Shown: in pieces, positions 1 to 64,000 of the stretch | Layout of the letters: each line of letters begins with the position of its first letter | How positions within the stretch are numbered: position 1 is the first letter of the stretch | Sequence record: NC_048077.1 | Direction: 5' to 3' (one strand) | Length of the DNA stretch: 64,000 nt | The notes under the pieces: model-generated | The model's database searches: none | What the model was told of the DNA's origin: nothing | The model's input: only the letters and a program-made list of their open reading frames with translations | Program-made: the position numbers and the translations under genes

Positions 1-2
1 AG

Positions 3-1433
3 GCACTCCGAACAGTAACGAATCCGGATATTAAAAAGGCGCACCGTGTAAGTATGCTCGGACGCCTTTCGCCGGATCTGTTTAGTTCAGAGGTAACAAA
101 GAAAGCGTATAAACGTATTTCGAAGTTGCTCGAATCGCGCTCGATGATTCTTGATTGGGAAGATCTCTTAGAAGACCCTAACCTGAACGTTGACTATCGT
201 GACGAACTGCGCAGCGCGGAAGAAGCGCCAGCGAAAGGCATGAAAGGATTCGAGCGCATTCTTGATCCACTTTTAAAGTATCGCAAACGTCGAACCATTA
301 TGAATGTGGGGCGCAGCATTGCAAAAGATCTGGAAGGTGATGAGGACGATTTTGATGAGGATGACTATCTTCTCAAACTCGCTGATCATCTTAATCAGGC
401 GAAAGGTGGATCGGTTAACGAACGTGTTCATTCTTTTGGAGGAAAGAAATCGAACGCGTTAAAACTCGCGAAGAAAGTTCTTAATGCGCCGTCTGAGGTT
501 CTGTATAAAACAGGCTACATTGAATATGATAGCCGAAATGCAGGCTTGCCGACGACTGGTGTTTTTATTCTCGGTGCAAGTACATCCGGCGGTAAATCTG
601 TTTTCAGTATGAACCTTGCGGATCGAATGGCGCGTGCAAACGGTATCCACTGTCTCAAGATAACTCTTGAAATGACAGAAGAACAGGAAATGAACCGTAT
701 GCTCGCCATGATCAGTGGCGTTGATTTCTGGAAAATCAAACAGAACAAACTGACGAAGAAAGAGAAGAAAGCTGTTCTGAAAGCAGCGAAGATTTACGAT
801 GACCAACTGCGTAAATCTGGCGCACGTAACAGTTTCGTTTCTCCGGATCGTGGCATGAGTATTGATGACGTGCTTTATATGGCAACGGCATACAATGCAG
901 AAGTAACCGTGCTCGATTACGTTGGTCTTCTTGAAGGTGTTGATGATGGCGACCAGTGGAAAAATCTCGGAAGCGTTGTGCGTCGTGCGAAAGTACATGC
1001 GCAGCAAAGCGGGAAGCTGATTATCATTCTGGTTCAGATTGATAGTGACACTGGTAAAATTCGTTACTCGCAAGCGATGAAGGAACACGCCGACGTTGTT
1101 TGGACGTGGAACTATTCTGATCCGGAAGTTCGTGAAACTCACGTTCTGCCGATTCAGGTAATCAAAGCGCGTGATGGCGAGCTATTCGATCTTCCGCTTC
1201 GAGAAGCGTTTGAGAAAATGCAGGTACTTGACGGCGAAGGTGCGACCGCTACTTTCTCTTCTTCGGAAGATAACAAATCGCAATTCCGAAAAGGTGGCGG
1301 TAAGAAAAAGCCTGTTGAACTTGCAGACCTGAAACCTAATCGACGTGCTGGAATGTTAGTTAACGCCGCGTATGATGACGATGGCGATAGCGGCAAGTCG
1401 AAGAAGAAGAAACGGAAATCTGCGCTTGAGTAA
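3..1433 (+). CDS. dnaB: DnaB-like replicative helicase (5'-partial; frame is open to the window edge)
   Basis: Walker A ILGASTSGGKS, Walker B VTVLDYVGLL, DnaB-like KIRYSQAMKEHADVV and IKARDGE. No stop codon between position 3 and the ATG at 54. Confidence 0.85.
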   Translation, partial: ALRTVTNPDIKKAHRVSMLGRLSPDLFSSEVTKKAYKRISKLLESRSMILDWEDLLEDPNLNVDYRDELRSAEEAPAKGMKGFERILDPLLKYRKRRTIMNVGRSIAKDLEGDEDDFDEDDYLLKLADHLNQAKGGSVNERVHSFGGKKSNALKLAKKVLNAPSEVLYKTGYIEYDSRNAGLPTTGVFILGASTSGGKSVFSMNLADRMARANGIHCLKITLEMTEEQEMNRMLAMISGVDFWKIKQNKLTKKEKKAVLKAAKIYDDQLRKSGARNSFVSPDRGMSIDDVLYMATAYNAEVTVLDYVGLLEGVDDGDQWKNLGSVVRRAKVHAQQSGKLIIILVQIDSDTGKIRYSQAMKEHADVVWTWNYSDPEVRETHVLPIQVIKARDGELFDLPLREAFEKMQVLDGEGATATFSSSEDNKSQFRKGGGKKKPVELADLKPNRRAGMLVNAAYDDDGDSGKSKKKKRKSALE

Positions 1434-2205
1434 ATATGAATCCCCCTACGGCGTTTTGGAATCAGACGAACTGGTTCCACGCTGGTCATTCCCTTGCGAT
1501 GGAAGAATAACGCAGGTGGAAGAAAGTTGGATGCTTGGCGATATGAGTAACACCGTATCGCCAGTGCGGTTGACACGCGGAATTCACAAAATTCACAATC
1601 AGGATTTTGATTATGACGGAACTGATGAAATCGATCTCGACGAAACCGCAGATGCAATTCAAAAAACAGAATCGCGTCTCCTTATCAGACCTGAACTTCG
1701 CGGAATCCGCAACCGCTCCAAAAAGAATGGTATTGGTGCGGAAAATGTTATCGAAGTCTCCGACGATCAAGTAAGCGATATTATTGATCACGTAGAAGAA
1801 AAGGCCGATTCGTTCCGCAGCATGTTGTTGCGCCGAACTGTTCCGTTGCTTCTCGGTTATGATATTGCAGCGGGTGAGTCCGAAGCAATCGTGCGCGACA
1901 TTCTTAAAACCGATATTGAAATTGACGATGAGTTAGTTGGATATATCGGGCGCGTCACGCTCGCAGACATGATCAGCGAGTCGATGAAAACGTGTGATAA
2001 CCTTCCTGAATCGGTGCGTGCTGACGTGCTGAAAGACTGGTTAATCAAAGCGTTTGACGGAGTGCGTGCTGACCATAGCCGCGCCAATAAAAGCAATCTT
2101 GTGCGTCGTTTGAAAAATGAATACGAAGGCATGATTGCCAATGGCAAGGTTCCGCTGATTGGAACATCAAGAGGATTGTCGCAGCGTCATGGCAAAGAAA
2201 CCTAA
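1372..2205 (+). CDS. hypothetical protein directly upstream of terL (true start probably ATG 1531 or 1543)
   Basis: Long ORF filling the gap between helicase and terL; its 3' end overlaps the terL start. The first codons overlap dnaB and look like read-through. Confidence 0.6.
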   Translation: MMTMAIAASRRRRNGNLRLSKYESPYGVLESDELVPRWSFPCDGRITQVEESWMLGDMSNTVSPVRLTRGIHKIHNQDFDYDGTDEIDLDETADAIQKTESRLLIRPELRGIRNRSKKNGIGAENVIEVSDDQVSDIIDHVEEKADSFRSMLLRRTVPLLLGYDIAAGESEAIVRDILKTDIEIDDELVGYIGRVTLADMISESMKTCDNLPESVRADVLKDWLIKAFDGVRADHSRANKSNLVRRLKNEYEGMIANGKVPLIGTSRGLSQRHGKET

Positions 2206-5002
2206 AGTAGCGGCGGTTCAATTAAAACCGAAACGCATTTTAGCCTTTGAAACTTTGCTGAACGATGGCGAAGATGAAGGTGAGGATCTAACTTTCGTAG
2301 AAGAGAAAAAAGGTACAGACGTTTCTTTTCTACAGGAAGGTGAAGTAAATATTGTGGATCTCGTTGACCTAGCGTTGAAAGATAAATCGCTGGTTCCGCG
2401 AGATCTTAAATTCGATGATAGTGCTTGCCCTCAAGCGAAAAACTTTTTGGAATGGGTAACGTCTCCGCATTTCTTAAAGCAGACGCCTTATCTGGAACAG
2501 GCACTAATCGGTTTGCGTTTGTTTGGTGAAATCTGTCCACGTTGTTCTGATCTGGATTGGTTGCCTACCGAAGCGCATGAACCGCAAGAAGGTTTGGCTG
2601 GTATTCGAAAACACCTTACCTTACTTGAACACGGCGAATGTCCTAAGTGTGGCGCTCGTCGTAGTGAGTTGATGCACTCGAAAGAATTAAACTTCTACAA
2701 CGAACTTGCGGTGAACGCAGGACAGCGTTGCGTTGGTGCATCTACTCCGGTTATTACTGAACGAGGTTTGTTGCCGATTAGCCATATGTTTATCGGTCAC
2801 GACTCGCCGGGATTCCATTTGCCGCGCATGAATATGTGCGCAAATACCGGAAACAAACTGGATCGCGTCAAACAACTTTATGTGAGTACCGAAGGCGCAA
2901 CTAAACGTGTTGTGCTGCAAAACGGAATGCACATTGACGCGACTCCGGATCATCCTCTTAGAACTGAAACAGGTTTTAAGCGCGTTAAGAAATTAACCAC
3001 GGAAGATCATGTTCAAATTTGTTTGGGAACAAACGTGTGGGGCAAGAAAGTTACTTTGCCTATCACGATTGAAGAGGCTGGCCTTGCAACTCGCGATGCC
3101 GCTCTTGAATTTCTCAGACGCAACTCACTACCGATAGAAAATGATAAACTCATTTACACGTCCACTGCGCCTAAAGCGCAAATGGCTTGGTGTATTTTGC
3201 TTAACGCTGGTTTTCTCCCTGTTGTCCGAAATGCTGGCGATGAGTATTCTGTTGTATTTGATCTTAATTCTCAACCTATCACTAAATCTCTCTTCATAAA
3301 GATTGATAGCATTGAGGATACTGATGATCAGATAACTTATGATTTGGTGATGGATGGAATGCCTCAGTTTATTGCTGGCGGCCTTCTGAATCATAACAGC
3401 GGTAAGAGTATCGTTGTTGCGATGTGTTCCACGTATCTTACACATATCATCTTAAAGTCTCAGTCTCCCACTGGTATTCTTGGAATCAGTAACACGACAA
3501 TTCTTCACGGAACTTTCGTAGCGCTGACGCAATCACAAGCGAAAGATACTTTGTGGACACCGTACTTCAACATGATATCTGATAGTCCGTGGTTCCAAAA
3601 ATATCACGAAGTTATCAGGCGACAAGAGAGAAAATACGGTATCGAAGTAATGAAGATCCGTGACACGTTTGTGTTATACGGACACCGTAACTTAATTGTT
3701 TATCCTGCTGGCCCTGATGGGCGTATTCTGCGTGGGCGTACACGAATTTTTGGCGCACTCGATGAAATCGCATACTTCGATAACGATGCGGATAGTAAGA
3801 AAGTAAAAGTAAGTGCCGGGATGGTTTACGGCGCACTTGATCGATCTCTCGCTACCGTGCGTGCGGCAGAGGATAAACTTATCGCCGCAGGCTATGACCG
3901 CGCATTTACTGGATACATGTTTAACGTGAGTAGTCCGGTTCATGCGCGAGATAAAATCAACGAACTGATGCGAAGCAGTGTTGGCAGTACGAAACTTCTC
4001 GGCATTCACGCGCCAACGTGGAAGATGAACCCGACAATGCCGCGCAATAGTCCATTCTTGGAAGAAGCGTTTCGACGCGATCCGGTTGGCGCTGCGCGAG
4101 ATTATGGCGCGGAAGCTCCGTTGTCTGCGAATCCATTTATTACTCAGCCTGTTTTCGTTTCAAAAGCAATTCGAGAGAAAGGCAGAAACATGTGCGTGTA
4201 CAGTCATAAGATTGTGCGCCACAAAGATGGTTCGCGCCAACGCTACGGAACTCTGGTAAAAGCCGCGACAACAACTCAGCCTAGTATTATGGCGCTCGAT
4301 GCTGGTTACTCGAATAACAGTTTCGCGATGGTAGTTGGTAGTCGAAATGCAGCGGGAATTATTAGCGTAGATTGTATTGCCGAAATAATTCCATTGCCAG
4401 GCATTCCCCTGAACTATACGTTAATCTTCGATGAGTTATTGTTGCCATTGTGTCAGAAACGAAACGTAAAAGTTTTGCTGGCTGACCAATGGAACAGTAT
4501 TAAGCTATTGCAGGACGCCAAACTAAAAGGCGGGATTACGGAAGCAGATAAATACAGTCTCAAGTATCAAGACTTGTGGACAGTAAAAACTTTGCTGGAA
4601 TCCGAAGTTCCTCGTTTAAGTTTGCCGCGAATGCAGCACGCCGAAACAATCGCAGATACGTTGCTTTACGATGGTGAAGACTATCCGTATTGTTTTGAAG
4701 GTAAACCTACCGAACACCTTATCATGCAAATTCAAACGGTACAGGATACCGGGAGAAGCGTAATTAAAAACATGGGCGCAACCGATGATAGTTGGCGTGC
4801 TATGGCGTTGATGGTTTGGGGATTCGAAAGCGGAAACTACGAAGAAGCATTGACCATTCGCGAAGAAGTTCACGTCAATCGTGATCCGTCTCGCCTCGGT
4901 GTTTCTAAAGGCCGTAGAAATACGGGAAGCGCATCAAGTACAGCGCTGTCTAGTGGTAATCCGATAGGTTCCGTCAGGACGCGAAGAATAGGACAAAAAT
5001 AA
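2189..5002 (+). CDS. terL: terminase large subunit with intein
   Basis: After intein removal Walker A reads AGQRSGKS; Walker B GALDEIAYF; RNase H-like nuclease motifs IMALDAG, LADQWNS, TDDSWRA. ATG 2189 has GAGGA upstream. Confidence 0.9.
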   Translation: MAKKPKVAAVQLKPKRILAFETLLNDGEDEGEDLTFVEEKKGTDVSFLQEGEVNIVDLVDLALKDKSLVPRDLKFDDSACPQAKNFLEWVTSPHFLKQTPYLEQALIGLRLFGEICPRCSDLDWLPTEAHEPQEGLAGIRKHLTLLEHGECPKCGARRSELMHSKELNFYNELAVNAGQRCVGASTPVITERGLLPISHMFIGHDSPGFHLPRMNMCANTGNKLDRVKQLYVSTEGATKRVVLQNGMHIDATPDHPLRTETGFKRVKKLTTEDHVQICLGTNVWGKKVTLPITIEEAGLATRDAALEFLRRNSLPIENDKLIYTSTAPKAQMAWCILLNAGFLPVVRNAGDEYSVVFDLNSQPITKSLFIKIDSIEDTDDQITYDLVMDGMPQFIAGGLLNHNSGKSIVVAMCSTYLTHIILKSQSPTGILGISNTTILHGTFVALTQSQAKDTLWTPYFNMISDSPWFQKYHEVIRRQERKYGIEVMKIRDTFVLYGHRNLIVYPAGPDGRILRGRTRIFGALDEIAYFDNDADSKKVKVSAGMVYGALDRSLATVRAAEDKLIAAGYDRAFTGYMFNVSSPVHARDKINELMRSSVGSTKLLGIHAPTWKMNPTMPRNSPFLEEAFRRDPVGAARDYGAEAPLSANPFITQPVFVSKAIREKGRNMCVYSHKIVRHKDGSRQRYGTLVKAATTTQPSIMALDAGYSNNSFAMVVGSRNAAGIISVDCIAEIIPLPGIPLNYTLIFDELLLPLCQKRNVKVLLADQWNSIKLLQDAKLKGGITEADKYSLKYQDLWTVKTLLESEVPRLSLPRMQHAETIADTLLYDGEDYPYCFEGKPTEHLIMQIQTVQDTGRSVIKNMGATDDSWRAMALMVWGFESGNYEEALTIREEVHVNRDPSRLGVSKGRRNTGSASSTALSSGNPIGSVRTRRIGQK
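2729..3397 (+). mobile_element. intein (223 aa) with a short, probably degenerate endonuclease remnant
   Basis: Starts CVGASTPV (Cys1), block B ATPDHPL, block F TYDLVMDG..QFIAGG, ends HN followed by Ser(+1). Confidence 0.92.
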
Positions 5003-5020
5003 AGTAATTTGGAGTTATAC

Positions 5021-5042
5021 AGCGGGAATAATTATTCCCGCT
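5021..5042. repeat. perfect 22-bp palindrome AGCGGGAATAATTATTCCCGCT
   Basis: The sequence equals its own reverse complement; it lies intergenic after the terL stop. Confidence 0.9.
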
Positions 5043-5067
5043 AGTCCTATTCAAAAAGGGGAATAAA

Positions 5068-5283
5068 ATGAGTAAGAGATATTTCAATCCGTTGACTGCC
5101 AACTCCGCTTCTTCTGAATCTTCTGTAAAGAAAGATCAGGTGGCTTCAACCTCTGCGTTCAACATTACCGATCCTTCGGTGTGTCCGAAATGCAATAGCG
5201 CCACTATCGAAACAAAACTTTTATCGAGTGAGCCTGTTCGCTTTTGCACAAATTGCAGAGTAGTTATGGCGCTTCCAGAATAA
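5068..5283 (+). CDS. small zinc-ribbon protein
   Basis: CPKC...CTNC; AAGGGG RBS upstream. Confidence 0.7.
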   Translation: MSKRYFNPLTANSASSESSVKKDQVASTSAFNITDPSVCPKCNSATIETKLLSSEPVRFCTNCRVVMALPE

Positions 5284-5295
5284 CGGGGAAATCTA

Positions 5296-7239
5296 ATGGG
5301 TATCAAACTCGGTCGTGAAGTTCGCGAGCCTCAAATCTCAAAGGGCAGCGAAACCGCGAAGAAAGCAAAGACTCGCCCGTTAGGATCGAAATCACAAGAG
5401 CGTGCGCAGGCAAACGTTCAATCAATGTCAAAAGTTGCGAAATCTTTCCGTTCGACTTCGAGCGGTTCCGGAATGAGCGGCGGCAACATGCAAGTCGGCA
5501 GTGTTCCGCTTGATATTGATTTGGGGCCAATGTTGGAAGGCATGGATTATGATGCCGATGACCGACAACTTTTTAATCTCTACCGTGATATCTATTTCTT
5601 CGATCCTATCGGCGGCAGTTACGTCGATTTATTCAGTACCCTTCCGTTCTCAGATGTAAGTTTTAGCGGCGCGAAAGATAGTGTGCTCGAAGCATACTAT
5701 GAAGTGAACGAACGTCTGTCGCTTTCCTCCAGTATGCCAAACATCACAACTGATCTTCTGGTTACTGGTGCTTTCTGCGGAAGCATGTTGTACAACAAGG
5801 AACGTAAAAAATTCATCGACCTGATGACGCACCGCTACGATAACATCGAAGCAACGCCGTTCCCGTTAATGTCGCAAGATCCGATTTTCGAACTGCGTGT
5901 ACCGCAAGACGTTAAGCGTGCATTCTCGAAAGAGAGTCGCCGCGTTGATGCGCTGCGTAAAGAACTCGGCGCAGGTTTCGTTGATAAGATGCTCAACGAA
6001 AATATGGTTGAACTTGATCCGATTGGTACGATTTATATTCCGCGCAAAACTTTTACTTTTGGTGAAGGCGTAAGTGCGTTTCGTCGTATGCTTCCAATCT
6101 GGCTGATTGAGAAAAACCTTTATCGCGGTACGCTGATTGAATCCGGTCGCCGCCAGCGTGGTATCCTTCATGCTCAGTTGGGCGATGGCGATCAGTGGGA
6201 ACCGTCGCAAGAGGAAATGGATTTCATCACTGATTTACTTTTGAATGCGGATAGTGATCCAATCGGTTCTATTATCACAACGCGTTTGGGCGTAAACATT
6301 AGTGAATTCCGTCAGGGCGGTGACTTCTGGAAGATTACCGATATTTGGGATCAGACTGCATCATTCAAAATGCGCTTGCTTGGAATTTCCGAAGCATTAC
6401 TTTCCGGTGAAGCGAACTATGATAGTGCGGCAACTGGTCTGACAGTATTTATCGAATCTCTCCGCGCTTATCGCGATTTCGTAACGCGTAAAGTTTATTA
6501 CGAAAAAGTTTTCCCGCTTATCAGCATGATGAACGGTTACGCTATCGGCAAGAATGGCAAGATCATGAAAAAATCTGGCCTGATGGATGGCAGCCTGAAT
6601 GAAATCATGTATCGTTTGAATGACGGCAGTAAGCTGTTTATTCCTAACGTGCATTGGTCTAAACAACTGCGTCCTGATATTGATAGCGCGATGATGGAAA
6701 ACTTGCGTGCGATGACTGAACTTGGTGTTCCGGTTCCGTTGCGTAGTATTGCGGCGGCTGGCGGTTTCAACTTCGATCAGTTGTTGATGGATCAGGATGA
6801 AGATCTTGCGCTGCGTCATAAACTTCTGGCTTACAAAAAACGTCAGCAAGAAATCGACAAGCAGTATTCTATCGAAGAAGCTGCTGGCGGTGATGGCGAT
6901 AGTTATTCTTCTGTATCGTCTACTGGTCGTGGTATGCAAAGCGTTCTCGGAATCCCTAACGTTCTCGGAAGTCAGTCTGCGGTTCTCGGTGGCGTTCGCC
7001 GTCCGGGATTAAAAGGTCGTGATTTCGGCGAGCAATCCGAAATTTTCGAACTGTCGAAAACTGGCAAGAAGAAACATGTGTACCGTCAGGCACGCGCCAA
7101 CCAAAGAGCAAACGACATGATTTACAAAACCATTCAGAACTATGAGCGCAATAAAACTATGCCTCTGGATTCTGGTCTTGTGACTCATGAACCTACTGCT
7201 TACGAAACGCGTGCTTTGCGTCGTTCAGGATTGTTCTGA
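5296..7239 (+). CDS. probable portal protein
   Basis: 647 aa, directly downstream of terL (usual terL-portal synteny); helical core with low-complexity termini. No diagnostic motif recognised. Confidence 0.55.
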   Translation: MGIKLGREVREPQISKGSETAKKAKTRPLGSKSQERAQANVQSMSKVAKSFRSTSSGSGMSGGNMQVGSVPLDIDLGPMLEGMDYDADDRQLFNLYRDIYFFDPIGGSYVDLFSTLPFSDVSFSGAKDSVLEAYYEVNERLSLSSSMPNITTDLLVTGAFCGSMLYNKERKKFIDLMTHRYDNIEATPFPLMSQDPIFELRVPQDVKRAFSKESRRVDALRKELGAGFVDKMLNENMVELDPIGTIYIPRKTFTFGEGVSAFRRMLPIWLIEKNLYRGTLIESGRRQRGILHAQLGDGDQWEPSQEEMDFITDLLLNADSDPIGSIITTRLGVNISEFRQGGDFWKITDIWDQTASFKMRLLGISEALLSGEANYDSAATGLTVFIESLRAYRDFVTRKVYYEKVFPLISMMNGYAIGKNGKIMKKSGLMDGSLNEIMYRLNDGSKLFIPNVHWSKQLRPDIDSAMMENLRAMTELGVPVPLRSIAAAGGFNFDQLLMDQDEDLALRHKLLAYKKRQQEIDKQYSIEEAAGGDGDSYSSVSSTGRGMQSVLGIPNVLGSQSAVLGGVRRPGLKGRDFGEQSEIFELSKTGKKKHVYRQARANQRANDMIYKTIQNYERNKTMPLDSGLVTHEPTAYETRALRRSGLF

Positions 7240-7547
7240 TGAAATTTAATTTCAATGTTCCGTGCTTAGGTACGGAACGTCGCATATGCTATCAACATCC
7301 GGTGTTTCCAAACTACGGTTTGGCTTTATCTGTAAACGAAGACCGTACAGCATTAACTTGCTGTATTGTTTTCGGCGACATTAGTGATTACCGGGATTTG
7401 GAAATCCTCTCGGATCTCACTGCGCCGATTGATGTTTTCGTTTGGGCTTTTACCATAATGCAGAAAATTCAAAATACTGTAAATGGTATAAGTGTAGACG
7501 TGGAGAATCTTCTCTCCACAAATAAATACTTCTATCAGGAGAAATAA
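7239..7547 (+). CDS. hypothetical protein
   Basis: Start overlaps the upstream stop (TGATG coupling). Confidence 0.65.
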   Translation: MKFNFNVPCLGTERRICYQHPVFPNYGLALSVNEDRTALTCCIVFGDISDYRDLEILSDLTAPIDVFVWAFTIMQKIQNTVNGISVDVENLLSTNKYFYQEK

Positions 7548-7548
7548 A

Positions 7549-7923
7549 GTGAGTGAACTGTTTCCGCATCGCGTTCTTCCCGCAAAAACGAAAGGCTTTG
7601 TTTTCGTAGTTGTTGCCGAAGACGAAGACGTTCAGGATCTGATCGATGGCGCTGCTCAGGCCGAAAAAATCCTCAACTCAAAGTTTGAAACGGACGCTAA
7701 CTCAGGTCTGACTTCGGAAGACGCACGTAATCCGGAAGAAGTCGATATGGTTTACGCCGACGCGGTTTCGCTGCTGGAGGACAATAACTTCCCGCTGGCT
7801 GAATGCTTTATCGTTACCAGTGTAACGGTTGTCGGCGATCTGGTAGTTGTGGTTGCATCGCTCGGCGATGTGGACGACGAAGACGAGGACGACGAAGAAC
7901 TTTCAGAAGAAGATTTTGAATAA
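7549..7923 (+). CDS. highly acidic hypothetical protein
   Basis: GGAG RBS + GTG; D/E-rich C-terminal tail; followed by a terminator. Confidence 0.7.
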   Translation: MSELFPHRVLPAKTKGFVFVVVAEDEDVQDLIDGAAQAEKILNSKFETDANSGLTSEDARNPEEVDMVYADAVSLLEDNNFPLAECFIVTSVTVVGDLVVVVASLGDVDDEDEDDEELSEEDFE

Positions 7924-7931
7924 AAAGTTTC

Positions 7932-7958
7932 GGGAGGCAGCAATGCCTCCTGTTTTCT
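7932..7958 (+). terminator. rho-independent terminator
   Basis: GGAGGCA-GCAA-TGCCTCC stem with GNRA loop, then TGTTTTCT. Confidence 0.75.
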
Positions 7959-7970
7959 TCGGAGGATTTC

Positions 7971-8435
7971 ATGACAGATTCAAATAAAGGAAGGCATCAA
8001 CTGATTTGCCGCGTGCCTGAAAGTTTGCCGCCTTTCGATAGTGCTTTAATCGATCTCGATAAAAAGGGAATGTTAAAGTTGCTTCTGTCTGCCGCTCCGG
8101 ATGTTTGTCAAATCGTTACTCTGTCCAGTGCGAAAACGCCTCTCGCAAAATATTTCCCAATGCTTTTCCGAAAGAAATTTCGCTGTATAAATTTCTCGTT
8201 GGAGTTTCCGAACGATCTGCTTTTGTCTGGACGTGTCGTGCATTTGTTTGTGCGCAATAAGCCGTTGTTTACTGCTCTGTCTCCGTTGTTCTATCGTGGT
8301 TCAAGTTGTTTGCATGAACTAAGTCAATGCTCAGGCCGCGTAATTGATTTGTATGTTGGCGGTCTTACGCTCCATGAAGCGCTGAAAGAACGTGTCGGGA
8401 TAAAAGAGTCGATTGTTTTTATGGAGGAACAGTGA
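7971..8435 (+). CDS. hypothetical protein
   Basis: GGAGG RBS; stop overlaps the next start (GTGA). Confidence 0.7.
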   Translation: MTDSNKGRHQLICRVPESLPPFDSALIDLDKKGMLKLLLSAAPDVCQIVTLSSAKTPLAKYFPMLFRKKFRCINFSLEFPNDLLLSGRVVHLFVRNKPLFTALSPLFYRGSSCLHELSQCSGRVIDLYVGGLTLHEALKERVGIKESIVFMEEQ

Positions 8436-9469
8436 GTAGATCATTTGGTTCCATTTCCGAAGAAAGCGAACCAAAAGCAAAAGTAACGCAACTCACACCG
8501 AAAGTTGTCTTCCGCAAGAAGCCCACGCTTCATGTGTTTGATGCAAGCAACTGGTTGTGTCGTGCTTACTTTGTGTCGCAGAATCAAAATCGGAAATTAA
8601 CCGCACCGGATGGAACACCTACGGGCGCAGTGTATATCTTTATGACGATGGTTGACGCAATGCTTTCGCAGATTCGTCGCGATCCTAAAGGCGCTTACGC
8701 TGCGTTTTGTTTTGATGGACGTTCTAACAGTACGTGGCGCTATCGTGCTATTCGTAACTGGAGTGCGGAACAAACGAAAGACACAATCACAAAAGTCTTT
8801 CCGAAAAGCAGTGATTACAAAGGCAATCGTGACAGAACAAAAACTGCCGATTTGCCGATTCAGATGGATTTGGCTCAAGAGATTTTAGAAGCGTATGGAG
8901 TGTGGGCGCGTCGTAAAACCCCATACGAAGCCGATGACATTATCGGCACGCTGTCTCATCGTTTTAGTCGAAAGTATTTTGTTGATATCTACTCACGCGA
9001 CAAAGATACGTTGCAACTTGTAGACAATCCGCGCACGCAAGTTATAATGGCGGCGCAGTCAAACGCTATCGAAAAACGATACACATTAAAAAACGTTCAT
9101 TCGCATTTCGGCGTTTCTCATGATCTTATCGTAGATTTTCTTGCGATGTGTGGAGACTCTGCCGATAACGTACCGGGATTACCGGGCGTTGCAGAAGGAA
9201 CGGCAGTAAAACTCTTAGAGGAATATGGAAGCCTCGAAAATTTAATCAAAGCAGCGCCAACGATCAAATCAAATGCTCGCTGGCGAAACGCTATTATAGG
9301 AAAGTACCCGCTGATGGATCTGGATCTACAGCGTGAATTAGTTACGATTGATCGCAATGTTCCAATGTTGCCTAAAAACATTTCCGATTTCGAAATCGGG
9401 GAGCCTGATTTAAAAGCGATAAAGGACTTAAAGAAGCGACTCAAATTTAAACGTATATTTGAAATCTAA
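8432..9469 (+). CDS. 5'-3' exonuclease / flap endonuclease (PolI N-terminal-like)
   Basis: FDASNWLCRAY, YEADDIIGTL, SRDKDTLQL, and H3TH motif CGDSADNVPGLPGVAEGTAVKLLEEYGSLENL. Confidence 0.92.
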   Translation: MSRSFGSISEESEPKAKVTQLTPKVVFRKKPTLHVFDASNWLCRAYFVSQNQNRKLTAPDGTPTGAVYIFMTMVDAMLSQIRRDPKGAYAAFCFDGRSNSTWRYRAIRNWSAEQTKDTITKVFPKSSDYKGNRDRTKTADLPIQMDLAQEILEAYGVWARRKTPYEADDIIGTLSHRFSRKYFVDIYSRDKDTLQLVDNPRTQVIMAAQSNAIEKRYTLKNVHSHFGVSHDLIVDFLAMCGDSADNVPGLPGVAEGTAVKLLEEYGSLENLIKAAPTIKSNARWRNAIIGKYPLMDLDLQRELVTIDRNVPMLPKNISDFEIGEPDLKAIKDLKKRLKFKRIFEI

Positions 9470-9480
9470 GGGTATTATCT

Positions 9481-9930
9481 ATGGACGTTCAAACTCGCTT
9501 GGTAAATTTTGTAGAATCTTACCACTCTGCGTTTCAATCTGATGACTGCGAATCTGTTGATGTTCGTCTTATCAGTGTCATGCGCAGTGTTCAGGGAAAA
9601 GATCCTGAAATTCTTCCGAAAGACTTGTTCAACTCCTTCTTGTTCCAGATTGCGTACAAACGTTTTTATGAACACGCACAAACCAAACTCGATCTGTCGT
9701 TGATTGCTTTGGCAGCCTGCATTAGCAGTCTACCGGGCGAAGTAGTGATGCTCTGTTCCTATTGCTACCTCAAAGGCATTTCAAACTTCGATGAGTTTGC
9801 TCTTGATGTTGGGTTCGACTCCTGCCCTTCCGATTTAAGCGCAGCATGGGACGCGCAAAAAGTTGAAGGCGCTAACGCGCTGGATATGTTATCGGAAGTT
9901 GAAGCCTACCGTACAAAACAGTTAGGGTAA
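9481..9930 (+). CDS. hypothetical protein
   Basis: ORF tiles the operon. Confidence 0.65.
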   Translation: MDVQTRLVNFVESYHSAFQSDDCESVDVRLISVMRSVQGKDPEILPKDLFNSFLFQIAYKRFYEHAQTKLDLSLIALAACISSLPGEVVMLCSYCYLKGISNFDEFALDVGFDSCPSDLSAAWDAQKVEGANALDMLSEVEAYRTKQLG

Positions 9931-9935
9931 GTGCT

Positions 9936-10523
9936 ATGGATCTATCTGCAATTGGTTATGCAAGAAAAGACTTTCGTGTGATTCCGGTACATGAAGGATC
10001 TTTTGTGCGCGATTTCCTGCAAGGGGAATTTAAAGTGATGGGGATCGAGTGTGACGCTCGCGCATCATATAATAGTCCAATTCAGACTAGACTAAAATCC
10101 ATCTTCCCAAATCTGGCGCAGCAAATGAAAGCTGTACAGCCAGATACTAAGTTGTTGGGTACGACAATTCTTTCTGCTGTTAACACGCATTCCATACAAT
10201 GCGGCTTGATTGCGAACATGTTTATCTCAACTGGATTTGGTTTAGACCGAACTGGAAAAAATAAAAGACAGACTCCTGTAGATCGTTTTAGTGAAAAATT
10301 TCTGATCGAATCATTTCGAAACCTTGTGACGCAACTCAGGCGGCGCAACATCGATCCTGATCGTCAAATCGCGGTACAGCGTTTTTACGGTGGCCCAGGT
10401 GGTGTTGAGTGGAAGAAAGTTCAGGACGTGCTTGATATGATCTGCGAAGAACATCGCATAAACATTATGGCATATCTTCCGAAAGGTCATGACGCGAATT
10501 TTGTGTCTGACTCTAACCACTAA
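9936..10523 (+). CDS. divergent macrodomain-like protein
   Basis: IPVHEGSF / GIECDA..YNSPIQTRLKSIFP / IANMF / QRFYGGPGGVEWKKV align by eye to macrodomain GDL / hgCN..MG.GIA..ik..FP / IaNl / PRIGCGLGGLDW. Confidence 0.55.
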   Translation: MDLSAIGYARKDFRVIPVHEGSFVRDFLQGEFKVMGIECDARASYNSPIQTRLKSIFPNLAQQMKAVQPDTKLLGTTILSAVNTHSIQCGLIANMFISTGFGLDRTGKNKRQTPVDRFSEKFLIESFRNLVTQLRRRNIDPDRQIAVQRFYGGPGGVEWKKVQDVLDMICEEHRINIMAYLPKGHDANFVSDSNH

Positions 10524-10531
10524 GGTGCGTT

Positions 10532-10846
10532 ATGATTCGACAAATTGTACACATCGCATTCGGAGACGATACCGATACAGATCAGGAATTGATTGAGTCT
10601 ATTGATTGGGACAAAGAACTCGGTTCCGTTACGTTGAGTTTTGCACGCGGCGCAACGGAAGTTATTAAAGCACTCCAAAATAACGAAAGCCTCTATGCGC
10701 AATCGTCGGAAGGAATCTATCGTGTTCAGTATTATTGTCCTTTCCGGTTTCTGGTTCCCGAAGCAGGTGCGGAGATTTCACGCATTACTTTGGGGTTGCG
10801 GTTAGTCACTTTCCATCCGGGTCAGTTTCTCGTGATGGTGGAATAA
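10532..10846 (+). CDS. hypothetical protein
   Basis: AAGG RBS; tiles the operon. Confidence 0.6.
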   Translation: MIRQIVHIAFGDDTDTDQELIESIDWDKELGSVTLSFARGATEVIKALQNNESLYAQSSEGIYRVQYYCPFRFLVPEAGAEISRITLGLRLVTFHPGQFLVMVE

Positions 10847-10851
10847 TAAAC

Positions 10852-11496
10852 ATGTTCAATAAAAATGAGATTGATAAACTTGTTCTGGAAATGGATTTAG
10901 GAAATATTCCTCGTCCTACTGATGAACTTGTTTCAGAGGTTCTCTCTCACGGGAAAACCCGCGTTCTTTCAAACTCCGGGGAAAATCTTGATCCATTCAC
11001 TAAGCAATTTTTTGCTTTCTGTTGGACTCAAGTTGGGCGTTTTGGATTTAACAATCTTAATGCTGTTGAGATTGGATTCCTTACGCACATCCAGCCTTTC
11101 TATATCGCCTGCGCAATCAGTCGCTACGGTATGGATTGGGCTACTAAGTTTCTGCATATGAAAAGAATCACGGCAATTCACCGAAGCAAATTCAGTGTGA
11201 TTAAATTCCGTGATAACTATTTTTCAGTGTTCGACTTAGAACGAAATCTAAATTCAGGCCATTCCCTTAACAACATAACTCGCGAGTATCGCGGTTATAT
11301 CAAGGCTGATGATGTTTTGGGATTGCGCGAAGCGGTTGCTAATTCTGGTTCTTCTATCTGCATGGTATTTGCGGAGAAGCCGATTTTCCGACTTCCGACT
11401 GACGACGAACGTAAAGCAGACGTAAAGCCTAAGCGCAAGCGCACGCCGAAAGGAGATTACAATCCTCGGTATAGCGGCGTCGATGCTGACATATAA
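10852..11496 (+). CDS. hypothetical protein
   Basis: ATG 10852 follows the previous stop, chosen over the longer overlapping start at 10735. Confidence 0.65.
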   Translation: MFNKNEIDKLVLEMDLGNIPRPTDELVSEVLSHGKTRVLSNSGENLDPFTKQFFAFCWTQVGRFGFNNLNAVEIGFLTHIQPFYIACAISRYGMDWATKFLHMKRITAIHRSKFSVIKFRDNYFSVFDLERNLNSGHSLNNITREYRGYIKADDVLGLREAVANSGSSICMVFAEKPIFRLPTDDERKADVKPKRKRTPKGDYNPRYSGVDADI

Positions 11497-11539
11497 TTGA
11501 ATGGGCAGCAAGCGCCGCCCATTTTCATAAGGCGCAAAT

Positions 11540-11836
11540 ATGATTAGCGACATTACAGAGAATTTTATTTATTGTTCCCCTAGCGGAATTCCATTTCGCG
11601 TAAAAGAGATTGCTGCACACGGACAAGATTGTTCTCTGGCTATGGTTGTCTATGAGAATTTGGAACCTACGAAAGACTATCCGGCTTTTAAAACGTGGGT
11701 GCTTCCGGAATCTTTGTTCGTGAAACAGTTTTCTGAATATTCAGAAGGAAAGTTTTATGAACGAAACAACATTGTTGCATCATCTAAAATCGCGCCATTG
11801 GAATGCGGAGAAGCATTTCGGTTGGCTGTCTCCTAA
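11540..11836 (+). CDS. DUF1653-like protein
   Basis: FRVKEIAAH..C...MVVYENL......WVLPESLF matches the DUF1653 pattern. Confidence 0.6.
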   Translation: MISDITENFIYCSPSGIPFRVKEIAAHGQDCSLAMVVYENLEPTKDYPAFKTWVLPESLFVKQFSEYSEGKFYERNNIVASSKIAPLECGEAFRLAVS

Positions 11837-12267
11837 TCAACTGACTGTTCCGCTGTATAGTTTTGATCGCGCAATGCGCGGGGTTCAGGTATACACTCCG
11901 GAAGCGCCAAAGAAAGATCCTAATCCAAAAGCATGTCGTTATTTTACGCGGGTGTTTGGTGGCAAACAGTTGGTGTGGGGAACGGAAATTATACCTGAAC
12001 GGGACGACCGTATTTTTAACTGAATCAGTTTTCAAAGCGTGCGCATTACATAGCGTTGGCGCTAATGCGTGGTCTGTTCTCGGAAGCAAAGTAAACCAAC
12101 AATTGAAACAGCAATTGAGTTTGCTTGGTCTACGCTTTGTTTGCGTGGGCGATAACGATAAAGCGGGTGAAGAGTTTGCAGAAACTTTTCTGCACGGATG
12201 CACGTCGAATGATCTTGATGAGTTATCTCAAGATGAATTGCGTGAGTTAGTTAATAAATTCAGGTGA
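11757..12267 (+). pseudogene. Toprim-domain (primase-like) protein split by a frameshift at about 12012-12018
   Basis: The first frame ends ...DDRIFN* and the +1 frame continues FLTESVFKA...VCVGDNDKAG...DLDE (Toprim E and DxD motifs). Junction ATTTTTA; AAGGA RBS before ATG 11757; no RBS/ATG for the 3' half. Confidence 0.65.
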
Positions 12268-12271
12268 AGAA

Positions 12272-12451
12272 ATGACTAAAGAACAAAAAGAATTACTTGC
12301 CGCTGTTGAGACTGCTTATGGCGGGAAGCCGAAAGTTATTTGCGACGAAACAAATAACACGGTCGAGGATATTGAGAATAATAATCTCAATCTCACTATC
12401 ATTCTTCCTCTGCCTGCAAAGTTCATTAAGTTTGAAGCAGTAGTTCAATAG
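12272..12451 (+). CDS. 59-aa protein resembling the tail-sheath C-terminal segment (not in the ORF track)
   Basis: MTKEQKELLAAVETAYGGKPKVICDETNNTVEDIENNNLNLTIILPLPAKFIKFEAVVQ; AGGTG RBS; fills the gap exactly. Confidence 0.7.
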   Translation: MTKEQKELLAAVETAYGGKPKVICDETNNTVEDIENNNLNLTIILPLPAKFIKFEAVVQ

Positions 12452-12459
12452 GAAAACGT

Positions 12460-13302
12460 ATGATTCACGCGAGTCCAATTAAATTTCAAGGGAACAAGCG
12501 CCAGCTAATGCCTGTTATTCATAGCTTGCTCCCTACTGGCTGCACACGGATGATTGATGCTTTTGGCGGTAGCGGTGTTGTTACTGCCAACATGCAATTC
12601 AAATCGCGTCTGTACGTTGAGAAACATCCTCAAGTTTTCGAAATCGTTAAGCACATTTCGCAGAATGATCCGAAAGCAACTGTACGCCGTATTAAAAACA
12701 TGGTGAAGAAATTCGCGCTGACTAACAGCAACGAAAAACAGTTTGAGGATTTCAAGAAGTACGCGAACAACAAAAACGATCCACTGCTGTTTTATATTCT
12801 GCACCGCCATGCGCATAGCAACCTGTTGCGTTTTAATCTTTCTGGCGAATTCAATACGCCGTTTGGAGATCGTGGTCTGCTTGGTCGCATGGATGAAGTG
12901 GAACAGGAGATTACGAAGTTTTGCGAACTCATGGAAGGCGTTCAATTCTATTGCGGCAGTTACACTGGCGTAGTGGAAGCACTTCTTCGCCGAAAGCAAC
13001 TCAACGCGAAAACTTTTTTCTATTTCGATCCTCCTTATCTGGCCTCTGGCGCGAACACTTACGCCAAATGGACAGAAGAAGATGAACAGCGTTTGCTGAA
13101 CAATTTGGTAGGGCTTTCCAATCGTAACGTTCGTTGGATGTTGAGCAACGTTACAGAACATCGTCATTTCAAAAACCAATTCCTGATTAAATGGTTGAAG
13201 AAAAATGATGTAAAGGTACATAAGATCGACAAGCATTATTGTTTGGCGAACTCTCATCGCGATTCTCATGGAACAAAAGAGATCATCGTGACCAACTATT
13301 AG
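12460..13302 (+). CDS. dam: DNA adenine methyltransferase, Dam/D12 class
   Basis: SPIKFQGNK, SAM-binding DAFGGSG, catalytic FYFDPPY, WMLSN. Confidence 0.9.
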   Translation: MIHASPIKFQGNKRQLMPVIHSLLPTGCTRMIDAFGGSGVVTANMQFKSRLYVEKHPQVFEIVKHISQNDPKATVRRIKNMVKKFALTNSNEKQFEDFKKYANNKNDPLLFYILHRHAHSNLLRFNLSGEFNTPFGDRGLLGRMDEVEQEITKFCELMEGVQFYCGSYTGVVEALLRRKQLNAKTFFYFDPPYLASGANTYAKWTEEDEQRLLNNLVGLSNRNVRWMLSNVTEHRHFKNQFLIKWLKKNDVKVHKIDKHYCLANSHRDSHGTKEIIVTNY

Positions 13303-13317
13303 CGTGTGGAGTTAATC

Positions 13318-13461
13318 ATGATTAGTTTTATCAAACATTGCGATCAAGACTTCATTGAAACGGTTAAACGCAGCATTGCATTACGCGTGATTGTCTATGT
13401 AAGTCTGGCGGTCAATGCTTTGCTGCTGACCAATCTCGCTGTAAAACTTTTTATTAAGTAA
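13318..13461 (+). CDS. 47-aa single-pass membrane protein (not in the ORF track)
   Basis: GGAG RBS; MISFIKHCDQDFIETVKRSIALRVIVYVSLAVNALLLTNLAVKLFIK. Confidence 0.6.
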   Translation: MISFIKHCDQDFIETVKRSIALRVIVYVSLAVNALLLTNLAVKLFIK

Positions 13462-13469
13462 GGATCGAT

Positions 13470-14192
13470 ATGGAAAACTTCGGTGCTATCTCTGCCAAAA
13501 GTTTGGGCAGATTCGAGGCATACGCGAAATGGGAATCAACGTTCGAACACGGTTCCAATTTTGAAATCTTTCTGAAACAGTCCGAAGCAGTACGCAAGGC
13601 GCTCTTTCTCAAAGAAGAAGATCTCGAATTGCTCCGCGACGTTTGGCGCACTTATCACGTTGGCATTCCGTCTGCGAATCATCAAGTGAACATTGTTATT
13701 GCGGCGTTGAATCTCGATCCTATTCAGGAAGTTTTACGCCGCTACAAAGACATTTTGGATCAACAAACGATAGTGGATGCTTACGAACATGGTGTGAACA
13801 TCTACGAAGAAATTGTTCTCATCCAAACCGCTCGCCGTATGGTTGACAGCAATATCGCTATGTATTGCGCGGAAGTATTGGTAAAGGATTACGAAGACCG
13901 AAACGAAAATCGTTGTCTTGCTTTTCCGGGTATGCCAAATCTTCACCCACTTCTGCAAATTGCTTTCGAATACACGGCAAAATATTTGGTCGAGGAAAAC
14001 GGTTCGTTTGTTAGTTCCATGATGACTCGCTTTAACGATCAACCAATCATCTACCGCTATCCGTTGGATATGTCAGACGACGGGAACGTTGTTATTTTAA
14101 CGGGCGGCGGTTCGATTTATCTGTTAGGCAAACCGCCGCGTACTGATACTGCGGCAAACCATTTGAAAATTGTAAGGAACACCGATGAGTAA
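13470..14192 (+). CDS. hypothetical protein
   Basis: AAGGA RBS; 240 aa. Confidence 0.7.
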   Translation: MENFGAISAKSLGRFEAYAKWESTFEHGSNFEIFLKQSEAVRKALFLKEEDLELLRDVWRTYHVGIPSANHQVNIVIAALNLDPIQEVLRRYKDILDQQTIVDAYEHGVNIYEEIVLIQTARRMVDSNIAMYCAEVLVKDYEDRNENRCLAFPGMPNLHPLLQIAFEYTAKYLVEENGSFVSSMMTRFNDQPIIYRYPLDMSDDGNVVILTGGGSIYLLGKPPRTDTAANHLKIVRNTDE

Positions 14193-14439
14193 CGAGAAGT
14201 GCGAAGAAGTTGGTTGTGTTGGGTCAGTCAGGCCAGACGGCGTAGAAGGTGTGCCGGGAAGCGATGAATGGACTCCAGCGGCAGGCAGTGAAAAAGGCAA
14301 ACTGGAAGATCCGTTCGACAACGAAAACTTTTTCGATAATCTGGAAGTCGATGAAAATCGCATTCTGGAAATGCAGAAAGGCGGCGGCGAAGTTGTGGAA
14401 CCGTCTAACGAATGCGAAAGCGGCGCGTGCATGATCTAA
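14185..14439 (+). CDS. small acidic protein with two CxxxxC motifs and an NrdA-like C-terminal tail
   Basis: N-terminal CEEVGC, C-terminal ECESGACMI*; AAGGA RBS. Confidence 0.7.
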   Translation: MSNEKCEEVGCVGSVRPDGVEGVPGSDEWTPAAGSEKGKLEDPFDNENFFDNLEVDENRILEMQKGGGEVVEPSNECESGACMI

Positions 14440-14447
14440 TATAAAAA

Positions 14448-14480
14448 CTGTAAATAAGGGGTAAGGAAACTTACCCTTTT
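14448..14480 (+). promoter_or_regulatory. CTGTAAATA motif + terminator hairpin (cassette 1)
   Basis: CTGTAAATA at 14448-14456; GGGTAAG-GAAA-CTTACCC then TTTT. Confidence 0.65.
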
Positions 14481-14519
14481 CTATTTGTGGTAGCTTTTTA
14501 ACTTTAATGGGGAAACCAT

Positions 14520-15098
14520 ATGACTTTCGAACCTGAACACTTTCATTTCAGCCTTGCGCATGAGAAAAACTTTCTCGCATACGCTCGTATGCGTTTGATT
14601 GGTGCCTCACTGACGAAAGAAAACTTCTTCGAGAAAGTTTTTCGTCCGGCAGGTGAAAAGCTGGATAGCGAGATCATGCAGATCTTCACCGATCTTCCCG
14701 GCACGCAGGAAATGCACGCTAACATCGGCTTGGATTCCAATCGCGATTACGAAAAGGTGTTGCACGAAATTCAACTCGGCTATGAGTATCATTACGATCT
14801 CTGGCGGCAGAAGCACGAAGCATTAGAAAAAGTTGTTCTGAATGTGCTCTGCGCAGTGAGTGACAACAACGCTCACATGCGTTCACCTCACTGGAAGATT
14901 CCGGATGATGTTGATTCTCGCGTCTGCGTTTACGGCTGCCATTGTGGTTTCCTTTTACGAATTGCAGACCAATTCTTTGTGCGTCCTCGCCTTCGCAAAG
15001 AGTTGCTCTCAAAAGATTATCCTCCAACGATTCGTGTTCAGATTGCTGTAGCTCCGAATCAGGACTTTACCTTTGCAACTCTACGCCGTGCATTCTAA
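14520..15098 (+). CDS. hypothetical protein
   Basis: GGGGA RBS; first gene after cassette 1. Confidence 0.7.
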   Translation: MTFEPEHFHFSLAHEKNFLAYARMRLIGASLTKENFFEKVFRPAGEKLDSEIMQIFTDLPGTQEMHANIGLDSNRDYEKVLHEIQLGYEYHYDLWRQKHEALEKVVLNVLCAVSDNNAHMRSPHWKIPDDVDSRVCVYGCHCGFLLRIADQFFVRPRLRKELLSKDYPPTIRVQIAVAPNQDFTFATLRRAF

Positions 15099-15463
15099 TG
15101 AAAGAAATTCTTATCACTCGCGAAAGAAGATCTGAAATGTTCAAACAACTTCTGGCACTCCAAACGCAATTCTTTCATGCGCGTAAATGGACGTGGCGTG
15201 AAGGTTGGTGCGCTGGCGAAGAGTGTGACGAATGGATAGATGAATCCGGTTCTATTATGTGGGCGTCTGTTCAGGATTACATTTTCTCGCCAGCAAACAT
15301 TATGATGTTCATGGAGAGACACGAAATCTCTATCGAGCATAACGGAAAAGAAAGTTACACGGCAATAACTAATACCGGGATTGTTGGTCACGGTATTTGC
15401 CACCGTAGCGCTGTATTGACAGCAATGATTAATCACTACAGGAAAGAAAATGGAATCAATTAA
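15098..15463 (+). CDS. hypothetical protein, NinX/ABA-sandwich-like
   Basis: TAATG coupling; ..SPANIMMFMERHEISI...YTA...G.G...SAVLTAMI resembles the NinX-type family. Confidence 0.5.
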   Translation: MKEILITRERRSEMFKQLLALQTQFFHARKWTWREGWCAGEECDEWIDESGSIMWASVQDYIFSPANIMMFMERHEISIEHNGKESYTAITNTGIVGHGICHRSAVLTAMINHYRKENGIN

Positions 15464-15944
15464 TCTGCCAATCAAAGATCGCGTACAGCATTACCCATTC
15501 CTTGCTGCGGCGTTCAGTCTGGCGAATATTTCTAAGGCGCGGCGTCGTGCGTGTGGCGCTGTTCTGGTTCGCGAGATTAACGGCATTCCGACTATCGTTG
15601 GTAGCGGAGTAAACGGAACGGAACCGAAGGAAGAAAACCTTTGCGAGACTCACGATCTCACGCTGTCTTTTCCCGGTACTGTTCACGCAGAGATCAATTG
15701 CGTTTCTCCTTTTCGCGAGAGCGCAAAAGACACGGACATTCTTTATATCACCGATTCGCCGTGTGAATTCTGTCTGGAGTTTTTGAAAACAACTTCGATT
15801 CGCACTGTTGTTTTCGCTCGCTGTTATCGCATCACGGAACATATGGAAAAAGCAGAAGGCTTCCGCTTTATTCATATTCCGGAACAGGCAGTGATTGACT
15901 ATATGAACAGTTCAATTTCTCGCATGTCGCAGGTTATTTCGTAA
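15450..15944 (+). CDS. dCMP deaminase
   Basis: SKARRRACGAVLV, VGSGVNG, Zn ligands HAE and SPCEFC. Confidence 0.9.
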   Translation: MESINLPIKDRVQHYPFLAAAFSLANISKARRRACGAVLVREINGIPTIVGSGVNGTEPKEENLCETHDLTLSFPGTVHAEINCVSPFRESAKDTDILYITDSPCEFCLEFLKTTSIRTVVFARCYRITEHMEKAEGFRFIHIPEQAVIDYMNSSISRMSQVIS

Positions 15945-15953
15945 GGCGTCAAA

Positions 15954-16406
15954 ATGGATCAAGTCTATAAATGCCGAAACTGCAAACACATCTATGACGG
16001 AATTGTTAGTAGTTGTGATTGCAATAACGAACCGTTCAAATACACAACTTATTTGGCGATTCCAAAACCAACTCTGCGTAACCCAAAACTGATTGATCAG
16101 TCGCTCATTTCTCCGGGCGTATGGGTACGCAAAGGAACCACAATTTTCGCAGTAACGCCTCAGAAGAAATTTATCGTGGGAACAAGTTCTTCTGAATGTG
16201 ATGATCCGGCACAAGAAGCAGAAGCTGCTATTGCTAATGCGCGTGTAATGGGCGCGAGCAAATTGATGCTCGAAACTTTAATGGTTCTCCAATCGCATTT
16301 CCGCACACGCATTGCTATTAATCCGACTTCGGATGTGCCGCGCTCAATGCTGGAGTTAGTCAACAACGCAATTCAGTATGCAACTGTCGATGCAGAACAG
16401 GAATAA
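15954..16406 (+). CDS. hypothetical protein with N-terminal Zn-ribbon
   Basis: YKCRNC....CDC. Confidence 0.65.
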   Translation: MDQVYKCRNCKHIYDGIVSSCDCNNEPFKYTTYLAIPKPTLRNPKLIDQSLISPGVWVRKGTTIFAVTPQKKFIVGTSSSECDDPAQEAEAAIANARVMGASKLMLETLMVLQSHFRTRIAINPTSDVPRSMLELVNNAIQYATVDAEQE

Positions 16407-16408
16407 AA

Positions 16409-17281
16409 ATGGACTACTACTTTTCTCTTGAAGAACTAAGAGCGTGGGCGCGAGTTTGTTTAATCGTGATCGTATTTGGTTCTCTCTTTTACTCGATGTA
16501 CACCAACTATGTGCGCAATAAATATGAAAAGATTGCGCGTCGTATGTACATCAATGGCGAGCTTGCTGCGGGTCAAGTGTGGCAGCATTATCGCAATAAG
16601 CGTTACTACACGATTCAGGTTGTGTCTAATGCAATTGCGAACGGCAAAGAGTGGCCTCTCACTATCGTATACATGACGGCGAAAGGTTATGCAGTTTACA
16701 GTCGTCCTGCGCACGAATTTATTCGCAAGTTTAAATTGGTGGACGAAGAATCAAACGCACGCGAAACTCCCACGCAAAATCTTCTTGCGTTAATGTCATA
16801 TGTGACGGGACGAGTTTCATTACCGGAACAAGGTTCTAAATGGGTGCGTGAATATGGAGTGCCTACTGGAACATTTAACGAACTCGGTCACTGCGAAACG
16901 CGATTGGTGAAAGAAAAGATTGTGGTTGATAACGTAACTAACCTCAATCAACCGTGTCCGTATGTGAACTATACAGATCAAAACGGTTCGAAGAAAACAA
17001 TCACGCTGCATCACTTCCGACAAAATTTTGTGAAAGATGTAGTGATTACGGATCGCGTGTCGCACTGCATTCTGAATAACGAGAATGTGGCAGCATTGGA
17101 CGAAGCGACTCTTCGCGATGGTGATCGCGTAACTGTAAAAGAAGTAGTAGATAACGAATTTATCGTTGTCGATTACTGCGGCATTTCTGCGAAACTTGTA
17201 ATGGCTACAAAAGGTTTTTACGTGGGCGCAGAATACGTTATTAATGATGGCTGTCTGACGATAGGGAAAGACGATGAGTAA
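16409..17281 (+). CDS. membrane-anchored protein with a DUF1653-like domain
   Basis: N-terminal TM (VCLIVIVFGSLFYSMY); GQVWQHYRNKRYYTI...TIVY....VYSRPAHEF. Confidence 0.6.
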   Translation: MDYYFSLEELRAWARVCLIVIVFGSLFYSMYTNYVRNKYEKIARRMYINGELAAGQVWQHYRNKRYYTIQVVSNAIANGKEWPLTIVYMTAKGYAVYSRPAHEFIRKFKLVDEESNARETPTQNLLALMSYVTGRVSLPEQGSKWVREYGVPTGTFNELGHCETRLVKEKIVVDNVTNLNQPCPYVNYTDQNGSKKTITLHHFRQNFVKDVVITDRVSHCILNNENVAALDEATLRDGDRVTVKEVVDNEFIVVDYCGISAKLVMATKGFYVGAEYVINDGCLTIGKDDE

Positions 17282-18377
17282 TTACCCGCAACTGGATCTC
17301 ACCAAAGAGCGCGACTTTGAAATGTACGCTTACGACAATTACGATTGTTTGTATATGGGGCGCGTCGATGCAATCAGAGCCGAAGGGCGTCCGGTGAGCG
17401 ATCCGAAACGTACAGAAGATCAGTGGCGCACAATTCCCGGTTGTGTTATCCAACTTGCAAATACAGCAATGGCTTTCCCTGCGCCGCTTTCTAAAAAAGC
17501 AAATTGGGTTGCGGCTGTTGATGAAAGCTGCTGGTTCATGCGAGGCGAAACAAATATCAATTCACTCAATTCTAAAATTTGGGATGAGTGGGCTGATGAA
17601 TCCGGCGAATGTGGCCCGATCTATGGTGAAATGTGGCGGCGCTGGCCTGACCTCAAAGCGTTCTATGATTACACGCAACCTTCTGGCGTGTGTCCGGATG
17701 CCGATGTGATTCGTGCTCGCAAAGAAATCGAACGTATGCGTGCGGCAGGCTACAAAGAAACGATGATGCTGGACGGTCGCATTCTGTTTGAAGGCGAAAT
17801 TGATCAGTTGCTGGAAGCGTTAATCGCAATCAAAGATCGTTCGCGTTCGCGCCGCATTCGTGTTCAGGCATTCAATCCTTCTTATCTGCATATGCAGGGA
17901 TTGCCGCCGTGTCACACTGGTTTCGAATTCAACGTGTTGCCGTCAACGCTTTATGAACAAACGATCATGCGTGCTGCACACGGAGAAGCGTTCGAAGAAA
18001 CTCTGCACATTAGCGTCTTTCTTAGATCAAGTGATACCCTCTTGGGTTTGCCCTTTAATGTGATCGGCTATTGCTCTATCTTCCATCTGTTCGCGAAATA
18101 TTGCGGTCTGAATATCGGTAGCTTTACGATTGACAGCACCAACACGCACGTTTACGAACATCACTGGTCGGCGCTGGATAAACAGCGTGAGCAATTCGAA
18201 GAACTGGTTGCGGAAGTTCGTAGCACTGGCAATCCGATGCAATATCCGATCATGCGTATCGATCCGAAAATCTTCTCGCTGGAGCCGAAAGAACTTCTGG
18301 ATTCGATTAGCGTAGAAATGTTTAATCTCGAAGGTTACAATCCGAAAGGTAAGATTACCGGGCGCGTGACCAAATAA
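17274..18377 (+). CDS. thyA: thymidylate synthase
   Basis: ESCWFMRGETN, IWDEWA, GPIYG, SRRI, catalytic LPPCH, RSSD.LLGLPFN, HVY. Confidence 0.9.
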   Translation: MSNYPQLDLTKERDFEMYAYDNYDCLYMGRVDAIRAEGRPVSDPKRTEDQWRTIPGCVIQLANTAMAFPAPLSKKANWVAAVDESCWFMRGETNINSLNSKIWDEWADESGECGPIYGEMWRRWPDLKAFYDYTQPSGVCPDADVIRARKEIERMRAAGYKETMMLDGRILFEGEIDQLLEALIAIKDRSRSRRIRVQAFNPSYLHMQGLPPCHTGFEFNVLPSTLYEQTIMRAAHGEAFEETLHISVFLRSSDTLLGLPFNVIGYCSIFHLFAKYCGLNIGSFTIDSTNTHVYEHHWSALDKQREQFEELVAEVRSTGNPMQYPIMRIDPKIFSLEPKELLDSISVEMFNLEGYNPKGKITGRVTK

Positions 18378-18418
18378 ACTATGGCGGCCTTGTGCCGCCT
18401 TTTTCATAGGGAATCCGT

Positions 18419-19129
18419 ATGCCTATCATGCGTAATTGGTTTCACTTTGCGGCAGTACATCGTGACAATATTCGTGATGTGCGTATCCAATTTGAAAGTG
18501 AATCGGAAACAGATCATAATGAAATGTATCAACACAAGATCGGTTCTCCGGTTGTGCTTGGTATAAATCAAGGCGATAAAAATATTTCCCATTTCATTGA
18601 TGCGACTATTCTTGCCGTGCGTTTCAGTGAAAGAGTCTGCTATGATATCGCGGTGCCGATTGGCAACTCAGGCGTTATGGCAGTGATGAAAATGATTTCC
18701 GGGAGTAACCTGCGTTCACCTGAAACTGCATACGAACCGGAACCAGCGCCCATTGAAAATAAAGTAAATCTCTCCATTGTGCCAAAAGAGCTTGTCGAAG
18801 TGGAAGATTTAAGTCCGGTTGCGTGTGAACGTTTTCCGGAAACTTATTTCGGCGAACAGGTTTCCGATATGCCTCCGCGAAAACATTGCGTGAAGGTGAA
18901 GAGTTTAAAAATTTCTGGCACGATGCAGTCAGAAGAAAACCATTTTCAAATCGGAGACGAAGTTATTATTCCTAACTCTCCAAATTCCATGCGTGGATTA
19001 ATCTACGCTATCAACGTTAGTCAGCATTTCTCGTATGACATTGCAGTGCCTACGTGTGACGGCTACTATGCAATCCATCGCGATATTGATGCTGAATATA
19101 TTGAAGCTAACCCGGCTAAGGAAGAATAA
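18419..19129 (+). CDS. hypothetical protein with two internal SH3-like repeats
   Basis: HKIGSPV...AVRFSERVCYDIAVP and FQIGDEV...AINVSQHFSYDIAVP. Confidence 0.65.
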   Translation: MPIMRNWFHFAAVHRDNIRDVRIQFESESETDHNEMYQHKIGSPVVLGINQGDKNISHFIDATILAVRFSERVCYDIAVPIGNSGVMAVMKMISGSNLRSPETAYEPEPAPIENKVNLSIVPKELVEVEDLSPVACERFPETYFGEQVSDMPPRKHCVKVKSLKISGTMQSEENHFQIGDEVIIPNSPNSMRGLIYAINVSQHFSYDIAVPTCDGYYAIHRDIDAEYIEANPAKEE

Positions 19130-19776
19130 TGTTTAAATATCCGTTTAAAATTTTAGGTGTTGAAGCTATTGGCACTCAAGGACGCGCTGAAATCTACACC
19201 GAAAGTTTAGTTCCGGCTATCGGTTCCATTGTTCCGCTTGACCTGCATCCTTTTGCGCAGCACGGCCTTTGGTTCGTTACAGGTTGTGAAAATGGTGCGA
19301 TTCAAATCGCAACTTATCGTATTCAGATTGACGATCCGTTTGCTCTGGTGAAATTTATCAACTCTGGTTTAGTGCAAAACAAAGACGCTGATAATCGCAG
19401 AGTAATGATCAGCAAGTTCACACACGAATTCGTAAATGAATTGGCGCGTGCTGAAAAGAAATTCCCGAATTGGAACAAAGACGCCGTTTATGCAGCAAGC
19501 ATTATGGGCGAAGAGAGCGGAGAAACTTTGCAGGCTGCGCTGGACTACCAGCAAGCGCCAGCGCATAGCGATGAACTGAAAGCGAAGATTCTTTTAGAGG
19601 CGATTCAAACGGGCGCAATGGCGTTACGCCTTCTGATCAACGGCGATAGTTTTGAGCATGACAGCAAATCGTTCTCGGTTGCCGAAGTCGATTCAATCCG
19701 CAAAATGTTGGAACTGCAACTCGATCCTGCGGAGATTGTTTCGTTCATCAAAGATTTGATTCAGGAAAAAGGATGA
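19129..19776 (+). CDS. protein with C-terminal MazG-like (all-alpha NTP pyrophosphatase) domain
   Basis: ELARAEKKFP...IMGEESGETLQA...LLEAIQTGAMALR (EExxE plus a downstream E). Confidence 0.55.
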   Translation: MFKYPFKILGVEAIGTQGRAEIYTESLVPAIGSIVPLDLHPFAQHGLWFVTGCENGAIQIATYRIQIDDPFALVKFINSGLVQNKDADNRRVMISKFTHEFVNELARAEKKFPNWNKDAVYAASIMGEESGETLQAALDYQQAPAHSDELKAKILLEAIQTGAMALRLLINGDSFEHDSKSFSVAEVDSIRKMLELQLDPAEIVSFIKDLIQEKG

Positions 19777-20024
19777 TTCCATATAATGAAACTGCGGCGC
19801 AAATTTCTTTTTATGTTATTTTTTATAGCATACTTCTGTCTCTTAGCGCTGCTTTATCGTGGTGCGTATGTCGAGTATATAAAGTGATGCACGCTCACTT
19901 GAAAATATTCGCAGATTGTACGGACAGAGAGGCGCATATCGTTTTGGCAGCAACACTGGCAACATCTACGTGGTTGGTCAATCTTCCTATTAAACTTTTG
20001 CTTTTTGTACTCACGCTAATTTGA
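19773..20024 (+). CDS. small membrane protein
   Basis: Two hydrophobic segments. Confidence 0.55.
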   Translation: MIPYNETAAQISFYVIFYSILLSLSAALSWCVCRVYKVMHAHLKIFADCTDREAHIVLAATLATSTWLVNLPIKLLLFVLTLI

Positions 20025-20052
20025 AAGGGAATAATATTAGCGCGAGGTAGAC

Positions 20053-20364
20053 ATGTTCAAACCATTTAGATTTTTCGGACAGGAGAGAGCGCCGTCTAAT
20101 GGGTTTTATCACATACGAAATTTCGTGCGAGATATTCCCGTTGACGCTGGACTCGAAGAGATTGAATTCGATTTCACTCCGGTAGAAATGAAAGCAATGT
20201 ATCGCCCATCGTTGGCGCTCGAAGTTTATGACGTTGATGATGAGATTGAAATAACTTCTATCGGAGTCCTCGGAAGCAAGTTGCTTGTCCGTTTGCAGAG
20301 ACGCACTGGAAAAATTGCTCACATCAAAGCAGTATGGGAAGAGAGGTATCTTTATGACTCTTAA
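20053..20364 (+). CDS. hypothetical protein
   Basis: GAGG RBS. Confidence 0.65.
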   Translation: MFKPFRFFGQERAPSNGFYHIRNFVRDIPVDAGLEEIEFDFTPVEMKAMYRPSLALEVYDVDDEIEITSIGVLGSKLLVRLQRRTGKIAHIKAVWEERYLYDS

Positions 20365-20758
20365 TTCCGGAATGCTGGTTGAGGATTACACTGGAACTTA
20401 TCTCGTGCTGCGCGGCATTCCTCCGCGTGAAGGTTGTGTTGTAGAAACCGAAGACGTGCCTTATATAAAGCTATCGTCTTCTGGTCGTGGTTATATTCTG
20501 GAATACATTTATGTTCCGGAAAGAATGAGAGGACATAAACTTTCGTTGTCCTTGCTGGAAGTTTTGTTTGAATATCAGGAGAAGAATAAAATCGACTTCC
20601 TGAAATTCGAATGTATTTGCAAACCCTTCTGGCGAAAAGTTTCGGCGAAGTTTCCGAAGCGTATTTTCTTCCCTCCAACTGTACTGCAAAAAACTAATGT
20701 CGCTGTTGTGCGCCTGCCACACATAAGACCCTCCGCAATCAAGATTGGAAAACTGTAA
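20354..20758 (+). CDS. GNAT-fold acetyltransferase-like protein
   Basis: LEYIYVPERMRGHKLSLSLL resembles GNAT motif A (V.P..RG.G); GAGAGG RBS before ATG 20354. Confidence 0.55.
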   Translation: MTLNSGMLVEDYTGTYLVLRGIPPREGCVVETEDVPYIKLSSSGRGYILEYIYVPERMRGHKLSLSLLEVLFEYQEKNKIDFLKFECICKPFWRKVSAKFPKRIFFPPTVLQKTNVAVVRLPHIRPSAIKIGKL

Positions 20759-20784
20759 ATATAAGGGGAAAGGATATCCCCTTA
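20753..20784 (+). promoter_or_regulatory. CTGTAAATA motif + hairpin (cassette 2)
   Basis: CTGTAAATA at 20753-20761 contains the upstream stop; TAAGGGGA-7nt-TCCCCTTA; no T-run. Confidence 0.6.
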
Positions 20785-20803
20785 ACTTACTGAGAGGCCA
20801 ATC

Positions 20804-21508
20804 ATGAAAACTCTTACTCCCGTCATTTCCTGCCAATGGTTCCATAACGGAGATTTCCCCGGCGAAAATCCCGACTTTGAAGGAACGGTTGTGCGCTATT
20901 TCCGCCATCCAAATCATCCCGGCGATTCTATTTGTCCACACTGCAATAACAAATTTCACGATCATGGTTTTGTAGACCGTTCGGAATCAATGGTTGTTTG
21001 TCCGGGCGATGTTCTTTTCAGTTTCTACGCCAACGATGTGATAGAAAATCTCGGAAAAATCAGCGCTAAGACTTATAAAGAAATCTTCGGCGCAGAAGCA
21101 TTATTCCGGGCGCAACAACACAATCGCTCGTTTTCTTCCGGCGATACAGCCGAAGAAATTTTCCGTCGCAAGTTCTCTCTAGAGTACGCGCCGCAAATCC
21201 GTTCATACCTGAATGCTAAACTGGCTGAACACTGCAAACAGCATACGCAGTTGAAACTTGCTCCTCCGTATCCTCCACGCAATTTGAATACGCTGGAGTG
21301 GCACGTTAACCGCCTGAACGAAGCTATCGTGGAATACTGGACGCTGATTGCTTCTGAGTATCGCACAAACAATTCGCTTTCTTCTCGTGTTATGTGCGTC
21401 TGGAATTCTCCACTGATCAGAGAATTGCAGAATGACCTCAAGCCTCTTGATCTCAAACTTTTCGCAGAGGAAGAATTTAATGAACGATTCCCCAATTGGA
21501 AAAATTGA
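20804..21508 (+). CDS. hypothetical protein with a CxxC/His cluster
   Basis: GAGG RBS; ICPHCNNKFHDHG...VVCPGD. Confidence 0.7.
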   Translation: MKTLTPVISCQWFHNGDFPGENPDFEGTVVRYFRHPNHPGDSICPHCNNKFHDHGFVDRSESMVVCPGDVLFSFYANDVIENLGKISAKTYKEIFGAEALFRAQQHNRSFSSGDTAEEIFRRKFSLEYAPQIRSYLNAKLAEHCKQHTQLKLAPPYPPRNLNTLEWHVNRLNEAIVEYWTLIASEYRTNNSLSSRVMCVWNSPLIRELQNDLKPLDLKLFAEEEFNERFPNWKN

Positions 21509-21950
21509 TTTTGAAGCTAATCCTTCTATCACGCAGGTAGAAGCGTTCTTAGAACACTACAACTGGATTAGCTACAACGGTATTATGCGCGTTAAGAACA
21601 ACGGCAAACTGTTAGTCTGGTCGGTTGATATCCGCAACCTGTACAACATTTTCCCGCGCTATGTCGAAGCATATAACAGCGAAGGCGAGCGCGTAAAGGC
21701 ATTGCGCCTTGTTCTGCATTTTGAATACCGCGAAATGCAAACGGCTATCTATCCTGCTGATGATATTCTTTGGAAGGATATTCTATGCGCATTTATTTTC
21801 CTGCGCGATTACTATCAGAAAATCGAAAGCAGTGCTGAATATTCTCCTTCGATTTTCTATGTCCAACCGAAAGCAACCTACGACGATAGTGTTTTCAAAA
21901 ACATCGACGTTAACTCACCTCACAAGTGGAGCGTAATTGAAAATGAGTGA
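21480..21950 (+). CDS. hypothetical protein
   Basis: GAGG RBS before ATG 21480. Confidence 0.65.
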   Translation: MNDSPIGKIDFEANPSITQVEAFLEHYNWISYNGIMRVKNNGKLLVWSVDIRNLYNIFPRYVEAYNSEGERVKALRLVLHFEYREMQTAIYPADDILWKDILCAFIFLRDYYQKIESSAEYSPSIFYVQPKATYDDSVFKNIDVNSPHKWSVIENE

Positions 21951-22902
21951 TAACTCTCGCGACATGATTGATCTTCCGGAAATCTATTTCTCCCCTGAAT
22001 GGCGTGAAGCCAATCCGGATACCGATCCTATGCAAGCTATTCCTAAGCAGTATCGCGATGTGCTGTTAGAAAAACAGGATCGCCACGTTACGATCATTCG
22101 CCCTATCGACGAAGACACCGAAAGCAATAACATGTTTACGTGCGCAATGGATCTTCCGATCCCGCCTAATGTTTTGCGCAGCGTTATCGAAGGGCATATG
22201 TCGCTAGAAGTTTTCTGCACTAAAAAACAACTGGTGTTGGTAGGCAACAAACATTTCGACACGGTTGATTTGTTTCGTTTCTACGGCTGGCGCGATAAAG
22301 CCAAAGAGATTCTTGCGCCGCTGTATGTCGATCTTTGGCAACAACTCAAAAAGATTCCTGACATGGAATTCTACGTCGATCATGCTGAGGGAATTTTGGT
22401 TCGCAAAGGCGGCGTTGATCTGAGTGGTTTCTACACTCCGTTTGAATTGGTTTCTCGCGCTATCGCTGCGCACGCCATTCACGAAAAAGTAGTGATGCAA
22501 ATTTCCAAAGTGAACAGCGCCGAAGGTGAAACGGAAATTGTTGTTCCGGAAATCACCGGGAACGTCACTTACGAAGATATGGCTGCGGAATTCAACAAAC
22601 GTTTGAAACCGTTGCAGCCTCTCTACGAACAGAACGGAATTTTCACTGCGTTCTTTGCGCGTAGCAGTACGCACGATGGAATTGACATTGTTTCGGTTCT
22701 GCCTAATGGCATGGGCGGTTATGTCAATCTGTCACTTACCCTGAGTCTGTATCTGTACGGTAACAATCTGATGCAGCCTAAGTTTAAACAAGAAGGCGAT
22801 ATGTTTATGGTTAGCTGCGAAGATACCGACGCTTTCGTTGCTGCCGATGTTGCCGCGTGGATCAATTTTGAGGAAATGGAAAGTGAATATAATCTCTGCT
22901 GA
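21943..22902 (+). CDS. hypothetical protein
   Basis: About 320 aa; phage-typical codon usage. Confidence 0.7.
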   Translation: MSDNSRDMIDLPEIYFSPEWREANPDTDPMQAIPKQYRDVLLEKQDRHVTIIRPIDEDTESNNMFTCAMDLPIPPNVLRSVIEGHMSLEVFCTKKQLVLVGNKHFDTVDLFRFYGWRDKAKEILAPLYVDLWQQLKKIPDMEFYVDHAEGILVRKGGVDLSGFYTPFELVSRAIAAHAIHEKVVMQISKVNSAEGETEIVVPEITGNVTYEDMAAEFNKRLKPLQPLYEQNGIFTAFFARSSTHDGIDIVSVLPNGMGGYVNLSLTLSLYLYGNNLMQPKFKQEGDMFMVSCEDTDAFVAADVAAWINFEEMESEYNLC

Positions 22903-23746
22903 TAGCAGTGCGAAACTCGGTCTTTGGATCGTCGTTGAGCCAGAAGAAAACGAAGTGATCATGGAAGGAACTTTCGAGCATACCTATGTCGGAAAAATTC
23001 TTCTGGAAAACACAACGATCAAAAAAGTCGGCGAACAGTATCATATCACGTATGAAGATGTGAGTCTGCCCGGTCATACGGAAGTGTACGATCATGTGGC
23101 GATGTTCCATGCGCACGCGCTTTCTCCTTATTTCGAAAACATCAACGCAGTTGAGCACGGTTGTCTGCCGTCTGATTTTCCTGCGCCGATGATCAAGAAG
23201 ATGCAGGAAGCGATCAAAGATAAAGGCCAGACACTGACTGCTAACGAACTGTTCGGAAAACTTACGATCAACATCTTCGAAAAAGAAGAATTGGTTGCTA
23301 CGTTTGAAGCGCCAACGGCTGAGGCGTATCTGGATTATCTCGTTAGCGGATTGCCTCGCGCAAAGAATTTCTACGATCACCGTGCGAAAACGTTCGGACA
23401 TTACGGCAATGACAAAACCGAAGCCTATGTGGAACAGCTTAACGATAAACTGAGCGCTGCGGCTAACGCGGTCGGTGTTCCTGTTTCGTATGCGTTCTTT
23501 GATGCCAATGCTTTGCATTTCGTTGTCGGTTTCCGCAATGGGCGATCTACTGTTCAGAGCTATCCGGGCTGCATTCTGAACTTTCTCGAAGAGAATCAGA
23601 TTGAAGTTCCTTTCGAAGTGATTACGGAAGAAAATTCATTTGCATTTGGTAGTGGTATTGAGAAAGTTCTTCCGGCGCATATTCTGCACACCATGCGCAA
23701 TCTGAACAAATGGCCTATTTTGCAACTGATCGGTAAAGTTAGGTAA
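22883..23746 (+). CDS. hypothetical protein (start uncertain)
   Basis: GAGGA upstream of GTG 22883; alternative ATG at 22961. Confidence 0.65.
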   Translation: MNIISADSSAKLGLWIVVEPEENEVIMEGTFEHTYVGKILLENTTIKKVGEQYHITYEDVSLPGHTEVYDHVAMFHAHALSPYFENINAVEHGCLPSDFPAPMIKKMQEAIKDKGQTLTANELFGKLTINIFEKEELVATFEAPTAEAYLDYLVSGLPRAKNFYDHRAKTFGHYGNDKTEAYVEQLNDKLSAAANAVGVPVSYAFFDANALHFVVGFRNGRSTVQSYPGCILNFLEENQIEVPFEVITEENSFAFGSGIEKVLPAHILHTMRNLNKWPILQLIGKVR

Positions 23747-23747
23747 T

Positions 23748-23785
23748 CTGTAAATAAGGGATGTGAAGTGCATCCCTTTTGTTTT
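23748..23785 (+). promoter_or_regulatory. CTGTAAATA motif + terminator hairpin (cassette 3)
   Basis: CTGTAAATA at 23748-23756; AAGGGATG-7nt-CATCCCTT then TTGTTTT. Confidence 0.65.
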
Positions 23786-23795
23786 GGAGGAAAGA

Positions 23796-24131
23796 ATGTT
23801 AGTGATTGATAAGCGCACGCCTGCGAATATCGAATACCGGGAGCTTTCAATAAGTGGGCTTGTCGGTACGCGGCTTGTTTCTTTGCTTGGGACAAGTATT
23901 TTTGCGGAACTGGCGCACGAAAACATTCAAGCAGAACTGGAATTCTATTTGAATGCTTGGGACATTCCTAATCAGGCAGAACTGCATCAATTTACTGGCG
24001 AAACTTCTGACGCTGCGTTGGAGCTAACGAAGTTCTGCGAAGGTAAAAAGCGTGTTGCTGTTTGCCGCGATTGGATGAATCTTACTATTCATATGGCGGA
24101 TATCTCTAATGTTGAACAAACGTCTAACTGA
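23796..24131 (+). CDS. hypothetical protein
   Basis: GGAGG RBS. Confidence 0.7.
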   Translation: MLVIDKRTPANIEYRELSISGLVGTRLVSLLGTSIFAELAHENIQAELEFYLNAWDIPNQAELHQFTGETSDAALELTKFCEGKKRVAVCRDWMNLTIHMADISNVEQTSN

Positions 24132-24396
24132 ATTGGAAGCAATTCTTAAAACTATTAAAATAGACGAAGCGGCAGTTAATGGCGCATTGGATAAAATCAA
24201 ACAGATTCGTGAAGAAGAAAATGAAGTGCCAAAAGTATTCACGGTGAAACATTACGTGTCTGATGAGCATCCATCACTGCGGGGAATAGGAGTAGATATT
24301 TTTGTTGCGGAGGATCGCGATGAAGTTGAAGAATTTGCTGCTGACCTTAACCGCTTACTGGCGAGAATTCCTCCTCACAAAAATTCGCAGGGTTGA
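24109..24396 (+). CDS. hypothetical protein
   Basis: Tiles the operon. Confidence 0.6.
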   Translation: MLNKRLTELEAILKTIKIDEAAVNGALDKIKQIREEENEVPKVFTVKHYVSDEHPSLRGIGVDIFVAEDRDEVEEFAADLNRLLARIPPHKNSQG

Positions 24397-24748
24397 GTTT
24401 CGCCGTGCGAAGTTTCGCGAAGTCGCTGACGCTTTCTTGCTGTATGAGTCGTTAAGAAATTTCGATGATCTGTATAGCGTGTGGGATTACGGCACGGTGT
24501 ATGCTGCATTCCACAAAAGTATTCTGATTGGCTACATGTCCATTTCTGACGATGAGCTGATCAGTTTTTATGTTTGCCCTGAGTGGCGAAATAAAGGCTT
24601 GGGAAATGCCTTATTGGAGAGATACTCTCCGCTTGTATCACATGTTATGGTGTGGCGTGATAATAAAAAAGCATTCCACCTATACAATAAATATGGTTTT
24701 CGAAAAGAAATCCACTCCACTGAAACAGTTGTTGTGTTAGGAAAATAA
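24302..24748 (+). CDS. GNAT (RimI-like) acetyltransferase (start uncertain)
   Basis: FYVCPEWRNKGLGNALL and V..DN..A..LY.KYGF motifs. Confidence 0.8.
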   Translation: MLRRIAMKLKNLLLTLTAYWREFLLTKIRRVEFRRAKFREVADAFLLYESLRNFDDLYSVWDYGTVYAAFHKSILIGYMSISDDELISFYVCPEWRNKGLGNALLERYSPLVSHVMVWRDNKKAFHLYNKYGFRKEIHSTETVVVLGK

Positions 24749-24750
24749 TA

Positions 24751-24906
24751 ATGGATATGTTAACCGCGTTCGTTTTCTTTATCATGATTATCCTTATGCT
24801 GATAGTCGGCGCAGTTACAGTGTTGTTGTTCGCAATCAAAAATTTCCCAATTATTTCGGCTATCGTTGTTGCAGCGGTAGTCGTCTATTTCATCAAACGC
24901 AAATGA
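24751..24906 (+). CDS. 51-aa two-pass membrane protein (not in the ORF track)
   Basis: MDMLTAFVFFIMIILMLIVGAVTVLLFAIKNFPIISAIVVAAVVVYFIKRK; AGGA RBS. Confidence 0.6.
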   Translation: MDMLTAFVFFIMIILMLIVGAVTVLLFAIKNFPIISAIVVAAVVVYFIKRK

Positions 24907-24913
24907 GGAAAGA

Positions 24914-25327
24914 ATGACTACAATTTATTACGGCGAACGAATTCAGCAAGCAGTAGATGGCAATAAAACTGACGTGCCGTTTGTTACAGTCTCGCTTGAT
25001 ACTGAAACTCCTAATCCGGAAGAAGTTGCGATCACTCACCGCCTTCTTATTCTCGGTGCCATTGGCGCAATTCTCGTTACGGAAACTTTGGAAGAACTTT
25101 ATATTCCTATCCAACTGGACGAGATCAATAACGTGTTTCTGGAAGAACAGTGGCACTCTCTGCGCAGAAGTCATCCGGTTAAAACAGTTAAATTCCGCGA
25201 TGAGAACGACAACACGGGCTACGGCAAGCTGGCGCAGGAACTTCAAAAATATCGCCGCGCTGGTTTGATGATCATGAAAACCGATGTAGGCGCGACTGCT
25301 GAAATTGTGGAGATTGAATTATTATGA
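24914..25327 (+). CDS. hypothetical protein
   Basis: GAGGA RBS. Confidence 0.7.
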   Translation: MTTIYYGERIQQAVDGNKTDVPFVTVSLDTETPNPEEVAITHRLLILGAIGAILVTETLEELYIPIQLDEINNVFLEEQWHSLRRSHPVKTVKFRDENDNTGYGKLAQELQKYRRAGLMIMKTDVGATAEIVEIELL

Positions 25328-26043
25328 CAAGTGAGCAAATCAATGCGGCTGTTGCTAAAACATTGGATATGTTTCGCAGCCTAAGCGAACATGCCAAAGA
25401 ACAAAATCTGTTTCTCGATTTTGAACAAAGCGGTGCAGTTGTGCATTACCCGAAACGGATCATCAATTCTCGCCAGACGTATTCTTTGTACGATCTGATA
25501 AGCATGGCGATGATCGCTGTCGTCGCTGATAAAAAGTTTTCAGTGTGCATTAACGCAACGGCTGGTGAAAATTTTCTACAGCCTTTCGTAGAATTCGAAG
25601 GCACTGAGCCGAAGCTGGATGATGTTTTTGTGGCATTGAATGACTCGCTGGATAAATTCATCGCTGACAATCCTATCGATGGGCTGAAATGCGGCTGGCG
25701 CTATGCACCTGATCCGGGCATTAACGATGATCGTTCCAGTGCGCCGTTCGCACTTCTTAGCAATATTTATGCTAATGGTGCGTTTACGGATATCCGATTC
25801 ACTCGCGATTTTCTTTTCTTCTTTGTTCTGTCGGATGCTATTCGCTATTCCGAAAAACATCGTGTGCGCGAAGGCAGTACCGAAAGTTATTCGTACATCG
25901 GATTGCCTGATGAATTACATTCCGGATATCACGAAGCAATGAAAGAAATTCTTGAGAAAGTGCAGAAAGCTATTCTCGAAGATGCTTTCAAAAAGCAGTA
26001 TTCGGTTCAGCCTAAAACAGAGGTGCGCTCCGATGTTCAGTGA
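25324..26043 (+). CDS. hypothetical protein
   Basis: ATGA overlap. Confidence 0.7.
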   Translation: MTSEQINAAVAKTLDMFRSLSEHAKEQNLFLDFEQSGAVVHYPKRIINSRQTYSLYDLISMAMIAVVADKKFSVCINATAGENFLQPFVEFEGTEPKLDDVFVALNDSLDKFIADNPIDGLKCGWRYAPDPGINDDRSSAPFALLSNIYANGAFTDIRFTRDFLFFFVLSDAIRYSEKHRVREGSTESYSYIGLPDELHSGYHEAMKEILEKVQKAILEDAFKKQYSVQPKTEVRSDVQ

Positions 26044-26344
26044 AAATAAAGAACTCGAAAGAATCATGGTTCGCATGGCTGAACGTTTTGATTCTTTTTA
26101 TCACCGCCTGTACTGTCTGAAACTCGAAAAAGGAATGGAAGCAGAATTACGTGGGCCGACTGCCTGCTGTCCAAAATCCGGATCGGATGCGGATATGCTG
26201 GAAGAGATTCTGCGTTTTCAAAATAAAATCATCACGACGATTGCGGAAATTCGCGCACTGCAATCTAATGACTCTGCAAAGAGTTACAGCCTTACCGCCA
26301 GTGATATTTATTTGGCGGTTCCACAACTGGAATGGATTGAATGA
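26033..26344 (+). CDS. hypothetical protein
   Basis: GAGG RBS before ATG 26033. Confidence 0.6.
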   Translation: MFSENKELERIMVRMAERFDSFYHRLYCLKLEKGMEAELRGPTACCPKSGSDADMLEEILRFQNKIITTIAEIRALQSNDSAKSYSLTASDIYLAVPQLEWIE

Positions 26345-26700
26345 AATCTTTAAAACTTATGTTCTGCCTTTTGTTTGTTTCCTGTTTCAGCTTCGGAAGC
26401 ACTATCGTAACTTCTGTTGGAAACAGTACATTTGTTTCGGATAGTAACGGAACAACGGTATACAACAAGGTGGGAAATCAGATTTACGGAAGCGATGGAA
26501 CATCTGTAAATAGGTATGGTAACACCACTATTCTGAATGACGGGCAAGGCAATTCCACCATCTACAATAAAGTTGGTAACAGCACGCTAGGCAGCGACGG
26601 CACGCTGATTCAGAATGTAGGCGGCAGCATTTTTATTACTGACGGCAACGGTAAAACAACTGTTTGCTCTCATGTAGGAAACTCAACCTTCTGCAATTAG
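26341..26700 (+). CDS. secreted beta-hairpin repeat protein
   Basis: Signal-peptide-like MKSLKLMFCLLFVSCFSFG; three repeats of about 33 aa built on VGN(S/T)T and SDG turns. Confidence 0.7.
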   Translation: MKSLKLMFCLLFVSCFSFGSTIVTSVGNSTFVSDSNGTTVYNKVGNQIYGSDGTSVNRYGNTTILNDGQGNSTIYNKVGNSTLGSDGTLIQNVGGSIFITDGNGKTTVCSHVGNSTFCN

Positions 26701-26708
26701 GAAAACCT

Positions 26709-27461
26709 ATGCGCCCGTTATTTGAATTGCGTCAAATGGAATCTTTGTTTTGGTATGCTGAAAATATTTTGCGAATCGCGCAGAAACTTCCGCTAATTCC
26801 TATGCCAAACTATCAGACGGAACAAAATTCTATTCTGAACGAAGAAGAGATTATTTCTCGAATTGAACAGATTAAAGGTTCGCTGTCGCGTCTTACGAAA
26901 CATACAGCGTTCTATACTCGAATTCAAAACGAGTGTTCGTTTCTTGAAATCGAACAGATAGATCTTAACTTCCAAAAAATTGACGCTATCGTTGCTGTGG
27001 TAGATCGTGCGATTGCAGAGAGGGGAAGAATCCTATCGATAAGTTCATCCACGTATCTTCTCAATCAAGAAGAAGTTATGCCACCACTAACGATAACTGA
27101 ATTCACAAGCAGTTATTCAATACAGGCGCATCGCAATATTTACCATCACGCGTTGCAAGCAGAAGCATTCGAGTGGATGTGTTGCTTGGATGCGTGTCTA
27201 TCGCATGGAAACTTAGGCGAGCTTTTACCAGAACCTCCGCAACCTGTCGGAGCGCCTAGCGGCAACCTCTACGATTACAACGATCAAATCTGTGCTTCAA
27301 TTTCGCAAAGAACCATGCGTGCATTGCACGAACGAACTACTTATATGGTTTCGACTTACGGATTAGAAGTCCTCTTCCCTTGCCTTGTTGATAACATTCG
27401 GATGCTTGATGAAGACGTTCAAGAGCGAATGGAGGAACGACGCAGAAATAAAGGAGACTGA
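26709..27461 (+). CDS. hypothetical protein
   Basis: AGGA RBS. Confidence 0.7.
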   Translation: MRPLFELRQMESLFWYAENILRIAQKLPLIPMPNYQTEQNSILNEEEIISRIEQIKGSLSRLTKHTAFYTRIQNECSFLEIEQIDLNFQKIDAIVAVVDRAIAERGRILSISSSTYLLNQEEVMPPLTITEFTSSYSIQAHRNIYHHALQAEAFEWMCCLDACLSHGNLGELLPEPPQPVGAPSGNLYDYNDQICASISQRTMRALHERTTYMVSTYGLEVLFPCLVDNIRMLDEDVQERMEERRRNKGD

Positions 27462-27462
27462 A

Positions 27463-27723
27463 ATGTTTTCGGGGAAAACTGTTTTTGAATTGAAGGCCAC
27501 GCACGGATTACCTCTCGATGTATCGGTTGATCGAATCATTGTTCAAAACAATATGGCAATCGACTGGCCTGAATTTATTCGCACCGCACGTAAAAATCTT
27601 CGTTGGGATTTTCAGACAATTTCAGATATTGAAAATGCTTTGATGGATGCCGACGTGGATCGTAACGTAGCAGCGGAAATTGTAACGCGCTGCAAACTAT
27701 GGGTGATGCAAAACCCAATTTAA
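27463..27723 (+). CDS. hypothetical protein
   Basis: AAGGAG RBS. The opening motif VFELKATHGLPLDV recalls the F.L..T.G.P.D helix of alanyl-tRNA synthetase (weak). Confidence 0.6.
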   Translation: MFSGKTVFELKATHGLPLDVSVDRIIVQNNMAIDWPEFIRTARKNLRWDFQTISDIENALMDADVDRNVAAEIVTRCKLWVMQNPI

Positions 27724-27784
27724 TAAAGCCAATAGTGCTATAGTTCAAAAGTTCTATAGCCTACTTCCTAAAAGGAACGAAGTC

Positions 27785-28426
27785 ATGAAAAAAGAAACTC
27801 TGATCAAAGCAACTAACGCTGTCGCTAATGCAACTCCGGAAGCAATCAAGTCTCTGGATTTGAAACCGGTGCGTAAATACAAAGAGCATACGAGCTATTC
27901 GAGTGCTTTTGCAATCGGCGAACATGCGGAGTTGTGTTTTGATATGTCAGAGCAAATTCCTTTCGGTCGTATCGAAGGGATTGAGTTTGGCGTAAACGGA
28001 ATCAATTACACTGTCGCTATGGCAGTTAATACAGGCACGCAGGAAAAGCCTGATTATGAATTCCATAGCGGTCGTCCTCTTGTTGGTGTGGATGAGCGCC
28101 TGTTGGATTCGTTTGTTTCCACGCTGCCGAATGATATCGCAGGCAAATATCCTACGCTGGAAGGTTGTAAATTCCAGATCGGCGATACGGTGCGTTTCAA
28201 ACTCGAAGATCACGTTGCGAAAGTCGGTGCGGCAATCCCTGTTTTGATTTGGGGCGTTAGCTACACCAAAGGAAAAGTAATGTATGACGTGAGCATTGAC
28301 GCAGATGAATATCAAAATACTTCTGCGTACAATGATATCTACGAGCGTTATTTGAAACACTCAATGGATCGCGTCGATTCTGTTTTCATTCAACCAATCG
28401 GCGGGTGGAAACTTGAAACAAATTGA
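27785..28426 (+). CDS. hypothetical protein with two SH3-like repeats (paralog-like to 18419..19129)
   Basis: FAIGEHAEL...GRIEGIEF....NYTVA and FQIGDTVRF...LIWGVSY....MYDVS. Confidence 0.65.
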   Translation: MKKETLIKATNAVANATPEAIKSLDLKPVRKYKEHTSYSSAFAIGEHAELCFDMSEQIPFGRIEGIEFGVNGINYTVAMAVNTGTQEKPDYEFHSGRPLVGVDERLLDSFVSTLPNDIAGKYPTLEGCKFQIGDTVRFKLEDHVAKVGAAIPVLIWGVSYTKGKVMYDVSIDADEYQNTSAYNDIYERYLKHSMDRVDSVFIQPIGGWKLETN

Positions 28427-28545
28427 ATTGCTTCCGCATCAAAAAGAAGCTATGAAACTTATGCGTAGTTCCTCAACGCTGTCTATTGAACTGAACAGAG
28501 GAACTACATGTACGAGCCTTTCTATTCGTAATAAGGAACAGAAAA

Positions 28546-28911
28546 ATGTCAATGCGAAAGATCGTAATTGAAAGCGGCCTCGATTTTGGGGATGCGTGGT
28601 CGAAGTTGCTGACTAACGTTCACAACGATTCGAAAACCTTACTGGTTATTGATCGTGAAGGCTGGAACGGTGCTGATCAGTACGTGCGTATTATTTCTCC
28701 GCAGGCACCACATCCGGACGATTCGCCCGACGCGTTCCCGCAGAATCCGTATTTCACTATGCGCGATAACAACGCTAAGGCTGACGGAACTTTTTCGCCG
28801 TTCGCTGTACTGAAAACCACGCAGAACAAAGTTTTTCCGTGGACTCCTTCGCAGGGCGATCTGTTCGGCAAAGACTGGCGCATTTCTTCGGTGAAAGTAG
28901 ATGCAGAATAA
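28546..28911 (+). CDS. tad2: Tad2 / DUF2829-family immune-signal sponge homolog
   Basis: DFGDA...REGWNG..QY...LKTTQNKVFPWTPSQGDLFGKDW matches the Tad2 pattern FGEA..R.GWNG...KT.DNK..W.PSQ.D.LAEDW. Confidence 0.8.
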   Translation: MSMRKIVIESGLDFGDAWSKLLTNVHNDSKTLLVIDREGWNGADQYVRIISPQAPHPDDSPDAFPQNPYFTMRDNNAKADGTFSPFAVLKTTQNKVFPWTPSQGDLFGKDWRISSVKVDAE

Positions 28912-29260
28912 AAATCCTGTAATGCTCGCCGTTAAGATGCAGTTTATTGAGCAACTCGCTAACGGCTTCGAAAACACTGCAATCTTTCGTCTCGCCTGCA
29001 CAATCAATCAGGATAAGAAATTCAATCCGGATGAGGTGTTTGAGAAGGCGAAGAATCGCATGTTCCCGGAAGGCATAGAAAAAGCGATTGTATCTGGCTA
29101 CGATTATATGGTGCTGAAAGCGTATGTGGACGGCAACGAAATTCTGATCAAGCCGGGTACGATTATTTTTGTTCGTGAGGATTCGCATGTTGGCGTAATC
29201 ACTACGAGCGACGGCGTTCCGGATGTTTCGATCCGCGATGGAGAATTGATTGTCAACTAA
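28901..29260 (+). CDS. hypothetical protein
   Basis: Overlapping start; tiles the operon. Confidence 0.65.
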   Translation: MQNKNPVMLAVKMQFIEQLANGFENTAIFRLACTINQDKKFNPDEVFEKAKNRMFPEGIEKAIVSGYDYMVLKAYVDGNEILIKPGTIIFVREDSHVGVITTSDGVPDVSIRDGELIVN

Positions 29261-29738
29261 GGGGAAGTTCGTGGCAGCGATACGTGGGTTCGTAACGCGA
29301 CTTCTCTGCACGCACGATTGGAAACGTTTTCGAACTATTCACGGAGACGAAGCTAATTATGCGCGTAGCGAATGGCGTTGCACGAAATGTAACAAACATC
29401 GCTACAGTATTTTCATCAACGAAATGGAACAAGATGTTCCCAAAGAGCCGTTGCTAAAACGCATTGCGCATTCGATCCGCTACACCATCGGAAGCATTGC
29501 GTTTCATTGCCTCAACAAAGAAGACCGTGATGCAATTTATCGCGATTATCGAATGGGGCATGAGTTGCGCACGGTTGAAACGTGGATGTGCGAATTTCCG
29601 CAGGCGGTAGAAACAGCACGTTATCTACGTGTCCATAGTTACGGATACAAAGATGATTTGCCTTTCGACCATCCGGATCGCCATGCTGCGCGGGATATCT
29701 CCTGTTGGCGAGAAGACTTTAGGCGTCGATTTAAATAA
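29250..29738 (+). CDS. hypothetical protein with a C-x-H..CxxC Zn motif
   Basis: LLCTHDW....WRCTKCNK. Confidence 0.6.
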   Translation: MSTKGKFVAAIRGFVTRLLCTHDWKRFRTIHGDEANYARSEWRCTKCNKHRYSIFINEMEQDVPKEPLLKRIAHSIRYTIGSIAFHCLNKEDRDAIYRDYRMGHELRTVETWMCEFPQAVETARYLRVHSYGYKDDLPFDHPDRHAARDISCWREDFRRRFK

Positions 29739-29739
29739 A

Positions 29740-29780
29740 CTGTAAATAAAGGCTATCAGCATATTGTTGGTAGCCTTTTT
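29740..29780 (+). promoter_or_regulatory. CTGTAAATA motif + terminator hairpin (cassette 4)
   Basis: CTGTAAATA at 29740-29748; 13-bp stem AAAGGCTATCAGC/GTTGGTAGCCTTT (with G-U pairs) plus T-run. Confidence 0.65.
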
Positions 29781-29798
29781 CATTTTCTGGAGCGTAAC

Positions 29799-30392
29799 AT
29801 GGAACTTAATGAGATTGATCGTTGGCAAGAATGTCTGCATGAGTTTGGCGGCATTCCGGTAGGCACAAGTGTTGATAGTATCCCTATTGATGTTCTGAAT
29901 AATATCCGTCACTATCTGGAGCCGAAAGGTTCTCGCGTTTTTCTTTTGCCTTACTACGGTCTGGAAGTTGCGGTAGATGTGCAAAACAATATTGATTTGA
30001 ACATGGAGACGATCCCAAATCGTTTCATTACCGAAAGCGCACGCGAAAAATTAAGTGCTGATCCGGATCAGCACGGCACGCCAGATATTCACTATATAGG
30101 TGCGAAAGAAGTTATTCAGGAAATGCTTCTGCAAATTCGTGCGCATTACGATGCTGTTCAGATGCACCGCTTTGATGATTTCCTTATTTACTCTGAAACT
30201 GAATTTGGTATGTGGGAATTGTGGTTCCACAAAAGCGGCGATTGCAGCGTAGCACATGCGCCTAAATATATGGACTTCAACGCGTGGGTAGAAGAACGTT
30301 CGCAAACGTATATCGGCGTTAGCTGTCTGAATGTTCCAAACACCCTCTATGAAATCGAAGGGCAGGATCTTCTGCGTAAATTTGTGTGGTAA
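29799..30392 (+). CDS. hypothetical protein
   Basis: GGAG RBS. Confidence 0.7.
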   Translation: MELNEIDRWQECLHEFGGIPVGTSVDSIPIDVLNNIRHYLEPKGSRVFLLPYYGLEVAVDVQNNIDLNMETIPNRFITESAREKLSADPDQHGTPDIHYIGAKEVIQEMLLQIRAHYDAVQMHRFDDFLIYSETEFGMWELWFHKSGDCSVAHAPKYMDFNAWVEERSQTYIGVSCLNVPNTLYEIEGQDLLRKFVW

Positions 30393-30394
30393 TC

Positions 30395-30607
30395 ATGATT
30401 CGTTTTATTATCTTTCTGATCTATTGTGTGCCAGCCTATTTCTTTTCCTTTGGTCTGGGCCAGATTGTAATGGACATTACCTCTAACGTGTTCAAAGCAA
30501 CTGGTGCGCTGGCAATTTGTTTCGCTTTTCTGATGATTGTGTTTTGGGCTATCGCTTGCCATTTACGCCGCAGAAAAGTTTATTATCTGAATACGGTGCG
30601 CGAATGA
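30395..30607 (+). CDS. small two-pass membrane protein
   Basis: Two hydrophobic segments and a basic tail. Confidence 0.6.
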   Translation: MIRFIIFLIYCVPAYFFSFGLGQIVMDITSNVFKATGALAICFAFLMIVFWAIACHLRRRKVYYLNTVRE

Positions 30608-30873
30608 AAAAACTTCTGCTGTTAGTTCTTCTGTTGGCTGGCTGCAACGATCCAAAGGATACTAATTACACCAGTGAAATGTTAGTTGAACATAATTGCG
30701 AGCCTACAGGTTCTTATTTCTACCGTGAAGAAACAACGCAATTCAACGGGCAAATCACAAGTAAGAAAAAAGTTAAGTATTATATCTACACCTGCGAAGG
30801 TGGAAAGAAAATATCTGAGACTTTGATTATCGATCCAAACAAACAGATGCCTGAAATTGGAGAGGCACCATAG
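30604..30873 (+). CDS. lipoprotein
   Basis: MKKLLLLVLLLAG|C lipobox; ATGA overlap. Confidence 0.75.
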   Translation: MKKLLLLVLLLAGCNDPKDTNYTSEMLVEHNCEPTGSYFYREETTQFNGQITSKKKVKYYIYTCEGGKKISETLIIDPNKQMPEIGEAP

Positions 30874-30880
30874 GAATTTT

Positions 30881-31312
30881 ATGAACAATATTCGTGTTGA
30901 CCGTCCGATAGTTCTTGATCTGAATCCTCGCCGTAGAATCACGGTGCGTCATTGCTATCAAGCATTGCAGCAACTCTCTATCATCTATAACGCAGAAGTT
31001 GGTTACGATGATCCGGTTGATATTCACAACGATAGAGGCCACGTATACCACACGGCATTAACTCCTGATGGAGACATGCGTACATGGTGCGCTCTAATGC
31101 GCCAGTGGAGTGTTATCGATCCGGAAACAAAACGGCGCGTATCCGTACTGTATTTCGATATACCTACCGAAGTTACTTTGCAGACGTGCGCCGATCTTTG
31201 GAACAAATACATCAAGCGTGCAACTGAATCCATTCCTTCTGTTCGCATGGAAGAAATGTGCAAAGTGTTCCGCGATGAAATTGAACTGATGGAAAGTTAC
31301 CGGGAGGAATAA
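30881..31312 (+). CDS. hypothetical protein
   Basis: AGGA RBS. Confidence 0.65.
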   Translation: MNNIRVDRPIVLDLNPRRRITVRHCYQALQQLSIIYNAEVGYDDPVDIHNDRGHVYHTALTPDGDMRTWCALMRQWSVIDPETKRRVSVLYFDIPTEVTLQTCADLWNKYIKRATESIPSVRMEEMCKVFRDEIELMESYREE

Positions 31313-31839
31313 TGGAAAAGAATTCTGATAAAAGAATCGTGGTGATGGATATTGAAATGTTTGCGCGACTCATGGAGTACGCCAACATCGGAGAATTCGA
31401 AGCCGGACAGATAACCGGATCAACTCTCGCTGAAATCAAACGCCACGTAAACAAACAAAACACTTTCTTAGGTGAAGCGCGTACCCGCACGGCACTGGAG
31501 GAAGGCAAAGAGCGTAAGAAAATCTCGGAACAGTTGAAGCGTAAGGCGCGTTATATCAGCCTGCGCAAAACTGTAAAGTTCTATTATGCCGAAGGACAGC
31601 GCCTGATTCCCGTTACATTGGGAAACAATAGTCAGTGGAAAAAGAATTTCCACAATTGGGGGCACCCACAAGTTTCCATTAATGTGATTCTCCACTACCC
31701 GGTAGAGGAAATTCATACGCGCATTCGCATAACAGATTTGCTTTGTGATCCTTTCGACAACGAATACATTGCTAATCTGATTAACAACGAAGGGTATGTA
31801 AAGGAAGAACTCGATGCTCAAGAAGATAAAATTTGCTGA
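31312..31839 (+). CDS. hypothetical protein
   Basis: GGAGG RBS; TAATG coupling. Confidence 0.7.
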   Translation: MEKNSDKRIVVMDIEMFARLMEYANIGEFEAGQITGSTLAEIKRHVNKQNTFLGEARTRTALEEGKERKKISEQLKRKARYISLRKTVKFYYAEGQRLIPVTLGNNSQWKKNFHNWGHPQVSINVILHYPVEEIHTRIRITDLLCDPFDNEYIANLINNEGYVKEELDAQEDKIC

Positions 31840-32653
31840 CTCTCTGCGTTACTTTAAAGAAGAACGTGAAGAAGAACGAGCGGCGAAACTTGTTGGTCGT
31901 GAATTCAATTTTGAATCTGGTCGTATCAACGTTCTGATTGGTGAGAACGGCAGCGGCAAAAGTTCTTTGCTTGAATCACTGGCAAAGAAAATCATGGCAT
32001 ATAACTACGGTCATACGCGTCTTGATGATCGCTTGATTCGCTTCAACGATGAATACTGGACTAAAGAAGATCCGGATCGTTGGTACAGCAAAGAGATTTA
32101 TATGCCAGACGTTACCGTTGAAAGTGATGCACCAATCTACGGCATGTATATGTCGCCAGATTGGAAACCGTGCGACTCTCTCAATTGGGCGCACGCTCTC
32201 TGCTACGGTTTAGGCAAAGAGGCAACGGATCATTTTAAACGCACGGAGAATTTTTCTTCCGGTCAGGGTATGAGTAACGTGATTACTCATATCGCAATGG
32301 CGTTAAAAGAACGCAGCCCGGAAGTAAGTTTGGAAGAAGTGAAATATCACATTCGCCCACAAGATGATAACCATCTTGCGAAGCGTGCGAAATTCTTGCA
32401 GAAACTTTTACCTCCGGCGGGTAGCAACATCGTTGCTATGTTTGATGAACCTGAACGCACTTTAGATTTAGGTTCGCAACTTGTTTTCTGGCAACTGATG
32501 AATGACATTTCGAAGCGTGAGCACGTACAGATTATCGTTGCGTCTCATAGCTGCATTCCGTTAATGTCTCCGGATAAATTCAATTTCATTGAAATGACGG
32601 ACGGCTACAAAAACAAACTGCTGAATATTACGGCAGACCTATCTTTCAAATAG
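31814..32653 (+). CDS. stand-alone ABC-type ATPase (AAA_21-like)
   Basis: Walker A GENGSGKS, signature FSSGQ, Walker B/D-loop AMFDEPERTLD, H-loop IIVASHS. Confidence 0.85.
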   Translation: MLKKIKFADSLRYFKEEREEERAAKLVGREFNFESGRINVLIGENGSGKSSLLESLAKKIMAYNYGHTRLDDRLIRFNDEYWTKEDPDRWYSKEIYMPDVTVESDAPIYGMYMSPDWKPCDSLNWAHALCYGLGKEATDHFKRTENFSSGQGMSNVITHIAMALKERSPEVSLEEVKYHIRPQDDNHLAKRAKFLQKLLPPAGSNIVAMFDEPERTLDLGSQLVFWQLMNDISKREHVQIIVASHSCIPLMSPDKFNFIEMTDGYKNKLLNITADLSFK

Positions 32654-32661
32654 GGATTCTT

Positions 32662-32916
32662 ATGAGCAAGGTAGAATACGCTCCGGAAATAAATAACGGT
32701 GTTGCTGAAATCGTTAAGTACCGCGTGCGGCGAATCAATGATTGGGTATCGCATAGAATACCTGTATCCCGCCGCAAAGTTATTCGCGGAAACACTTATC
32801 AGAATATTCGCCGCTGGAGTTTCGAAGACTCTGGAGAAAACATTCCGGTTGAACTTGCAGTAAAACTTAACGCGCTCGATATCAAAGAGCGCTTTAAACA
32901 GGCAGGAATGAAATGA
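32662..32916 (+). CDS. hypothetical protein
   Basis: AGGGA RBS. Confidence 0.6.
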   Translation: MSKVEYAPEINNGVAEIVKYRVRRINDWVSHRIPVSRRKVIRGNTYQNIRRWSFEDSGENIPVELAVKLNALDIKERFKQAGMK

Positions 32917-33314
32917 AAGCGCTGAGTGTTAAACAACCGTGGGCGTGGCTACTGGCAAATGGATTCAAAGATATTGAAAACCGTAGCTGGCACACAAAGA
33001 TACGCGGTAATGTTTTGATCCACGCATCGAAGGGAATGACTCGCAAAGAGTATGCAGAGGCAAAAGAACTCTGCGATAAACTCGGCGTAAGGCTTCCGCA
33101 ATTCGAGGATCTTGATCGCGGCTGTATCGTAGGCATGATGGAAATTTTCGATTCAGTTGATGCCAGCGATTCACCGTGGTATTTCGGGCAAGTAGGTTTC
33201 TGCGTGCGTAAAGCGCGACCATGTAATCCAATTCCGATGAAAGGTAAGTTGAGTTTCTTCGAGACTGGTATTGAAGCGGAGGATCTGAAATGGATACGCA
33301 GGAAAACGAAATAA
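32913..33314 (+). CDS. ASCH-domain protein
   Basis: MKALSVKQPWAWLL..GFKDIENRSW.T..RG.VLIHAS. Confidence 0.9.
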   Translation: MKALSVKQPWAWLLANGFKDIENRSWHTKIRGNVLIHASKGMTRKEYAEAKELCDKLGVRLPQFEDLDRGCIVGMMEIFDSVDASDSPWYFGQVGFCVRKARPCNPIPMKGKLSFFETGIEAEDLKWIRRKTK

Positions 33315-33316
33315 AA

Positions 33317-34048
33317 ATGTCGGAAGGAATGATTACAGGAATCGAATTAAAAGCAAGTCGTTGTCCTCCCGGATTATGGGAAGCGGTTGTGCGCGAACAG
33401 CAACGCCTTTCTCGGTTGCTGGATATGCTCTCGCCGTACCGTACTGTATATCGCACGCTTCCGGGAAGCTGGCATTTTCCTAGTACGGAACAGTCGTTAG
33501 GTCGATTAAATCGCGGCATGTCTCCGTTTGTTCCTCTTCCGGACTATGAACCTTTCTTTGAACTTGAACGATTCGAAGAAACCATTCAACGCAATCTGAT
33601 TCAATCAATGGGAATCAATCCCGATATTCTGAAAGAACATTGCGTGCATCGTTCGAAGATCAAAGTAGGAGACGATAATCGCATGTACTCCATTGCACGC
33701 CGTCCGGGGAAAGCAACTATGATGCACCGTTCTGATCCGCGCACCATTACCGCAAGCCTCCTTTATTCAGGACTCGATCCGGATAAGATTTTGATAATCG
33801 ATCCAAAGTTCGCACCTGTTCCGAATTGGGAAAAGGAACTTGAAGATTTTCCGCGTACATGGGAAGGAACTTTCACGGTAGAAAACAAAGACGATTTGAA
33901 AAACTTTATGGAAGGTTTAGCCCAAAAGCCTATTCCACACTATGCGCCAAAGCCGGAAGTGAATCTTTCGCCGCGTGCAAAACGCAAATCGTTAATTCAG
34001 GCAACACGTAAGAGATTCAAAAAGGCTAGAAAAAATGGACGCAAATAA
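33317..34048 (+). CDS. hypothetical protein with a basic C-terminal tail
   Basis: Starts right after the ASCH stop (alternative start 33290). Confidence 0.65.
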   Translation: MSEGMITGIELKASRCPPGLWEAVVREQQRLSRLLDMLSPYRTVYRTLPGSWHFPSTEQSLGRLNRGMSPFVPLPDYEPFFELERFEETIQRNLIQSMGINPDILKEHCVHRSKIKVGDDNRMYSIARRPGKATMMHRSDPRTITASLLYSGLDPDKILIIDPKFAPVPNWEKELEDFPRTWEGTFTVENKDDLKNFMEGLAQKPIPHYAPKPEVNLSPRAKRKSLIQATRKRFKKARKNGRK

Positions 34049-34565
34049 TCTGATTGCTTTTCTTGTGTTGTGGATTACGTTTGGCGCGATTTTCGCTTTT
34101 ATGGATTTCGTGGAAGCGCTCTATAAAAAGCTGCGTAAGAGAAGTCAATTGAGTTGGGTACAAACGTTTGTGTATCCTGCTCTGATTATTATTCTCTGGC
34201 CTGTAGTGATAGTTACGTTAATTTTACAGGTGTGTTTTCCCAAAACGTTTTCGCGCTTGCGTCGCTGGCTGGATTTTAAAACGCGCTTCTATCCGGTTCC
34301 GCTGTATAAAAGCGCAGAGTTTGATCCTCGACTTTTGAAATCTAAGTTGTGTGAAGTATCAGTTATCGAATGGCAGAAGCCGGGATATCTATACGAAACA
34401 ACTCTGGATCTTTACGTGTATGAAAACGTAAACACCGGATTGCTTCGAATTGCGATTAACTACTCTGAGTCAAGCGGCAAATATAAGTACGTGTCGCACT
34501 GGCAGACGTGGGTAGGAAAACACAATCTCTTTAACTCTCGACTGATTGAGGAACAAAATGCGTAA
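34035..34565 (+). CDS. membrane protein
   Basis: Two N-terminal TM segments. Confidence 0.65.
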   Translation: MDANNLIAFLVLWITFGAIFAFMDFVEALYKKLRKRSQLSWVQTFVYPALIIILWPVVIVTLILQVCFPKTFSRLRRWLDFKTRFYPVPLYKSAEFDPRLLKSKLCEVSVIEWQKPGYLYETTLDLYVYENVNTGLLRIAINYSESSGKYKYVSHWQTWVGKHNLFNSRLIEEQNA

Positions 34566-34875
34566 ACTCTCGCTGGAAGAACTGCTCGACATTCGCAAAA
34601 AACTGATCAAACTCGTTGATGATCGCCGCACAAAATTGTACGAGAAAGGGAAAGAAGATCCTAACCAAATGAATTGGTCGATCCGCAAAGTCCCTACGGC
34701 TATCAGCGATGCCTACGAAGATATTGGATTCCTGCGCGATCATATTTCGCGTCTGGATTACTTTATTGATATGCGCGAAGCCGACGAAGCAAAAGAACTT
34801 TCGGAAGAACGTTCGAAAGAGTTGCTGGACTCGCTGCCTGCGGAACTTCGCGAGGAAGCCGATGATACCGAGTAA
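34558..34875 (+). CDS. hypothetical helical protein
   Basis: GAGGA RBS; ATG 34558. Confidence 0.65.
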   Translation: MRKLSLEELLDIRKKLIKLVDDRRTKLYEKGKEDPNQMNWSIRKVPTAISDAYEDIGFLRDHISRLDYFIDMREADEAKELSEERSKELLDSLPAELREEADDTE

Positions 34876-35185
34876 AGGAATTGATCGTGCGCCGTTGCCT
34901 GCAAAAATCGAAGAACTGATTTATGGTGACGTGGATAATGCGCTTCGCCGTTTATCTAGTTTACTTGTGCGCGTTGCTGATAAAGAAAAGCTATCCAGCA
35001 TGACAGGATTTATCTATTCTCGCGATACGCTGAAAGGTACGCCTGCACATTTGATCACGTCTAATTTCTCTGGCGATAATCGTCAAGTTTTGTTAGACAA
35101 AGATGCAGGCATGTCGAAACTTCATTTCACGATTACTGCGAACGTTGACGGAACTATTTCATCGCATGTTGATCACTGGATTTAG
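34862..35185 (+). CDS. hypothetical protein
   Basis: GAGGA RBS; ATG 34862. Confidence 0.6.
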   Translation: MIPSKGIDRAPLPAKIEELIYGDVDNALRRLSSLLVRVADKEKLSSMTGFIYSRDTLKGTPAHLITSNFSGDNRQVLLDKDAGMSKLHFTITANVDGTISSHVDHWI

Positions 35186-35549
35186 ACGAACCGAAGTTGT
35201 GAGCATGAGGAACGGCAATAACAACTTCGACATTCGAATAGATCGCCAAAGTAAGTGGGGGAATCGTCACTACATGAATGATGATTCCCCTGCTGAAAGG
35301 GATCGAGTTTGCGACGAACACGAAAAGGAATTGTGGGAAAAGATTTATGCAGGTGATATTTCTCTGAGCGAGTTAGAAGAACTCTATGGGAAAAGATTAG
35401 GCTGTTGGTGTAAACCTAAACGCTGTCACGGTGATGCGTTAGCTGATGCTGCTGAATGGGCGCACCGATTAATGGTTATTCTGAGGCGACTTAGAAGAAG
35501 GAAAAAGAATGCCAAACGCAAGCGTATTAAAAAACAGAAAGTGTTGTAA
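35166..35549 (+). CDS. DUF4326-family protein
   Basis: VV......DIRIDR.SKWGN...L.EL.GKRLGCWCKPKRCHGDAL. Confidence 0.8.
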   Translation: MLITGFRRTEVVSMRNGNNNFDIRIDRQSKWGNRHYMNDDSPAERDRVCDEHEKELWEKIYAGDISLSELEELYGKRLGCWCKPKRCHGDALADAAEWAHRLMVILRRLRRRKKNAKRKRIKKQKVL

Positions 35550-35724
35550 GTGTGGGTGGCCTGTTGTATTTCTTCTCTGCAACAAAAAGCTTATGACTAC
35601 ACCACCTTACAGCAATTTCGATTATTGGGAATACTGCGCCAACAAAACGTGTGAACATCACGAAGGGCAAGGTATCTATAGCGCTACAGGCAACGCTGAT
35701 TTTGTTGAGGTAGAAAATGACTAA
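35509..35724 (+). CDS. small Cys/His-rich putative Zn-binding protein
   Basis: CCKCG...CN...YCANKTCEHH. Confidence 0.6.
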   Translation: MPNASVLKNRKCCKCGWPVVFLLCNKKLMTTPPYSNFDYWEYCANKTCEHHEGQGIYSATGNADFVEVEND

Positions 35725-35962
35725 GAAAGTACAACGCGAAATTAAAAGTATTACAGTACGTCCGGATAAAGAAATCACGGACGCATTCAACGAACTTTGC
35801 CGCGAAGTTGGTATTCCTCCTGCAACGTATATTCGCCGCTTCATGGAAAATTGTACGCGTGAAAATCGTCTTCCTATTGAGCACCTGCCTCAAGATATCG
35901 TTGACCGTATGCGCCGCGCCGTAACTGAGCATGACCGACTGAAATTTATCTTGGGAGAGTAA
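35717..35962 (+). CDS. RelB/DinJ-like ribbon-helix-helix protein
   Basis: ITVRPDKEITDAFNELCREVGIPPATYIRRFMENCTRENRLPI parallels RelB/DinJ v.aRiD..lK..A..vl...G.t.S..vR.fl....re..lPf. Confidence 0.6.
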   Translation: MTKKVQREIKSITVRPDKEITDAFNELCREVGIPPATYIRRFMENCTRENRLPIEHLPQDIVDRMRRAVTEHDRLKFILGE

Positions 35963-35976
35963 CTGTAAACAATAAG
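35963..35976 (+). promoter_or_regulatory. variant motif CTGTAAAC-AATA (cassette 5, no clear hairpin)
   Basis: Immediately after the stop at 35960-35962, in the same position as cassettes 1-4. Confidence 0.4.
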
Positions 35977-35999
35977 TATCTCATAAAAGGGAGCAAAGA

Positions 36000-36584
36000 A
36001 TGAATCTGAATCCGGAAGAAAGTCGTCTGTATAGTGAAGCTGTTATTTTAGCGTGCCGCGCACATCACGGACAGTTTCGCAAATATACAGGCGAACCGTA
36101 TGTGCTGCATCCAATCGAAGTAGCAGAAATTCTTCGCCGCCATGACAGGGGCATTAAAGTTATTTGCGGCGGTGTGTTGCATGATGTTGTTGAAGACACC
36201 GAAATCACAAGCGCTGTTATTCAAACAATGTTCGGTGAAGAAATCGCAAACATTGTTGAAGGCGTTACCAATGTTTCGGAAGATAAAAGTCTTCCTCGTC
36301 ATGTTCGCTTCTGGCGTAACGTCAAACATCTTGCGCACGCGAGCGAGCAAAGTCAGGATGTTAAATGCGCCGACATTATCAGCAACTGCCGCAACTTTCG
36401 TTTAGGTAATGAGAGTTTCACCGCGCAGTATATGGCAGAGAAAAGTATTGTTATCGAACATCTTTACGAAGCCGATTCCTGTCTGATTATGGAAGCAAAG
36501 GATGCAATTGAAAAGAATCTGTTTGGCATTCAGACAGAATTTCAATCGTGTGTTTCTAAACTCTGGAAAAATAAAACGGAGTAG
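36000..36584 (+). CDS. HD-domain (p)ppGpp hydrolase-like protein (small alarmone hydrolase, Mesh1/SpoT type)
   Basis: AHHGQFRK..GEPYVLHP.EV, LHDVVEDT, FG..IA..VEGVT, VK.AD.ISN. Confidence 0.88.
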   Translation: MNLNPEESRLYSEAVILACRAHHGQFRKYTGEPYVLHPIEVAEILRRHDRGIKVICGGVLHDVVEDTEITSAVIQTMFGEEIANIVEGVTNVSEDKSLPRHVRFWRNVKHLAHASEQSQDVKCADIISNCRNFRLGNESFTAQYMAEKSIVIEHLYEADSCLIMEAKDAIEKNLFGIQTEFQSCVSKLWKNKTE

Positions 36585-36587
36585 CGT

Positions 36588-36983
36588 ATGTTTCAGCGCT
36601 TCGGTATCGATCAGCACACAACGCTGCAAAGAATGAAAAAGCGTGCAAGGCGTAACGCTCTCTTTGTTCTGTCTCAAGGCAAAAAGGAATGCGCTCTTTC
36701 TGCTTACATCTATTCCCACGAAATCGAAGCGAATGTATTTGCGCTCGCTTTTGAGGAAATCAAGCCTCAAACACTCAACGCAATTCTGCTGGTTGAAGCA
36801 GAAGTCCTTAATTTTGTGCGTAAGAACAATAAAGTGTTCGAAATCGTGGATGGCGTTGAAATTCAAATGGGAAAATTCAATCCTAAAGTTTCGCGCTTCT
36901 TGGGATGTAAAGACTTACCGCCAAATAACGTGGTATCTCTGGAGAAAACTAATGGAAGGAAAATTGAAGCAGATATTGGATGA
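36588..36983 (+). CDS. hypothetical protein
   Basis: GGAG RBS. Confidence 0.65.
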   Translation: MFQRFGIDQHTTLQRMKKRARRNALFVLSQGKKECALSAYIYSHEIEANVFALAFEEIKPQTLNAILLVEAEVLNFVRKNNKVFEIVDGVEIQMGKFNPKVSRFLGCKDLPPNNVVSLEKTNGRKIEADIG

Positions 36984-37182
36984 GGTTCGAAAGACTCACA
37001 ATGTAGTTGAGGTTGATTGCTTTACCGAAGTGCGTGTTCCTCCTGCCTGCAAAATCTTTTTCATGTGCGGCGGCATTGGACAAAAACATTTCTATGGGAA
37101 GGCGTTTCGAAAACAGATCGCCAAATATAAAAATCTCGTCGTACATGTGAATGGCGACAACTGTTCATATATAGCGTACTGA
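36952..37182 (+). CDS. hypothetical protein
   Basis: GGAG RBS before ATG 36952. Confidence 0.55.
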   Translation: MEGKLKQILDEVRKTHNVVEVDCFTEVRVPPACKIFFMCGGIGQKHFYGKAFRKQIAKYKNLVVHVNGDNCSYIAY

Positions 37183-37190
37183 GGTTTATC

Positions 37191-37652
37191 ATGGAAGCAA
37201 GACTCGTTTATAATAAGGTTCGTTCTGGATCTGAGTATGACGGTGCAAATCTCGTTGTTCGCGCATACATGCAGCAAAGTTCGTTTGGCAATCAAGCGTT
37301 GCTTTATGCTGATGTTATCTACACCGAAAATTGTCGCCGGGTAGTAAAACAATTCTCTAATACCAATCCCACGCGGCTTGCGGAAGAGGTTGCAGATTTT
37401 GCAAATGACCGTATGCTGGCAAGCGACGTTGTTTATTGCAGTAATGATTTACCCGACCACACACGCAGTCAGGCAGACATTGCTAATCGTTTTAAAACAG
37501 CATTCTGCGCAGAGATCGAAGCAATTACGGATGAAGCCCGACGCATTCGCGAAGCACGCGAGAAAGATAATGAGCGTCAGGATAAAATCTATGCTCCGTA
37601 TCGTGACCGTAAAATTGAAGAGGCGAAGCAGAAAATCTTCGGAAACAAATGA
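37191..37652 (+). CDS. hypothetical protein
   Basis: GAGG RBS. Confidence 0.7.
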   Translation: MEARLVYNKVRSGSEYDGANLVVRAYMQQSSFGNQALLYADVIYTENCRRVVKQFSNTNPTRLAEEVADFANDRMLASDVVYCSNDLPDHTRSQADIANRFKTAFCAEIEAITDEARRIREAREKDNERQDKIYAPYRDRKIEEAKQKIFGNK

Positions 37653-37852
37653 CAGACAAAATTGTTGTTATAGGTTTAGCCGGAATCCCTGTAGGGAAAA
37701 AACTTCTCGATAGCTTATCGACAAGTGTTGCAGTTATCCCTGTAGAATCGCCGCCTCCTTATTTCGATAACCGCCGAAACATTCTCGATCCTAAGCGGAA
37801 CTTTAAATCTGTAAACAAAGTACCACAAAGGATAAAACGGGGTAGACGATGA
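37649..37852 (+). CDS. small basic protein
   Basis: ATGA overlaps at both ends. Confidence 0.6.
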   Translation: MTDKIVVIGLAGIPVGKKLLDSLSTSVAVIPVESPPPYFDNRRNILDPKRNFKSVNKVPQRIKRGRR

Positions 37853-38448
37853 TCGGACTTTCACTAGAACAGCGCGTCAAGGATGGCGTGCTTTCTCAAG
37901 AAGAATACTATGTTGCTGGCGTAATGTTGGGATTAGGATTTTTACGCTACGACGAAAATAAAAAGTTTCGTGTGCTGGATATGCTGACCGATCCTATTAC
38001 GGATGAAGAGAAAGCAATGCAGCAACGCTATCACGAAAAGGCTTTCGGTGCTGATTGGAAACCTACCGATATCTTTTGGATTGAGGAAGAGAATTCTCCA
38101 TTAGGTGCGCAGCAAGTTCGTCATTTGATTTATGTCGTCCAGTGCGAAATCGCTAAAAAGAATTGGATTGAAGAACCGATTGCGAATAATGAAATTTTTC
38201 AGCGTGTGGTAAAAATTGAAATCGAGTTCTATTCGATTGAATCTGCACGCGAGGAAATTCGAAAGCTGGCGAAACAAATGGAACAAGGCTACGCGGAATC
38301 TGCGCTTTCTTACTTCCATGAGCCGGAAGCATTCCGACCGACCAAAGGCAATTTTGCTTCGATGGATCGCAAACGCATCTACAGGCAAAACCACAATCCG
38401 AAACATACGCGCATGGCCCAGTATAAAAACTATCGGAGAAAAATGTGA
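37849..38448 (+). CDS. hypothetical protein with a basic tail
   Basis: Tiles the operon. Confidence 0.7.
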   Translation: MIGLSLEQRVKDGVLSQEEYYVAGVMLGLGFLRYDENKKFRVLDMLTDPITDEEKAMQQRYHEKAFGADWKPTDIFWIEEENSPLGAQQVRHLIYVVQCEIAKKNWIEEPIANNEIFQRVVKIEIEFYSIESAREEIRKLAKQMEQGYAESALSYFHEPEAFRPTKGNFASMDRKRIYRQNHNPKHTRMAQYKNYRRKM

Positions 38449-38810
38449 GTATCAAACGTTTCATCCAACGGCATTTTGCTACATGGTTTTGCGTTGACTA
38501 CATGATCGTGTTGTCGCCTAATAATGTACAGGCTGAAATAACACGCCACGTCCGAATCGGGCGTAAGATTTTCAGTTTCTCCGATAAGAACATTATCGGT
38601 CGAATTACGTGCCCACAAGAAACTGTAAATTGGATGAGTAAGGGTTCGTTTATCTCCGGCAACTCAATGAAGGCGAAAGCGCTGACCAAAGAGTATCGCG
38701 AATTCTCCCGCTCTGCGCATAAGAGTTTCAAATCTTATCGCAGTGCAAAGTTAGCCTCAATGTTGCTGGACACACTCAAAATTTCAAAACCAATTATGGA
38801 GTCAAAATGA
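38445..38810 (+). CDS. hypothetical protein
   Basis: GTGA overlap; GGAG RBS. Confidence 0.65.
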   Translation: MSIKRFIQRHFATWFCVDYMIVLSPNNVQAEITRHVRIGRKIFSFSDKNIIGRITCPQETVNWMSKGSFISGNSMKAKALTKEYREFSRSAHKSFKSYRSAKLASMLLDTLKISKPIMESK

Positions 38811-39514
38811 GTCTGGCAAGTAAAATCGGCAGCGATGAAATGGAAGTTGAACATAAAAATAATGTTACTCGTCTCGCAAAGGAAATGGCGAACGGGCGTA
38901 TGATGATGCCGCGCTCCAAAATCGACTACAAAGATCTCATTAAGGTTGAGCTTGATTCGTCGAAAAATATTATTACTGAGCATCTGCTTACAGCGCGTGC
39001 CTCCATTCCGCTCGGTAATGGTTTGATGTATGTCTCTTCGCATAACTGTTCGGCTAAAATGCTGGAAGGTTTTTGCACTTATGGCGAAGGGGTAGCGCAC
39101 GTAATTGAAGAGGCCGTAGATTCTGCGGAAGTTTTGATTAACAACGCTATCGGCGAGGCGCGGGAAATCTTGCGCTCAACGCTTTACGTTCCTCCGCTGT
39201 TCCTGCTGGCGACTGATAAGAAATCTGTAAAGAGTCTGTATAGTTGGCTGACAGAGAACACGGAGATTGATGAAGGAATCGTTGCCGGGATTATTTCGAT
39301 TACTGAAATGAATCCGAACGGCACAAGTTACCTGCGTATTTCAAACGGCAAGGTTGAGTCGATGGATTCAACTGAATTCGCTTTATCGTTAAGCACTCAC
39401 TTTAACTTCACGGCAATTCTGAATTTTGTTTCTTCTTACGATACAAAAAACATTCCGTGCATGGATGAAGTGATCAAATATCATAAACACGTTTCAATTG
39501 CTAAAAGGTACTGA
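38807..39514 (+). CDS. hypothetical protein
   Basis: ATGA overlap; GGAG RBS. Confidence 0.7.
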   Translation: MSLASKIGSDEMEVEHKNNVTRLAKEMANGRMMMPRSKIDYKDLIKVELDSSKNIITEHLLTARASIPLGNGLMYVSSHNCSAKMLEGFCTYGEGVAHVIEEAVDSAEVLINNAIGEAREILRSTLYVPPLFLLATDKKSVKSLYSWLTENTEIDEGIVAGIISITEMNPNGTSYLRISNGKVESMDSTEFALSLSTHFNFTAILNFVSSYDTKNIPCMDEVIKYHKHVSIAKRY

Positions 39515-39515
39515 A

Positions 39516-40238
39516 ATGAAAGACAGTAAAAAATCCGTTCCGGCTCGCGGTACTGCTAAGACTGCTCCGACTGCTCCGACTGCTCCGATTCCGGCTACTG
39601 CTTCAATCGGTTCGCGCACAACTGCTCCGGCGCGTATCGCAACTAAGAACGAGAGTTCGCCGATTTGCGTTCTGTCCAATCTGACTGAATCGCTGATTAC
39701 TTCCTGCAACGTGTTTCACGAAGCGATGGCGAAAGTTGGTATGTATTCTCTCGGCGCGGAAGGCATTGCAGACCGCGTGGCCGATCTTCTTTCCGCACAA
39801 CAAAGCGAATCGCAGAGTTATCAGAAAGAAGATAACTCCGCTGCGGCAACTATCGTTTATGCGGGTCGCGTGTTGTGTTTGTCCTCAACGATCCTCGAAG
39901 CCATTATTGATGGCGTTGAAAATGATCGCAAAATTCGTGACAGCGAAGGCGATGCGGATGATCGTGAAGCGCTGGCAACCGATAATACGTTTGCAGGCCG
40001 CCGTCTGTCCAACGCGTACACTGAGGCGTGCTATGTAGCCAACAAAACTCGCGATCAACTGGACTGCATTTCGATTGCGATCTTCGGCAACGAAGTTGAA
40101 TTAGAGCGTGCTGCTTCTGCCTGCTCTGATAGCAAATCTGTAGGCATTGCATTCATGCTCGAAGCGATGGTTCGCCGCATGGACAATATTCTGAATGCTG
40201 TCAATACGCTGACGTATCGCGTAAACGAAAGCATGTAA
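39516..40238 (+). CDS. helical protein with a Thr-Ala-Pro-rich N-terminal arm
   Basis: AAGG RBS; codon usage typical of highly expressed genes. Confidence 0.75.
   Translation: MKDSKKSVPARGTAKTAPTAPTAPIPATASIGSRTTAPARIATKNESSPICVLSNLTESLITSCNVFHEAMAKVGMYSLGAEGIADRVADLLSAQQSESQSYQKEDNSAAATIVYAGRVLCLSSTILEAIIDGVENDRKIRDSEGDADDREALATDNTFAGRRLSNAYTEACYVANKTRDQLDCISIAIFGNEVELERAASACSDSKSVGIAFMLEAMVRRMDNILNAVNTLTYRVNESM
39552..39587 (+). repeat. in-frame 9-bp tandem repeat ACTGCTCCG x3 (preceded by ACTGCTAAG)
   Basis: Read directly from the sequence; encodes TAK-TAP-TAP-TAP. Confidence 0.9.
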
Positions 40239-40274
40239 TTCTTCTCTTCAACTTTTAAACAGGAAATATCTACA

Positions 40275-41066
40275 ATGTTAGAACGTGATAAAAATACCGG
40301 GCGTTTCCGCAAAAATTCTGTGACGAAAGATCGCGGTGTTGAAAAAGAAAAGCCGACCGCAAAACAGGATCTGACCGATGCCGAAGATCTGACTGACGCA
40401 AAAGATAGCTGTGAAGCGCGTCCTACCGAAAGTCTGCCGGAATCCATTTCCATGCAGTCTAACGCCATTAGTTTGCTGGCGCAGGATCTCGAATTGCGTT
40501 TCAGCAATCTCGGCCTGATCACTAAAACTCCGGTCTACGAACACTTCAACTGCGAAGATGATTGCGACGAAGACGAAGGGCAAGAAATTTCTGTAGACGA
40601 TAGCAACTATCGCGCTGCATTCTCGAATATTGCAAATCGTCTGTCTGCGTCTAATCGCACGTCCGGCACAAGCCACCGTGCGTTTAACGTTGTTCGCTTC
40701 CCGGCAATTAATAGTCTGCTTACGTTGAACTATGTTCTGGATAGCGCGATGCGTGCGTTCGATAACAACAATGGTGAAGCGATCTACAGTTACAGTGAGC
40801 GCACTGGTGACGGTTTCGTTGGTTTCAGTGAAAACGAAAACCTGTTCAATGAACTGGCTATGAATGCGCGTCGCCTCATGAACGAACTGAGTACATTGCT
40901 GCTCGGTCGTGAAACGGTTCACATCGAAGGCGAAGAGTCGATCAACTATGAGCGCGTGCAAGCGCAGAACCTTCTGGATCATCTGTCTGGCGTAAGTGGT
41001 GTTATGTCTACCATTCTGGCGCACGGCAAATCGTTCGAAAAACAGTTAAGCGAACTGCTGGCGTAA
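40275..41066 (+). CDS. helical protein with a charged N-terminal arm
   Basis: AGGA RBS; followed by a terminator. Confidence 0.75.
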   Translation: MLERDKNTGRFRKNSVTKDRGVEKEKPTAKQDLTDAEDLTDAKDSCEARPTESLPESISMQSNAISLLAQDLELRFSNLGLITKTPVYEHFNCEDDCDEDEGQEISVDDSNYRAAFSNIANRLSASNRTSGTSHRAFNVVRFPAINSLLTLNYVLDSAMRAFDNNNGEAIYSYSERTGDGFVGFSENENLFNELAMNARRLMNELSTLLLGRETVHIEGEESINYERVQAQNLLDHLSGVSGVMSTILAHGKSFEKQLSELLA

Positions 41067-41070
41067 AGTA

Positions 41071-41100
41071 AAAAGGGGAGGCCAAACGGCCTCCCCTTTG
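41071..41100. terminator. bidirectional rho-independent terminator between convergent blocks
   Basis: AAAGGGGAGGCC-AAAC-GGCCTCCCCTTT with A-run 5' and T-run 3'. Confidence 0.9.
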
Positions 41101-41104
41101 TCGT

Positions 41105-41572
41105 TTATATCGCGAAACCAATTGCAATCAATGCAATCAATCTCGTAATTGTCAGTTGTAGATCCGCTGCTTTCTGATCCGCTATTCGCGCCTCACGTTC
41201 AGCGCTCAAATCTTTCGCAAGAGCGTTCGATCTCAATTCCTCAGACTTCGCCAAATCTAACAGCTTATTTCGTTCGTCGATAGTTTTATTCAGAACAACA
41301 ACCAAAGAGTTTACCTCTTCTGTCCTGTTCTTAGCGCCGGAATATAGCTTGATCAAATCAGCCATTCCTTTGTTATCCAGTGTTGCCAGTTTTTTATCTT
41401 CGAACTTTTTAACTGTTATTTCCGGCTTAGGTGGAACCTCAACCTTCTCCCACGTTAGATTTTCTACGCGGGGAATTTGTTGGATGGATGTTTTTTCCTG
41501 CTCTGGAATCTTATTAAGATTGACTCCACACCCAACCAACAAAAAAGCAACGAGAAGGATTAACTTCTTCAT
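41105..41572 (-). CDS. outer-membrane lipoprotein, o-spanin-like, with a hydrophobic C-terminus
   Basis: Lipobox LVG|C with Gly at +2; coiled-coil body; C-terminal LTITRLIALIAIGFAI. Confidence 0.6.
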   Translation of the reverse strand: MKKLILLVAFLLVGCGVNLNKIPEQEKTSIQQIPRVENLTWEKVEVPPKPEITVKKFEDKKLATLDNKGMADLIKLYSGAKNRTEEVNSLVVVLNKTIDERNKLLDLAKSEELRSNALAKDLSAEREARIADQKAADLQLTITRLIALIAIGFAI

Positions 41573-41850
41573 AGCTTTTTATATTCCTCCGCTAGATCAT
41601 CCATATCTTTGTTCTGATCAGCTTGTGCGTCAGGCTTCCTTTCTTCATTCAGCTTCTTAACATCGGTCGCAACTTCTTCGGCATCTTGCTTTTGCTGCTC
41701 GATAGCCTTCTCACGAATTTTGTCTTCCGCTTTCTGGAGTTCCGAAATACCGTTGGAAGTTTTACTGCGATTGGGACGAACCAAAAAGATTCCTACCACA
41801 ATCGCAAGAAATCCAACGAACGCCAGCCAATATTTTTTCAGCTTTTGCAT
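41569..41850 (-). CDS. i-spanin-like protein
   Basis: N-terminal TM (YWLAFVGFLAIVVGIFLV) plus coiled-coil; 4-nt overlap with the lipoprotein gene. Confidence 0.55.
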   Translation of the reverse strand: MQKLKKYWLAFVGFLAIVVGIFLVRPNRSKTSNGISELQKAEDKIREKAIEQQKQDAEEVATDVKKLNEERKPDAQADQNKDMDDLAEEYKKL

Positions 41851-41857
41851 ACATCAC

Positions 41858-42187
41858 TCACTGATTGTCAGATTTTGCGTTTGAGTCGTTCGCGTTGTTA
41901 CGGTTCGATCCGTTGTTGATAAGGTTTTCAGCCATAAACGCAACAGAGAAGAACGTAATGTGATTAGTTTCGCCAGAACCGATCAGGTTGATGAAAAGGC
42001 CAATACTGACGAACACACTCGCTACAGTAGAGAACGGGTTATTCGTCCAGTATTGACGCCAATCTAAACCTTCACGTTTTGTCTTTTGAACATAATTGAC
42101 AAGAACGCCACCTACCCAAGTGCAAACATAGCCGAACAACTGAAACAGATCATAGTGTTTAATTGCTTCTTGCACATCAGGTAACAT
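41858..42187 (-). CDS. holin-like membrane protein
   Basis: 109 aa, 2-3 TM segments, polar tail; upstream of the spanin-like pair. Confidence 0.5.
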   Translation of the reverse strand: MLPDVQEAIKHYDLFQLFGYVCTWVGGVLVNYVQKTKREGLDWRQYWTNNPFSTVASVFVSIGLFINLIGSGETNHITFFSVAFMAENLINNGSNRNNANDSNAKSDNQ

Positions 42188-42197
42188 GCTTTACCTC

Positions 42198-42437
42198 TTA
42201 AAGTTTACTATCGTCGATTTTGCCTTCTTTGAACAATTGCAGTTTGCGAGCTTTCCATTTGGCACTTACGTCCGTGAAAAATTCGCTTAACTGATCATCA
42301 TCCAGTTGAGAAGGACTACTCACTTCGCGAGCCTCAAGTTCTGCACGAAACAGATTCTGATATTCTTCTTGCAGCAAAGAAAGATCAGCGCTCAGTGAAG
42401 TAAATTCTTTTGCAGCCAATGCCACTACAGTTTTCAT
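42198..42437 (-). CDS. small virion/prohead-type protein (hypothetical)
   Basis: EYQNLF...L....VSSPSQL...EFF..V...W resembles a motif I recall from small proteins of T4-like and jumbo phages (unverified). Confidence 0.55.
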   Translation of the reverse strand: MKTVVALAAKEFTSLSADLSLLQEEYQNLFRAELEAREVSSPSQLDDDQLSEFFTDVSAKWKARKLQLFKEGKIDDSKL

Positions 42438-42454
42438 AAGTGAATACCTTTGGT

Positions 42455-43087
42455 TTACCGGAGTCGTAACCGTAAATTAGCAATAATAGGACTTTTGCTA
42501 AGATCAACCGGAGTTGTTTGAGTGAGCGCCAGATTACCGCCCACCAGTTTAAGATCCGCTGTACTATCTTCGTCACCGACTGTCCCTAACGCAGCGATAT
42601 AGATTTGGTTTCCGTTATTCAAAACCGGAATCGTGTCACTGTTACATGCAAGATAACCGGAGCCGGAAGTTACCGCAAGCGCAAACCACGTAGGTTTTCC
42701 TGCACGATGGATTCGCGCTTGTCGTGTAGCAATAGGATCTGATTCATAACCATTAGGCGTAGGGGAAGTCATTCCCGTATCCCCCTGATAGTTGAGATTC
42801 AAATCTATTTCATTAACGTCAGAAGCGAGCGAAGAAATAATTCCATAACGCCACCCAACAAAACCCATATACTGCGATTGGTGCGGAGAAATAACATTAT
42901 AGAGATTCGCTTGTCGTGGCGCATTGGTCATGCCTGCGGCAAATCGTTGTCGAATAGTTGCGGTGTCCGGCATTGTGCCATCAAAAAACATTAATGCGGC
43001 AGGCAACGCATTCATTGAAGAACTACCGCTTTGCTTCTGCGCCCAACGATAAAAAAGAGCGCGGGGAGTTCCGGGAACAAAACGCAT
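42455..43087 (-). CDS. virion protein, paralog family A
   Basis: ALMFFDGTMP...AGKPTWF...GTVGDEDSTADLKL. Confidence 0.7.
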   Translation of the reverse strand: MRFVPGTPRALFYRWAQKQSGSSSMNALPAALMFFDGTMPDTATIRQRFAAGMTNAPRQANLYNVISPHQSQYMGFVGWRYGIISSLASDVNEIDLNLNYQGDTGMTSPTPNGYESDPIATRQARIHRAGKPTWFALAVTSGSGYLACNSDTIPVLNNGNQIYIAALGTVGDEDSTADLKLVGGNLALTQTTPVDLSKSPIIANLRLRLR

Positions 43088-43995
43088 TAGCTTGCCTCCA
43101 TTACGCTTGACGGTAAAGCAATTCGCGCAGAATGTATATTAGGAGAAATGCCGTCGCGTGCAACTGTGTCGGAAATAGTGATATCCGTTCCAACATCGAG
43201 AATCAATCCAATATAGTTATTTTTAACACCGTCAACCATATCGCTCGAATAAGACAGATCGCCAGTAGGACGAATCAAAACAATTTTATCAATTGTCTCA
43301 TTAACGAAAGCGTTATCCTTCGGCAATACTTCCCACAAATAAACAAAACCTTTCGCAGCGTTGCTCAGGCCGGTATAGCGAATATAACGCGCTTTGAAAT
43401 TAACGTAACCTGTACGCGCAGTGACTGGAACGTTAGTCCACGTAACCCCATCCAGACTGTAATCAATTTGAATTGCAGTGTAGTTGGTTGTGTTGTACGC
43501 CATCATTGTGAACTTGCGGAAATCAAATTCTGTTCCGTAGTCTGCAATCATCGCGCCCGGTGTTCCTCCAGTGTAACCACCAGTAGGATAAAATTCATAT
43601 TCGCGAGTGTTCTGCGGGAAGTATCCGGAATAGTTACGCAGCAATCCCAAAACGTTCGTTCCGTCATATGTTGCTTGCGTGTCTTGCGGATAAATTCGTA
43701 CAGGGAATGCTTGCACATAAAGCAGATCGTTTTGCGATCCATCCTGATAGAACTTCGCACCATATCCGGGATAGCGGGAATTGGAATTTCTGTGAGAGAG
43801 TGTGACTGTGCTATTAAAGTTTCCTGTAGCCACAAGAGAAACATCTAAGAAGCAACTTGCACGAACGTGTTTTAAATCTTCTCTGATATCGCCAGTGGGT
43901 TCCTTCCCACTGACCATAAACAGCGCTCCGCAAATATTGCTTTGCGCGAGAAAATCCATAATACGGTCGCGAACAGTTTTCAATTCGACGAGCAT
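43087..43995 (-). CDS. virion protein, family A, with a discoidin/F5-8-like insert
   Basis: ALFMVSGKEP; IQIDYSLDGVTWTNV...FKARYIRYT. Confidence 0.7.
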   Translation of the reverse strand: MLVELKTVRDRIMDFLAQSNICGALFMVSGKEPTGDIREDLKHVRASCFLDVSLVATGNFNSTVTLSHRNSNSRYPGYGAKFYQDGSQNDLLYVQAFPVRIYPQDTQATYDGTNVLGLLRNYSGYFPQNTREYEFYPTGGYTGGTPGAMIADYGTEFDFRKFTMMAYNTTNYTAIQIDYSLDGVTWTNVPVTARTGYVNFKARYIRYTGLSNAAKGFVYLWEVLPKDNAFVNETIDKIVLIRPTGDLSYSSDMVDGVKNNYIGLILDVGTDITISDTVARDGISPNIHSARIALPSSVMEAS

Positions 43996-44005
43996 ATTAT
44001 TTTCC

Positions 44006-44560
44006 TTAGTATTGGATATTAAGATCCGTCATGCGATAGCCTTGACCGAGGATGATATTGCTGCCGACGATTTTTAATTCAGCATCACTATCTTCGTTGC
44101 CGCACGTACCAATAATGATATCGTCAACACTGGTGCCACCAGTAAATGCGGCCCACGTACTTGCATCAGCAGTAGAGGTACTGGAACGCATTGCAATAAA
44201 GAACGTAGGAGTTCCGTTTGCAGCGCCGATCAGATCGGTTGTGACTGCGGTAAAGTTCACGTTGATTTTTCTGTTTCGCGAACCATCTGCATTTTTACCA
44301 ATAGTTACTGTAGGACGACGCCCGGTAGTAGTGGAATAATGCTGACAACCTAAGAACTGTGTTTGCGCTACGCCTAACGCAGCGAGAAACGCAGCAGGAG
44401 TAATCGTCATGTTCTGTGCAATCGTCGGAGGCAAAACCAGATCAGGCATTGTGCCACTAAACAGACCAACACGACACTGAACACTTGAAGACGTGGGAGT
44501 AAAAATTTCCATCAAAGCCGTGAGAGCTTTCGACGCAACCATATCCTTATTAGAAATCAT
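44006..44560 (-). CDS. virion protein, family A (minimal scaffold)
   Basis: VGLFSGTMP...ANGTPTFF...GTCGNEDSDAELKI. Confidence 0.7.
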   Translation of the reverse strand: MISNKDMVASKALTALMEIFTPTSSSVQCRVGLFSGTMPDLVLPPTIAQNMTITPAAFLAALGVAQTQFLGCQHYSTTTGRRPTVTIGKNADGSRNRKINVNFTAVTTDLIGAANGTPTFFIAMRSSTSTADASTWAAFTGGTSVDDIIIGTCGNEDSDAELKIVGSNIILGQGYRMTDLNIQY

Positions 44561-45639
44561 AATGCCCCCAATTCGGTAACAGGAAGAAGCGTAGTGAAGA
44601 ACGGAGGATATAAATTCGATCCTTGTTCAAAAGTTAAACCAGTTGGAATGAAAAGATCGTTTGAAGAAATTTGTTTAGGGTTATCTGTCACCGTATACGC
44701 AGACAACGCAACGTTTCGATCATCCATCAACGTTTTTTCAGAAGCCAGCATAATATTGCAACTGGCCTGAGAGCCAAATACGTTTAAATCGAATGTTGCC
44801 TGAGACATGTTGAATGGCATTAAAAGAACATGACCAATTTTTCCGAAAGTGCGTGGAGTACCATTCACGTATTTTCCGAAGAAGCGAAGGCCGCTAGGAT
44901 ACAGCCATTGCTGTACGCGAAGAATTCGAGTACGGAAATAACGAGCGGTCACTTTTCCATTTAAAATAGGAACCATTGTCGCATCGTTTGCAGTAGGTTG
45001 GACGTTCATTGTGGCAGTAACGTCTGTCCATACTCCGTTAATCTGTGCTTGAAGAACAGAGTTAAACATAGAGTTATTAACTTCTCCAGACTGACCTGAA
45101 ATTCGCATAACACCTGTGAGTTCAACATCAGCACCAAAATCATATTCCGCAACAATTGTTCTGGTGGGATCTGCCGGGTCAAGTTGTGCCCAAAAACCAC
45201 CCGTCGATGTTGCGAGAACATTTATGGAAGCAGCAGAACCAACAAAGCGAGGCATCTGATCCATAGCAAACATATTAATGATTTGCTGATTTGGAGTTGG
45301 GTACATGTTTGCGTTGGACGTGTCAGTGAGATCACGATAGCGATTGATTTTTGTTTTTGGTAAAACTTGTTTGCCATAAACAGTATCAACTTCTTGCCAT
45401 GCACTGTGTAGCGCCCAAAGCCGCGACTGTTCCGCACGGTTCAGAGGCTGCATGATCATTTTGCCGCCCGTGGAATACTGACCATTCATATAAGGAACAG
45501 CAACCAAACAATCGTTAATGATTTTTTGAATATCCGGTGCGTCAAGTTGCGCCTGCGTCGGAATAGCGCCTTCCATAAAGAAGGCCATATACAAAGAAGA
45601 CGCTACGACGCGTTTTTCTTGAAGATCTAAAAGTTTCAT
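44557..45639 (-). CDS. virion protein, family A, with a discoidin-like insert
   Basis: AFFMEGAIP; EYDFGADVELTGV...VLQAQINGVWTDV...VTARYFRTRI. Confidence 0.7.
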   Translation of the reverse strand: MKLLDLQEKRVVASSLYMAFFMEGAIPTQAQLDAPDIQKIINDCLVAVPYMNGQYSTGGKMIMQPLNRAEQSRLWALHSAWQEVDTVYGKQVLPKTKINRYRDLTDTSNANMYPTPNQQIINMFAMDQMPRFVGSAASINVLATSTGGFWAQLDPADPTRTIVAEYDFGADVELTGVMRISGQSGEVNNSMFNSVLQAQINGVWTDVTATMNVQPTANDATMVPILNGKVTARYFRTRILRVQQWLYPSGLRFFGKYVNGTPRTFGKIGHVLLMPFNMSQATFDLNVFGSQASCNIMLASEKTLMDDRNVALSAYTVTDNPKQISSNDLFIPTGLTFEQGSNLYPPFFTTLLPVTELGAL

Positions 45640-46232
45640 ACATCCTCGCTGATTTTCATTCGCAGACGTTCAACTGCGAAATTGATTTTGTAAGTTCCAT
45701 CGCCGTTATTTACCAGCGGCACGCCCATGTTCAGGAAGTCAGTGAAACTTAGTTCAAAGAAATTATAACAAGGCTGCGATGCGTTGACGGTACTGGAAGA
45801 AGTATTCTGCATACATGCAATCAATGTTGTGAAATTACTTGATGCAAGCGGAGTACCTAACGTGAAATCCATCGCCATGTAGCGACCGTCATTCATCAGT
45901 TCAATACGACAACATCCGGCAACGCTCGTATGCAAGACAGTAACGAGATCTGTCCTATTTGCAGTTAACCATGCACGAATTTGCGTTACCGTGGGGGCAT
46001 CACCATAAGTAGCCAGAATATTATGCCAGTCGCTATCGCTAATAGACCCGCCAGTTACCGCGATAAAGTTTGTATCTGAATTTATTGTACTGTCATTATC
46101 CAAACGCTCATCGCGTGCTTCAAAAGCGCCACTACCATAGAACCAAATTCCTACGGCAGTGTTTGAGCTTGTCGCAGCAGTCCAATCAATTTTCTGGCGA
46201 ATGTTTCGAAGTGCTTTAGAAACAATCATCAA
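45636..46232 (-). CDS. virion protein, probable divergent family A member
   Basis: Within the array; ATGA-coupled; GIWFYGSG. Confidence 0.6.
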   Translation of the reverse strand: MMIVSKALRNIRQKIDWTAATSSNTAVGIWFYGSGAFEARDERLDNDSTINSDTNFIAVTGGSISDSDWHNILATYGDAPTVTQIRAWLTANRTDLVTVLHTSVAGCCRIELMNDGRYMAMDFTLGTPLASSNFTTLIACMQNTSSSTVNASQPCYNFFELSFTDFLNMGVPLVNNGDGTYKINFAVERLRMKISEDV

Positions 46233-47152
46233 AGACTCCTGTTATTGAAACGAATCTTCGGACAGTAGAGAATATTCTCGCCGTCGCTTACAAGAGTTCG
46301 AAGCGTGAACGGTTTTGGAGTTCCATCGCCGTGTCCAACTTCTTCCGCGAAATATGGAATCAATGGACTCTTTTGATAGTCTCCGCAAACTCGCGTATTC
46401 GTATGCGCTACAACAACCCAACCGGGAAGCGTTGTTGGCGGCGTTGTGTACGGTTGCGAATCACTGAGAAGAGTAATTGCGCCCATAGTAGTAAACGTGC
46501 CAGTTGCATAAACACGAAAACGTTTTGCAGTTTGCGGATTAGATGCGGCGTACATTGTTGTGTCACCTGTCATCGGCGACCACGTTCCCAAACTCGTTTC
46601 GGTGCCATCATCAGCAACAGCATTCACACTGAAAATAAGTGCTGTTCCTTCTCGCACAAGATGCGTAAGTTTTACAGGAGAATCAAACTCAACAATAAGA
46701 TTTCCATCACCTACAGTTTCCGGACGATAATCAGCACCGACCAAAGGAGAAGCGCCAGCAAACAAATGGGAAATAGTTCTTTTTGATGCGGCTGTTTCCA
46801 AAATGCGATCAGGAATCAGAGCGCGAAAGTTAATGCCCCAAAGGTTTTTGTAGAAGCTAACGCCTTTATAAAAATAACGTGCCTGTGGAATCAAATGCAC
46901 AATGTTTGTTTTACTGATAAAAGAAACTATTCCTTTAGAAACACCTGCGGATTTATTGTAGAGATCTGCAAGTGAATCCTGTTTGAATATTTGTGCAACT
47001 GCGGCTTCATCTGCGGGAAGATTACCGGGCATTAAAAACGCTGTCCATGCAGCGCCAGTGAACATATGGCGCGTGACAGTATTTTCAGCAGTGTTCCCCA
47101 ATCGCGCACCAAACAAACTATGTGCGCGAACATGCGTATCAATTATTTTCAT
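46229..47152 (-). CDS. virion protein, family A, with a discoidin-like insert
   Basis: AFLMPGNLP; VEFDSPVKLTHL...QTAKRFRVY. Confidence 0.7.
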   Translation of the reverse strand: MKIIDTHVRAHSLFGARLGNTAENTVTRHMFTGAAWTAFLMPGNLPADEAAVAQIFKQDSLADLYNKSAGVSKGIVSFISKTNIVHLIPQARYFYKGVSFYKNLWGINFRALIPDRILETAASKRTISHLFAGASPLVGADYRPETVGDGNLIVEFDSPVKLTHLVREGTALIFSVNAVADDGTETSLGTWSPMTGDTTMYAASNPQTAKRFRVYATGTFTTMGAITLLSDSQPYTTPPTTLPGWVVVAHTNTRVCGDYQKSPLIPYFAEEVGHGDGTPKPFTLRTLVSDGENILYCPKIRFNNRSL

Positions 47153-47619
47153 TATCCTACATGGCCTCCGACTGGAATAAATACATAGTCAGGTTCCTTC
47201 ACGCTGATTGTACTTACAAGGAAATCAACAATCGGGTTATCCTGAGCAACGTATTCAATTCCATTTGCTTTGGGAGTAAACGGCGCAGAACTTACATACG
47301 TGTTATCCAGATCTTTTGCTTCTGTATTTTGCGTGTTCATCTGCGGAAACACAAAAGTTTTTTGCCACTGCGTTTTGAAATACTGCGAACTGTCCGGATA
47401 GACGAGCGATCCTCGCATCATCCACGGACGCATAAGGATATAGCCAGAAAATTGTTCGGCAGTAAAAATCAAAGCGTTTTTAGTAATGGCACTGAAACCG
47501 ATAACGTAGCTTGTATCAAATACAGTTTGAACCGATTTCAATTGACCGCGAAACGATCCCCAAACCAAACCGTTCTGAATAAAATAGTTCTTATCATATG
47601 CAGGAACGTTAACAATCAT
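47152..47619 (-). CDS. virion protein (hypothetical)
   Basis: Within the array; TAATG coupling. Confidence 0.65.
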   Translation of the reverse strand: MIVNVPAYDKNYFIQNGLVWGSFRGQLKSVQTVFDTSYVIGFSAITKNALIFTAEQFSGYILMRPWMMRGSLVYPDSSQYFKTQWQKTFVFPQMNTQNTEAKDLDNTYVSSAPFTPKANGIEYVAQDNPIVDFLVSTISVKEPDYVFIPVGGHVG

Positions 47620-47632
47620 TTCTTTCTCCTGC

Positions 47633-48652
47633 TTACAGTTTGTTTATTGTTGATTGAGCCAATCCATAACCTGCGCCATTAGGCGAAGATAAATAAAATT
47701 GACCGATGCGGAAAATACTCAACTTGGACAAATCGAATGCCAAAGAATAATCAACCGGAGTTGAAAAACTTGTGTCGCTTTGTTTGTAGAGTTTCAATTG
47801 CACGCCGTTCACATACAGACGAACTACCCCTCCAACGCGACGCAAAGTTAGAGTAGCACCATACGGAACGTTTTCAGAAACATAAATCTCATCAGATTTG
47901 GTATACGTGCGCGTAAGGATATAGCGAACCAGTTGCGGTGAGTTCGACATGTATTGGAAATACAAAGAAAGACCATCAACCGGATTATTGTTTGAACCTA
48001 TCGCACTTGTAAAAGAGAACATAGGATAAACAGCAAAGCTGCCGTTGAAATAGTTGATCGCTGTCTGAAATTCGAAATCACCTGTTCCAATCTGACGCAT
48101 CAATCCTGTTTGAATATCATCAAATTGGTAGTACGGAGGATCTGCATATCCGGTACGGAACCAAATTGAAGGTATCGTTGCACTTGAGACTGGAATCGTG
48201 TCGATATCATTCAAACGCAATCCGAAAGCATTGACAGTAACTACACTACCTTCGCCCGTTGAGTCTACAGAAGATCCCGAATCGACGTGGAGCAATTTAA
48301 CATCTTTTCCAATCTCAAAAGAGAATGGAATGATACCGCCTAAAATAAGATGCGTAGGTTTTCCGACTGCGCTGCATGTGATATTGCATTTCGAAAAGTT
48401 AAGCTGATTTCCTACCAGCGTGCGCGTACAGTCATTTCCTGTTCCGAGCAGTACGCCTATATCACTTGTCAGTTTTGTAACGTCAAAATAATAGCCTGCG
48501 CCATTTGGCCTGAAATTCAAGCAAGTCAAAAGATCCTTTTCTGTCTTGCCTGTATTCAGTGAAATAACGTAAGCGGCTTTATCGTCTGAGGCAGACGCAA
48601 ATAAACGCGTTAGCTGCGGAATCAGACTCAAATCAAACACTTTGTATTCCAC
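47633..48652 (-). CDS. virion protein with a ConA/LamG-like C-terminal beta-sandwich
   Basis: GTG with AAGGTG RBS; AVGKPTHLIL; LTLRRVGGVVRLYVNGV. Confidence 0.65.
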   Translation of the reverse strand: MEYKVFDLSLIPQLTRLFASASDDKAAYVISLNTGKTEKDLLTCLNFRPNGAGYYFDVTKLTSDIGVLLGTGNDCTRTLVGNQLNFSKCNITCSAVGKPTHLILGGIIPFSFEIGKDVKLLHVDSGSSVDSTGEGSVVTVNAFGLRLNDIDTIPVSSATIPSIWFRTGYADPPYYQFDDIQTGLMRQIGTGDFEFQTAINYFNGSFAVYPMFSFTSAIGSNNNPVDGLSLYFQYMSNSPQLVRYILTRTYTKSDEIYVSENVPYGATLTLRRVGGVVRLYVNGVQLKLYKQSDTSFSTPVDYSLAFDLSKLSIFRIGQFYLSSPNGAGYGLAQSTINKL

Positions 48653-48678
48653 GATTTCACCTTATAAATTCAATCAAG

Positions 48679-50253
48679 TTAAATTTTCTTTCCCTGAACT
48701 ATTTGGAAGTTCTTAATGTAGGCCGTCGGCAAACTCGCCGCACCGTAGACACCCAACATTTGAATAGGTTGCAGTGTGTACGGAAGGATTGTGTATTGGA
48801 ACGAATCAACTACGGTGCCATCCACGCTGAATTTATGTGTTCCTGTGTCTGAATCGTACTGATACACAACACGAACAAAATCAGTTGTAAGCAATGCTTT
48901 ATAGTTAGCAAATGAACGAGCAACTTTAGTTCCTTGTTGGTTGTTCCAGATACAGAATCCAGTTTCGTTGCTTCTATCCAAAGATAAAATAAAACGATCT
49001 GTGTACGAAGTTTGTACCACAATTAAATCCATCTCCGCATTCGAGGCAGTTGTATCTTGCCGATAATCAAACGAGAGATAGAAAGATTTAGTAAAATCAA
49101 TATCAACGGTGGCGGGAAACGACAATCGCGATCCAGATGTGCCTCTAATGCTACCGTCGCTTTGTTTAGGCCATCCGGTAAACGTCAAATCGTTTCCTAG
49201 ATAGTCTTTTGACGGACTGCTATTAAAATTCTCTGCCGAGATTGCGATACGTGCATTAGGTTCAATCCACGAAGGCAAAGTATTTGCAGCGCTTAAAGTT
49301 TTCGCCGTGCGTACTTGCAACACTTCCGGGAATTCACCTGTAGAAATTGCGAGTGATTCGAGTTCGATGAGTTCACCACTTCCTTTTGCGCCAACCTTAA
49401 CAGCAATCATGCGAATGTCTGCGGTTCCTGCGGCAAGCGCACCGTTATTGCTATCAGCGATCAACAGAATTGCGTAACCGATATTTTTTGTTACTTTCGT
49501 AGTTGATTTGTCGCCAATGCTAACAGGAAGACAACGACGCACCGAAGAGTTTCCTACAGCGCGTAAAATATCAGTTGTTATTGCGCTAGGTGCAGCGTTG
49601 GTTGCTACGTTTACAGGAACAGATAAGTTAACCGATGTTCCGGAAGCAGTAGCGCCAGCAGTTGTTGATGCCGCGATGATCTGCAAACTAGCCGCCGCGT
49701 TTTTGTTTGGCGAATCAGACAGAGCAGCGTCAAAAGTTATCAAACTATCAAACACAAGATCCGCAACGGTTGCTGTTTGCGCTGTCATATTTCCAACGTA
49801 ATCTGTAAGCTGCATCGGAGCAGAAACAGGGAAGCCGGGAAACAGCCCAATGGACGGATGCAATTTCATTTTCTTATTGCCTGTCAGCAAATCAGTTGCA
49901 TACGCCGTGTCAATATCAAACGTGGATGCGCTCGCTGTGGTGCGACGAGGAATAATATTTTTCGGATAGTGAATAGTTACGCCGAGTTTTGGATCGTACA
50001 CACTGCCGGGAACTGCTTTAATTCCGTGTGAGTACGGCTGCATCATTAACAACCCTTCCGATGTAGGTTGCAAAACGATGCGGCTTGCGCCAATACAGTC
50101 AGCAATAAGTTTACGATGATCTAAAAAGTATTGCGAAAGATCCGAAGGAATTGATCCTTCGAAAAAATACGCTTCCACTTCAATTCCGGTACTCCACGTT
50201 CCGGGAAGTTGCGCCACGGAAAACGGAAGTAAGTTAGAACCTAAAAGCCTCAT
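48679..50253 (-). CDS. virion protein, family A, with a C-terminal LamG-like domain
   Basis: AYFFEGSIP...VKVGAKGSGELI; FYLSFDY...F.SVDGTVVDS. Confidence 0.7.
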   Translation of the reverse strand: MRLLGSNLLPFSVAQLPGTWSTGIEVEAYFFEGSIPSDLSQYFLDHRKLIADCIGASRIVLQPTSEGLLMMQPYSHGIKAVPGSVYDPKLGVTIHYPKNIIPRRTTASASTFDIDTAYATDLLTGNKKMKLHPSIGLFPGFPVSAPMQLTDYVGNMTAQTATVADLVFDSLITFDAALSDSPNKNAAASLQIIAASTTAGATASGTSVNLSVPVNVATNAAPSAITTDILRAVGNSSVRRCLPVSIGDKSTTKVTKNIGYAILLIADSNNGALAAGTADIRMIAVKVGAKGSGELIELESLAISTGEFPEVLQVRTAKTLSAANTLPSWIEPNARIAISAENFNSSPSKDYLGNDLTFTGWPKQSDGSIRGTSGSRLSFPATVDIDFTKSFYLSFDYRQDTTASNAEMDLIVVQTSYTDRFILSLDRSNETGFCIWNNQQGTKVARSFANYKALLTTDFVRVVYQYDSDTGTHKFSVDGTVVDSFQYTILPYTLQPIQMLGVYGAASLPTAYIKNFQIVQGKKI

Positions 50254-50751
50254 TTAGAATTCCCCTGATACGCGATTGGCACTCGCATAGAATTTCCCGT
50301 TAAGAAAATTCGCGTCCGACAAAATTAAATCCGCACCGCTTCCTTCTTTGCCAATCGTGAGCACTAAGAAACCACCGTAAGGAGTTGATCCGATGTTAGT
50401 GTTAATCACGATGCAGTTATACAGACTGAGAAACGAATCAACGGTTCCAATAAAACTCGCAGTTAAAAGAGCCTTCACGCGAAACTTTAATTTGTTCGTT
50501 CCCGTATTCAACCACGAAATAGGATAGCAGTTGTTGAAAGTTGTCAGATTGAATTGCGCAGTAGCCCCGATTGCAGTAAGCGTTGTTCCTTCACTTACAA
50601 CGATGTTTTGAGGATCGGGAATATTCGCAGCGGCAACCGTGTGAACGATGTTTTCAAGACCGTACTTAACAGGCGGTTCGTCAGACGGACGCTTACCTTC
50701 TGCCGGAATAGGCACGTTAGACGTGTAAATGGGAAGACGAATTATTTCCAC
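50254..50751 (-). CDS. virion protein, family A
   Basis: GTG with GGAG RBS; LTIGKEGSGADLILSD. Confidence 0.65.
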   Translation of the reverse strand: MEIIRLPIYTSNVPIPAEGKRPSDEPPVKYGLENIVHTVAAANIPDPQNIVVSEGTTLTAIGATAQFNLTTFNNCYPISWLNTGTNKLKFRVKALLTASFIGTVDSFLSLYNCIVINTNIGSTPYGGFLVLTIGKEGSGADLILSDANFLNGKFYASANRVSGEF

Positions 50752-50833
50752 GATTTTCTCCTTTGTTTAATTCAAATTAGATGAATCGGATACTTACAGA
50801 TTAATAATAGGAGAGTAATCAGTAAGAATGAAT

Positions 50834-51886
50834 TTAAAGATCAAGAACCGCCTCGAATTCAAAATTTTCAACTTCTTTGACGGTAACAGTTGGCACTGTA
50901 TTTGGAAGATCCGAACCAGATTGCAGTAAGTCTGAAATGAAATCTCTCACAACTAAACGTATTTCATCTTTCCTGCGCGTCGCACTTATGCCAAAACCTA
51001 ACGAGACATTCTCATCAGGTTCACTCGATGCCACGAATGGAAGTGCAGTCAGATTCTTAGCGACGGCGTTTGCCGAAGTATATTCAGGCAAGCGATACGA
51101 ATATGAGGAACTATACGGCGTGTAATAGTATTCCTGATAGCTGGAGCGTACCAAATAAATACCGGGCGAGGATTCTGTAGTGCGACTAAAATTTGTTGTC
51201 CCTACAACGCTAGGAGAAATAGCTGTGGCTGTAGCTTTGCAGTTTCCATCCATTGAAACTTTCAATTGATTCAAATATGAAGTGTATACTCGCGTATATT
51301 CCCATCGTCCAAAACTGTTATAGGATGAATAGGAGTACGTGTAGTTTTGAGCAACACTTAAATCTACAGGCTGAGTCGCTTTCAAATTGTTTTGAGTTAA
51401 ACGTGTTGGCATTAAAACCATTTGAGTTGCCAACACACTGCCATCGCCCACATAATAACGATATGGAGTGTTTTTAATTCCTCCGTATCCAATATCTCCT
51501 TTCTTCAAAATACCTTGAGTGCTTGTGGAAAAATTGCTTCCGGATTCCCACAAACTAGGTGCGAGACAAAACAACTTAAACAGATCAAGAGTTGTTCGAG
51601 AAAAAGTTGTTGGGAATGTTAAAGTTGATTGTGTCTCAAGAGGCAAATCTTTTATGTTCATGTATGTGAGATAAAGCCGCGCACCATACACGCCAGCAAG
51701 AGGTGAACAATTGAGATTTTTATCGGGATCAATATCGAAAGAAATCGATCTGGCATTTGGAAGTATGTTTATAACACTGGCAATGTCAGAAGGTTTCGGC
51801 GTGTTTGCATCGAAAAGATATTGTATAGACTCCGATTCTTTTAGTTCTCTTTGGGTGATAACTGTTCCTACACTGCAAAATTTCAT
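50834..51886 (-). CDS. virion / receptor-binding candidate, AT-richer than neighbours
   Basis: 350 aa, Tyr/Ser/Thr-rich; YLFDANTP resembles the family A N-terminal motif. Confidence 0.6.
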   Translation of the reverse strand: MKFCSVGTVITQRELKESESIQYLFDANTPKPSDIASVINILPNARSISFDIDPDKNLNCSPLAGVYGARLYLTYMNIKDLPLETQSTLTFPTTFSRTTLDLFKLFCLAPSLWESGSNFSTSTQGILKKGDIGYGGIKNTPYRYYVGDGSVLATQMVLMPTRLTQNNLKATQPVDLSVAQNYTYSYSSYNSFGRWEYTRVYTSYLNQLKVSMDGNCKATATAISPSVVGTTNFSRTTESSPGIYLVRSSYQEYYYTPYSSSYSYRLPEYTSANAVAKNLTALPFVASSEPDENVSLGFGISATRRKDEIRLVVRDFISDLLQSGSDLPNTVPTVTVKEVENFEFEAVLDL

Positions 51887-52005
51887 CTGATACTTTCCTA
51901 TAGATCAAGAATCAATTTTAGAAAAAGGCCGCACTGTGAAAGCTGAATACCATTCGCGAGGGATACAGGGCGCAAACCTGATCCGAGAGAATTTTTCACC
52001 AGAAA

Positions 52006-52033
52006 ATAAAAAAGGGAAGGCCGAAGCCCTCCC
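52006..52033 (-). terminator. rho-independent terminator with a C(UUCG)G loop
   Basis: Minus strand GGGAGGGC-TTCG-GCCTTCCC followed by TTTTTT. Confidence 0.9.
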
Positions 52034-52048
52034 CATCAAATTACTGAA

Positions 52049-53425
52049 TTACGGAGTAACAACAAACTGGTTAGCGCCTGCAACAAACACGATGTAAACT
52101 TTCATCGCTTGTGCAAGAGTTACAGTCAGGCTGTTAGCATCAACCAGAGTGATCTCATCCGGAATGATTTGTTTGCCCGTTGAATCCAGAACAACAACAG
52201 TACCGAAACGTTGACCAGCATTGTGCGTGAAGGTGTAGGAAGTTGAACCTTCACCAGTGCCGCCTGTGTTATCCTGAACGTAAGTTTTTGCGCTAGTTGC
52301 AACGCTATCAACAACAAACTTACGAGTTGCAGCAGCGCCGTCAACTTCTTGCATTTCGCCGGAGAAGATCAGATGATCAATTGTACCGCCGTCTGCATCA
52401 ATGAAGCCAGCAGATTTAACAGCGGTAATATCCAGATCGATAGTTGACGTTTCAGTATTGCGCGTTAAACCGGAACCAACAATGTTGTTTGCCAGTTGCG
52501 CAAAACCTACGCCGCCGTTTGCAACACGAACGCCGTTTGCACCTTTGGAAAGGCTTGCGCCATCCAGCTTAACGTTCAGGCCGTCACTATCAACAGCAAC
52601 GCCGCCAGCAGCATTAACTTTTACCGACAGTTCGTTGCCATTAAGATTTAAACCGAGGCCAGCAGTTACGCTTGCCATACCGCCGAAGTTCGCCCACGCA
52701 TTACCATCAAAACGAACGTATTGATTGGTATCGGAGTTCCACGCGATAGCGCCTTCCGCGCGATCCTGAGTAGGAGTGAAAACAATTTCAAAAGCATTGT
52801 CGCGATATTCAACAATCACGTCATCAACAACGCCGTCGATAGTTCCGAAATCTGCGTGCAGATTCGCAACCGCAGTCAGAACATAACGTTTGCCTTCAAC
52901 TTTTTGCGGTTGAAGAACAGCATCAACTTGCATACCGTCAACGTCTTGCTGCCAGTTCAAACCAGCGAGAGCATTTTCGATATCAATTTTACGAGCAGCG
53001 TCGGTGCCATTAACAGGCGCAGCAAGATCGCTGATACCGAAACCGCCAGCAGAAAGATTTGCCGCAAGAGTACCTTCTGCGCTAACAGAAAGTTTTCGAG
53101 CGAGTAAACCGCTAACGTAACCTTTACTTACAGCCGCAACATCATTCGCAGCGGATTGATCGGCAGAACTTAATTCAAGTACGCCTGTCATCGCCGTGGT
53201 GCCGTCTGCTTTCACGTAGCCAGACAGATCCGGAGAACTACCTTCGCCAAACGTTTTGATCGCAGTGCCATCAAAATATTTGTATACCTTATCGGTAGTG
53301 TTGTACCAGATCCATGCTTCCTGATTTGCAACCAGCGAACCGAGCGTTGGGTCGGATGCACGTTTTTCACCACGAAGGTTTAAAATCTGCGCACCAGTCA
53401 TCAACGTCATATTGCCTAGTTTCAT
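52049..53425 (-). CDS. fibre-like virion structural protein (head/tail fibre or hair candidate)
   Basis: DLAAPVNGTDAARK.D motif, G/N/V-rich beta repeats, C-terminal FTHNAG...VVVLDSTG..I.PDEI...ANSLTVT; strong codon bias; own terminator. Confidence 0.7.
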   Translation of the reverse strand: MKLGNMTLMTGAQILNLRGEKRASDPTLGSLVANQEAWIWYNTTDKVYKYFDGTAIKTFGEGSSPDLSGYVKADGTTAMTGVLELSSADQSAANDVAAVSKGYVSGLLARKLSVSAEGTLAANLSAGGFGISDLAAPVNGTDAARKIDIENALAGLNWQQDVDGMQVDAVLQPQKVEGKRYVLTAVANLHADFGTIDGVVDDVIVEYRDNAFEIVFTPTQDRAEGAIAWNSDTNQYVRFDGNAWANFGGMASVTAGLGLNLNGNELSVKVNAAGGVAVDSDGLNVKLDGASLSKGANGVRVANGGVGFAQLANNIVGSGLTRNTETSTIDLDITAVKSAGFIDADGGTIDHLIFSGEMQEVDGAAATRKFVVDSVATSAKTYVQDNTGGTGEGSTSYTFTHNAGQRFGTVVVLDSTGKQIIPDEITLVDANSLTVTLAQAMKVYIVFVAGANQFVVTP

Positions 53426-53443
53426 GGATAATCTCCAGTTGCC

Positions 53444-54193
53444 TTAGTAAAAATTCTCATCACATTGATCTAATGAACAACGTAACTTTTCATACGCGTT
53501 TTTTCTCATGTCGTATGAGGACACGTATTTGTCGTCGAGCATATATTTAGCTCGCAGAGTTACCGCTGGAATATACGAAAGCAAACCGTGACCGCGATAA
53601 GTTTCCCAACGTGTAACCGGATAAGAGACTTGATCAATCTCCATTGCTGTAAGATCAATCTTATCAACATATACGAACGGACGCTCACGCTCCACAATGA
53701 GATAATCTATTTCATGCAGATTAAACATTGTGTGCTGCATGTATCCAATAACGTAATCGGTGATTAAACGGAAAGTTTCTTCTTTATCGAGACTGAGACG
53801 AAGTGAGAACGCATTCACTACTCCCGGCAAACACTTCTGCCGCATTTCAATCCACGCATTGCTGAATCTAGCATCGAAATCATCAGGATTATCGCGCATT
53901 AATTCATGCACGTAAGTTTCCATTCCGATAAAAGATTCGATGATCTGCTTTCCATTTTCATCAGTAGGAATAGCGCCTACTCCAGAGCGAATAAAGCGCT
54001 TTTCCACTTCTTGTAACCAATCAGTTGCTGACGCGAAATACTGCAAAAGAGTTTCACGCGCTTGAGCAGTAAATTGGTGACGATTGGTTTCAAGAATTTC
54101 CGAAAGCATGAACGCCTTAGCTTTATAAAAATCTGCATATCGTTCCGCAGTATATCTCCGAAACTCAATGTTGTTTTTCAAAAAGCCTTTCAT
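53444..54193 (-). CDS. hypothetical protein
   Basis: ATGA overlap; 249 aa. Confidence 0.7.
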   Translation of the reverse strand: MKGFLKNNIEFRRYTAERYADFYKAKAFMLSEILETNRHQFTAQARETLLQYFASATDWLQEVEKRFIRSGVGAIPTDENGKQIIESFIGMETYVHELMRDNPDDFDARFSNAWIEMRQKCLPGVVNAFSLRLSLDKEETFRLITDYVIGYMQHTMFNLHEIDYLIVERERPFVYVDKIDLTAMEIDQVSYPVTRWETYRGHGLLSYIPAVTLRAKYMLDDKYVSSYDMRKNAYEKLRCSLDQCDENFY

Positions 54194-54681
54194 CGCAAAC
54201 TCCTGAGATCGCCTAGACGGTCATCGTCGTGCGCTCCTGTGGTTGTTGAGTAAATAGCGCCTGAGATACTATGCAGTTTCTGCCGTACCAAAGACACTTC
54301 CGTATGCAGGTCATTCATTGATTGCATCAAATCACGAACGACACCATTAGTAAACTGAGTATCGCGACCGAGAGCATTTAAAGAGCGCTCCAATTCATGC
54401 GTTGCACGCAGAACATCGGATAGCATCTTTACTGAACCTGCATCTTGATTCTCTTCTTTCAGTTTAGAAATTAATGTTTTGATTGCTTCCAAACCTTCGG
54501 AAACTTCCGAAGTGTCAAGACTTCCTTCGGCCTCTTTCCTTTTATATTCTTTCAGTTCTTCCAATGAAGGAATCACCTTAAAATAATAAAATGCGCCAGC
54601 CACAATCAAGCCAGCGCACGCAAGGATAGTAGGCGTATTAGATCCCAGAAGCTGACCAATTAAGTCTAACAATGCGCCCAT
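54190..54681 (-). CDS. membrane-anchored coiled-coil protein
   Basis: N-terminal TM followed by a heptad-like helix. Confidence 0.65.
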   Translation of the reverse strand: MGALLDLIGQLLGSNTPTILACAGLIVAGAFYYFKVIPSLEELKEYKRKEAEGSLDTSEVSEGLEAIKTLISKLKEENQDAGSVKMLSDVLRATHELERSLNALGRDTQFTNGVVRDLMQSMNDLHTEVSLVRQKLHSISGAIYSTTTGAHDDDRLGDLRSLR

Positions 54682-54682
54682 T

Positions 54683-54958
54683 TTATTTTCCTTTGCAAGT
54701 ATTATTCAGACTCACAATCAATCGAACCGCCCCGGAATTCACATCAGTTGTCTGAACAACCCGCGCCACTCTAGGAGGAAACTCGATGCAGTTTCCCAAA
54801 GTGCTATCCGAAACACATACAGCAGTAACGCAACTCACAATTTCGTCGCCAATAACATTGGAAGGCGTATAAGATGTTCTGCTAGATGCAAAAGCAAGAA
54901 CCAGAACGAGTCCTACAAACAAAACAATGAGTAGCTTTGCCTTTTTTGCACCAGTCAT
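54683..54958 (-). CDS. small exported or membrane-anchored Cys-containing protein
   Basis: AAGGAG RBS before ATG 54958; basic N-terminus plus hydrophobic segment; 4 Cys. Confidence 0.6.
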   Translation of the reverse strand: MTGAKKAKLLIVLFVGLVLVLAFASSRTSYTPSNVIGDEIVSCVTAVCVSDSTLGNCIEFPPRVARVVQTTDVNSGAVRLIVSLNNTCKGK

Positions 54959-54993
54959 TAAAGCCACTCCTTCCGAAACTTTCTGGAAATAAA

Positions 54994-55740
54994 TTATCGA
55001 GAAAGTGTTCCGTCAAGGGTCGGTAAAATGTTTTTCATCAAGATTTGTTCGTCTTCTGATTTGAGATTTTCGGGACGCACGAATAGCTCAACATAGAGTT
55101 TCGAATCTTGATAGACCGGACGCAAAGCGATATCGAGATTGATGTAAGAAAATTTCCCAATCGTGGTATGTTCACGATTGATCATGTTGATGTAATGGTT
55201 GACTTGACCGCGATCTATTACGGTATTGAATTCTTCATCCACCACATAGTTGAGGCCGCTGATAATGAAGCCTTTACCCTTCGCCTGCAATTCAACCAAA
55301 GTCTTTTTCAATTGCTGCAAAGTTTGGATATAGAAAACTTCATGATCAGATTTTATGCAAGACGAAACAACATCATCGCTGTCTCGCGAAATTGATTGTG
55401 TTCCAAGAAGAATATATAAAGGAACATTTTTTCTATCAGCAGAATCAACGAGGAAATTTATTTTCTCACACATCGGTTGAAACGTCTGAATGAAAAGATA
55501 CGCGTTTTTATACTTCTCTTGAATATCAACAGGAAGGTAACTTAGAAAGTCTTTGTCTATGCTGACTAATCGCTTCGGATGATAAAATTCAATTTTTTGC
55601 GATACTGCATCCATGTACTCATCGAATTCAGGACGAGACAAATTTTTAACGATGGGAATATAAAGCACAACGGTAGGTTGTTGCAGCATCCTTGCCGCAA
55701 CGGTTGTACCGTAGAAAGATCCTGCATAGCTTTGAATCAT
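54994..55740 (-). CDS. hypothetical alpha/beta protein
   Basis: ATG 55740 follows the upstream stop; the longer track start overlaps the neighbouring gene. Confidence 0.65.
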   Translation of the reverse strand: MIQSYAGSFYGTTVAARMLQQPTVVLYIPIVKNLSRPEFDEYMDAVSQKIEFYHPKRLVSIDKDFLSYLPVDIQEKYKNAYLFIQTFQPMCEKINFLVDSADRKNVPLYILLGTQSISRDSDDVVSSCIKSDHEVFYIQTLQQLKKTLVELQAKGKGFIISGLNYVVDEEFNTVIDRGQVNHYINMINREHTTIGKFSYINLDIALRPVYQDSKLYVELFVRPENLKSEDEQILMKNILPTLDGTLSR

Positions 55741-55742
55741 TA

Positions 55743-56540
55743 CTACGGAGTCGATATCGGCACGTAAACCATTAGACCAAAACCAGAGACAGGCTCCAAG
55801 AACTCCACTAATAATGTTTCTGGCGCTGAGGGATCTGTATAGACTTTTTCCGGCCACACAATTTCTCCACTCAAATCTGTACAGAAACAAAAACCTTTTC
55901 CTTCTCCAAATTCGTGCGTGAACGCCCAAAGCGGAGAAGGATCTTCCTGAATCGTAACCATGCCGCGAACAGCGCTGGAGTTAATCGCCTCATCAACTTT
56001 CGCACTCAACAAACGAACAGTTTCATTCAAAGTGTTGACGCGCCCGGTGTTCGCAGTAGTGCGTGCGTTAAGGTTACTAAGCATCACACTGAAACCGGAA
56101 GACAGTTGAGATTTGATTGCGTCTGCATACGAGCGAGGAATAGCTTCGTTAGCAATAAATGCACTTACGATTCGTGGCAACAAAGGCGCTTCGAGTTGAC
56201 CGCCTTTTGCGGAAAGAATAACAGGTTCCGGTAAATCGCTTTGATCCCATTGCTGAATAGCAACGAAATCATCGTACTCTAAAATCAGTTCCCACGTAAA
56301 TTGTTTGCCGTTGGAAGGAACTTTATTTACGCGCTTGTAAACTGTTTTGTAATCCTGCGCATCAATATCTGTTACTACCCAAACGCCGTCGAGAGGGAAA
56401 ACATGATCCGTAGGTTCATTGTCTGAAAGAATCACGACAACTTCTGGCGCGAGTCGATAAACAATATCGTTAGTCGAACTCAATCCTTGTTGTCGTGCCA
56501 AATCAACAAGAGTGTCCACGTAGTTGCTTAACTTACTCAT
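55743..56540 (-). CDS. virion fibre-associated protein
   Basis: GGAG RBS; coiled-coil, then a C-terminal WAFTHEFG...D..GEIVWPE..V.F..PVSG domain similar to the C-terminus of 52049..53425. Confidence 0.65.
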   Translation of the reverse strand: MSKLSNYVDTLVDLARQQGLSSTNDIVYRLAPEVVVILSDNEPTDHVFPLDGVWVVTDIDAQDYKTVYKRVNKVPSNGKQFTWELILEYDDFVAIQQWDQSDLPEPVILSAKGGQLEAPLLPRIVSAFIANEAIPRSYADAIKSQLSSGFSVMLSNLNARTTANTGRVNTLNETVRLLSAKVDEAINSSAVRGMVTIQEDPSPLWAFTHEFGEGKGFCFCTDLSGEIVWPEKVYTDPSAPETLLVEFLEPVSGFGLMVYVPISTP

Positions 56541-56991
56541 CAGGCGTCTCCAGAATATCAGCAAAATGTTTCGAATACGCTTCGGCAAAATACGGCAGAT
56601 TTGAAAGATCAATTTCAATCGCACTGTAAGCGCCATTATCGTAAACTAAAACTTTTTGCGGCTTATATGGGGCGAGCGCCAGCGCAACAATAAACGCACG
56701 ACCAAACGCGCCGGAGATATTCACATGCACATCAAGTTCAGGCACATAAACTTCTTCTTGCAGACGCGTTTGATAGTTTTCCAAAACATCGGTAGGGAGA
56801 GACAGAAGTTTCGGCGCTTCATAGTCAGGACGTACATCAATGGTACGACGATCCGGATAATAAATAAAAGCAGAAGGATCGCCAAGATATCGCCCAAACA
56901 ATTCAGCATCAACTTCAATGGAGGTAGGCGTTTCTTCGCGCACGCGCCCGTAAATTTCTCCTGTCTCCGCATTCACGCTTAGATAAATCAT
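56533..56991 (-). CDS. hypothetical protein (possible fibre assembly chaperone)
   Basis: Directly downstream of a collagen-like fibre gene; the function is a synteny guess only. Confidence 0.55.
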   Translation of the reverse strand: MIYLSVNAETGEIYGRVREETPTSIEVDAELFGRYLGDPSAFIYYPDRRTIDVRPDYEAPKLLSLPTDVLENYQTRLQEEVYVPELDVHVNISGAFGRAFIVALALAPYKPQKVLVYDNGAYSAIEIDLSNLPYFAEAYSKHFADILETPDE

Positions 56992-56992
56992 T

Positions 56993-57811
56993 TTAATCCC
57001 CTATTGCGGAATAGTAGAAATCCCAACCTACAGTATTCGCACCAGTGGACTTGAGCATGAAGCCACCAAGCAGAACGTTCTCTTTAACTGCCGTGCCATC
57101 AGTGTTGTAGATGGAATAAGTTTTTGCCTGATTCGTTGCAGCATTCAAGAACGTAATTGTTAGTGATGCACAACGGTTCAAGAAAGGTTTGTTGAATGCA
57201 ACGTTGATAGCGCTTTGAGACGCAGGAGCAATAGCACGACCGAAGTTTGTTGTGCGTCCAGTGTTAGGATCAAAATCACTTCCAACAAACGCACCAACAA
57301 TTTCATTTCCGGTTAACGGATCTAAAACTGGAGAAACTTCGTATTGATTTATAATTGCATCACGACCAGCAGGACCAGTTGGGCCAATTGCACCAGTCGG
57401 ACCAACCGGACCAGTTTCGCCCGTTGGGCCAATCGGGCCAGTGTTTCCAGTTGGCCCTTGTCGTCCTCTCGTTCCGCGAATTCCCGGACAACCCGGTTCA
57501 CCATCGCGACCATCTTTGCCGTCTTTGCCGTTATTTCCCTGAATGCCTTGCTTACCTTGTTTCCCTTCCTTTCCTGCTTTCATCTGATCAGCAGTAGGTA
57601 AACCAGAAACAGATTTCTGCGTGCCGTCCTGAAAAATAATCGTTAACGTTCCCGTTTGACTATCAAAAGAAACGTTCGACAAATCTGCGCTAGGATCGTC
57701 TTTGTTTTCATCGCGAAAGCCAACCTGAGTTTCCGAAACTTTCGCAAGAACCTGATTGACTGTACCGCCCTTCGGATCAATTAGAGCGGGATCTACTTGT
57801 ACCAATCCCAT
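56993..57811 (-). CDS. collagen-like fibre protein
   Basis: About 24 Gly-X-Y triplets (GKEGKQ...GPTGPAGRD); GAGG RBS before ATG 57811. Confidence 0.85.
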   Translation of the reverse strand: MGLVQVDPALIDPKGGTVNQVLAKVSETQVGFRDENKDDPSADLSNVSFDSQTGTLTIIFQDGTQKSVSGLPTADQMKAGKEGKQGKQGIQGNNGKDGKDGRDGEPGCPGIRGTRGRQGPTGNTGPIGPTGETGPVGPTGAIGPTGPAGRDAIINQYEVSPVLDPLTGNEIVGAFVGSDFDPNTGRTTNFGRAIAPASQSAINVAFNKPFLNRCASLTITFLNAATNQAKTYSIYNTDGTAVKENVLLGGFMLKSTGANTVGWDFYYSAIGD

Positions 57812-57822
57812 ATTTAAATTCC

Positions 57823-58023
57823 TCAAACAAGGCTGATAAATTCAGGCTCGTTAGGTTGACCATAGTTCGGATTTTTCAGTTTCGTATTATTTGGAGTCAT
57901 TCGCACCCAAACAGTTACGCCATCTGGACGAGTCCAGCGAACCTTCATCCCACCTTTGGTTAAATTAGAGATCCATGCGCCAGTAGACGGATTTTTTATT
58001 GCCAATCTTCCAATTGCAGGCAT
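57823..58023 (-). CDS. small virion-associated protein
   Basis: GGAG RBS; resembles the N-terminus of 61610..63631 (F.(V/I).N...G.W......++T....W..LTP/V). Confidence 0.6.
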   Translation of the reverse strand: MPAIGRLAIKNPSTGAWISNLTKGGMKVRWTRPDGVTVWVRMTPNNTKLKNPNYGQPNEPEFISLV

Positions 58024-58067
58024 GTTTCTTTCTCCAAAAGAATTGGCGGCATTACACCGCCAATGAA

Positions 58068-61000
58068 TTACAGATCAACAACCGAAATGGTGTACGTGCA
58101 ATTTGAACCAGTGAAGAAGACTTCAATATATTTGAAATCTCGCGTTGTGTCGTGTTCCATAAAATATGTTCCACGCGCAGTAGCTCGAATCGCAGTTACA
58201 CCCACGCGGCGCAAGTGCATTTCACCATTACCGCCCGTCCAATCAACTCGAATACGGAATGCGCCTCTGCGTGCTTGTGATTCAACGTTATGAATGAAAA
58301 CACGACTGACATATTTTCCAGAGTTATAACTTCCGGACATTCCTTTCACACTATCATCACGCGTGTTGTAGTCCCATGCCGTACCGTCACCAGTACCTTG
58401 CATTCGCACATCGTAATAAGGCGTGTAATCTAATTCCGCATAGTGGGCAATATAAATTTCATGTTGACCACCGGAGTTAGGAAGGTTTCGATAAATCGGG
58501 CCAGACGGATAATCGTAAGGCGCTTGTCCACCTTTCGGACTTGAATCAAGCCACAAACCATCACGGAAAATATCTACGCGGTCAGGAACAGTGTAGTGTT
58601 CCGACCACAGAATAAATACGCCCGTATTGTTTCGATAGAGTTGGCGACGCCATTCAACGCCTTGACCGCCAGAAGATGCAGCACTACCAAACGGAGTACC
58701 ATCATCATCAAGTATCGTACATACGCCAACGTTGCGCGTGAATTCAGAACGTGAAAGATCAGAAAGAACGAGATAAAAATACTCATCACCTTCTGTCAAT
58801 TTATCCTGATACACTTGCACCGAAACTTGAACCGTTTTCGCGCCAACAGGGAATAAAAGTTGGCGAGGTTCAATTGGAATGTAGTCTTGCGGATCACCAA
58901 CGTTTCCGTTTGTGCGAACATCGGAATAACCGCCGAGGCCGCCCCACAATCCGCTCATGCCGTTAATCAGTTGATGACTTCCAATCTGATTGCGCACGCC
59001 ATCCATATCTAAATTTTCTCCAGCGTATGCGCCAGAGTAGTTCACGTAAAAACGATTCGCCAACATGTTCGCGCTATGGAATACGTTTGATTGTCCAGTA
59101 AGAACCATCATACCTGTACCACGACGAACAGAGTTTTCTAACGCTTTCGTAAACGCGATTCCGATTTTCGCAGCAGGATTTGGATTCGCAGAAACAAAGA
59201 TAACGATAACGTATTGGTCAAAGATAAGAGCAGAAGGCGCACCACCATAAAGTTGAGTCCATCCAGCAACATCAACCGTGAATTGCATACTTCTTAAATG
59301 GTTTACTAACGTCGAACCTAAATCATTCGCGCCGCCTTCGTTGATGCGATACGCGCCCGTAGGATAAGGACTGCCAGTAAATGAATCACCAACAATTAAA
59401 ATCTTATCGTTTCGGTGTCCGTGCCCTAACCAATCAATTGCATTAGTTAAGAATTGGCGAGACTGCGCATTGTTTGCCAGATTGTTGTTCGTGAAAGCGT
59501 CAAGACTGCCGCCCCACACAACACGCGTATTCTGATATTCAATGAATGAGAAAGGAGAAACGCCGCCCGGTGTAATCATACGACGCGCAGTAGTTTCATT
59601 ACTTACGCATCGTGCAGTACCGTCGCGAGTTTGCACCGTCATTGTAATCGCACGCCCCATAACTTCTTCACTCGCAGTAACAGTAAATGTCACCGTCGAG
59701 TAACCGAGATTGCTTCCTTCAACAACTGAAACATCGTTGACGGAGAATGTCGGATAGTTACCGAGATCGATACATGGATGTTCAACGCTCACCACAAAAT
59801 CTTTTGCTTCATACATCGGCAGTTTATGGAAACGAACATCACGCAATTCTGCGTTATGTTTTACGCCGTAGTATTTACTTCCATCCGGATCATCCAACAC
59901 TTTATAGTAGTTGGAATGCTGGCTTGCCTGATCGTTAAAAAGACCTTTGTTTGTCACCGCAGGCTTTGAAAAGAGTTCTGTACCAGTGACATAAGGCCAG
60001 CCGTTCGGATCAAAGGAGTAGCCAACGTCGAAAGTAGAATTCGGATCGCTGGACATTGAACCTTTGTACATTTCATTTATTGCGTTTCCTTCACCAACGC
60101 CGGGACTACCAAAACAATTATATGCCCCGCGATACTGGAAGTTTGTATCTTCCCAAACACGGCGACTTGCACCTATGCGATACAATGCAGCAGGCAAACC
60201 ACCAGTGAGACGGTTGTAAGAACACTCATCAAACATCGTAACGAGTACCCAATAGTTTCCGTCAATGCTATTTAAATATGCCGCCATTGCCGCAGCATTC
60301 GCGATACCATCAGCACTACCTTCACCACCTGCGCCGTGGATATCAAAATTTCTGCGTTCGACAAGTTGGCGAGTTGCTTTACTGATTTTATAGACATTCA
60401 GTGATCGACCGTCGTTGTAGCGTGTGCCGTTAATAATAGTGAAACCGGGATTTGATCCGGAAGCATTAGGCACACCATAACCAACAACGTGACAGAAAAA
60501 TTGAGAACGTGCGGCAAGAGATTGCGCACTATCATTCTGCCAAGTTATTTTGTGATATCCTGCTTGAATACCGTTACGCCAATCATCCGGCTTATACGGA
60601 TAAACACTGATATCATAATCGACACTGAAACCATCTTGCGGATCAGCACAACAATAATCTTTGTAGAAGAACGGAGAATTCAAACGCACATCGTCGTTGA
60701 TATCAACGTCAGCGCACATGAATGGAATCCATGTTCCCGGTTGACCGCTCATTGCAGATTGTCGCGCTTCTCCAGTGTCAGAAAACCAATAACCCTGAGA
60801 CGCAAGGTATCCAAGTTTATAGTGAAGCTGTTCAACACCGTTCCATGCGACGTGAGTATTGTACGCATTAATATTCGCATCGTGTGCGCGTTTGGTGCAA
60901 ACAATATTCGTGTTGCGATTGGCATAAATACCAATTGGACTAAAAATTGCGTTGAAGTTTGCAGTGCCTTCGCCTGGCCCTTTCTGCAACACAACAAAAG

Positions 61001-61601
61001 AAATTCCTTCTTTGATTGCATTGCGGATCGCTGCCGCCATTGTATCGTTAATGGTTCGGCCTGTACTTGAAAGGAGAAAAACAGTTAATGCAAACTGTTT
61101 GAAATAGTGCGGTTGACCATCGTAGCCGTAAGCACCAGCCGCAATTTCATTAACGTGATGCGGAAGAATATCATAGCGTTTCTTCTGCAAGAAATAACAA
61201 AACTGACCCCATTGCCCAAAGTTAACGCGATCAGTAACTGACGCGCTATCACTCATGATCAGAATACTTTTTCCGTGAGTGAAGTTCGCGCCCATATCCA
61301 TCATAATGCGAAGTTGGCGAAGCATTCCCGTAATGCTGTTTACGTTTTCTTTTGAGTAGTCGCCGACCCAACCGCCGCTAGGATTAACGTCAAAGGAATA
61401 CGGAGTAAGAAACGCGCCATTCATAAACGCGGCACCGTAACCGCAAATAAATCCGGAAGCGTGACCATCAATTGCAATTCCCGTCATCGTTCCGCGATCT
61501 TCTGCCATGCTTGCGTCAGCCCAACTTTGGGTATTGGGGCCACCGCCGCCCGAATACCCGAAAGTAAGACCTCGCAGATATAAACAACTCCGCTTGATCA
61601 T
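58068..61601 (-). CDS. large multidomain adhesin-like virion protein (ILEI-like, Calx-beta, GATase/DUF4350-like modules)
   Basis: ILEI-like GRSLNVY..S.....VERRNFDI...VLV..FDE...IGA...YRGAY..FG; Calx-beta SVNDVSVVEG...VTFTV...T.DGTA and F..G.KTV.V.V..D...EGDE.F.L.LS...G..TILDDD. Confidence 0.8.
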   Translation of the reverse strand: MIKRSCLYLRGLTFGYSGGGGPNTQSWADASMAEDRGTMTGIAIDGHASGFICGYGAAFMNGAFLTPYSFDVNPSGGWVGDYSKENVNSITGMLRQLRIMMDMGANFTHGKSILIMSDSASVTDRVNFGQWGQFCYFLQKKRYDILPHHVNEIAAGAYGYDGQPHYFKQFALTVFLLSSTGRTINDTMAAAIRNAIKEGISFVVLQKGPGEGTANFNAIFSPIGIYANRNTNIVCTKRAHDANINAYNTHVAWNGVEQLHYKLGYLASQGYWFSDTGEARQSAMSGQPGTWIPFMCADVDINDDVRLNSPFFYKDYCCADPQDGFSVDYDISVYPYKPDDWRNGIQAGYHKITWQNDSAQSLAARSQFFCHVVGYGVPNASGSNPGFTIINGTRYNDGRSLNVYKISKATRQLVERRNFDIHGAGGEGSADGIANAAAMAAYLNSIDGNYWVLVTMFDECSYNRLTGGLPAALYRIGASRRVWEDTNFQYRGAYNCFGSPGVGEGNAINEMYKGSMSSDPNSTFDVGYSFDPNGWPYVTGTELFSKPAVTNKGLFNDQASQHSNYYKVLDDPDGSKYYGVKHNAELRDVRFHKLPMYEAKDFVVSVEHPCIDLGNYPTFSVNDVSVVEGSNLGYSTVTFTVTASEEVMGRAITMTVQTRDGTARCVSNETTARRMITPGGVSPFSFIEYQNTRVVWGGSLDAFTNNNLANNAQSRQFLTNAIDWLGHGHRNDKILIVGDSFTGSPYPTGAYRINEGGANDLGSTLVNHLRSMQFTVDVAGWTQLYGGAPSALIFDQYVIVIFVSANPNPAAKIGIAFTKALENSVRRGTGMMVLTGQSNVFHSANMLANRFYVNYSGAYAGENLDMDGVRNQIGSHQLINGMSGLWGGLGGYSDVRTNGNVGDPQDYIPIEPRQLLFPVGAKTVQVSVQVYQDKLTEGDEYFYLVLSDLSRSEFTRNVGVCTILDDDGTPFGSAASSGGQGVEWRRQLYRNNTGVFILWSEHYTVPDRVDIFRDGLWLDSSPKGGQAPYDYPSGPIYRNLPNSGGQHEIYIAHYAELDYTPYYDVRMQGTGDGTAWDYNTRDDSVKGMSGSYNSGKYVSRVFIHNVESQARRGAFRIRVDWTGGNGEMHLRRVGVTAIRATARGTYFMEHDTTRDFKYIEVFFTGSNCTYTISVVDL

Positions 61602-61609
61602 TTTTATTT

Positions 61610-63631
61610 TTACCCGTAAGTGACTGTTACGTTAACTCGCAAATCAACGTATTGCTCATCTGCTTCTGGAGTATAAACAGTAACAACGCCGACCCAACCG
61701 TTCGCTGCGCTAGGCAACTGCGCAAGACTTGCAGTGTAGATCGTACCAGTCCACGTAAAACTTGTTGAAACCGCAACGATACTTCTGTTACCGATTGTCA
61801 GAGGCCACGGCTCGTATTCCAAGTTGCCCCACAAGTCACCGTGTTTTGTTTCGTTTGTTTTCTGGAAATAACCACCAGTTGACGCAACAGCAGGTGTTAA
61901 TGCACTTCCTCTTCCTGAACCTGTCCAACGGTTTCCATCAACAGTTGCGATTCTGAAATTCAGATTCACTGTATGGTCAACGTTACCCCAATAACGCAGA
62001 ACGCCTTTGCTCATCGTCCAGATAGCATTATTTGGATTGTTTGGATCATCAACAGACAAACAGTTGTACGGAACAGAAAAATCTTGCACATTTAATTTTG
62101 GAGGTTGAATTGGACACCAGACGAAATAACTCCAATCACATCCAATACCACTCGTTACGCGTACCGTGATATTGCTACGGAGAACGTGTTCCGGATACTT
62201 CCAGAATTCGAGTGTTCCAGATTGTCCAGCCAGAAGATTTTCAGTATCGAGCAGATTCATTTCCTGATCGAAAACTTCAAACTTCGTATCGAAACTTCCG
62301 GCACGCACATCAACTAAGCCTGCGCGAATATCCGTTTGTGTTCCCAATGCGAAGTTATCTTCTGTAGTCGGATGGCCTGCGCTCACTACCCAATCATACT
62401 GACAAGGGAAACGATATTCGCGTGCGCCTCGTTCGTTCGGACAATACAGAGAATAGTAGAAGCTATTAATAGAATTATTTTTCCCGAAATCTTTCGCCAC
62501 AACTCTGACCATAAGATCGAAGTTTTGTGTGCCAGTCGGATCATAATAAAAATAAAGATAGCCACGACCAGTTTGTGCTTCTTGCGTTGACGCAATTCGT
62601 CGGCCTGCATGATAAACTTCGATGTAATCTAAGTTATCCCATGACGTATAGTTGAGATAAGTCCAACCAACGTTATTGCCGATGTAGTGATAATATTCAA
62701 AAGCATTACTATCGACGATACGATCAACAATAGGCCAAACAGTTGCGTGACACGGCGCAGGAAAAATAGGAGTGCCGATATATTCAGGAACAATAACATC
62801 CGGATAAGTTAAAACATCATATGCCGCTTGACTATCCAGCGCTAAGTTTGCGCGGTCAGTAGTTGCATTGAGTTTTGGCGGTATAACCTGCAAACTCCAG
62901 TTCGCACCTTGAGAAGTACGAACACGAATCATGATACGCATATCTTCCGCATCAGGATCGTTAAGGAATTTAATTCGACCGCGACCGCCAACTTTTCCAC
63001 ACGTAGACGCAACGCGAATTCCTTCGGCGTAAACATCCACACTTAAACCGTCTGCATGATAACTTGCGAAAGTTATTTCAACATAACCTTCTTGTCGTGG
63101 AATTGCGAAAATTGTTTCAGTGATTTGTGCGCCGCGAGAATGCACGGAAGCCCACGGCACGTTAGGGTTCGTCCACGTTCCTAAACCTGCTTGCGAGGCA
63201 AGACCCGTTGGATCGTAACTTTCAATTGTTCTTATTCCCGGTCGAGTAATATAACGCGACGTAGGAGGAACGTTGCCAATCCCCACACCGAAACCAGTTC
63301 GCGCAGCATCCGGTAAATCATATCCAGCAGGATAACCTTTTAACGGATCATATTTAGCACCACGCGAACCGTCGCCAGTACCGGAACCTTTTGTGGTGGA
63401 AGTTGGAGCACCACCACAATTTCCGATTTCCTGATTGATACATGGATCATCAAAGTTAGGATCAAACTCTGCATCAATATCGTACCAGCGTTTTCCATGC
63501 AAACCGCGAACAGAAAAAGTATCGACTGTTAATGGTTGCCACGTATTTTCTTTTGTTCGAATGAACATCGGAGTATCCGCGCAATCGTACCAGCCGTTGT
63601 TTTCTAAATTTCTTACGCGAAAACGAGGCAT
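61610..63631 (-). CDS. virion structural protein with repeated beta-sandwich modules
   Basis: Repeated (Y/W)...D...VY..G..IAST...G.G.L.F unit, also present at the C-terminus of 58068..61601. Confidence 0.75.
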   Translation of the reverse strand: MPRFRVRNLENNGWYDCADTPMFIRTKENTWQPLTVDTFSVRGLHGKRWYDIDAEFDPNFDDPCINQEIGNCGGAPTSTTKGSGTGDGSRGAKYDPLKGYPAGYDLPDAARTGFGVGIGNVPPTSRYITRPGIRTIESYDPTGLASQAGLGTWTNPNVPWASVHSRGAQITETIFAIPRQEGYVEITFASYHADGLSVDVYAEGIRVASTCGKVGGRGRIKFLNDPDAEDMRIMIRVRTSQGANWSLQVIPPKLNATTDRANLALDSQAAYDVLTYPDVIVPEYIGTPIFPAPCHATVWPIVDRIVDSNAFEYYHYIGNNVGWTYLNYTSWDNLDYIEVYHAGRRIASTQEAQTGRGYLYFYYDPTGTQNFDLMVRVVAKDFGKNNSINSFYYSLYCPNERGAREYRFPCQYDWVVSAGHPTTEDNFALGTQTDIRAGLVDVRAGSFDTKFEVFDQEMNLLDTENLLAGQSGTLEFWKYPEHVLRSNITVRVTSGIGCDWSYFVWCPIQPPKLNVQDFSVPYNCLSVDDPNNPNNAIWTMSKGVLRYWGNVDHTVNLNFRIATVDGNRWTGSGRGSALTPAVASTGGYFQKTNETKHGDLWGNLEYEPWPLTIGNRSIVAVSTSFTWTGTIYTASLAQLPSAANGWVGVVTVYTPEADEQYVDLRVNVTVTYG

Positions 63632-63643
63632 AGAAAAATTCCT

Positions 63644-64000
63644 TTATGAAGATGTTCTTACCCAAATCGATCCGGGTTCGATTTCGCGCTCAAGTGATGG
63701 ATCGACTGCTTGAATAAATACAGCAACAACGCCATCTTTTCCACTTGGGCCAGTCGCACCAGTCGCACCAGTTGGGCCAATATTTCCGCGAGATCCGCGA
63801 ACACCTTGTCTTCCCGGTAAACCATCGTTACCGCGTGGCCCCGGACAACCATCAGAACCACGACCGCCATCAGATCCGGATAAGCCGTCGATACCATCAC
63901 GACCATCTTCACCGCCAGGGCCAATTGGCCCCAATCCGATATCGTTTGGAGTTGTGAATCCGGGAATCGAAACTTTTCCGATGTTCGGAATATTTAAAAC
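63644..64000 (-). CDS. collagen-like fibre protein (5'-partial; begins beyond the window)
   Basis: The frame is open to 64000 (VLNIPNIGKVSIPGFTTPNDIGLGPIG...), followed by a long Gly-X-Y run. Confidence 0.8.
   Translation of the reverse strand, partial: VLNIPNIGKVSIPGFTTPNDIGLGPIGPGGEDGRDGIDGLSGSDGGRGSDGCPGPRGNDGLPGRQGVRGSRGNIGPTGATGATGPSGKDGVVAVFIQAVDPSLEREIEPGSIWVRTSS

Follow-up and report, generated by a model that had tools for sequence, protein, structure and literature searches.

The gp019 gene and its surroundings in phage JA11

We analyzed a 64,000-nucleotide stretch of DNA (hereafter the window) from record NC_048077.1, the genome of the Dickeya jumbo phage vB_DsoM_JA11, in which the window coordinates equal those of the record. 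At the center of this work is gp019, annotated in RefSeq as a hypothetical protein. The gene encodes 84 amino acids, starting with MSNEKCEEVGC and ending with SNECESGACMI, and its position and neighbors are given in the table below. The protein is acidic (pI 4.05, with 21 D/E against 6 K/R) and is predicted to be mostly disordered, the AF2 model having a mean pLDDT of 57 and a pTM of 0.21. It carries two CxxxxC motifs, C6/C11 and C77/C82, and the second one lies in a tail that resembles the C-terminal end of NrdA, the alpha subunit of class Ia ribonucleotide reductase (RNR).

Table. Features of the gp019 locus and its context, in window coordinates. P0001 and P0002 are members of the gp019 family, and A2 and A3 are alignments of this family.
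Position	Strand	Feature	Evidence
13470..14192	+	gp018 (240 aa, unknown function), overlapping and probably translationally coupled upstream gene; a partner role is possible but not shown	Overlap of 8 nt with gp019; no Pfam or PHROG hit; not homologous to the upstream genes or N-domains of other lineages
14174..14178	+	Shine-Dalgarno-like AAGGA, 6 nt before the ATG; the start codon overlaps the end of gp018	Read from the sequence
14185..14439	+	gp019 CDS (84 aa and stop), small acidic, disordered protein with an NrdA-like C-terminal redox tail	ORF list; RefSeq CDS HOU32_gp019; dN/dS 0.11 against JA29 over the last 46 codons; family of 89 distinct sequences
14185..14298	+	Variable N-terminal region (aa 1-38) with the non-conserved first CxxxxC (C6, C11)	Poorly aligned, with indels; first Cys pair absent from JA29, P0002 and even the 93%-identical P0001
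14299..14379	+	Conserved acidic segment (aa 39-65) with the only predicted helix (aa 57-65)	Alignments A2 and A3; AF2 model
14380..14391	+	Gly-Gly-Gly-Glu run (aa 66-69), the most conserved stretch outside the tail	In A3, G66 and G67 invariant, G68 and E69 at least 90% conserved; run present in 81 of 86 members
14392..14412	+	Short acidic linker (aa 70-76)	A3; distance from the Gly run to the end is 17-22 residues, and 19 in 49 of 81 members
14413..14436	+	C-terminal tail CESGACMI (aa 77-84), 7 of 8 residues identical to the last 8 of E. coli NrdA	BLASTP; blastn match starting at 14413; host-type NrdA tails; named PDB hits
14456..14489	+	Terminator-like hairpin (10-bp stem, T-rich tail) 17 nt after the stop codon	An annotated terminator also follows the Miami orthologue
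15450..15944	+	dCMP deaminase gene (context)	Annotation; same neighborhood in Alexandra, Y3, Yoloswag, SNUABM_32/7 and the metagenomic locus L026
17274..18377	+	Thymidylate-synthase (ThyA)-like gene (context)	Annotation; the small gene lies between the two genes in Y3, Yoloswag and L026, and upstream of both in JA11

E. coli NrdA ends in DDGCESGACKI, and BLASTP aligns its C-terminal end with that of gp019 end to end. A blastn search with 113 nt of this region against 5,426 E. coli genomes hit only the 3' end of nrdA, in 146 genomes and with a weak E-value. This likeness is more than chance. Indeed, among the 840 ORFs of at least 50 aa found in JA11, five end in a Cys pair, and gp019 is the only annotated gene among them and the only one that ends in C-x4-C-x-I. 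The Alexandra orthologue shares its last 10 residues with E. coli NrdA, and a 25-residue query from this orthologue returned, from the whole PDB, only RNR R1 chains and the free R1 peptide of entry 1QFN as named hits, all aligned end to end. With gp019 itself, neither Pfam, NCBIfam nor the PDB gave anything significant, and the PHROGs gave only a weak match to a family of unknown function.

The original prediction, that this is a stand-alone protein ending in the redox tail of RNR, with no adjacent nrdA in the window and with dCMP deaminase and thyA nearby, is correct as an observation. Its interpretation is partly supported: the tail likeness is real, sits at the exact C-terminus and is conserved across a family, the protein is free-standing, and our searches of a literature library found no description of it. 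However, the presence of two CxxxxC motifs, which had been given as a feature of the protein, is a peculiarity of JA11, since 75 of 89 family members have only the tail Cys pair; we thus rejected the N-terminal motif as part of the device.

A family of proteins sharing a C-terminal module

gp019 belongs to an uncharacterized family of 89 distinct sequences found in several unrelated jumbo-phage lineages, and all hosts named in the records are Enterobacterales, apart from one Stenotrophomonas-labelled record. The family module is made of an acidic helix, a Gly run, an acidic linker and a terminal Cys-x(2-4)-Cys-x-Ile. Loss of the motif in orthologues had been named in advance as an outcome that would count against the prediction, but both Cys and the terminal Ile are invariant in a 47-sequence alignment. 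Furthermore, 36 of the 89 members share at least 7 of their last 8 residues with E. coli NrdA, 11 end exactly in CESGACKI and 12 in CEGGACKI, which are the two variants found in the NrdA of Enterobacterales, including Pectobacteriaceae (the NrdA of Dickeya solani itself was not among the sequences examined). In the 45 hits obtained among 1.84 billion representatives, the module is always at the end of the protein, and none of these hits is a full-length NrdA.

The possibility that gp019 is a decaying remnant of a captured nrdA 3' end, or a chance ORF with no function, was considered, since 24 of its last 27 nucleotides are identical to the E. coli nrdA 3' end and since phages do capture host RNR genes, for example the NrdB of the phage PCH45. 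It is very unlikely and is contradicted by the conservation data: the gene is under purifying selection (the dN/dS value in the table was obtained at a dS of 0.89), it has its own start codon and Shine-Dalgarno-like sequence and is followed by a terminator-like hairpin, there are synonymous differences in the tail codons across the family, and the sequence upstream of the tail is unlike NrdA.

Several features of the family, which could not be seen from the JA11 sequence alone, complicate any simple story. First, the Cys spacing is of 4 residues in 61, 3 in 9 and 2 in 11 of 81 members. It does not covary with the host, as it differs among phages of the same host, Erwinia amylovora (4 in Alexandra, 3 in SNUABM_37, and 2 in Y3 and Yoloswag), so that exact mimicry of the host tail is not required. 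Second, the most invariant element outside the Cys pair, namely the Gly run with its Glu, has no counterpart in NrdA. We also asked whether the acidic helix could mimic the C-terminal alpha-binding peptide of NrdB, but found no support beyond composition: the profile of the helix region of the family scores the last 30 residues of E. coli NrdB at 1.3 bits, against 0.02 +/- 1.4 for shuffles, and 308 of 1915 shuffles do as well.

Third, the module is either alone or fused to at least two unrelated N-domains that have no conserved Cys. The AF2 model of one of them (type B, pLDDT 66.5) had no fold match in the PDB at E up to 0.001, and no Pfam or PHROG annotation was found, so no function could be drawn from this side. 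Split and fused versions of the same N-domain do exist (SNUABM_37 against SA002 and the family member P0053, and SNUABM_54 against the member P0069), but a conserved two-gene module with the upstream gene was rejected, since the upstream genes and fused N-domains are not homologous across lineages.

Fourth, a similar acidic ORF of 42 aa is found in Neisseria, where it lies between iscS and iscU, in the Fe-S (isc) operon and not with nrd genes, in 5 of 6 loci, and is seen on more than 1000 contigs. Its tail matches 11 of the last 12 residues of N. gonorrhoeae NrdA, and the phage-family profile scores the most divergent Neisseria copy at 27.5 bits, against 11.6 +/- 3.0 for shuffles in which the tail was held fixed. 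This allows one to consider that the tail is a general dithiol arm, reducible by thioredoxin or glutaredoxin, whose real client is not RNR but the IscS/IscU Fe-S assembly machinery in Neisseria and, in phages, the fused or adjacent partner protein or another host enzyme. The fusion or translational coupling of the module with varied N-domains would fit this view. We find it unlikely, however, since the N-domains have no conserved Cys to be reduced, the partner genes are not homologous across lineages, the residue-by-residue match is to NrdA and to nothing else in the PDB, and the phage genes sit with nucleotide-metabolism genes, not Fe-S genes.

The architecture of the module also recalls that of a leader-plus-core precursor peptide, such as a RiPP or a bacteriocin, in which the acidic helix and the Gly run would be a leader with a cleavage site and the last 17-22 residues would be released, and perhaps modified, as the active product; alternatively, the protein could be the substrate of a phage protease, with its pieces ending up in the virion. 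The Gly run does lie at a nearly fixed distance from a short Cys-containing end, but it is not known whether cleavage takes place, and a double-glycine leader is neither established nor excluded. One source names a Neisseria member (P0212) "FxLD family lantipeptide", and in some chimallivirus-like genomes the gene lies near virion and protease genes. Nevertheless, no Pfam precursor model matched, and no NCBIfam precursor model matched any of the 10 members scanned at E up to 10, including P0212, the only hit being a weak FeoC match (E 0.1) for the Alexandra member. In addition, 12 of 89 members have no Ser or Thr after the Gly run, and the Ser inside the Cys pair is often Gly, so lanthionine rings cannot be a family feature. 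No modification enzyme, peptidase-transporter or immunity gene was seen next to the gene in JA11 or at the loci L025 and L026, and no modification-enzyme or peptidase-transporter family in the Neisseria isc context. This improbable reading does not explain the match to NrdA either, unless the released peptide is itself the mimic of the NrdA tail.

Proposed connection of the tail protein to the host reductase

The original prediction proposed to check whether a phage nrdA encoded elsewhere lacks its tail. This check has no object, because JA11 has no nrdA or nrdB at all in its 255-kb genome. None of the three phage genomes that we examined in full has an RNR alpha subunit, with the restriction that only class I RNR genes were searched by sequence in PCH45 and Alexandra. 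In the Alexandra genome, the only tblastn hit of E. coli NrdA is the small ORF itself, aligned to NrdA residues 737-761. PCH45 carries an NrdB that is 80% identical to that of E. coli, so it must pair with the host NrdA. Such co-occurrence is not general, since among the phages that we listed, only PCH45 has both the NrdB and the tail protein. A motif scan of JA11 for a phage-encoded thioredoxin or glutaredoxin, which is only a heuristic, found nothing convincing. Finally, the gene lies in the dCMP deaminase/ThyA neighborhood in the JA11/Alexandra/Y3/Yoloswag lineage.

Taken together, the best explanation is that gp019 is a genuine phage gene for a small, acidic, intrinsically disordered protein that carries at its very end a copy of the redox-active tail of the host-type NrdA, and that is neither a reductase nor a fragment of one. 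The alpha tail shuttles between thioredoxin and the active site, and the binding of tail and substrate to the active site are mutually exclusive (PMC11903788). In the mechanism that we propose, the free tail would be recognized and reduced by the host thioredoxin or glutaredoxin, as the natural NrdA tail is, and the reduced dithiol would then enter the active site of the host NrdA and re-reduce the disulfide left after each turnover, acting as an extra electron shuttle in trans. This would help to sustain the deoxynucleotide supply of a phage that depends on the host enzyme. What the sequences establish is the gene, its conservation, the identity of its tail, the absence of a phage alpha subunit and the nucleotide-metabolism neighborhood, while every redox step, the target and the sign of the effect are inferred by us; no binding or redox data exist, and no complex was modelled. 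It is also not obvious that there is a benefit in trans, since a free peptide must compete with a native tail that is tethered next to the active site. We hold this positive shuttle only tentatively, and consider it somewhat more likely than not that the protein acts, in one direction or the other, on the partners of the NrdA tail.

The original prediction offered three functions, a shuttle, a thioredoxin/glutaredoxin decoy and an RNR inhibitor, none of which has been tested. The last two amount to the same mimicry with the opposite sign: the free tail would occupy the NrdA active site, or tie up thioredoxin or glutaredoxin, and so lower host RNR activity or divert reducing power. It would work like the small disordered eukaryotic RNR inhibitors of the Sml1 type. 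Peptide mimics of mobile tails usually compete, and the mutually exclusive binding of tail and substrate and the small, acidic and disordered nature of the protein would be consistent with this. Raised dNTP levels driven by phage RNR can trigger defence reverse transcriptases (bioRxiv 10.64898/2026.10.27.754916), so damping dNTP synthesis could in principle pay off, and in Neisseria the isc-operon position would fit a brake on an iron-dependent enzyme when Fe-S supply is short. However, JA11 and Alexandra have no class I RNR gene, and PCH45 even supplies an NrdB that needs the host NrdA, so that blocking the latter would starve the phage unless it lives on salvage alone. It can also be inferred that a mixed disulfide with thioredoxin would be resolved when both Cys are present, making a stable trap unlikely, and that a free peptide competes poorly with a tethered tail. 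Sequence and context favor an effect on the host enzyme and lean towards support rather than inhibition, without deciding between them, and we regard inhibition as unlikely.

A broader, and doubtful, possibility is that free-standing redox-tail peptides are a new class of trans-acting regulators or co-factors of class Ia RNR. In this view, jumbo phages lacking the catalytic subunit would deploy a portable copy of the host NrdA tail, alone or hung on other domains, to tap the thioredoxin/glutaredoxin system and control host dNTP synthesis, while Neisseria would use the same device under control of its isc operon to couple RNR to iron-sulfur status. This would be the first viral, and the first bacterial, regulator of RNR that works by alpha-tail mimicry. 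RNR is the bottleneck of DNA-precursor synthesis and a drug target, and its re-reduction by the mobile alpha tail is the least understood half of its cycle. A natural free tail, conserved in about 90 phage proteins and in a widespread Neisseria ORF, would give a ready-made probe for how the tail docks to thioredoxin, glutaredoxin and the active site, would show a new way in which viruses without their own reductase manage the host nucleotide supply, and would hint at a link between Fe-S assembly and RNR in Neisseria. It also gives a first functional lead for a family that the databases list as hypothetical.

Relation to known redox tails and RNR partners

The closest known element is the C-terminal redox tail of NrdA itself (residues about 737-761 in E. 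coli, with Cys754/Cys759), an acidic flexible stretch that also ends in Cys-x4-Cys-x-Ile at the very C-terminus. gp019, however, is not attached to a reductase: it has no catalytic ten-stranded barrel and no ATP cone, and no Pfam family was found at E up to 10, while the NrdA homologues carry PF02867, PF00317 and PF03477. The acidic helix of the family, like the Gly run, has no counterpart in NrdA. gp019 is not a thioredoxin-fold reductant (Trx, Grx, NrdH) with a CxxC active site either, as it has no Pfam hit and no folded domain in its model.

The small disordered RNR regulators of eukaryotes (Sml1/Spd1/Hug1 type) are thought to act on the large subunit, and Sml1 is reported to interfere with the action of its C-terminal Cys pair. 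The Pfam search revealed no sequence relation of gp019 to these proteins, which do not carry the redox tail themselves and are cellular and eukaryotic, not viral; whether gp019 binds the large subunit and lowers its activity was not assayed. Among phage families, phrog_10239 (47 positions) matches the C-terminal module of the two-residue-spacing members P0053, P0067 and P0073. gp019 itself does not reach this family and has only the weak match mentioned above, to phrog_34655 (E 0.07), and neither family carries a function or a link to RNR.

A redox tail encoded as its own polypeptide is already known in NrdJb, the separately encoded C-terminal domain of split class II RNR (NrdJa+b) (PMC5704485). 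According to that paper, NrdJb is a folded, zinc-binding, Cys-rich domain encoded next to its catalytic partner in the same genome, while gp019 is predicted to be disordered, belongs to a family with only two conserved Cys, lies in a genome with no RNR catalytic subunit, and resembles the class Ia tail of the host. Finally, the "beta-only" phages, which encode a host-like NrdB (phiEcoM-GJ1-like phages, PCH45 and several jumbo phages), represent another way in which phages without an alpha subunit add a piece to the host class Ia enzyme. In their case the piece is a complete, recognizable subunit, whereas the tail protein is only a copy of a mobile element of 10-25 residues.

The gp019 gene and its likeness to NrdA

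The window corresponds to the first 64 kb of Dickeya phage vB_DsoM_JA11 (Salmondvirus, 255,356 bp), and its coordinates are those of the phage record. The gene of interest is the annotated CDS gp019, which is listed as a hypothetical protein of 84 aa. An AAGGA lies 6 nt before its ATG, its start overlaps the stop of gp018 by 8 nt, and a terminator-like hairpin with a 10-bp stem and a T-rich tail follows 17 nt after its stop codon. The protein has a pI of 4.05, with 21 acidic against 6 basic residues, and the AlphaFold2 model obtained with a 47-sequence alignment has a mean pLDDT of 57, a pTM of 0.21 and a single predicted helix at residues 57-65. Against the JA29 orthologue, the last 46 codons give a dS of 0.89, a dN of 0.10 and a dN/dS of 0.11. 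It is therefore a real gene under purifying selection, and the possibility that it is a mere gene remnant is contradicted by these conservation data.

E. coli nrdA was retrieved through a blastn hit of the gp019 3' end. NrdA ends in DDGCESGACKI while gp019 ends in SNECESGACMI, and BLASTP pairs the two C-terminal ends at 7/8 identities, so that the observation at the origin of this work holds. The NrdA of other Enterobacterales ends in DGCESGACKI (74 of 113 sequences) or in DGCEGGACKI (13 of 113), and it is the second form that is found in Pectobacterium, Brenneria and Symbiopectobacterium, which are in the family of Dickeya; the Dickeya sequence itself was not part of this comparison. A 25-residue query from the orthologue of phage Alexandra returned 11 distinct PDB sequences, which were all E. 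coli RNR R1 chains or the free 25-mer R1 peptide of entry 1QFN, aligned end to end, although with weak E-values (0.2-0.8) because the match is short. We also tested whether the acidic helix could mimic the tail of NrdB, and this was not supported.

Coordinates of the features discussed in the text (L007, locus of phage JA29; L022, locus of phage PCH45; the other L numbers are loci and P0069 is a protein, as described in each row)
Feature	Location	Strand	Observation
gp019	JA11 14185-14439	+	Small protein with the NrdA-like tail
gp015 and gp016	JA11 12272-13302, compared with L007:1962-3070		Product names apparently shifted by one gene relative to JA29
Primase-like region	JA11 11540-12267		Three overlapping ORFs in different frames
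Thymidylate-synthase-like gene	JA11 17274-18377, compared with L007:7011-8177		Uninterrupted in JA11, shorter annotation in JA29
N-terminal domain, separate in Erwinia phages SNUABM_37 and SNUABM_54, fused in Salmonella phage SA002 and metagenomic relatives	L017:2536-3084 against L014:2590-3081; L012:2664-3153 against P0069		Split and fused forms
NrdB of Serratia phage PCH45	NC_091964.1 124783-125889 (L022:24783-25889)		Full-length host-like NrdB
Gene three ORFs upstream of a fused tail protein	L025:1526-2809 (PCH45-like metagenomic contig)		Hit to the Pfam family AcrVA2-like
42-aa acidic ORF of Neisseria meningitidis	L076:5063-5191; also in the Neisseria loci L027, L036, L077, L081 and L085	+	NrdA-like tail

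The family and its fused forms

The gene was found by tblastn in about 60 phage records, all of which are jumbo phages of 212-294 kb. Their named hosts are Dickeya, Erwinia, Serratia, Klebsiella, Raoultella, Yersinia and Salmonella, plus one record labelled Stenotrophomonas. A profile search of 5.8 billion protein clusters gave 46 proteins, and a full HMMER pass over 1.84 billion representatives gave 45. In every one of these 45 the match runs to the last or next-to-last residue of the protein, and none is a full-length NrdA. Altogether, 89 distinct sequences were collected, of which 65 are at most 65 aa, 7 are 66-100 aa and 17 are longer. A lack of conservation of the motif in orthologues had been set in advance as an outcome that would count against the original prediction, but in the 47-sequence alignment both tail Cys, the terminal Ile and two Gly of a Gly-Gly-Gly-Glu run are invariant. 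Among the 89 proteins, 11 end in CESGACKI and 12 in CEGGACKI, while 36 share at least 7 of their last 8 residues with E. coli NrdA. The original prediction had also pointed to a first CxxxxC motif near the N-terminus of the JA11 protein, but this is not a family feature, and 75 of the 89 proteins contain only the two tail Cys. The Cys spacing is 4 in 61, 3 in 9 and 2 in 11 of 81 members, and 80 of 81 end in Ile. Phages of a single host, Erwinia amylovora (loci L010, L017, L018 and L019), carry tails with spacings of 4 (Alexandra), 3 (SNUABM_37) and 2 (Yoloswag, Y3), and all of them keep the terminal residues.

The module also ends longer proteins with at least two unrelated N-domains, one of about 100 aa, as in Salmonella phage SA002, and one of about 200 aa, as in the family protein P0048, while further types occur in Yoloswag gp34 and in P0069. 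In SNUABM_37 and SNUABM_54, the same N-domains are separate ORFs just upstream of the small gene, so split and fused forms both exist. Such partner domains could be the client of a thioredoxin-reducible arm that does not serve RNR, but they have no conserved Cys. They have no Pfam or PHROG annotation, and a moderately confident model (pLDDT 66.5) had no fold match. The overlapping upstream gene of JA11, gp018, is unrelated to all of them.

Genomic context in phages and in Neisseria

Whether a phage nrdA encoded elsewhere in the genome lacks its tail had been put forward as a check of the original prediction. In JA11, no RNR is annotated, tblastn with E. coli NrdA, NrdB and YfaE finds nothing at E below 1, and the 13 unannotated ORFs above about 500 aa have no RNR domain. 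The check has no object, because JA11 has no nrdA or nrdB at all. In Alexandra (266,532 bp, same broad lineage), there is no NrdA or NrdB, and the only hit of NrdA is the small ORF itself, aligned to NrdA residues 737-761. Classes II and III were excluded in JA11 only through Pfam on large ORFs, and in Alexandra and PCH45 only through their annotation. Serratia phage PCH45, which is not syntenic with JA11 around this gene, encodes an NrdB 80% identical to that of E. coli over all 376 residues, but no NrdA. Host-like NrdB without a listed host-like NrdA also occurs in phiEcoM-GJ1-like phages and in several other jumbo phages (pEt-SU, OBP, Kc263, AH04, N1M2 and Ea35-70), and of these only PCH45 also appears in the lists of phages carrying the tail protein.

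In the JA11/Alexandra/Y3/Yoloswag lineage and in a metagenomic relative (locus L026), the gene lies in the neighbourhood of the dCMP deaminase and ThyA-like genes. In Y3, Yoloswag and L026 it sits between the two genes, whereas in JA11 it lies about 1 kb upstream of the dCMP deaminase gene, which itself precedes the ThyA-like gene. The latter is an uninterrupted gene of 367 aa in JA11, but in JA29 it is annotated as only 255 aa and is followed by an 'endonuclease' gene, which may reflect a homing-endonuclease or intron insertion in JA29. Some product names in the JA11 RefSeq record look shifted by one gene relative to JA29, since the 59-aa gp015 is labelled 'putative DNA adenine methylase' and the 280-aa gp016 'hypothetical', whereas in JA29 it is the 280-aa gene that carries the methylase name. 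In the primase-like region of JA11, which appears as three overlapping ORFs in different frames, one short piece is annotated 'DNA primase', and JA29 and Alexandra also annotate only short primase pieces; this could be a split gene, a programmed frameshift or decay. In PCH45-like genomes, the tail gene sits before a Kelch-repeat gene.

A degenerate DNA pattern for the host-type tail was then scanned over one genome per bacterial species, and it gave 80 readable loci. Of these, 74 were nrdA 3' ends, and the other six were all Neisseria, with a 42-aa acidic ORF whose last 12 residues match those of N. gonorrhoeae NrdA (PDB 7MDI) at 11 positions. In five of the six loci, it lies between iscS and iscU, about 70 nt before iscU, a context in which IscS/IscU would be another conceivable client of a thioredoxin-reducible arm. 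The ORF is annotated 'hypothetical protein' and is seen on more than 1000 contigs. One source calls one member 'FxLD family lantipeptide', a name that NCBIfam does not reproduce. The phage-family profile scores the most divergent Neisseria copy at 27.5 bits, against 11.6 +/- 3.0 for shuffles with the tail held fixed (1 of 2000 as good), and for the N. meningitidis copy the part upstream of the tail scores 6.3 against 1.6 +/- 1.7 (33 of 2000). Free-standing NrdA-tail-like peptides are therefore not confined to phages.

Possible function and relation to known redox tails

In class I RNR, the alpha tail swings between thioredoxin or glutaredoxin and the active site, where tail and substrate exclude each other (PMC11903788). 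The PDB holds the R1 tail as a separate 25-residue chain in entry 1QFN, which is its complex with glutaredoxin 1. A free copy of the tail should therefore be a substrate of the host reductants and, as a small dithiol with the native sequence, it could reach the NrdA active site. The three phages carrying it whose genomes were checked lack the alpha subunit, one of them adds a beta subunit, and in one lineage the gene sits among dTTP-synthesis genes. We therefore favor, tentatively, a supporting role as an extra electron shuttle for host NrdA over an inhibitory one, in which the same mimicry would act with the opposite sign, as an inhibitor or decoy. The gene, its conservation and its likeness to NrdA come out of the analysis itself, but none of these mechanistic steps is shown. 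The interpretation given in the original prediction is partly supported, and the three functions that it offered, namely a redox shuttle acting in trans, a Trx/Grx decoy or a competitive RNR inhibitor, remain untested. The model leaves three observations unexplained: the variable Cys spacing in phages of a single host, the strictly conserved Gly run, which NrdA lacks, and the fusions together with the Neisseria isc context. The Gly run could also be read as the site at which a leader-plus-core precursor is cut, which constitutes a further rival to the shuttle model.

PHROG holds families for parts of this module, with 'unknown function', and we found no paper on it in the literature searched. 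A genetically separate redox tail domain is already known for class II enzymes (PMC5704485). We consider the module described here as a free-standing version of the RNR redox tail, and not as a member of any RNR family.

Follow-up and report, generated by a model that had tools for sequence, protein, structure and literature searches.

A 12-base, promoter-like signal before genes of the jumbo phage JA11 and its relatives, adjoined at a few sites by a terminator

The 12-base signal AAW-CTGTAAA-YA, found before genes of the Dickeya phage vB_DsoM_JA11 and of its distant relatives, is most likely a phage-type promoter, judging from its sequence context. At a few sites the motif lies flush with the terminator of the preceding genes, and there one cassette of about 40 bases could both end old transcripts and start new ones. 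JA11 (NC_048077.1), with a genome of 255 kb, belongs to the PaBG group of jumbo phages, and the window analysed here comprises its bases 1-64000. We give a probability of about 0.6 to the reading in which CTGTAAATA would be the core of a 12-bp single-element promoter of the PaBG clade, with six composite terminator/promoter cassettes in JA11 that would resemble those known as PeSLs. The statistics, geometry and conservation of the motif and the features of the terminators, as described below, are direct observations.

There are five copies of the 9-mer CTGTAAATA in the window, each on the + strand, against an expectation of 0.38, and none of 100 shuffles reaches that count. A first-pass annotation had reported four of these copies, at 14448, 20753, 23748 and 29740 (+), and the variant CTGTAAACA at 35963, all at or just after stop codons; the positions are confirmed, and so is the placement relative to the annotated genes. 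The copy at 14448 (AAA-CTGTAAATA, 14445-14456, +) is 8 nt past the gp019 stop, with a predicted start at A 14463 and the next gene, gp020, from 14520. At 20753 (AAA-CTGTAAATA, 20750-20761, +), the TAA of the motif is the gp029 stop itself; the predicted start is G 20768, and gp030 runs from 20804. Two copies lie 1 nt past a stop: the one at 23748 follows gp033 (AAT-CTGTAAATA, 23745-23756, +; predicted start G 23763, gp034 from 23796), and the one at 29740 follows gp046 (AAA-CTGTAAATA, 29737-29748, +; predicted start A 29755, gp047 from 29799). The variant at 35963 (TAA-CTGTAAACA, 35960-35971, +) is immediately 3' of the gp059 stop, has no hairpin, and would start at A 35978, ahead of gp060 from 36000.

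Other sites in the window are less regular. The fifth exact 9-mer (26504-26512, +) falls within gp040 and is 205 nt away from the next gene; it has neither the A at -3 nor a hairpin, and it is probably the single copy expected by chance. The variant AAT-CTGTAAACA (37806-37817, +; 9-mer at 37809) lies 40 nt upstream of gp063 (37849), and the orthologous site in phage JA29 reads CTGTAAATA. The variant ATA-CTGTAAATG (7474-7485, +; 9-mer at 7477) falls in the 3' end of gp006, with gp007 72 nt on; the same position reads CTGTAAATA in AD1 and Y3 despite differing flanks, and we take it for a probable internal promoter. The earlier list omits these three sites. On the - strand, the variant CTGTAATTC (58042-58073) has a TAA that is the gp092 stop, and it adjoins a terminator-like hairpin before gp091. 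As a motif variant it is doubtful, and it may be a mere Leu-stop codon pair beside a terminator.

Genome-wide, the exact 9-mer is found 16 times, always on the sense strand, versus 1.0 per strand expected under an order-3 Markov model, and AATCTGTAAA is found 21 times on the sense strand versus 0.7. The intergenic enrichment that the first-pass annotation had proposed looking for by a genome-wide scan is there: 15 of the 16 exact copies are intergenic or overlap a stop codon. The shorter CTGTAAA has 67 sense copies and 11 antisense ones; 35 of the 67 fall in intergenic sequence or at gene ends, which together make up 6% of the genome. With its 12 bases, the consensus AAW-CTGTAAA-YA is both larger and more widespread than the 9-mer originally listed. 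Stop-codon context could produce such a string by chance, as CTG-TAA followed by A-rich sequence before terminators, and the upstream gene does end on the TAA of the motif at about 9 of the 35 JA11 intergenic sites, of which five are exact 9-mers; the copy inside gp040 looks like chance as well. As an account of the motif, such an artefact is extremely improbable. The copies are 16-fold to 30-fold above the Markov expectation with a complete strand bias, most lie past the real stop codon or in another frame, and the genomes that keep the motif span 40-56% GC, such that both enrichment and cross-genome conservation contradict it.

Across 41 aligned JA11 sites, information content is limited to motif positions -3 to +8, with no -35 partner and no information upstream of position -4. 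The C of the motif is 31-72 nt from the start codon at most sites, and the minimum spacing from the motif end to the ATG, 17-18 nt, is barely enough for a Shine-Dalgarno sequence. A purine stands 7 nt past the 9-mer (position +15) in 83 of 99 sites (35/41 in JA11, 24/29 in AD1 and Y3, 24/29 in distant loci), versus 20 of 37 control copies in coding and antisense sequence. Together with the strand-locked copies and the conservation across the clade, these features support, as far as sequence goes, the earlier proposal of a phage-specific promoter.

Matches to sigma70-type promoters are not enriched in 13-33 kb (24 versus 34 expected). The extended -10 sigma70 promoter, TGnTATAAT, has its TG at -15/-14, one base before TAnnnT, and does not need a -35. 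The JA11 motif resembles it in the conserved TG just before an A/T-rich hexamer and in having no -35, but its TG is contiguous with the hexamer TAAAYA with no spacer base, 25 of 41 sites have A and not T at position -7, and an extra C and AAW are conserved upstream. With the TG flush against TAAAYA and no T at -7, neither the extended -10 rule nor TAnnnT fits. The T4 late promoter has an 8-bp consensus, TATAAATA, of which TAAATA is the melted part, and it is recognised by gp55 together with gp33 and the gp45 clamp. It shares with the JA11 motif a single -10-like element with no -35 and identical 3' six bases, TAAATA, and a start expected 6-7 nt downstream would match the purine peak at +15. 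The upstream half differs, as JA11 has AAW-CTG and not TA, with G for A at the second position and with C and AAW additionally conserved. The T4 consensus itself occurs only six times in the JA11 genome, three per strand.

Sequence tests do not separate DNA from RNA recognition, and the motif might act as RNA, either as a binding site for a terminator-modulating protein or as an endoribonuclease site at which a host or phage enzyme cuts polycistronic transcripts between genes while hairpins shield the new ends. A motif that is sense-specific, intergenic, AU-rich, single-stranded and often beside stem-loops would suit such a role. We nevertheless regard it as quite unlikely, given that most sites have no nearby hairpin, that the motif has no match in Rfam, and that its TAAATA half is the very sequence that melts in the T4 late promoter. 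Both the fixed distance of the purine peak and the lower limit on Shine-Dalgarno spacing are predicted by a start site and not by cleavage within the motif.

Conservation of this kind is best explained by a single-element promoter specific to the clade. Over the first 50 kb, CTGTAAA is found in a sense to antisense ratio of 15:0 in AD1 and 16:0 in Y3, with orthologous sites shared, and TGTAAA in a ratio of 5:1 in PaBG. Five metagenomic loci with a sigma factor 38-59% identical also have the motif, one of the copies being syntenic, between the genes for sigma and SSB. It is very unlikely that we are looking instead at a polar DNA signal outside transcription initiation, such as a junction for recombination and module shuffling or a sequence oriented with replication or packaging. 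Near 40 kb the GC skew switches along with gene orientation, which makes the polarities of replication and transcription inseparable; the 23748-23785 cassette turns up on one wastewater contig with unrelated flanks, and PeSLs mediate shuffling (PMC2839356), for which the evidence in JA11 is minimal. Such a signal does not account for the fixed 31-72 nt before start codons or for syntenic copies across very divergent genomes, and no JA11/JA29 breakpoint coincides with a cassette.

The likeness to T4 late promoters does not extend to the genes behind the motif. The motif is mostly 5' of replication and nucleotide-metabolism genes and of the phage sigma gene: the genes behind the sites encode DNA polymerases, helicase, clamp loader, SSB, ligase, nucleotide-metabolism enzymes and sigma. 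It is rare among structural genes, with few sites in the structural block at 41-125 kb. Because it precedes these genes rather than virion genes, the motif is not a T4-style late promoter, and the analogy drawn in the first-pass annotation fails on gene class. That annotation had also suggested looking for a gp55-like sigma. A non-exhaustive scan for gp55 and gp33 relatives found no gp55-like protein, and the only sigma found, gp220 (345 aa), belongs, unlike gp55, to the sigma70 family. In a profile search gp220 matches region 2 of RpoD/SigA; its model matches E. coli sigma70 by fold, with region 2 and a small C-terminal helical domain, and its family has >200 homologues in metagenomes. Phage sigma cascades include SPO1 gp28 and gp33/34, and T4 gp55. 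JA11 is like them in having its own sigma-family factor and several conserved promoter-like motifs before different gene classes; unlike the SPO1 and T4 factors, its sigma is sigma70-like in fold, and its pairing with the motif is a candidate only. The presence of the sigma gene itself behind the motif argues against gp220 as its reader, unless gp220 is autoregulating. A second conserved motif, CTAATTT, precedes structural genes and competes with AAW-CTGTAAA-YA for the same sigma, which we count against the main reading.

Hairpins adjoin the four exact copies at 14448, 20753, 23748 and 29740, three of them with T-runs, and the stem sequences are unrelated to one another, all as first described. 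The stem-loop at 14456-14479 (10 pairs, loop of 4) with its T-rich tail resembles an intrinsic terminator (14456-14488, +). The stem-loops at 23756-23778 (23756-23788 with the T-run, +) and 29748-29778 (14 pairs, loop of 3; 29748-29788 with the T-run, +) are also terminator-like. With 10-14 pairs in a G+C-rich stem, 3-4 nt in the loop and a T-run, these three sites have the canonical features of intrinsic terminators, and in the terminator scan each stem begins on the last A of the motif. The hairpin at 20762-20784 (+; 8 pairs, loop of 7) is directly 3' of its motif and has no T-run on the + strand, and for that reason it is probably not a terminator in the + direction.

At all four window sites, a start 6-9 nt past the motif would land in the left stem arm and remove or uncouple the terminator hairpin, in agreement with the start inside the stem proposed by the first-pass annotation. 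This is not general. A hairpin abuts the motif at only 6 of the 35 JA11 intergenic sites, four of the six being in the window, and no examined site of AD1 or Y3 has one so placed. The six sites have gaps of 45-80 nt, and their stems begin on the final base of the motif or 1-3 nt beyond it. The terminator is upstream of the motif at five JA11 sites (137276, 151015, 164364, 167711 and 245101), about 15 have no terminator, and at JA11 191750 and Y3 34954 a complete canonical terminator stands between the predicted start and the next gene. The promoter-in-terminator arrangement is real but uncommon, and the hairpin is not a part of the element, contrary to what had been claimed.

From these observations we infer promoter activity, a start position, a recognising factor and terminator efficiency. 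The only runs labelled RNA in which the phage is present are evenly covered metagenomic DNA. The promoter element would sit at about -18 to -7 with no -35 box, and the host core RNA polymerase would initiate at the purine about 7 nt past the 9-mer. One candidate specificity factor is gp220, the clade's own divergent sigma70-family factor; another is the host sigma70 aided by an earlier phage product. The element would drive mainly replication, recombination and nucleotide-metabolism genes and the sigma gene, and it looks like a middle class. In the six short gaps of JA11, the promoter would be flush with the intrinsic terminator of the preceding operon, with the left arm at about -7 to +6. Transcripts arriving from upstream would carry the whole hairpin and the U-tract and terminate, and those started at the motif would lack the base of the stem and read on. 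In a predicted RNA starting 6-9 nt past the motif, 41-100% of the hairpin folding energy is lost (more than half at most sites), and the residual stem is separated from the U-tract.

The motif could also be a promoter whose hairpins are not bypassed, and act instead as promoter-proximal attenuators, sources of short 5'-UTR RNAs or stabilising 5' stem-loops; or their contact with the motif could simply result from the crowding of terminator, promoter and ribosome-binding site into 45-80 nt. The complete terminators past the predicted start at JA11 191750 and Y3 34954 mean that read-through there cannot rest on hairpin truncation. Both orders of terminator and motif exist, and all six abutting cases are in the shortest gaps; with abutment at so few JA11 sites and at no AD1 or Y3 site, the overlap may reflect only tight packing. 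In the phiKZ-like jumbo phage 201phi2-1, terminators immediately downstream of mapped promoters and 5'-UTR-derived small RNAs have been mapped (PMC11512511); there the terminator is inside the transcript and leads to premature termination or small RNAs, whereas the JA11 cassettes have their predicted start within the stem. We consider hairpins without bypass unlikely. Across genomes, T-run terminators downstream of TGTAAA cluster at the motif end, with 8 of 14 starting at offset -1 to +2, while hairpins 4-12 nt downstream, which would lie wholly within the transcript, mostly have no T-runs. The start site is backed by the purine peak, so the stem base cannot be in the new RNA.

A stronger version of the promoter reading, possible if on balance doubtful, is that AAW-CTGTAAA-YA is the cognate promoter of the gp220-family sigma, an undescribed pair, and that the abutment of element and terminator is a selected insulation device. 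If true, jumbo phages infecting Pseudomonas, Enterobacterales and marine hosts would share a conserved sigma/promoter pair, and by starting inside the stem only newly initiated RNA would pass the terminator.

The closest precedent is the PeSL, a composite promoter-terminator cassette of the T4-like phages RB49/phi1, nt-1 and PST (PMC2839356, PMC4122927). In PeSL-type cassettes the stem-loop overlaps the promoter, so that upstream transcription is stopped and new transcription started. JA11 has the same order in a short intergenic cassette, from stop codon to promoter and stem-loop terminator, Shine-Dalgarno sequence and ATG. PeSL promoters are near-consensus sigma70 -35/-10 early promoters, while the JA11 element would be a non-sigma70 single element. 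The PeSL stem-loop precedes the start, being placed in the promoter or upstream of it; the JA11 stem begins at the last base of the promoter and straddles the predicted start. In both, the promoter is conserved and the stem sequences vary. PeSLs also characteristically border variable ORFans and mark recombination junctions. In JA29, the hairpin at 23756 keeps its stem and has a different loop.

The 9-mer CTGTAAATA, the core of the 12-base motif AAW-CTGTAAA-YA, is found five times in the window, on the + strand only, where 0.38 copies are expected and 0 of 100 shuffles reach five. The four exact copies listed by the first-pass annotation (14448, 20753, 23748 and 29740) and its variant copy at 35963 have correct coordinates, and their position at or just 3' of stop codons agrees with the gene annotation. 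Three copies were absent from that list: variants at 7477 and 37809, and an exact copy at 26504-26512, inside gp040. The gp040 copy, which the related phage JA29 has too, comes without a hairpin, without the upstream A and with no gene start nearby; it is probably the single copy allowed by chance, and could still be an internal promoter. The four listed exact copies are followed by hairpins of unrelated stem sequence, and an independent terminator scan recovers three of these as stem-loops with T-runs. Those three (14456-14479, 23756-23778 and 29748-29778, + strand) have the final motif A as their first base. The hairpin check of motif sites gives one more on the + strand, lacking a T-run (20762-20784), and no hairpin at the variant copy 35963. 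Two of the cassettes also score as antisense terminators (14459-14476 and 20766-20781, - strand), because the motif complement TATTTACAG is a T-rich tail for hairpins read on that strand.

Bases 1-64000 of Dickeya phage vB_DsoM_JA11 (NC_048077.1, 255,356 bp, genus Salmondvirus) match the window with 100% identity. JA11 is a member of the PaBG/Lu11/Y3 group of jumbo myoviruses (PMC7412058) in which about 70% of the genes are orphans. JA11 genes are on the + strand to about 41 kb, on the - strand at 41-176 kb, and on the + strand from there to the end. The cumulative GC skew has its maximum at the first of these switches (window about 40000-41100), so transcription and replication polarity are inseparable for strand-specific motifs in this genome.

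Genome-wide counts were made on the whole JA11 genome, joined from pieces, with approximate computed gene calls and with site classes compared by eye with the annotation. All 16 exact 9-mers are on the sense strand (order-3 Markov expectation 1.0 per strand), and 15 of them overlap a stop codon or are intergenic. The 7-mer CTGTAAA occurs 67 times in sense and 11 times in antisense. Intergenic stretches and gene ends, which make up 6% of the genome, contain 35 of the 67 sense copies (p about 1e-25). Alignment of 41 sites results in the compact consensus A-A-W-C-T-G-T-A-A-A-(T/C)-A, with no information content outside positions -3 to +8 (position +1 being the motif C), with nothing resembling a -35 box. 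The TAA of the motif is the stop of the upstream gene in about 9 of the 35 intergenic sites, five of these being exact 9-mers; the remaining ones have it in another frame or past the stop codon, and the motif is therefore not a translational signal. Outside the window, tandem CTGTAAA arrays are found in the right arm, in its two longest gaps (JA11 244976-245109 and 251067-251143). Four copies precede gp311, the first three exactly 27 bp apart, and three precede gp317. Such arrays may be promoters in series or a set of binding sites for a protein.

Several features downstream of the motif point to a transcription start. Position +15 from the motif C, the seventh base past the 9-mer, is a purine in 35 of 41 JA11 sites, and C is depleted at positions 9-16. 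Control copies, coding-internal or antisense, have a purine at +15 in 20/37 cases and the upstream AAW in 7/37, versus 29/41 for the latter in the JA11 sites. A purine is likewise found at +15 in 24/29 sites of the related phages AD1 and Y3, and again in 24/29 sites from distant metagenomic relatives. The distance from the motif C to the start codon is 31-72 nt at most sites, and the minimum spacing anywhere between motif end and ATG is 17-18 nt, into which a start 7 nt downstream and a Shine-Dalgarno sequence only just fit. Spacing and purine geometry would make the motif a -10-type element, with TAAAYA at the predicted positions -12 to -7. We rejected a reading similar to a MotA box, with the motif at -30 and a -10 element further on, since nothing is conserved past +16. 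The only runs labelled RNA-Seq that contain the phage are wastewater metagenomes in which coverage is flat and the reads assemble into contigs, so these reads are DNA. On indirect evidence, we regard the promoter reading of the motif as well supported, if unproven.

The original observation is confirmed and widens to an element of the whole clade. JA29, 86-93% identical to JA11, keeps all window sites. At 14448 the motif is retained though 7 nt are deleted just upstream, and at 23748 the stem is retained and the loop altered; JA29 is too alike in the cassette gaps to show any stem covariation. In the first 50 kb of AD1 (50% GC) and of Erwinia phage Y3 (47% GC), the sense to antisense counts of CTGTAAA are 15:0 and 16:0, and both phages have copies at orthologous positions, one of them within the gp006 orthologue amid diverged sequence. 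For TGTAAA in Pseudomonas phage PaBG (56% GC) the ratio is 5:1, all before genes. Five metagenomic contigs (40-51% GC), with a sigma factor 38-59% identical to that of JA11, have AAAC-TGTAAA-YA ahead of genes, and four of the five share a copy at the syntenic position between sigma and SSB. Rfam has no family match anywhere in the window. Neither of two genome papers on the JA11 clade (PMC6143709, PMC7412058) reports a promoter motif or a terminator, and in the literature searched we found neither the motif nor transcript mapping in this clade.

The first-pass annotation proposed that each promoter is nested in a terminator, such that RNA from upstream terminates while RNA started inside the left stem arm reads on. 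The geometry is coherent at sites where hairpin and motif abut, and it does not extend to a general rule. Only 6 of the 35 intergenic JA11 sites surveyed have a hairpin beginning 0-2 nt past the 9-mer (14448, 20753, 23748, 29740, 195948 and 243551; five with T-runs). About 15 of the 35 sites have no hairpin, several have one 4-12 nt downstream, mostly without a T-run, and five have a terminator 12-28 nt upstream, all of them on the - strand but for 245101 on the + strand. Pooling 14 terminator-like hairpins at most 60 nt downstream of TGTAAA in JA11, AD1, Y3, PaBG and metagenomic loci, eight begin at offset -1 to +2, one of them from PaBG; no AD1 or Y3 site has an abutting hairpin. The coherence of the geometry comes from folding. 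The full hairpin in read-through RNA folds at -10.8 to -19.7 kcal/mol, and an RNA starting 6-9 nt past the motif retains 0 to -11 kcal/mol, with several unpaired bases between the residual stem and the U-tract. By the established requirements of intrinsic termination, a stem so truncated and displaced should not terminate. RNA begun 6-9 nt past the motif would thus escape, its weakened residual stem detached from the U-tract and termination abolished. All six abutting cases sit in the shortest gaps, of 45-80 nt, so compaction alone could also bring hairpin and motif into contact. A nested-terminator mechanism could plausibly operate at a minority of sites, concentrated in the window. At JA11 191750 and Y3 34954, complete canonical terminators lie between the predicted start and the next gene, which speaks against escape as a general rule. 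In phage 201phi2-1, terminators directly after mapped promoters have been read as attenuators or small-RNA sources (PMC11512511).

[quoted passage not shown] Five placements of its terminator stem-loop across the promoter are described, one of them directly 3' of the -10 element, and both activities are experimentally demonstrated (PMC2839356). The JA11 cassettes differ in that the promoter is a single, non-sigma70 element and the stem straddles the predicted start. Host-type promoters in the cassettes were rejected: sigma70 -35/-10 matches at 13-33 kb are below shuffle expectation, and the cassette gaps have none. PeSLs mediate gene shuffling (PMC2839356); evidence for such a role here is minimal, and the JA11/JA29 breakpoints are not at cassettes. 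One wastewater contig (run X1) matches just the 38 nt of motif plus hairpin at window 23748-23785, with unrelated flanks on both sides, which places this cassette in another gene context in a relative.

The motif is upstream of the nucleotide-metabolism genes gp020-025, two DNA polymerases, the helicase, the clamp loader, SSB, NAD-ligase, nucleases and the phage sigma gene gp220, and it is rare in the structural block. By its gene class it is therefore no T4-type late promoter, and the earlier analogy with T4 is not supported. The sigma factor found, gp220, is not of the gp55 type, and the expectation of a gp55-like factor is likewise not supported. Alone, gp220 has no match in Pfam or among PDB sequences; a profile of 45 homologues matches RpoD/SigA only, over region 1.2-2.4 with the Y..WW melting residues kept, and the AlphaFold model of the 98%-identical homologue P0001 (mean pLDDT 82) has E. 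coli sigma70 as best match. The phage thus has a factor of the sigma70 family. Pfam and PHROG scans of its neighbour genes find no second sigma.

Besides CTGTAAA, at least two more motifs recur between JA11 genes. One, CTGCAAA-N3-5-TGTCCAAAAT, is followed after about 9 nt by a weak -35, which a 17-bp spacer separates from a TAnnnT -10. This sigma70-like arrangement is found only at JA11 200-248 kb, outside the window (sequence L005, about 850-47330), always on the + strand and before at least eight genes. The sites are probably early promoters for host sigma70 that carry a conserved element further upstream. The -10 at 233412 (TAAACT) shares bases with a copy of CTGTAAACT. The other, (C/G)TAATTT(T/A), fits C(-13)-TAnnnT and is a candidate for a late promoter. 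It lies 25-45 nt ahead of structural and late genes, at window 5040-5060 (+) and 50770-50780 (-), at JA11 68-166 kb (-) and in PaBG (sequence L010, about 48360), usually with a GGGTGGC...GCTGCCC terminator 5' of it; both JA11 and PaBG keep it ahead of the tail-sheath gene. Whether gp220 reads CTGTAAA or CTAATTT stands at roughly even odds. CTGTAAA is favoured because TAAATA is identical to the core of the T4 late promoter and because motif and sigma are conserved together. The sigma gene lying behind a CTGTAAA copy favours a cascade, in which CTGTAAA promoters would supply the sigma and the sigma would then read the structural-gene motif.

The regulatory signals of PaBG-like jumbo phages were previously undescribed, and the main value of this analysis is a promoter consensus that covers a large group of jumbo phages, most of them uncultured. 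With it, operon structure and timing become easier to approach, and the divergent, unusual sigma of the clade gains a partner that can be tested. The motif would also be a promoter/terminator part, compact and portable, with which to engineer phages under consideration for Dickeya and Erwinia biocontrol. The abutting cassettes would carry the PeSL idea, a single short element that ends and restarts transcription, past T4-like phages and past sigma70-type promoters.

We also report some observations on gene content. Gene-strand ORFs are found in three unannotated stretches of JA11 (window 19776-20125, 24396-24751 and 35185-35717), where the annotation is probably incomplete because JA29 has annotated genes in at least two of the matching places. 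The thymidylate synthase gene (window 17274-18377) is whole in JA11; in JA29 (L007 17275-19504) it is split by an inserted GIY-YIG/endonuclease gene, much as a homing endonuclease or an intron would split it. Outside the window, gp218 (JA11 186699-187148), annotated as 'RNA ligase', matches Pfam Acb1 (E=1.7e-13), an anti-CBASS 2H phosphodiesterase, and contig L011 from a relative has Acb1-like and Acb2/Tad1-like genes in the equivalent neighbourhood.

What the first reader, a model, noticed from the sequence alone, without database searches (positions are those of the whole stretch)
42455..51886. Array of about 11 paralogous virion genes: shared bracket scaffold with swappable glycan-binding-like inserts
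Seen: a recurring N-terminal motif (hhF.G..P: FFDGTMP, FSGTMP, FMEGAIP, LMPGNLP, FFEGSIP, VSGKEP), a middle A.G.PT(W/F/H) motif, and a C-terminal G(T/K)(V/I/C)G....(A/G)(D/E)L.L motif (TVGDEDSTADLKL, TCGNEDSDAELKI, TIGKEGSGADLIL, KVGAKGSGELI). Between or after these sit either nothing (184 aa member), discoidin/F5-8-like inserts (43087, 44557, 46229) or LamG-like domains (47633, 48679). Inference: one attachment module diversified into a combinatorial set of surface fibres or receptor/EPS binders, perhaps the hair-like appendages of some jumbo myoviruses.
Basis: partly seen in the sequence, partly recalled or inferred. Interest (0 to 1): 0.68.

Follow-up and report, generated by a model that had tools for sequence, protein, structure and literature searches.

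The report
Garland-type baseplate connector gene array
A giant "hairy" phage of the potato pathogen Dickeya carries a conserved row of eleven unannotated late genes, most of them built on the small fold that other phages use as a "garland" tying their tail fibres together, and several carry added sugar-binding-like domains.

Summary
The window is Dickeya jumbo phage vB_DsoM_JA11. The finding covers genes JA11_072 to 082, all on the minus strand.

**Observation.** The quoted motifs are real and exceed chance, but "11 paralogues" overstates it.
- Firm members of one small family (S): g072, g074 and g081. g076 is a probable member.
- g073, g075, g077, g079 and g080 give only weak matches to the S profile. 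In g073, g077 and g080 an N and a C segment flank a large middle insert. All five score above every reversed-sequence control.
- g078 and g082 show no relation.

**Identity.** The AlphaFold model of g074 (pLDDT 90) matches the solved "garland" protein gp014 of Agrobacterium phage 7-7-1 (Z 11.2, next best 5.6). The S profile also finds gp012 and gp014 by sequence. Garland proteins share the T4 gp8 / A511 gp105 connector fold. They form dimers that chain around tail-fibre tips.

**Best reading (0.6).** These are baseplate or tail-fibre-network connectors, some fused to discoidin-like or concanavalin-like domains, acting as accessory host-surface binders. The g072–g075 block is the most diverged stretch between JA11 and JA13. 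Those two phages differ in host range despite identical annotated fibres.

**Not shown.** The hair idea is untested. Virion presence rests on homology alone. No large member could be modelled because the structure machine was down.

The parts
50834..51886 (-). g082 (JA11_082, 350 aa), first gene of the operon. Relation to the scaffold not detectable.
   Evidence: hhalign against the S profile scores 15.8, within the null range. phrog_21316, function unknown. Relatives carry 1-3 copies of similar 300-370 aa genes at this position.
50254..50751 (-). g081 (165 aa), a divergent stand-alone member of the small (S, garland-like) family.
   Evidence: S profile E 9.5e-9. hhalign 86.8%. A six-frame scan of the whole genome with the S profile finds it at E 4.8e-6. 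No hydrophobic segment supports the 'membrane' annotation.
48679..50253 (-). g080 (524 aa): large N-module (about 1-320, related to g077) followed by a concanavalin/LamG-like C-domain (about 330-524).
   Evidence: hhalign to g077 87-93% over residues 22-288. C-domain matches the g079 C-domain at 99%. Pfam Laminin_G_3 E 1e-3, below cut-off. Two collinear weak matches to S (26-40 to 23-37; 114-173 to 254-307). Erwinia-phage orthologues are 314-322 aa and lack the C-domain.
47633..48652 (-). g079 (339 aa): 150-aa N-module followed by a LamG-like C-domain.
   Evidence: N-module is a stand-alone 150-aa gene in Yersinia phage fHe-Yen9-02. C-domain matches g080 at 99%. Weak match to S at the PT(W/F/H) motif, score 19.3 against a null maximum of 16.2. 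The BFVD model of the JA13 orthologue matches the g074 model with probability 0.63.
47152..47619 (-). g078 (155 aa), conserved in the array but unrelated to the scaffold by every test.
   Evidence: hhalign score 9.3, equal to the null. No Pfam family and only a sub-threshold PHROG match (phrog_28837, unknown function, E 0.0027, residues 1-25).
46229..47152 (-). g077 (307 aa): large member. Garland-like N and C segments flank a middle insert of about 180 residues.
   Evidence: Two collinear S matches (23-46 to 30-53; 110-173 to 235-291). After deleting 80-200, hhalign gives 75%, E 2.5e-5, against a null score of 11.6. Protein comparison gives E 6e-4 over the N motif. No Pfam hit for the insert in any of 12 family members.
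45636..46229 (-). g076 (197 aa): probable divergent small member, paired with g077.
   Evidence: S profile E 0.004 over HMM positions 20-140. hhalign score 22.9, above the null. BFVD models of the JA13 and Yoloswag orthologues match the g074 model with probability 0.93 and 0.91.
44557..45639 (-). g075 (360 aa): large member with a discoidin-like (F5/8 type C-like) middle domain.
   Evidence: Pfam F5_F8_type_C E 5e-5 at residues 146-241, 23.9 bits against a cut-off of 28.2. Atlas nearest clusters are F5/8 type C proteins. N motif matches S at E 0.002. C half matches g073 at 84-93%. JA11-JA13 amino-acid changes are confined to residues 72-291.
44006..44560 (-). g074 (184 aa): minimal small member. 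This is the protein that was modelled.
   Evidence: AlphaFold2 pLDDT 89.7, pTM 0.85. VIA Z 11.2, rmsd 2.9 A, 134 of 139 residues against 9rkv_A, which is 7-7-1 gp014. Foldseek E 4e-4.
43087..43995 (-). g073 (302 aa): large member with a discoidin-like domain.
   Evidence: Pfam F5_F8_type_C E 9.3e-5 at residues 151-218, below cut-off. hhalign to g075 84-93%. Weak two-segment match to S.
42455..43087 (-). g072 (210 aa): small member, paralogue of g074.
   Evidence: hhalign to g074 99.5%. Both fall in phrog_17152. Genome scan E 5.5e-33.
52013..52034 (-). Intrinsic terminator ending the upstream g083 transcript. The array operon starts after it.
   Evidence: 9-bp stem with 6 GC pairs and a T-run.
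41072..41099 (.). Bidirectional intrinsic terminator ending the operon g082 to g068.
   Evidence: 12-bp stem with 8 GC pairs, scored on both strands.
41105..42437 (-). g071 to g068: small genes that close the same operon. They look like a lysis cassette, which argues for late expression.
   Evidence: g068 has a lipobox (LVGC) and a C-terminal hydrophobic segment. g069 has an N-terminal TM segment and weak Rz-like spanin PHROG hits. g070 is predicted to be a membrane protein, its strongest 19-residue hydrophobic window starting at residue 52.

Best explanation
Genes g082 to g072 form the front of one late operon of jumbo phage JA11. The operon is conserved gene for gene across the Salmondvirus, Alexandravirus, Sasquatchvirus and Yoloswagvirus clade (similar arrays in more distant contigs).

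Most of its products are built on the small alpha/beta module known from the 'garland' proteins of Agrobacterium phages 7-7-1 (gp014, gp012) and Milano (gp125, gp127). This is the fold of the T4 gp8 / A511 gp105 tail-fibre-network connectors.
- The small proteins g072, g074, g081 and probably g076 are the bare module.
- The large proteins g073, g075, g077 and g080 appear to keep its N-terminal helix-strand (hhF.G..P) and its last strands, around an inserted domain of about 150-180 residues. That insert is discoidin-like in g073 and g075.
- g079 and g080 also carry a C-terminal concanavalin/LamG-like domain.

Inferred mechanism, by analogy with the solved relatives: the modules dimerise, plausibly as large-plus-small heterodimers. 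The dimers chain into a network at the baseplate periphery that ties tail fibres and spikes together. The added lectin-like domains give that network weak, multivalent affinity for host surface polysaccharide, so the proteins act as accessory receptor binders that can shift host range.

Shown here: the fold and sequence kinship of the small members, the conserved order, the operon structure and the mosaic divergence. Inferred: the scaffold inside the large members, dimerisation, location in the virion and glycan binding.
For: **Fold.** The g074 model has pLDDT 89.7. It matches 9rkv_A at Z 11.2, rmsd 2.9 A, 134 of 139 residues, with the next best at 5.6. Foldseek gives E 4e-4.

**Identity of the match.** 9rkv_A is 7-7-1 gp014. 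PMC12796354 describes it as the garland protein on the distal parts of the short and long fibres. Milano gp125/gp127 form homo- or heterodimers, have the gp8/gp105 fold and form beads-on-a-string chains (PMC10811340).

**Sequence.**
- The S profile hits gp012 at E 9.6e-9 and gp014 at 6e-5.
- Protein comparison gives 89.7%, E 1.8e-6, and aligns both conserved motifs.
- gp012 is the only hit in a six-frame scan of the whole 7-7-1 genome.
- T4 gp8 gives Z 5.1-5.4 and the phi812 arm 5.2. The Atlas gives TM 0.54 to a Phage-Gp8/BW3TFN cluster.

**Scaffold in the large members.**
- Collinear two-segment matches, all above reversed nulls.
- In a genome-wide scan of Y3, the only extra weak hits fall inside the g080 and g077 orthologues.
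- BFVD large-type models match the g074 model with probability 0.87 across 364 alignment columns.

**Context.**
- Same strand as the tail-fibre genes g089, g090, g094 and g095, and next to g083, a PHROG 'virion structural protein'.
- Terminators bracket the operon, which ends in a probable lysis cassette.
- No signal peptide or TM segment in any array protein.

**Lectin parts.**, plus P0140, which combines an S-like segment with a true F5/8 type C domain.

**Variation.**
- g073-g075 are 86-89% identical in nucleotides between JA11 and JA13, and g072 is 92%. g076-g078 and the fibre genes are at least 99% identical.
- Changes avoid the scaffold motifs.
- JA11 plates on D. dianthicola and JA13 does not, although the annotated fibres are identical.
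Against: - No virion proteome or structure exists for this phage group, so presence in the particle is by homology only.
- No large member could be modelled. Their scaffold rests on weak profile signals, each with probability under 10% except g077 after excision.
- No S member reaches any Pfam model, including BW3TFN and Phage-Gp8.
- Discoidin and LamG hits are all below Pfam cut-offs.
- g078 and g082 do not fit the scheme.
- The JA11/JA13 comparison covered only 30-64 kb of the genome, so other differences could explain the host range.
Confidence: 0.6

Rival explanations
1. The array encodes the 'hairs' that line the contractile tail of hairy myoviruses. Garland-fold dimers would be threaded like beads on a string into thin filaments tipped or studded with lectin-like domains, attached along the sheath rather than at the baseplate.
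For: JA11-type phages have the hairy morphology, and the hair proteins are unknown (PMC6143709). Relatives of this fold form beads-on-a-string chains (PMC10811340). About ten distinct products would suit a complex appendage. The array is conserved in Y3, a hairy phage.
Against: The solved homologue sits at the distal baseplate and fibre region, not on the sheath. The S profile finds nothing in Lu11 or CBB, both reported as hairy, nor in PaBG. These negatives are weak because the first-look filter may miss distant kin. Nothing here links the proteins to the sheath.
Confidence: 0.15
2. The proteins are not retained in the virion. They would act inside the cell as assembly chaperones or scaffolds for fibres, or in some other late intracellular role.
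For: There is no proteomic evidence for any member. The operon also holds non-structural lysis genes. In distant contigs the array is followed by anti-defence genes such as Acb1.
Against: 7-7-1 gp012 and gp014 are annotated as virion structural proteins and fall in a PHROG labelled so, and gp014 is seen in the cryo-EM map. Lectin-like domains and mosaic divergence are typical of exposed virion parts.
Confidence: 0.12
3. They decorate the head, neck or collar rather than the baseplate.
For: The second-rank structural matches are neck or connector chains of phages Sf14 (Z 5.6) and Bas63 (Z 5.5).
Against: Those Z values lie in the range the tool calls common. The garland match stands far above them and is backed by sequence.
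Confidence: 0.08

Closest known systems
Garland proteins of Agrobacterium phages 7-7-1 (gp014, paralogue gp012; PDB 9RKV chain A) and Milano (gp125, gp127)
   Same: Same fold (Z 11.2 over nearly the whole chain). Shared motifs: hhY/F.G..P, GT.TWF and G.V......DLKL. Small stand-alone proteins present as paralogues, in a tail-fibre gene neighbourhood.
   Different: The JA11 members are 25-70 residues longer. There are three or four small ones instead of two. They alternate with 300-520 aa proteins that seem to embed the module around lectin-like domains, which is not described for 7-7-1 or Milano. Identity is only about 15%. The host phage is a 255-kb jumbo phage.
T4 gp8 and Listeria phage A511 gp105 (BW3TFN, baseplate wedge 3 to tail fibre network connectors; Pfam PF09215 and PF25691)
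   Same: Fold class as stated by Sonani et al. (PMC10811340). Here Z is 5.1-5.4 to T4 gp8 and 5.2 to the phi812 arm protein. These are dimeric connectors that link receptor-binding proteins to the baseplate.
   Different: No sequence match to these Pfam models in any of 128 family members. The similarity is at a level the aligner calls common. Those proteins sit near the baseplate end of the fibres, whereas garland proteins sit at the distal end.
Multi-protein branched receptor-binding complexes of large myoviruses (e.g. Ackermannviridae tail-spike complexes, phiKp24 fibres)
   Same: Many adjacent paralogous structural genes with conserved attachment parts and variable binding parts. Mosaic exchange between close relatives.
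   Different: Those use trimeric spikes or fibres with enzymatic or beta-helix domains. Here the shared part is a small dimer-forming connector fold, and the variable parts are single lectin-like domains.

Membership tests
Garland protein family (7-7-1 gp014/gp012, Milano gp125/gp127) | Three-dimensional fold of the solved garland protein | tested here: met
   The g074 model matches 9rkv_A at Z 11.2, rmsd 2.9 A, 134 of 139 residues, with the next hit at 5.6. The chain was identified as gp014. Tested for g074 only.
Garland protein family (7-7-1 gp014/gp012, Milano gp125/gp127) | Detectable sequence homology to a garland protein | tested here: met
   The S profile hits gp012 at E 9.6e-9 and gp014 at 6e-5. 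hhalign gives 89.7%, E 1.8e-6. gp012 is the sole hit in a whole-genome scan of 7-7-1. This holds for the S profile (g072, g074, g081), not for the large proteins.
Garland protein family (7-7-1 gp014/gp012, Milano gp125/gp127) | Forms homo- or heterodimers that chain around fibre tips | not testable with these tools
Garland protein family (7-7-1 gp014/gp012, Milano gp125/gp127) | Present in the virion at the baseplate or fibre periphery | not testable with these tools
   No proteome or map was found for Salmondvirus, Alexandravirus or Sasquatchvirus.
Garland scaffold inside the large proteins (g073, g075, g077, g079, g080) | N and C segments fold together into the garland module around the insert | tested here: inconclusive
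   Matches are weak but collinear and above the null. BFVD large-type models match with probability 0.87, 0.63 and 0.51. No structure model of a large protein was obtained because the machine did not answer in 13 tries.
Pfam BW3TFN (PF25691) / Phage-Gp8 (PF09215) | Match to the Pfam model | tested here: not met
   None of the 128 S-family members hits either model at E 0.1 or better. Only fold-level resemblance exists.
F5/8 type C (discoidin) domain, PF00754 | Score above the Pfam gathering cut-off (28.2 bits) | tested here: not met
   g073 scores 23.0 bits and g075 23.9 bits. 3 of 27 g075-family members and 2 of 12 scanned g073-family members give sub-threshold hits. None in the g077 family. 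Atlas neighbours of g075 are discoidin proteins, but the model has low confidence. A discoidin-like fold remains plausible but is unproven.
Concanavalin A-like lectin/glucanase (Laminin_G_3, PF13385) | Score above the Pfam gathering cut-off (27.6 bits) | tested here: not met
   g080 scores 19.7 bits, E 1e-3. 5 of 25 scanned g079/g080 family members hit, best E 4.3e-5. The g079 C-domain is linked only through g080.

The most novel reading that the evidence does not exclude
The whisker-like 'hairs' of the Y3/JA11 lineage of hairy jumbo myoviruses are beads-on-a-string filaments. They would be made of garland-fold large-plus-small heterodimers from this array, with discoidin-like and LamG-like domains as glycan-binding beads. 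That would make them a new kind of phage appendage, built from connector modules rather than trimeric fibres, and one that tunes host range.
Probability: 0.15. Interest if true: 0.75.

Novelty: new variant of a known kind. Interest (0 to 1): 0.52.

Why it matters
- **Annotation.** It gives a first structural and functional handle on about ten 'hypothetical' proteins conserved in a whole clade of jumbo phages of plant pathogens (Dickeya, Erwinia), plus Yersinia phage fHe-Yen9-02. These phages are being considered for biocontrol.
- **Garland family.** It extends the recently described garland / tail-fibre-network connector fold from two-gene sets in 70-kb phages to a ten-gene array with domain insertions. 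The family has about 150 sequence clusters in public data and is missed by Pfam.
- **Host range.** It offers concrete candidates (g072-g075) for a published puzzle: JA11 and JA13 differ in host range despite identical annotated tail fibres.
- **Hairs.** It offers a testable candidate for the unknown hair proteins.

Tried and rejected
**Searches that gave nothing**
- Pfam and PHROG scans of all 11 proteins gave no function.
- The sequence search of PDB with the S and g075 profiles was empty.
- The word-based homologue search found only close orthologues.
- The search for related loci with the broad S alignment failed for lack of a conserved stretch. A narrower alignment worked.
- No virion proteome for these genera was found in the literature. 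PaBG has a 14-protein virion list, but PaBG lacks the family.

**Sequence tests with limited yield**
- All-vs-all BLASTP and hhalign on shallow alignments linked only sub-groups and gave no small-to-large link.
- jackhmmer linked g082 to g080, but hhalign did not reproduce it. I did not pursue this.
- Excision scans for g073, g075 and g080 improved scores only slightly.

**Ideas tested**
- One idea was that PaBG gp80/gp81 or Pfam 'Gp80' could be S relatives with proteomic support. The S profile finds nothing in PaBG or Lu11, or in CBB.
- The authors' 'membrane protein' label for g081 was rejected, because no hydrophobic segment is present.

- Structure prediction of a large member (g075 family A5/A7, g077 family A9): the first two jobs were interrupted.
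This gives no verdict on binding.


Full report
**What the window is.** The region is 100% identical to Dickeya phage vB_DsoM_JA11 (MH389777, 255,356 bp, genus Salmondvirus), and window coordinates equal record coordinates. JA11 is one of the jumbo "hairy Myoviridae" of Day et al. 2018. That paper states that the proteins forming the hairs are unknown (PMC6143709). The finding covers JA11_072 to JA11_082, called g072 to g082 here. These are eleven minus-strand genes annotated as hypothetical, or in one case "membrane", proteins.

**Check of the observation.** I tested whether they mean common descent in steps.
- BLASTP links only g072 to g074 and g075 to g080.
- I collected the syntenic arrays of Y3, Yoloswag, Alexandra, AD1, SNUABM phages, Yersinia phage fHe-Yen9-02, JA29 and several metagenomic contigs. 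I then built one alignment per gene.
- Profile-profile comparison gave four links: g072~g074 at 99.5%, g073~g075 at 84-93% (C halves), g077~g080 at 87-93% (N modules), and g079~g080 at 99% (C domains). It gave nothing for g076, g078 or g082 and no small-to-large link.
- A full HMMER search of 1.84 billion representatives with the small-family profile found 151 clusters. Nearly all are stand-alone proteins of 160-215 residues.

With the resulting 140-sequence profile the picture sharpened.
- g081 is a member (E 9.5e-9). g076 probably is (E 0.004). The N motif of g075 matches at E 0.002.
- In hhalign, seven of the nine other families score above all 18 reversed-sequence controls.
- In g073, g077 and g080 the match is split into an N segment and a C segment, collinear with the small protein and separated by about 180 extra residues.
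- Removing residues 80-200 of g077 raises the match to 75% probability, E 2.5e-5, against a null score of 11.6.
- A six-frame scan of the whole Y3 genome finds the three small genes and the g081 orthologue. Its only further weak hits lie inside the g080 and g077 orthologues.
- In JA11's own genome the profile hits only g074, g072 and g081.

So the "bracket" idea has real statistical support. That support is firm for four small genes and suggestive for five large ones. It is absent for g078 and g082.

**What the module is.** AlphaFold2 on g074 with a 128-sequence alignment gave pLDDT 89.7 and pTM 0.85. An exhaustive structural search gave one outstanding match: PDB 9RKV chain A, with Z 11.2, rmsd 2.9 A and 134 of 139 residues aligned. 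The next best was 5.6, and Foldseek gave E 4e-4. That chain is gp014 of Agrobacterium phage 7-7-1.

The 7-7-1 paper calls gp014 the garland protein. [quoted passage not shown]

The kinship is also visible in sequence.
- The small-family profile hits gp012, the paralogue two genes away, at E 9.6e-9, and gp014 at 6e-5.
- The tool's own hhalign gives 89.7%, E 1.8e-6, and aligns GT.TWF and the G.V....DLKL stretch.
- gp012 is the only hit in a scan of the whole 7-7-1 genome.
- Both 7-7-1 proteins are annotated as virion structural proteins in the record and fall in a PHROG labelled "virion structural protein".

For phage Milano, Sonani et al. describe the equivalent gp125 and gp127. These are paralogues of about 30% identity that form homo- or heterodimers. 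Their fold resembles T4 gp8 and A511 gp105, the "BW3TFN" connectors, and they are arranged like beads on a string (PMC10811340). In line with this, T4 gp8 gives Z 5.1-5.4 and the phi812 arm protein Z 5.2. The ESM Atlas lists a Phage-Gp8/BW3TFN cluster at TM 0.54. No family member reaches any Pfam model, so current annotation pipelines miss this branch.

**The added domains.**
- *Discoidin-like.* g073 and g075 give sub-threshold F5/8 type C hits (E 9e-5 and 5e-5), repeated in a few relatives. The Atlas neighbours of g075 are discoidin proteins, though its model there is poor. A distant family member, P0140, combines an S-like segment with a discoidin domain above the Pfam cut-off.
- *LamG-like.* g080 gives a sub-threshold Laminin_G_3 hit. 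Five of 25 scanned g079/g080 relatives do too, best E 4e-5.
- *Unidentified.* The insert of g077 and of the g080 N module has no recognisable family.

I therefore call these parts lectin-like with moderate confidence only.

**Organisation.** The gene order 082-081-080-079-078-077-076-075-074-(075'-074')-073-072 is the same in all 18 relatives examined. More distant jumbo-phage contigs carry similar arrays of alternating large and small genes. The paralogues are therefore old and vertically inherited, not freely shuffled.

Large and small genes alternate. Both partners of the pair 075/074 are related to the partners of 073/072, and Erwinia phages carry an extra 075/074 pair. This points to duplication of a two-gene unit. 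Together with the Milano heterodimer models, that is my reason to propose large-plus-small heterodimers. It remains an inference.

Domain fusion has occurred. In Erwinia phages the g080 orthologue lacks the LamG-like domain. In Yersinia phage fHe-Yen9-02 the g079 N module is a separate 150-residue gene.

Intrinsic terminators at 52034-52013 and 41099-41072 bracket one transcription unit, g082 to g068. Its last genes look like a lysis cassette of lipoprotein, Rz-like and membrane proteins, which fits late expression. The array proteins have no signal peptide or membrane segment. The unit lies on the same strand as, and 5-12 kb from, the annotated tail-fibre genes.

**Variation.** Between JA11 and JA13, g073-g075 are 86-89% identical in nucleotides and g072 is 92%. 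By contrast g076-g078 and the fibre genes g089-g093 are at least 98.8% identical. Within 30-64 kb, the g073-g075 part is the most diverged fully aligned block. Amino-acid changes in g075 fall only in residues 72-291. Those in g074 fall in loops and avoid the three motifs.

Day et al. report that JA11 plates on D. dianthicola and JA13 does not, although their three annotated fibres are identical. They left this unexplained. The g072-g075 block is a candidate, but I compared only part of the genome.

**Mechanism proposed.** The modules form dimers that chain into a network at the periphery of the baseplate and hold fibres and spikes together. The inserted and appended lectin-like domains add multivalent binding to host polysaccharide. 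I put this at 0.6.

Rivals:
- Tail hairs built as beads on a string (0.15).
- A non-virion late role (0.12).
- Head or neck decoration (0.08).

The hair idea is attractive for two reasons: the fold is known to make bead chains, and the hair proteins are unknown. Against it, the solved homologue is at the baseplate, and the profile finds nothing in the hairy phages Lu11 and CBB. These negatives are weak.

**Limits.**
- No large member could be modelled, and no complex could be predicted, because the machines were unavailable (calls listed under Tried and rejected).
- Virion presence, dimerisation, location and glycan binding are all inferred.

**Verdict.**
- This is a new, much expanded and domain-decorated variant of a known kind, the garland / tail-fibre-network connectors, not a new kind of system.
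- Earlier notes of this scan on the same genome concerned other loci and did not bear on this one.

Noticed in passing
window 41105-42187 (g068, g069, g070): Probable lysis cassette at the end of the array operon. g068 has a lipobox (LVGC), a coiled middle and a C-terminal hydrophobic segment (lipoprotein PHROG). g069 has an N-terminal TM segment and weak Rz-like spanin hits. g070 is a membrane protein and a possible holin.
   Followed up: partly
window 42455-45639 compared with L032 (JA13) and L033 (JA29): Mosaic pattern of divergence. JA11 and JA13 differ by 8-14% in nucleotides in g072-g075 but by under 1% in g076-g078. JA11 and JA29 are 99% identical in g073 yet 76-89% in g074-g079. This implies recombination breakpoints inside the array.
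   Followed up: partly
window 47633-50253; L012, L013, L017: Domain shuffling of the LamG-like module. g080 is 524 aa in JA11, 674-737 aa in two metagenomic relatives and 314-322 aa (no C-domain) in Erwinia phages. The g079 N module is a separate 150-aa gene in Yersinia phage fHe-Yen9-02.
   Followed up: partly
L029 8544-9008; L037 12023-12478: In distant jumbo-phage contigs the array is directly followed by an Acb1 (anti-CBASS nuclease) gene, and further on by a Tad6/KMPT-N protein. In JA11 the lysis genes sit at that position instead.
   Followed up: no
window 58068-61601 (g092): A 1177-aa protein with Calx-beta and ILEI domains lies between the annotated tail-fibre genes. Its residues 907-992 resemble the N terminus of the fibre protein g090 (BLASTP E 0.001).
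   Followed up: no
L043 5387-6765 (Agrobacterium phage 7-7-1): gp012 is a closer sequence relative of the JA11 small family than the solved gp014. The pair gp014 / gp013 / gp012 mirrors Milano gp125 / gp126 / gp127.
   Followed up: partly
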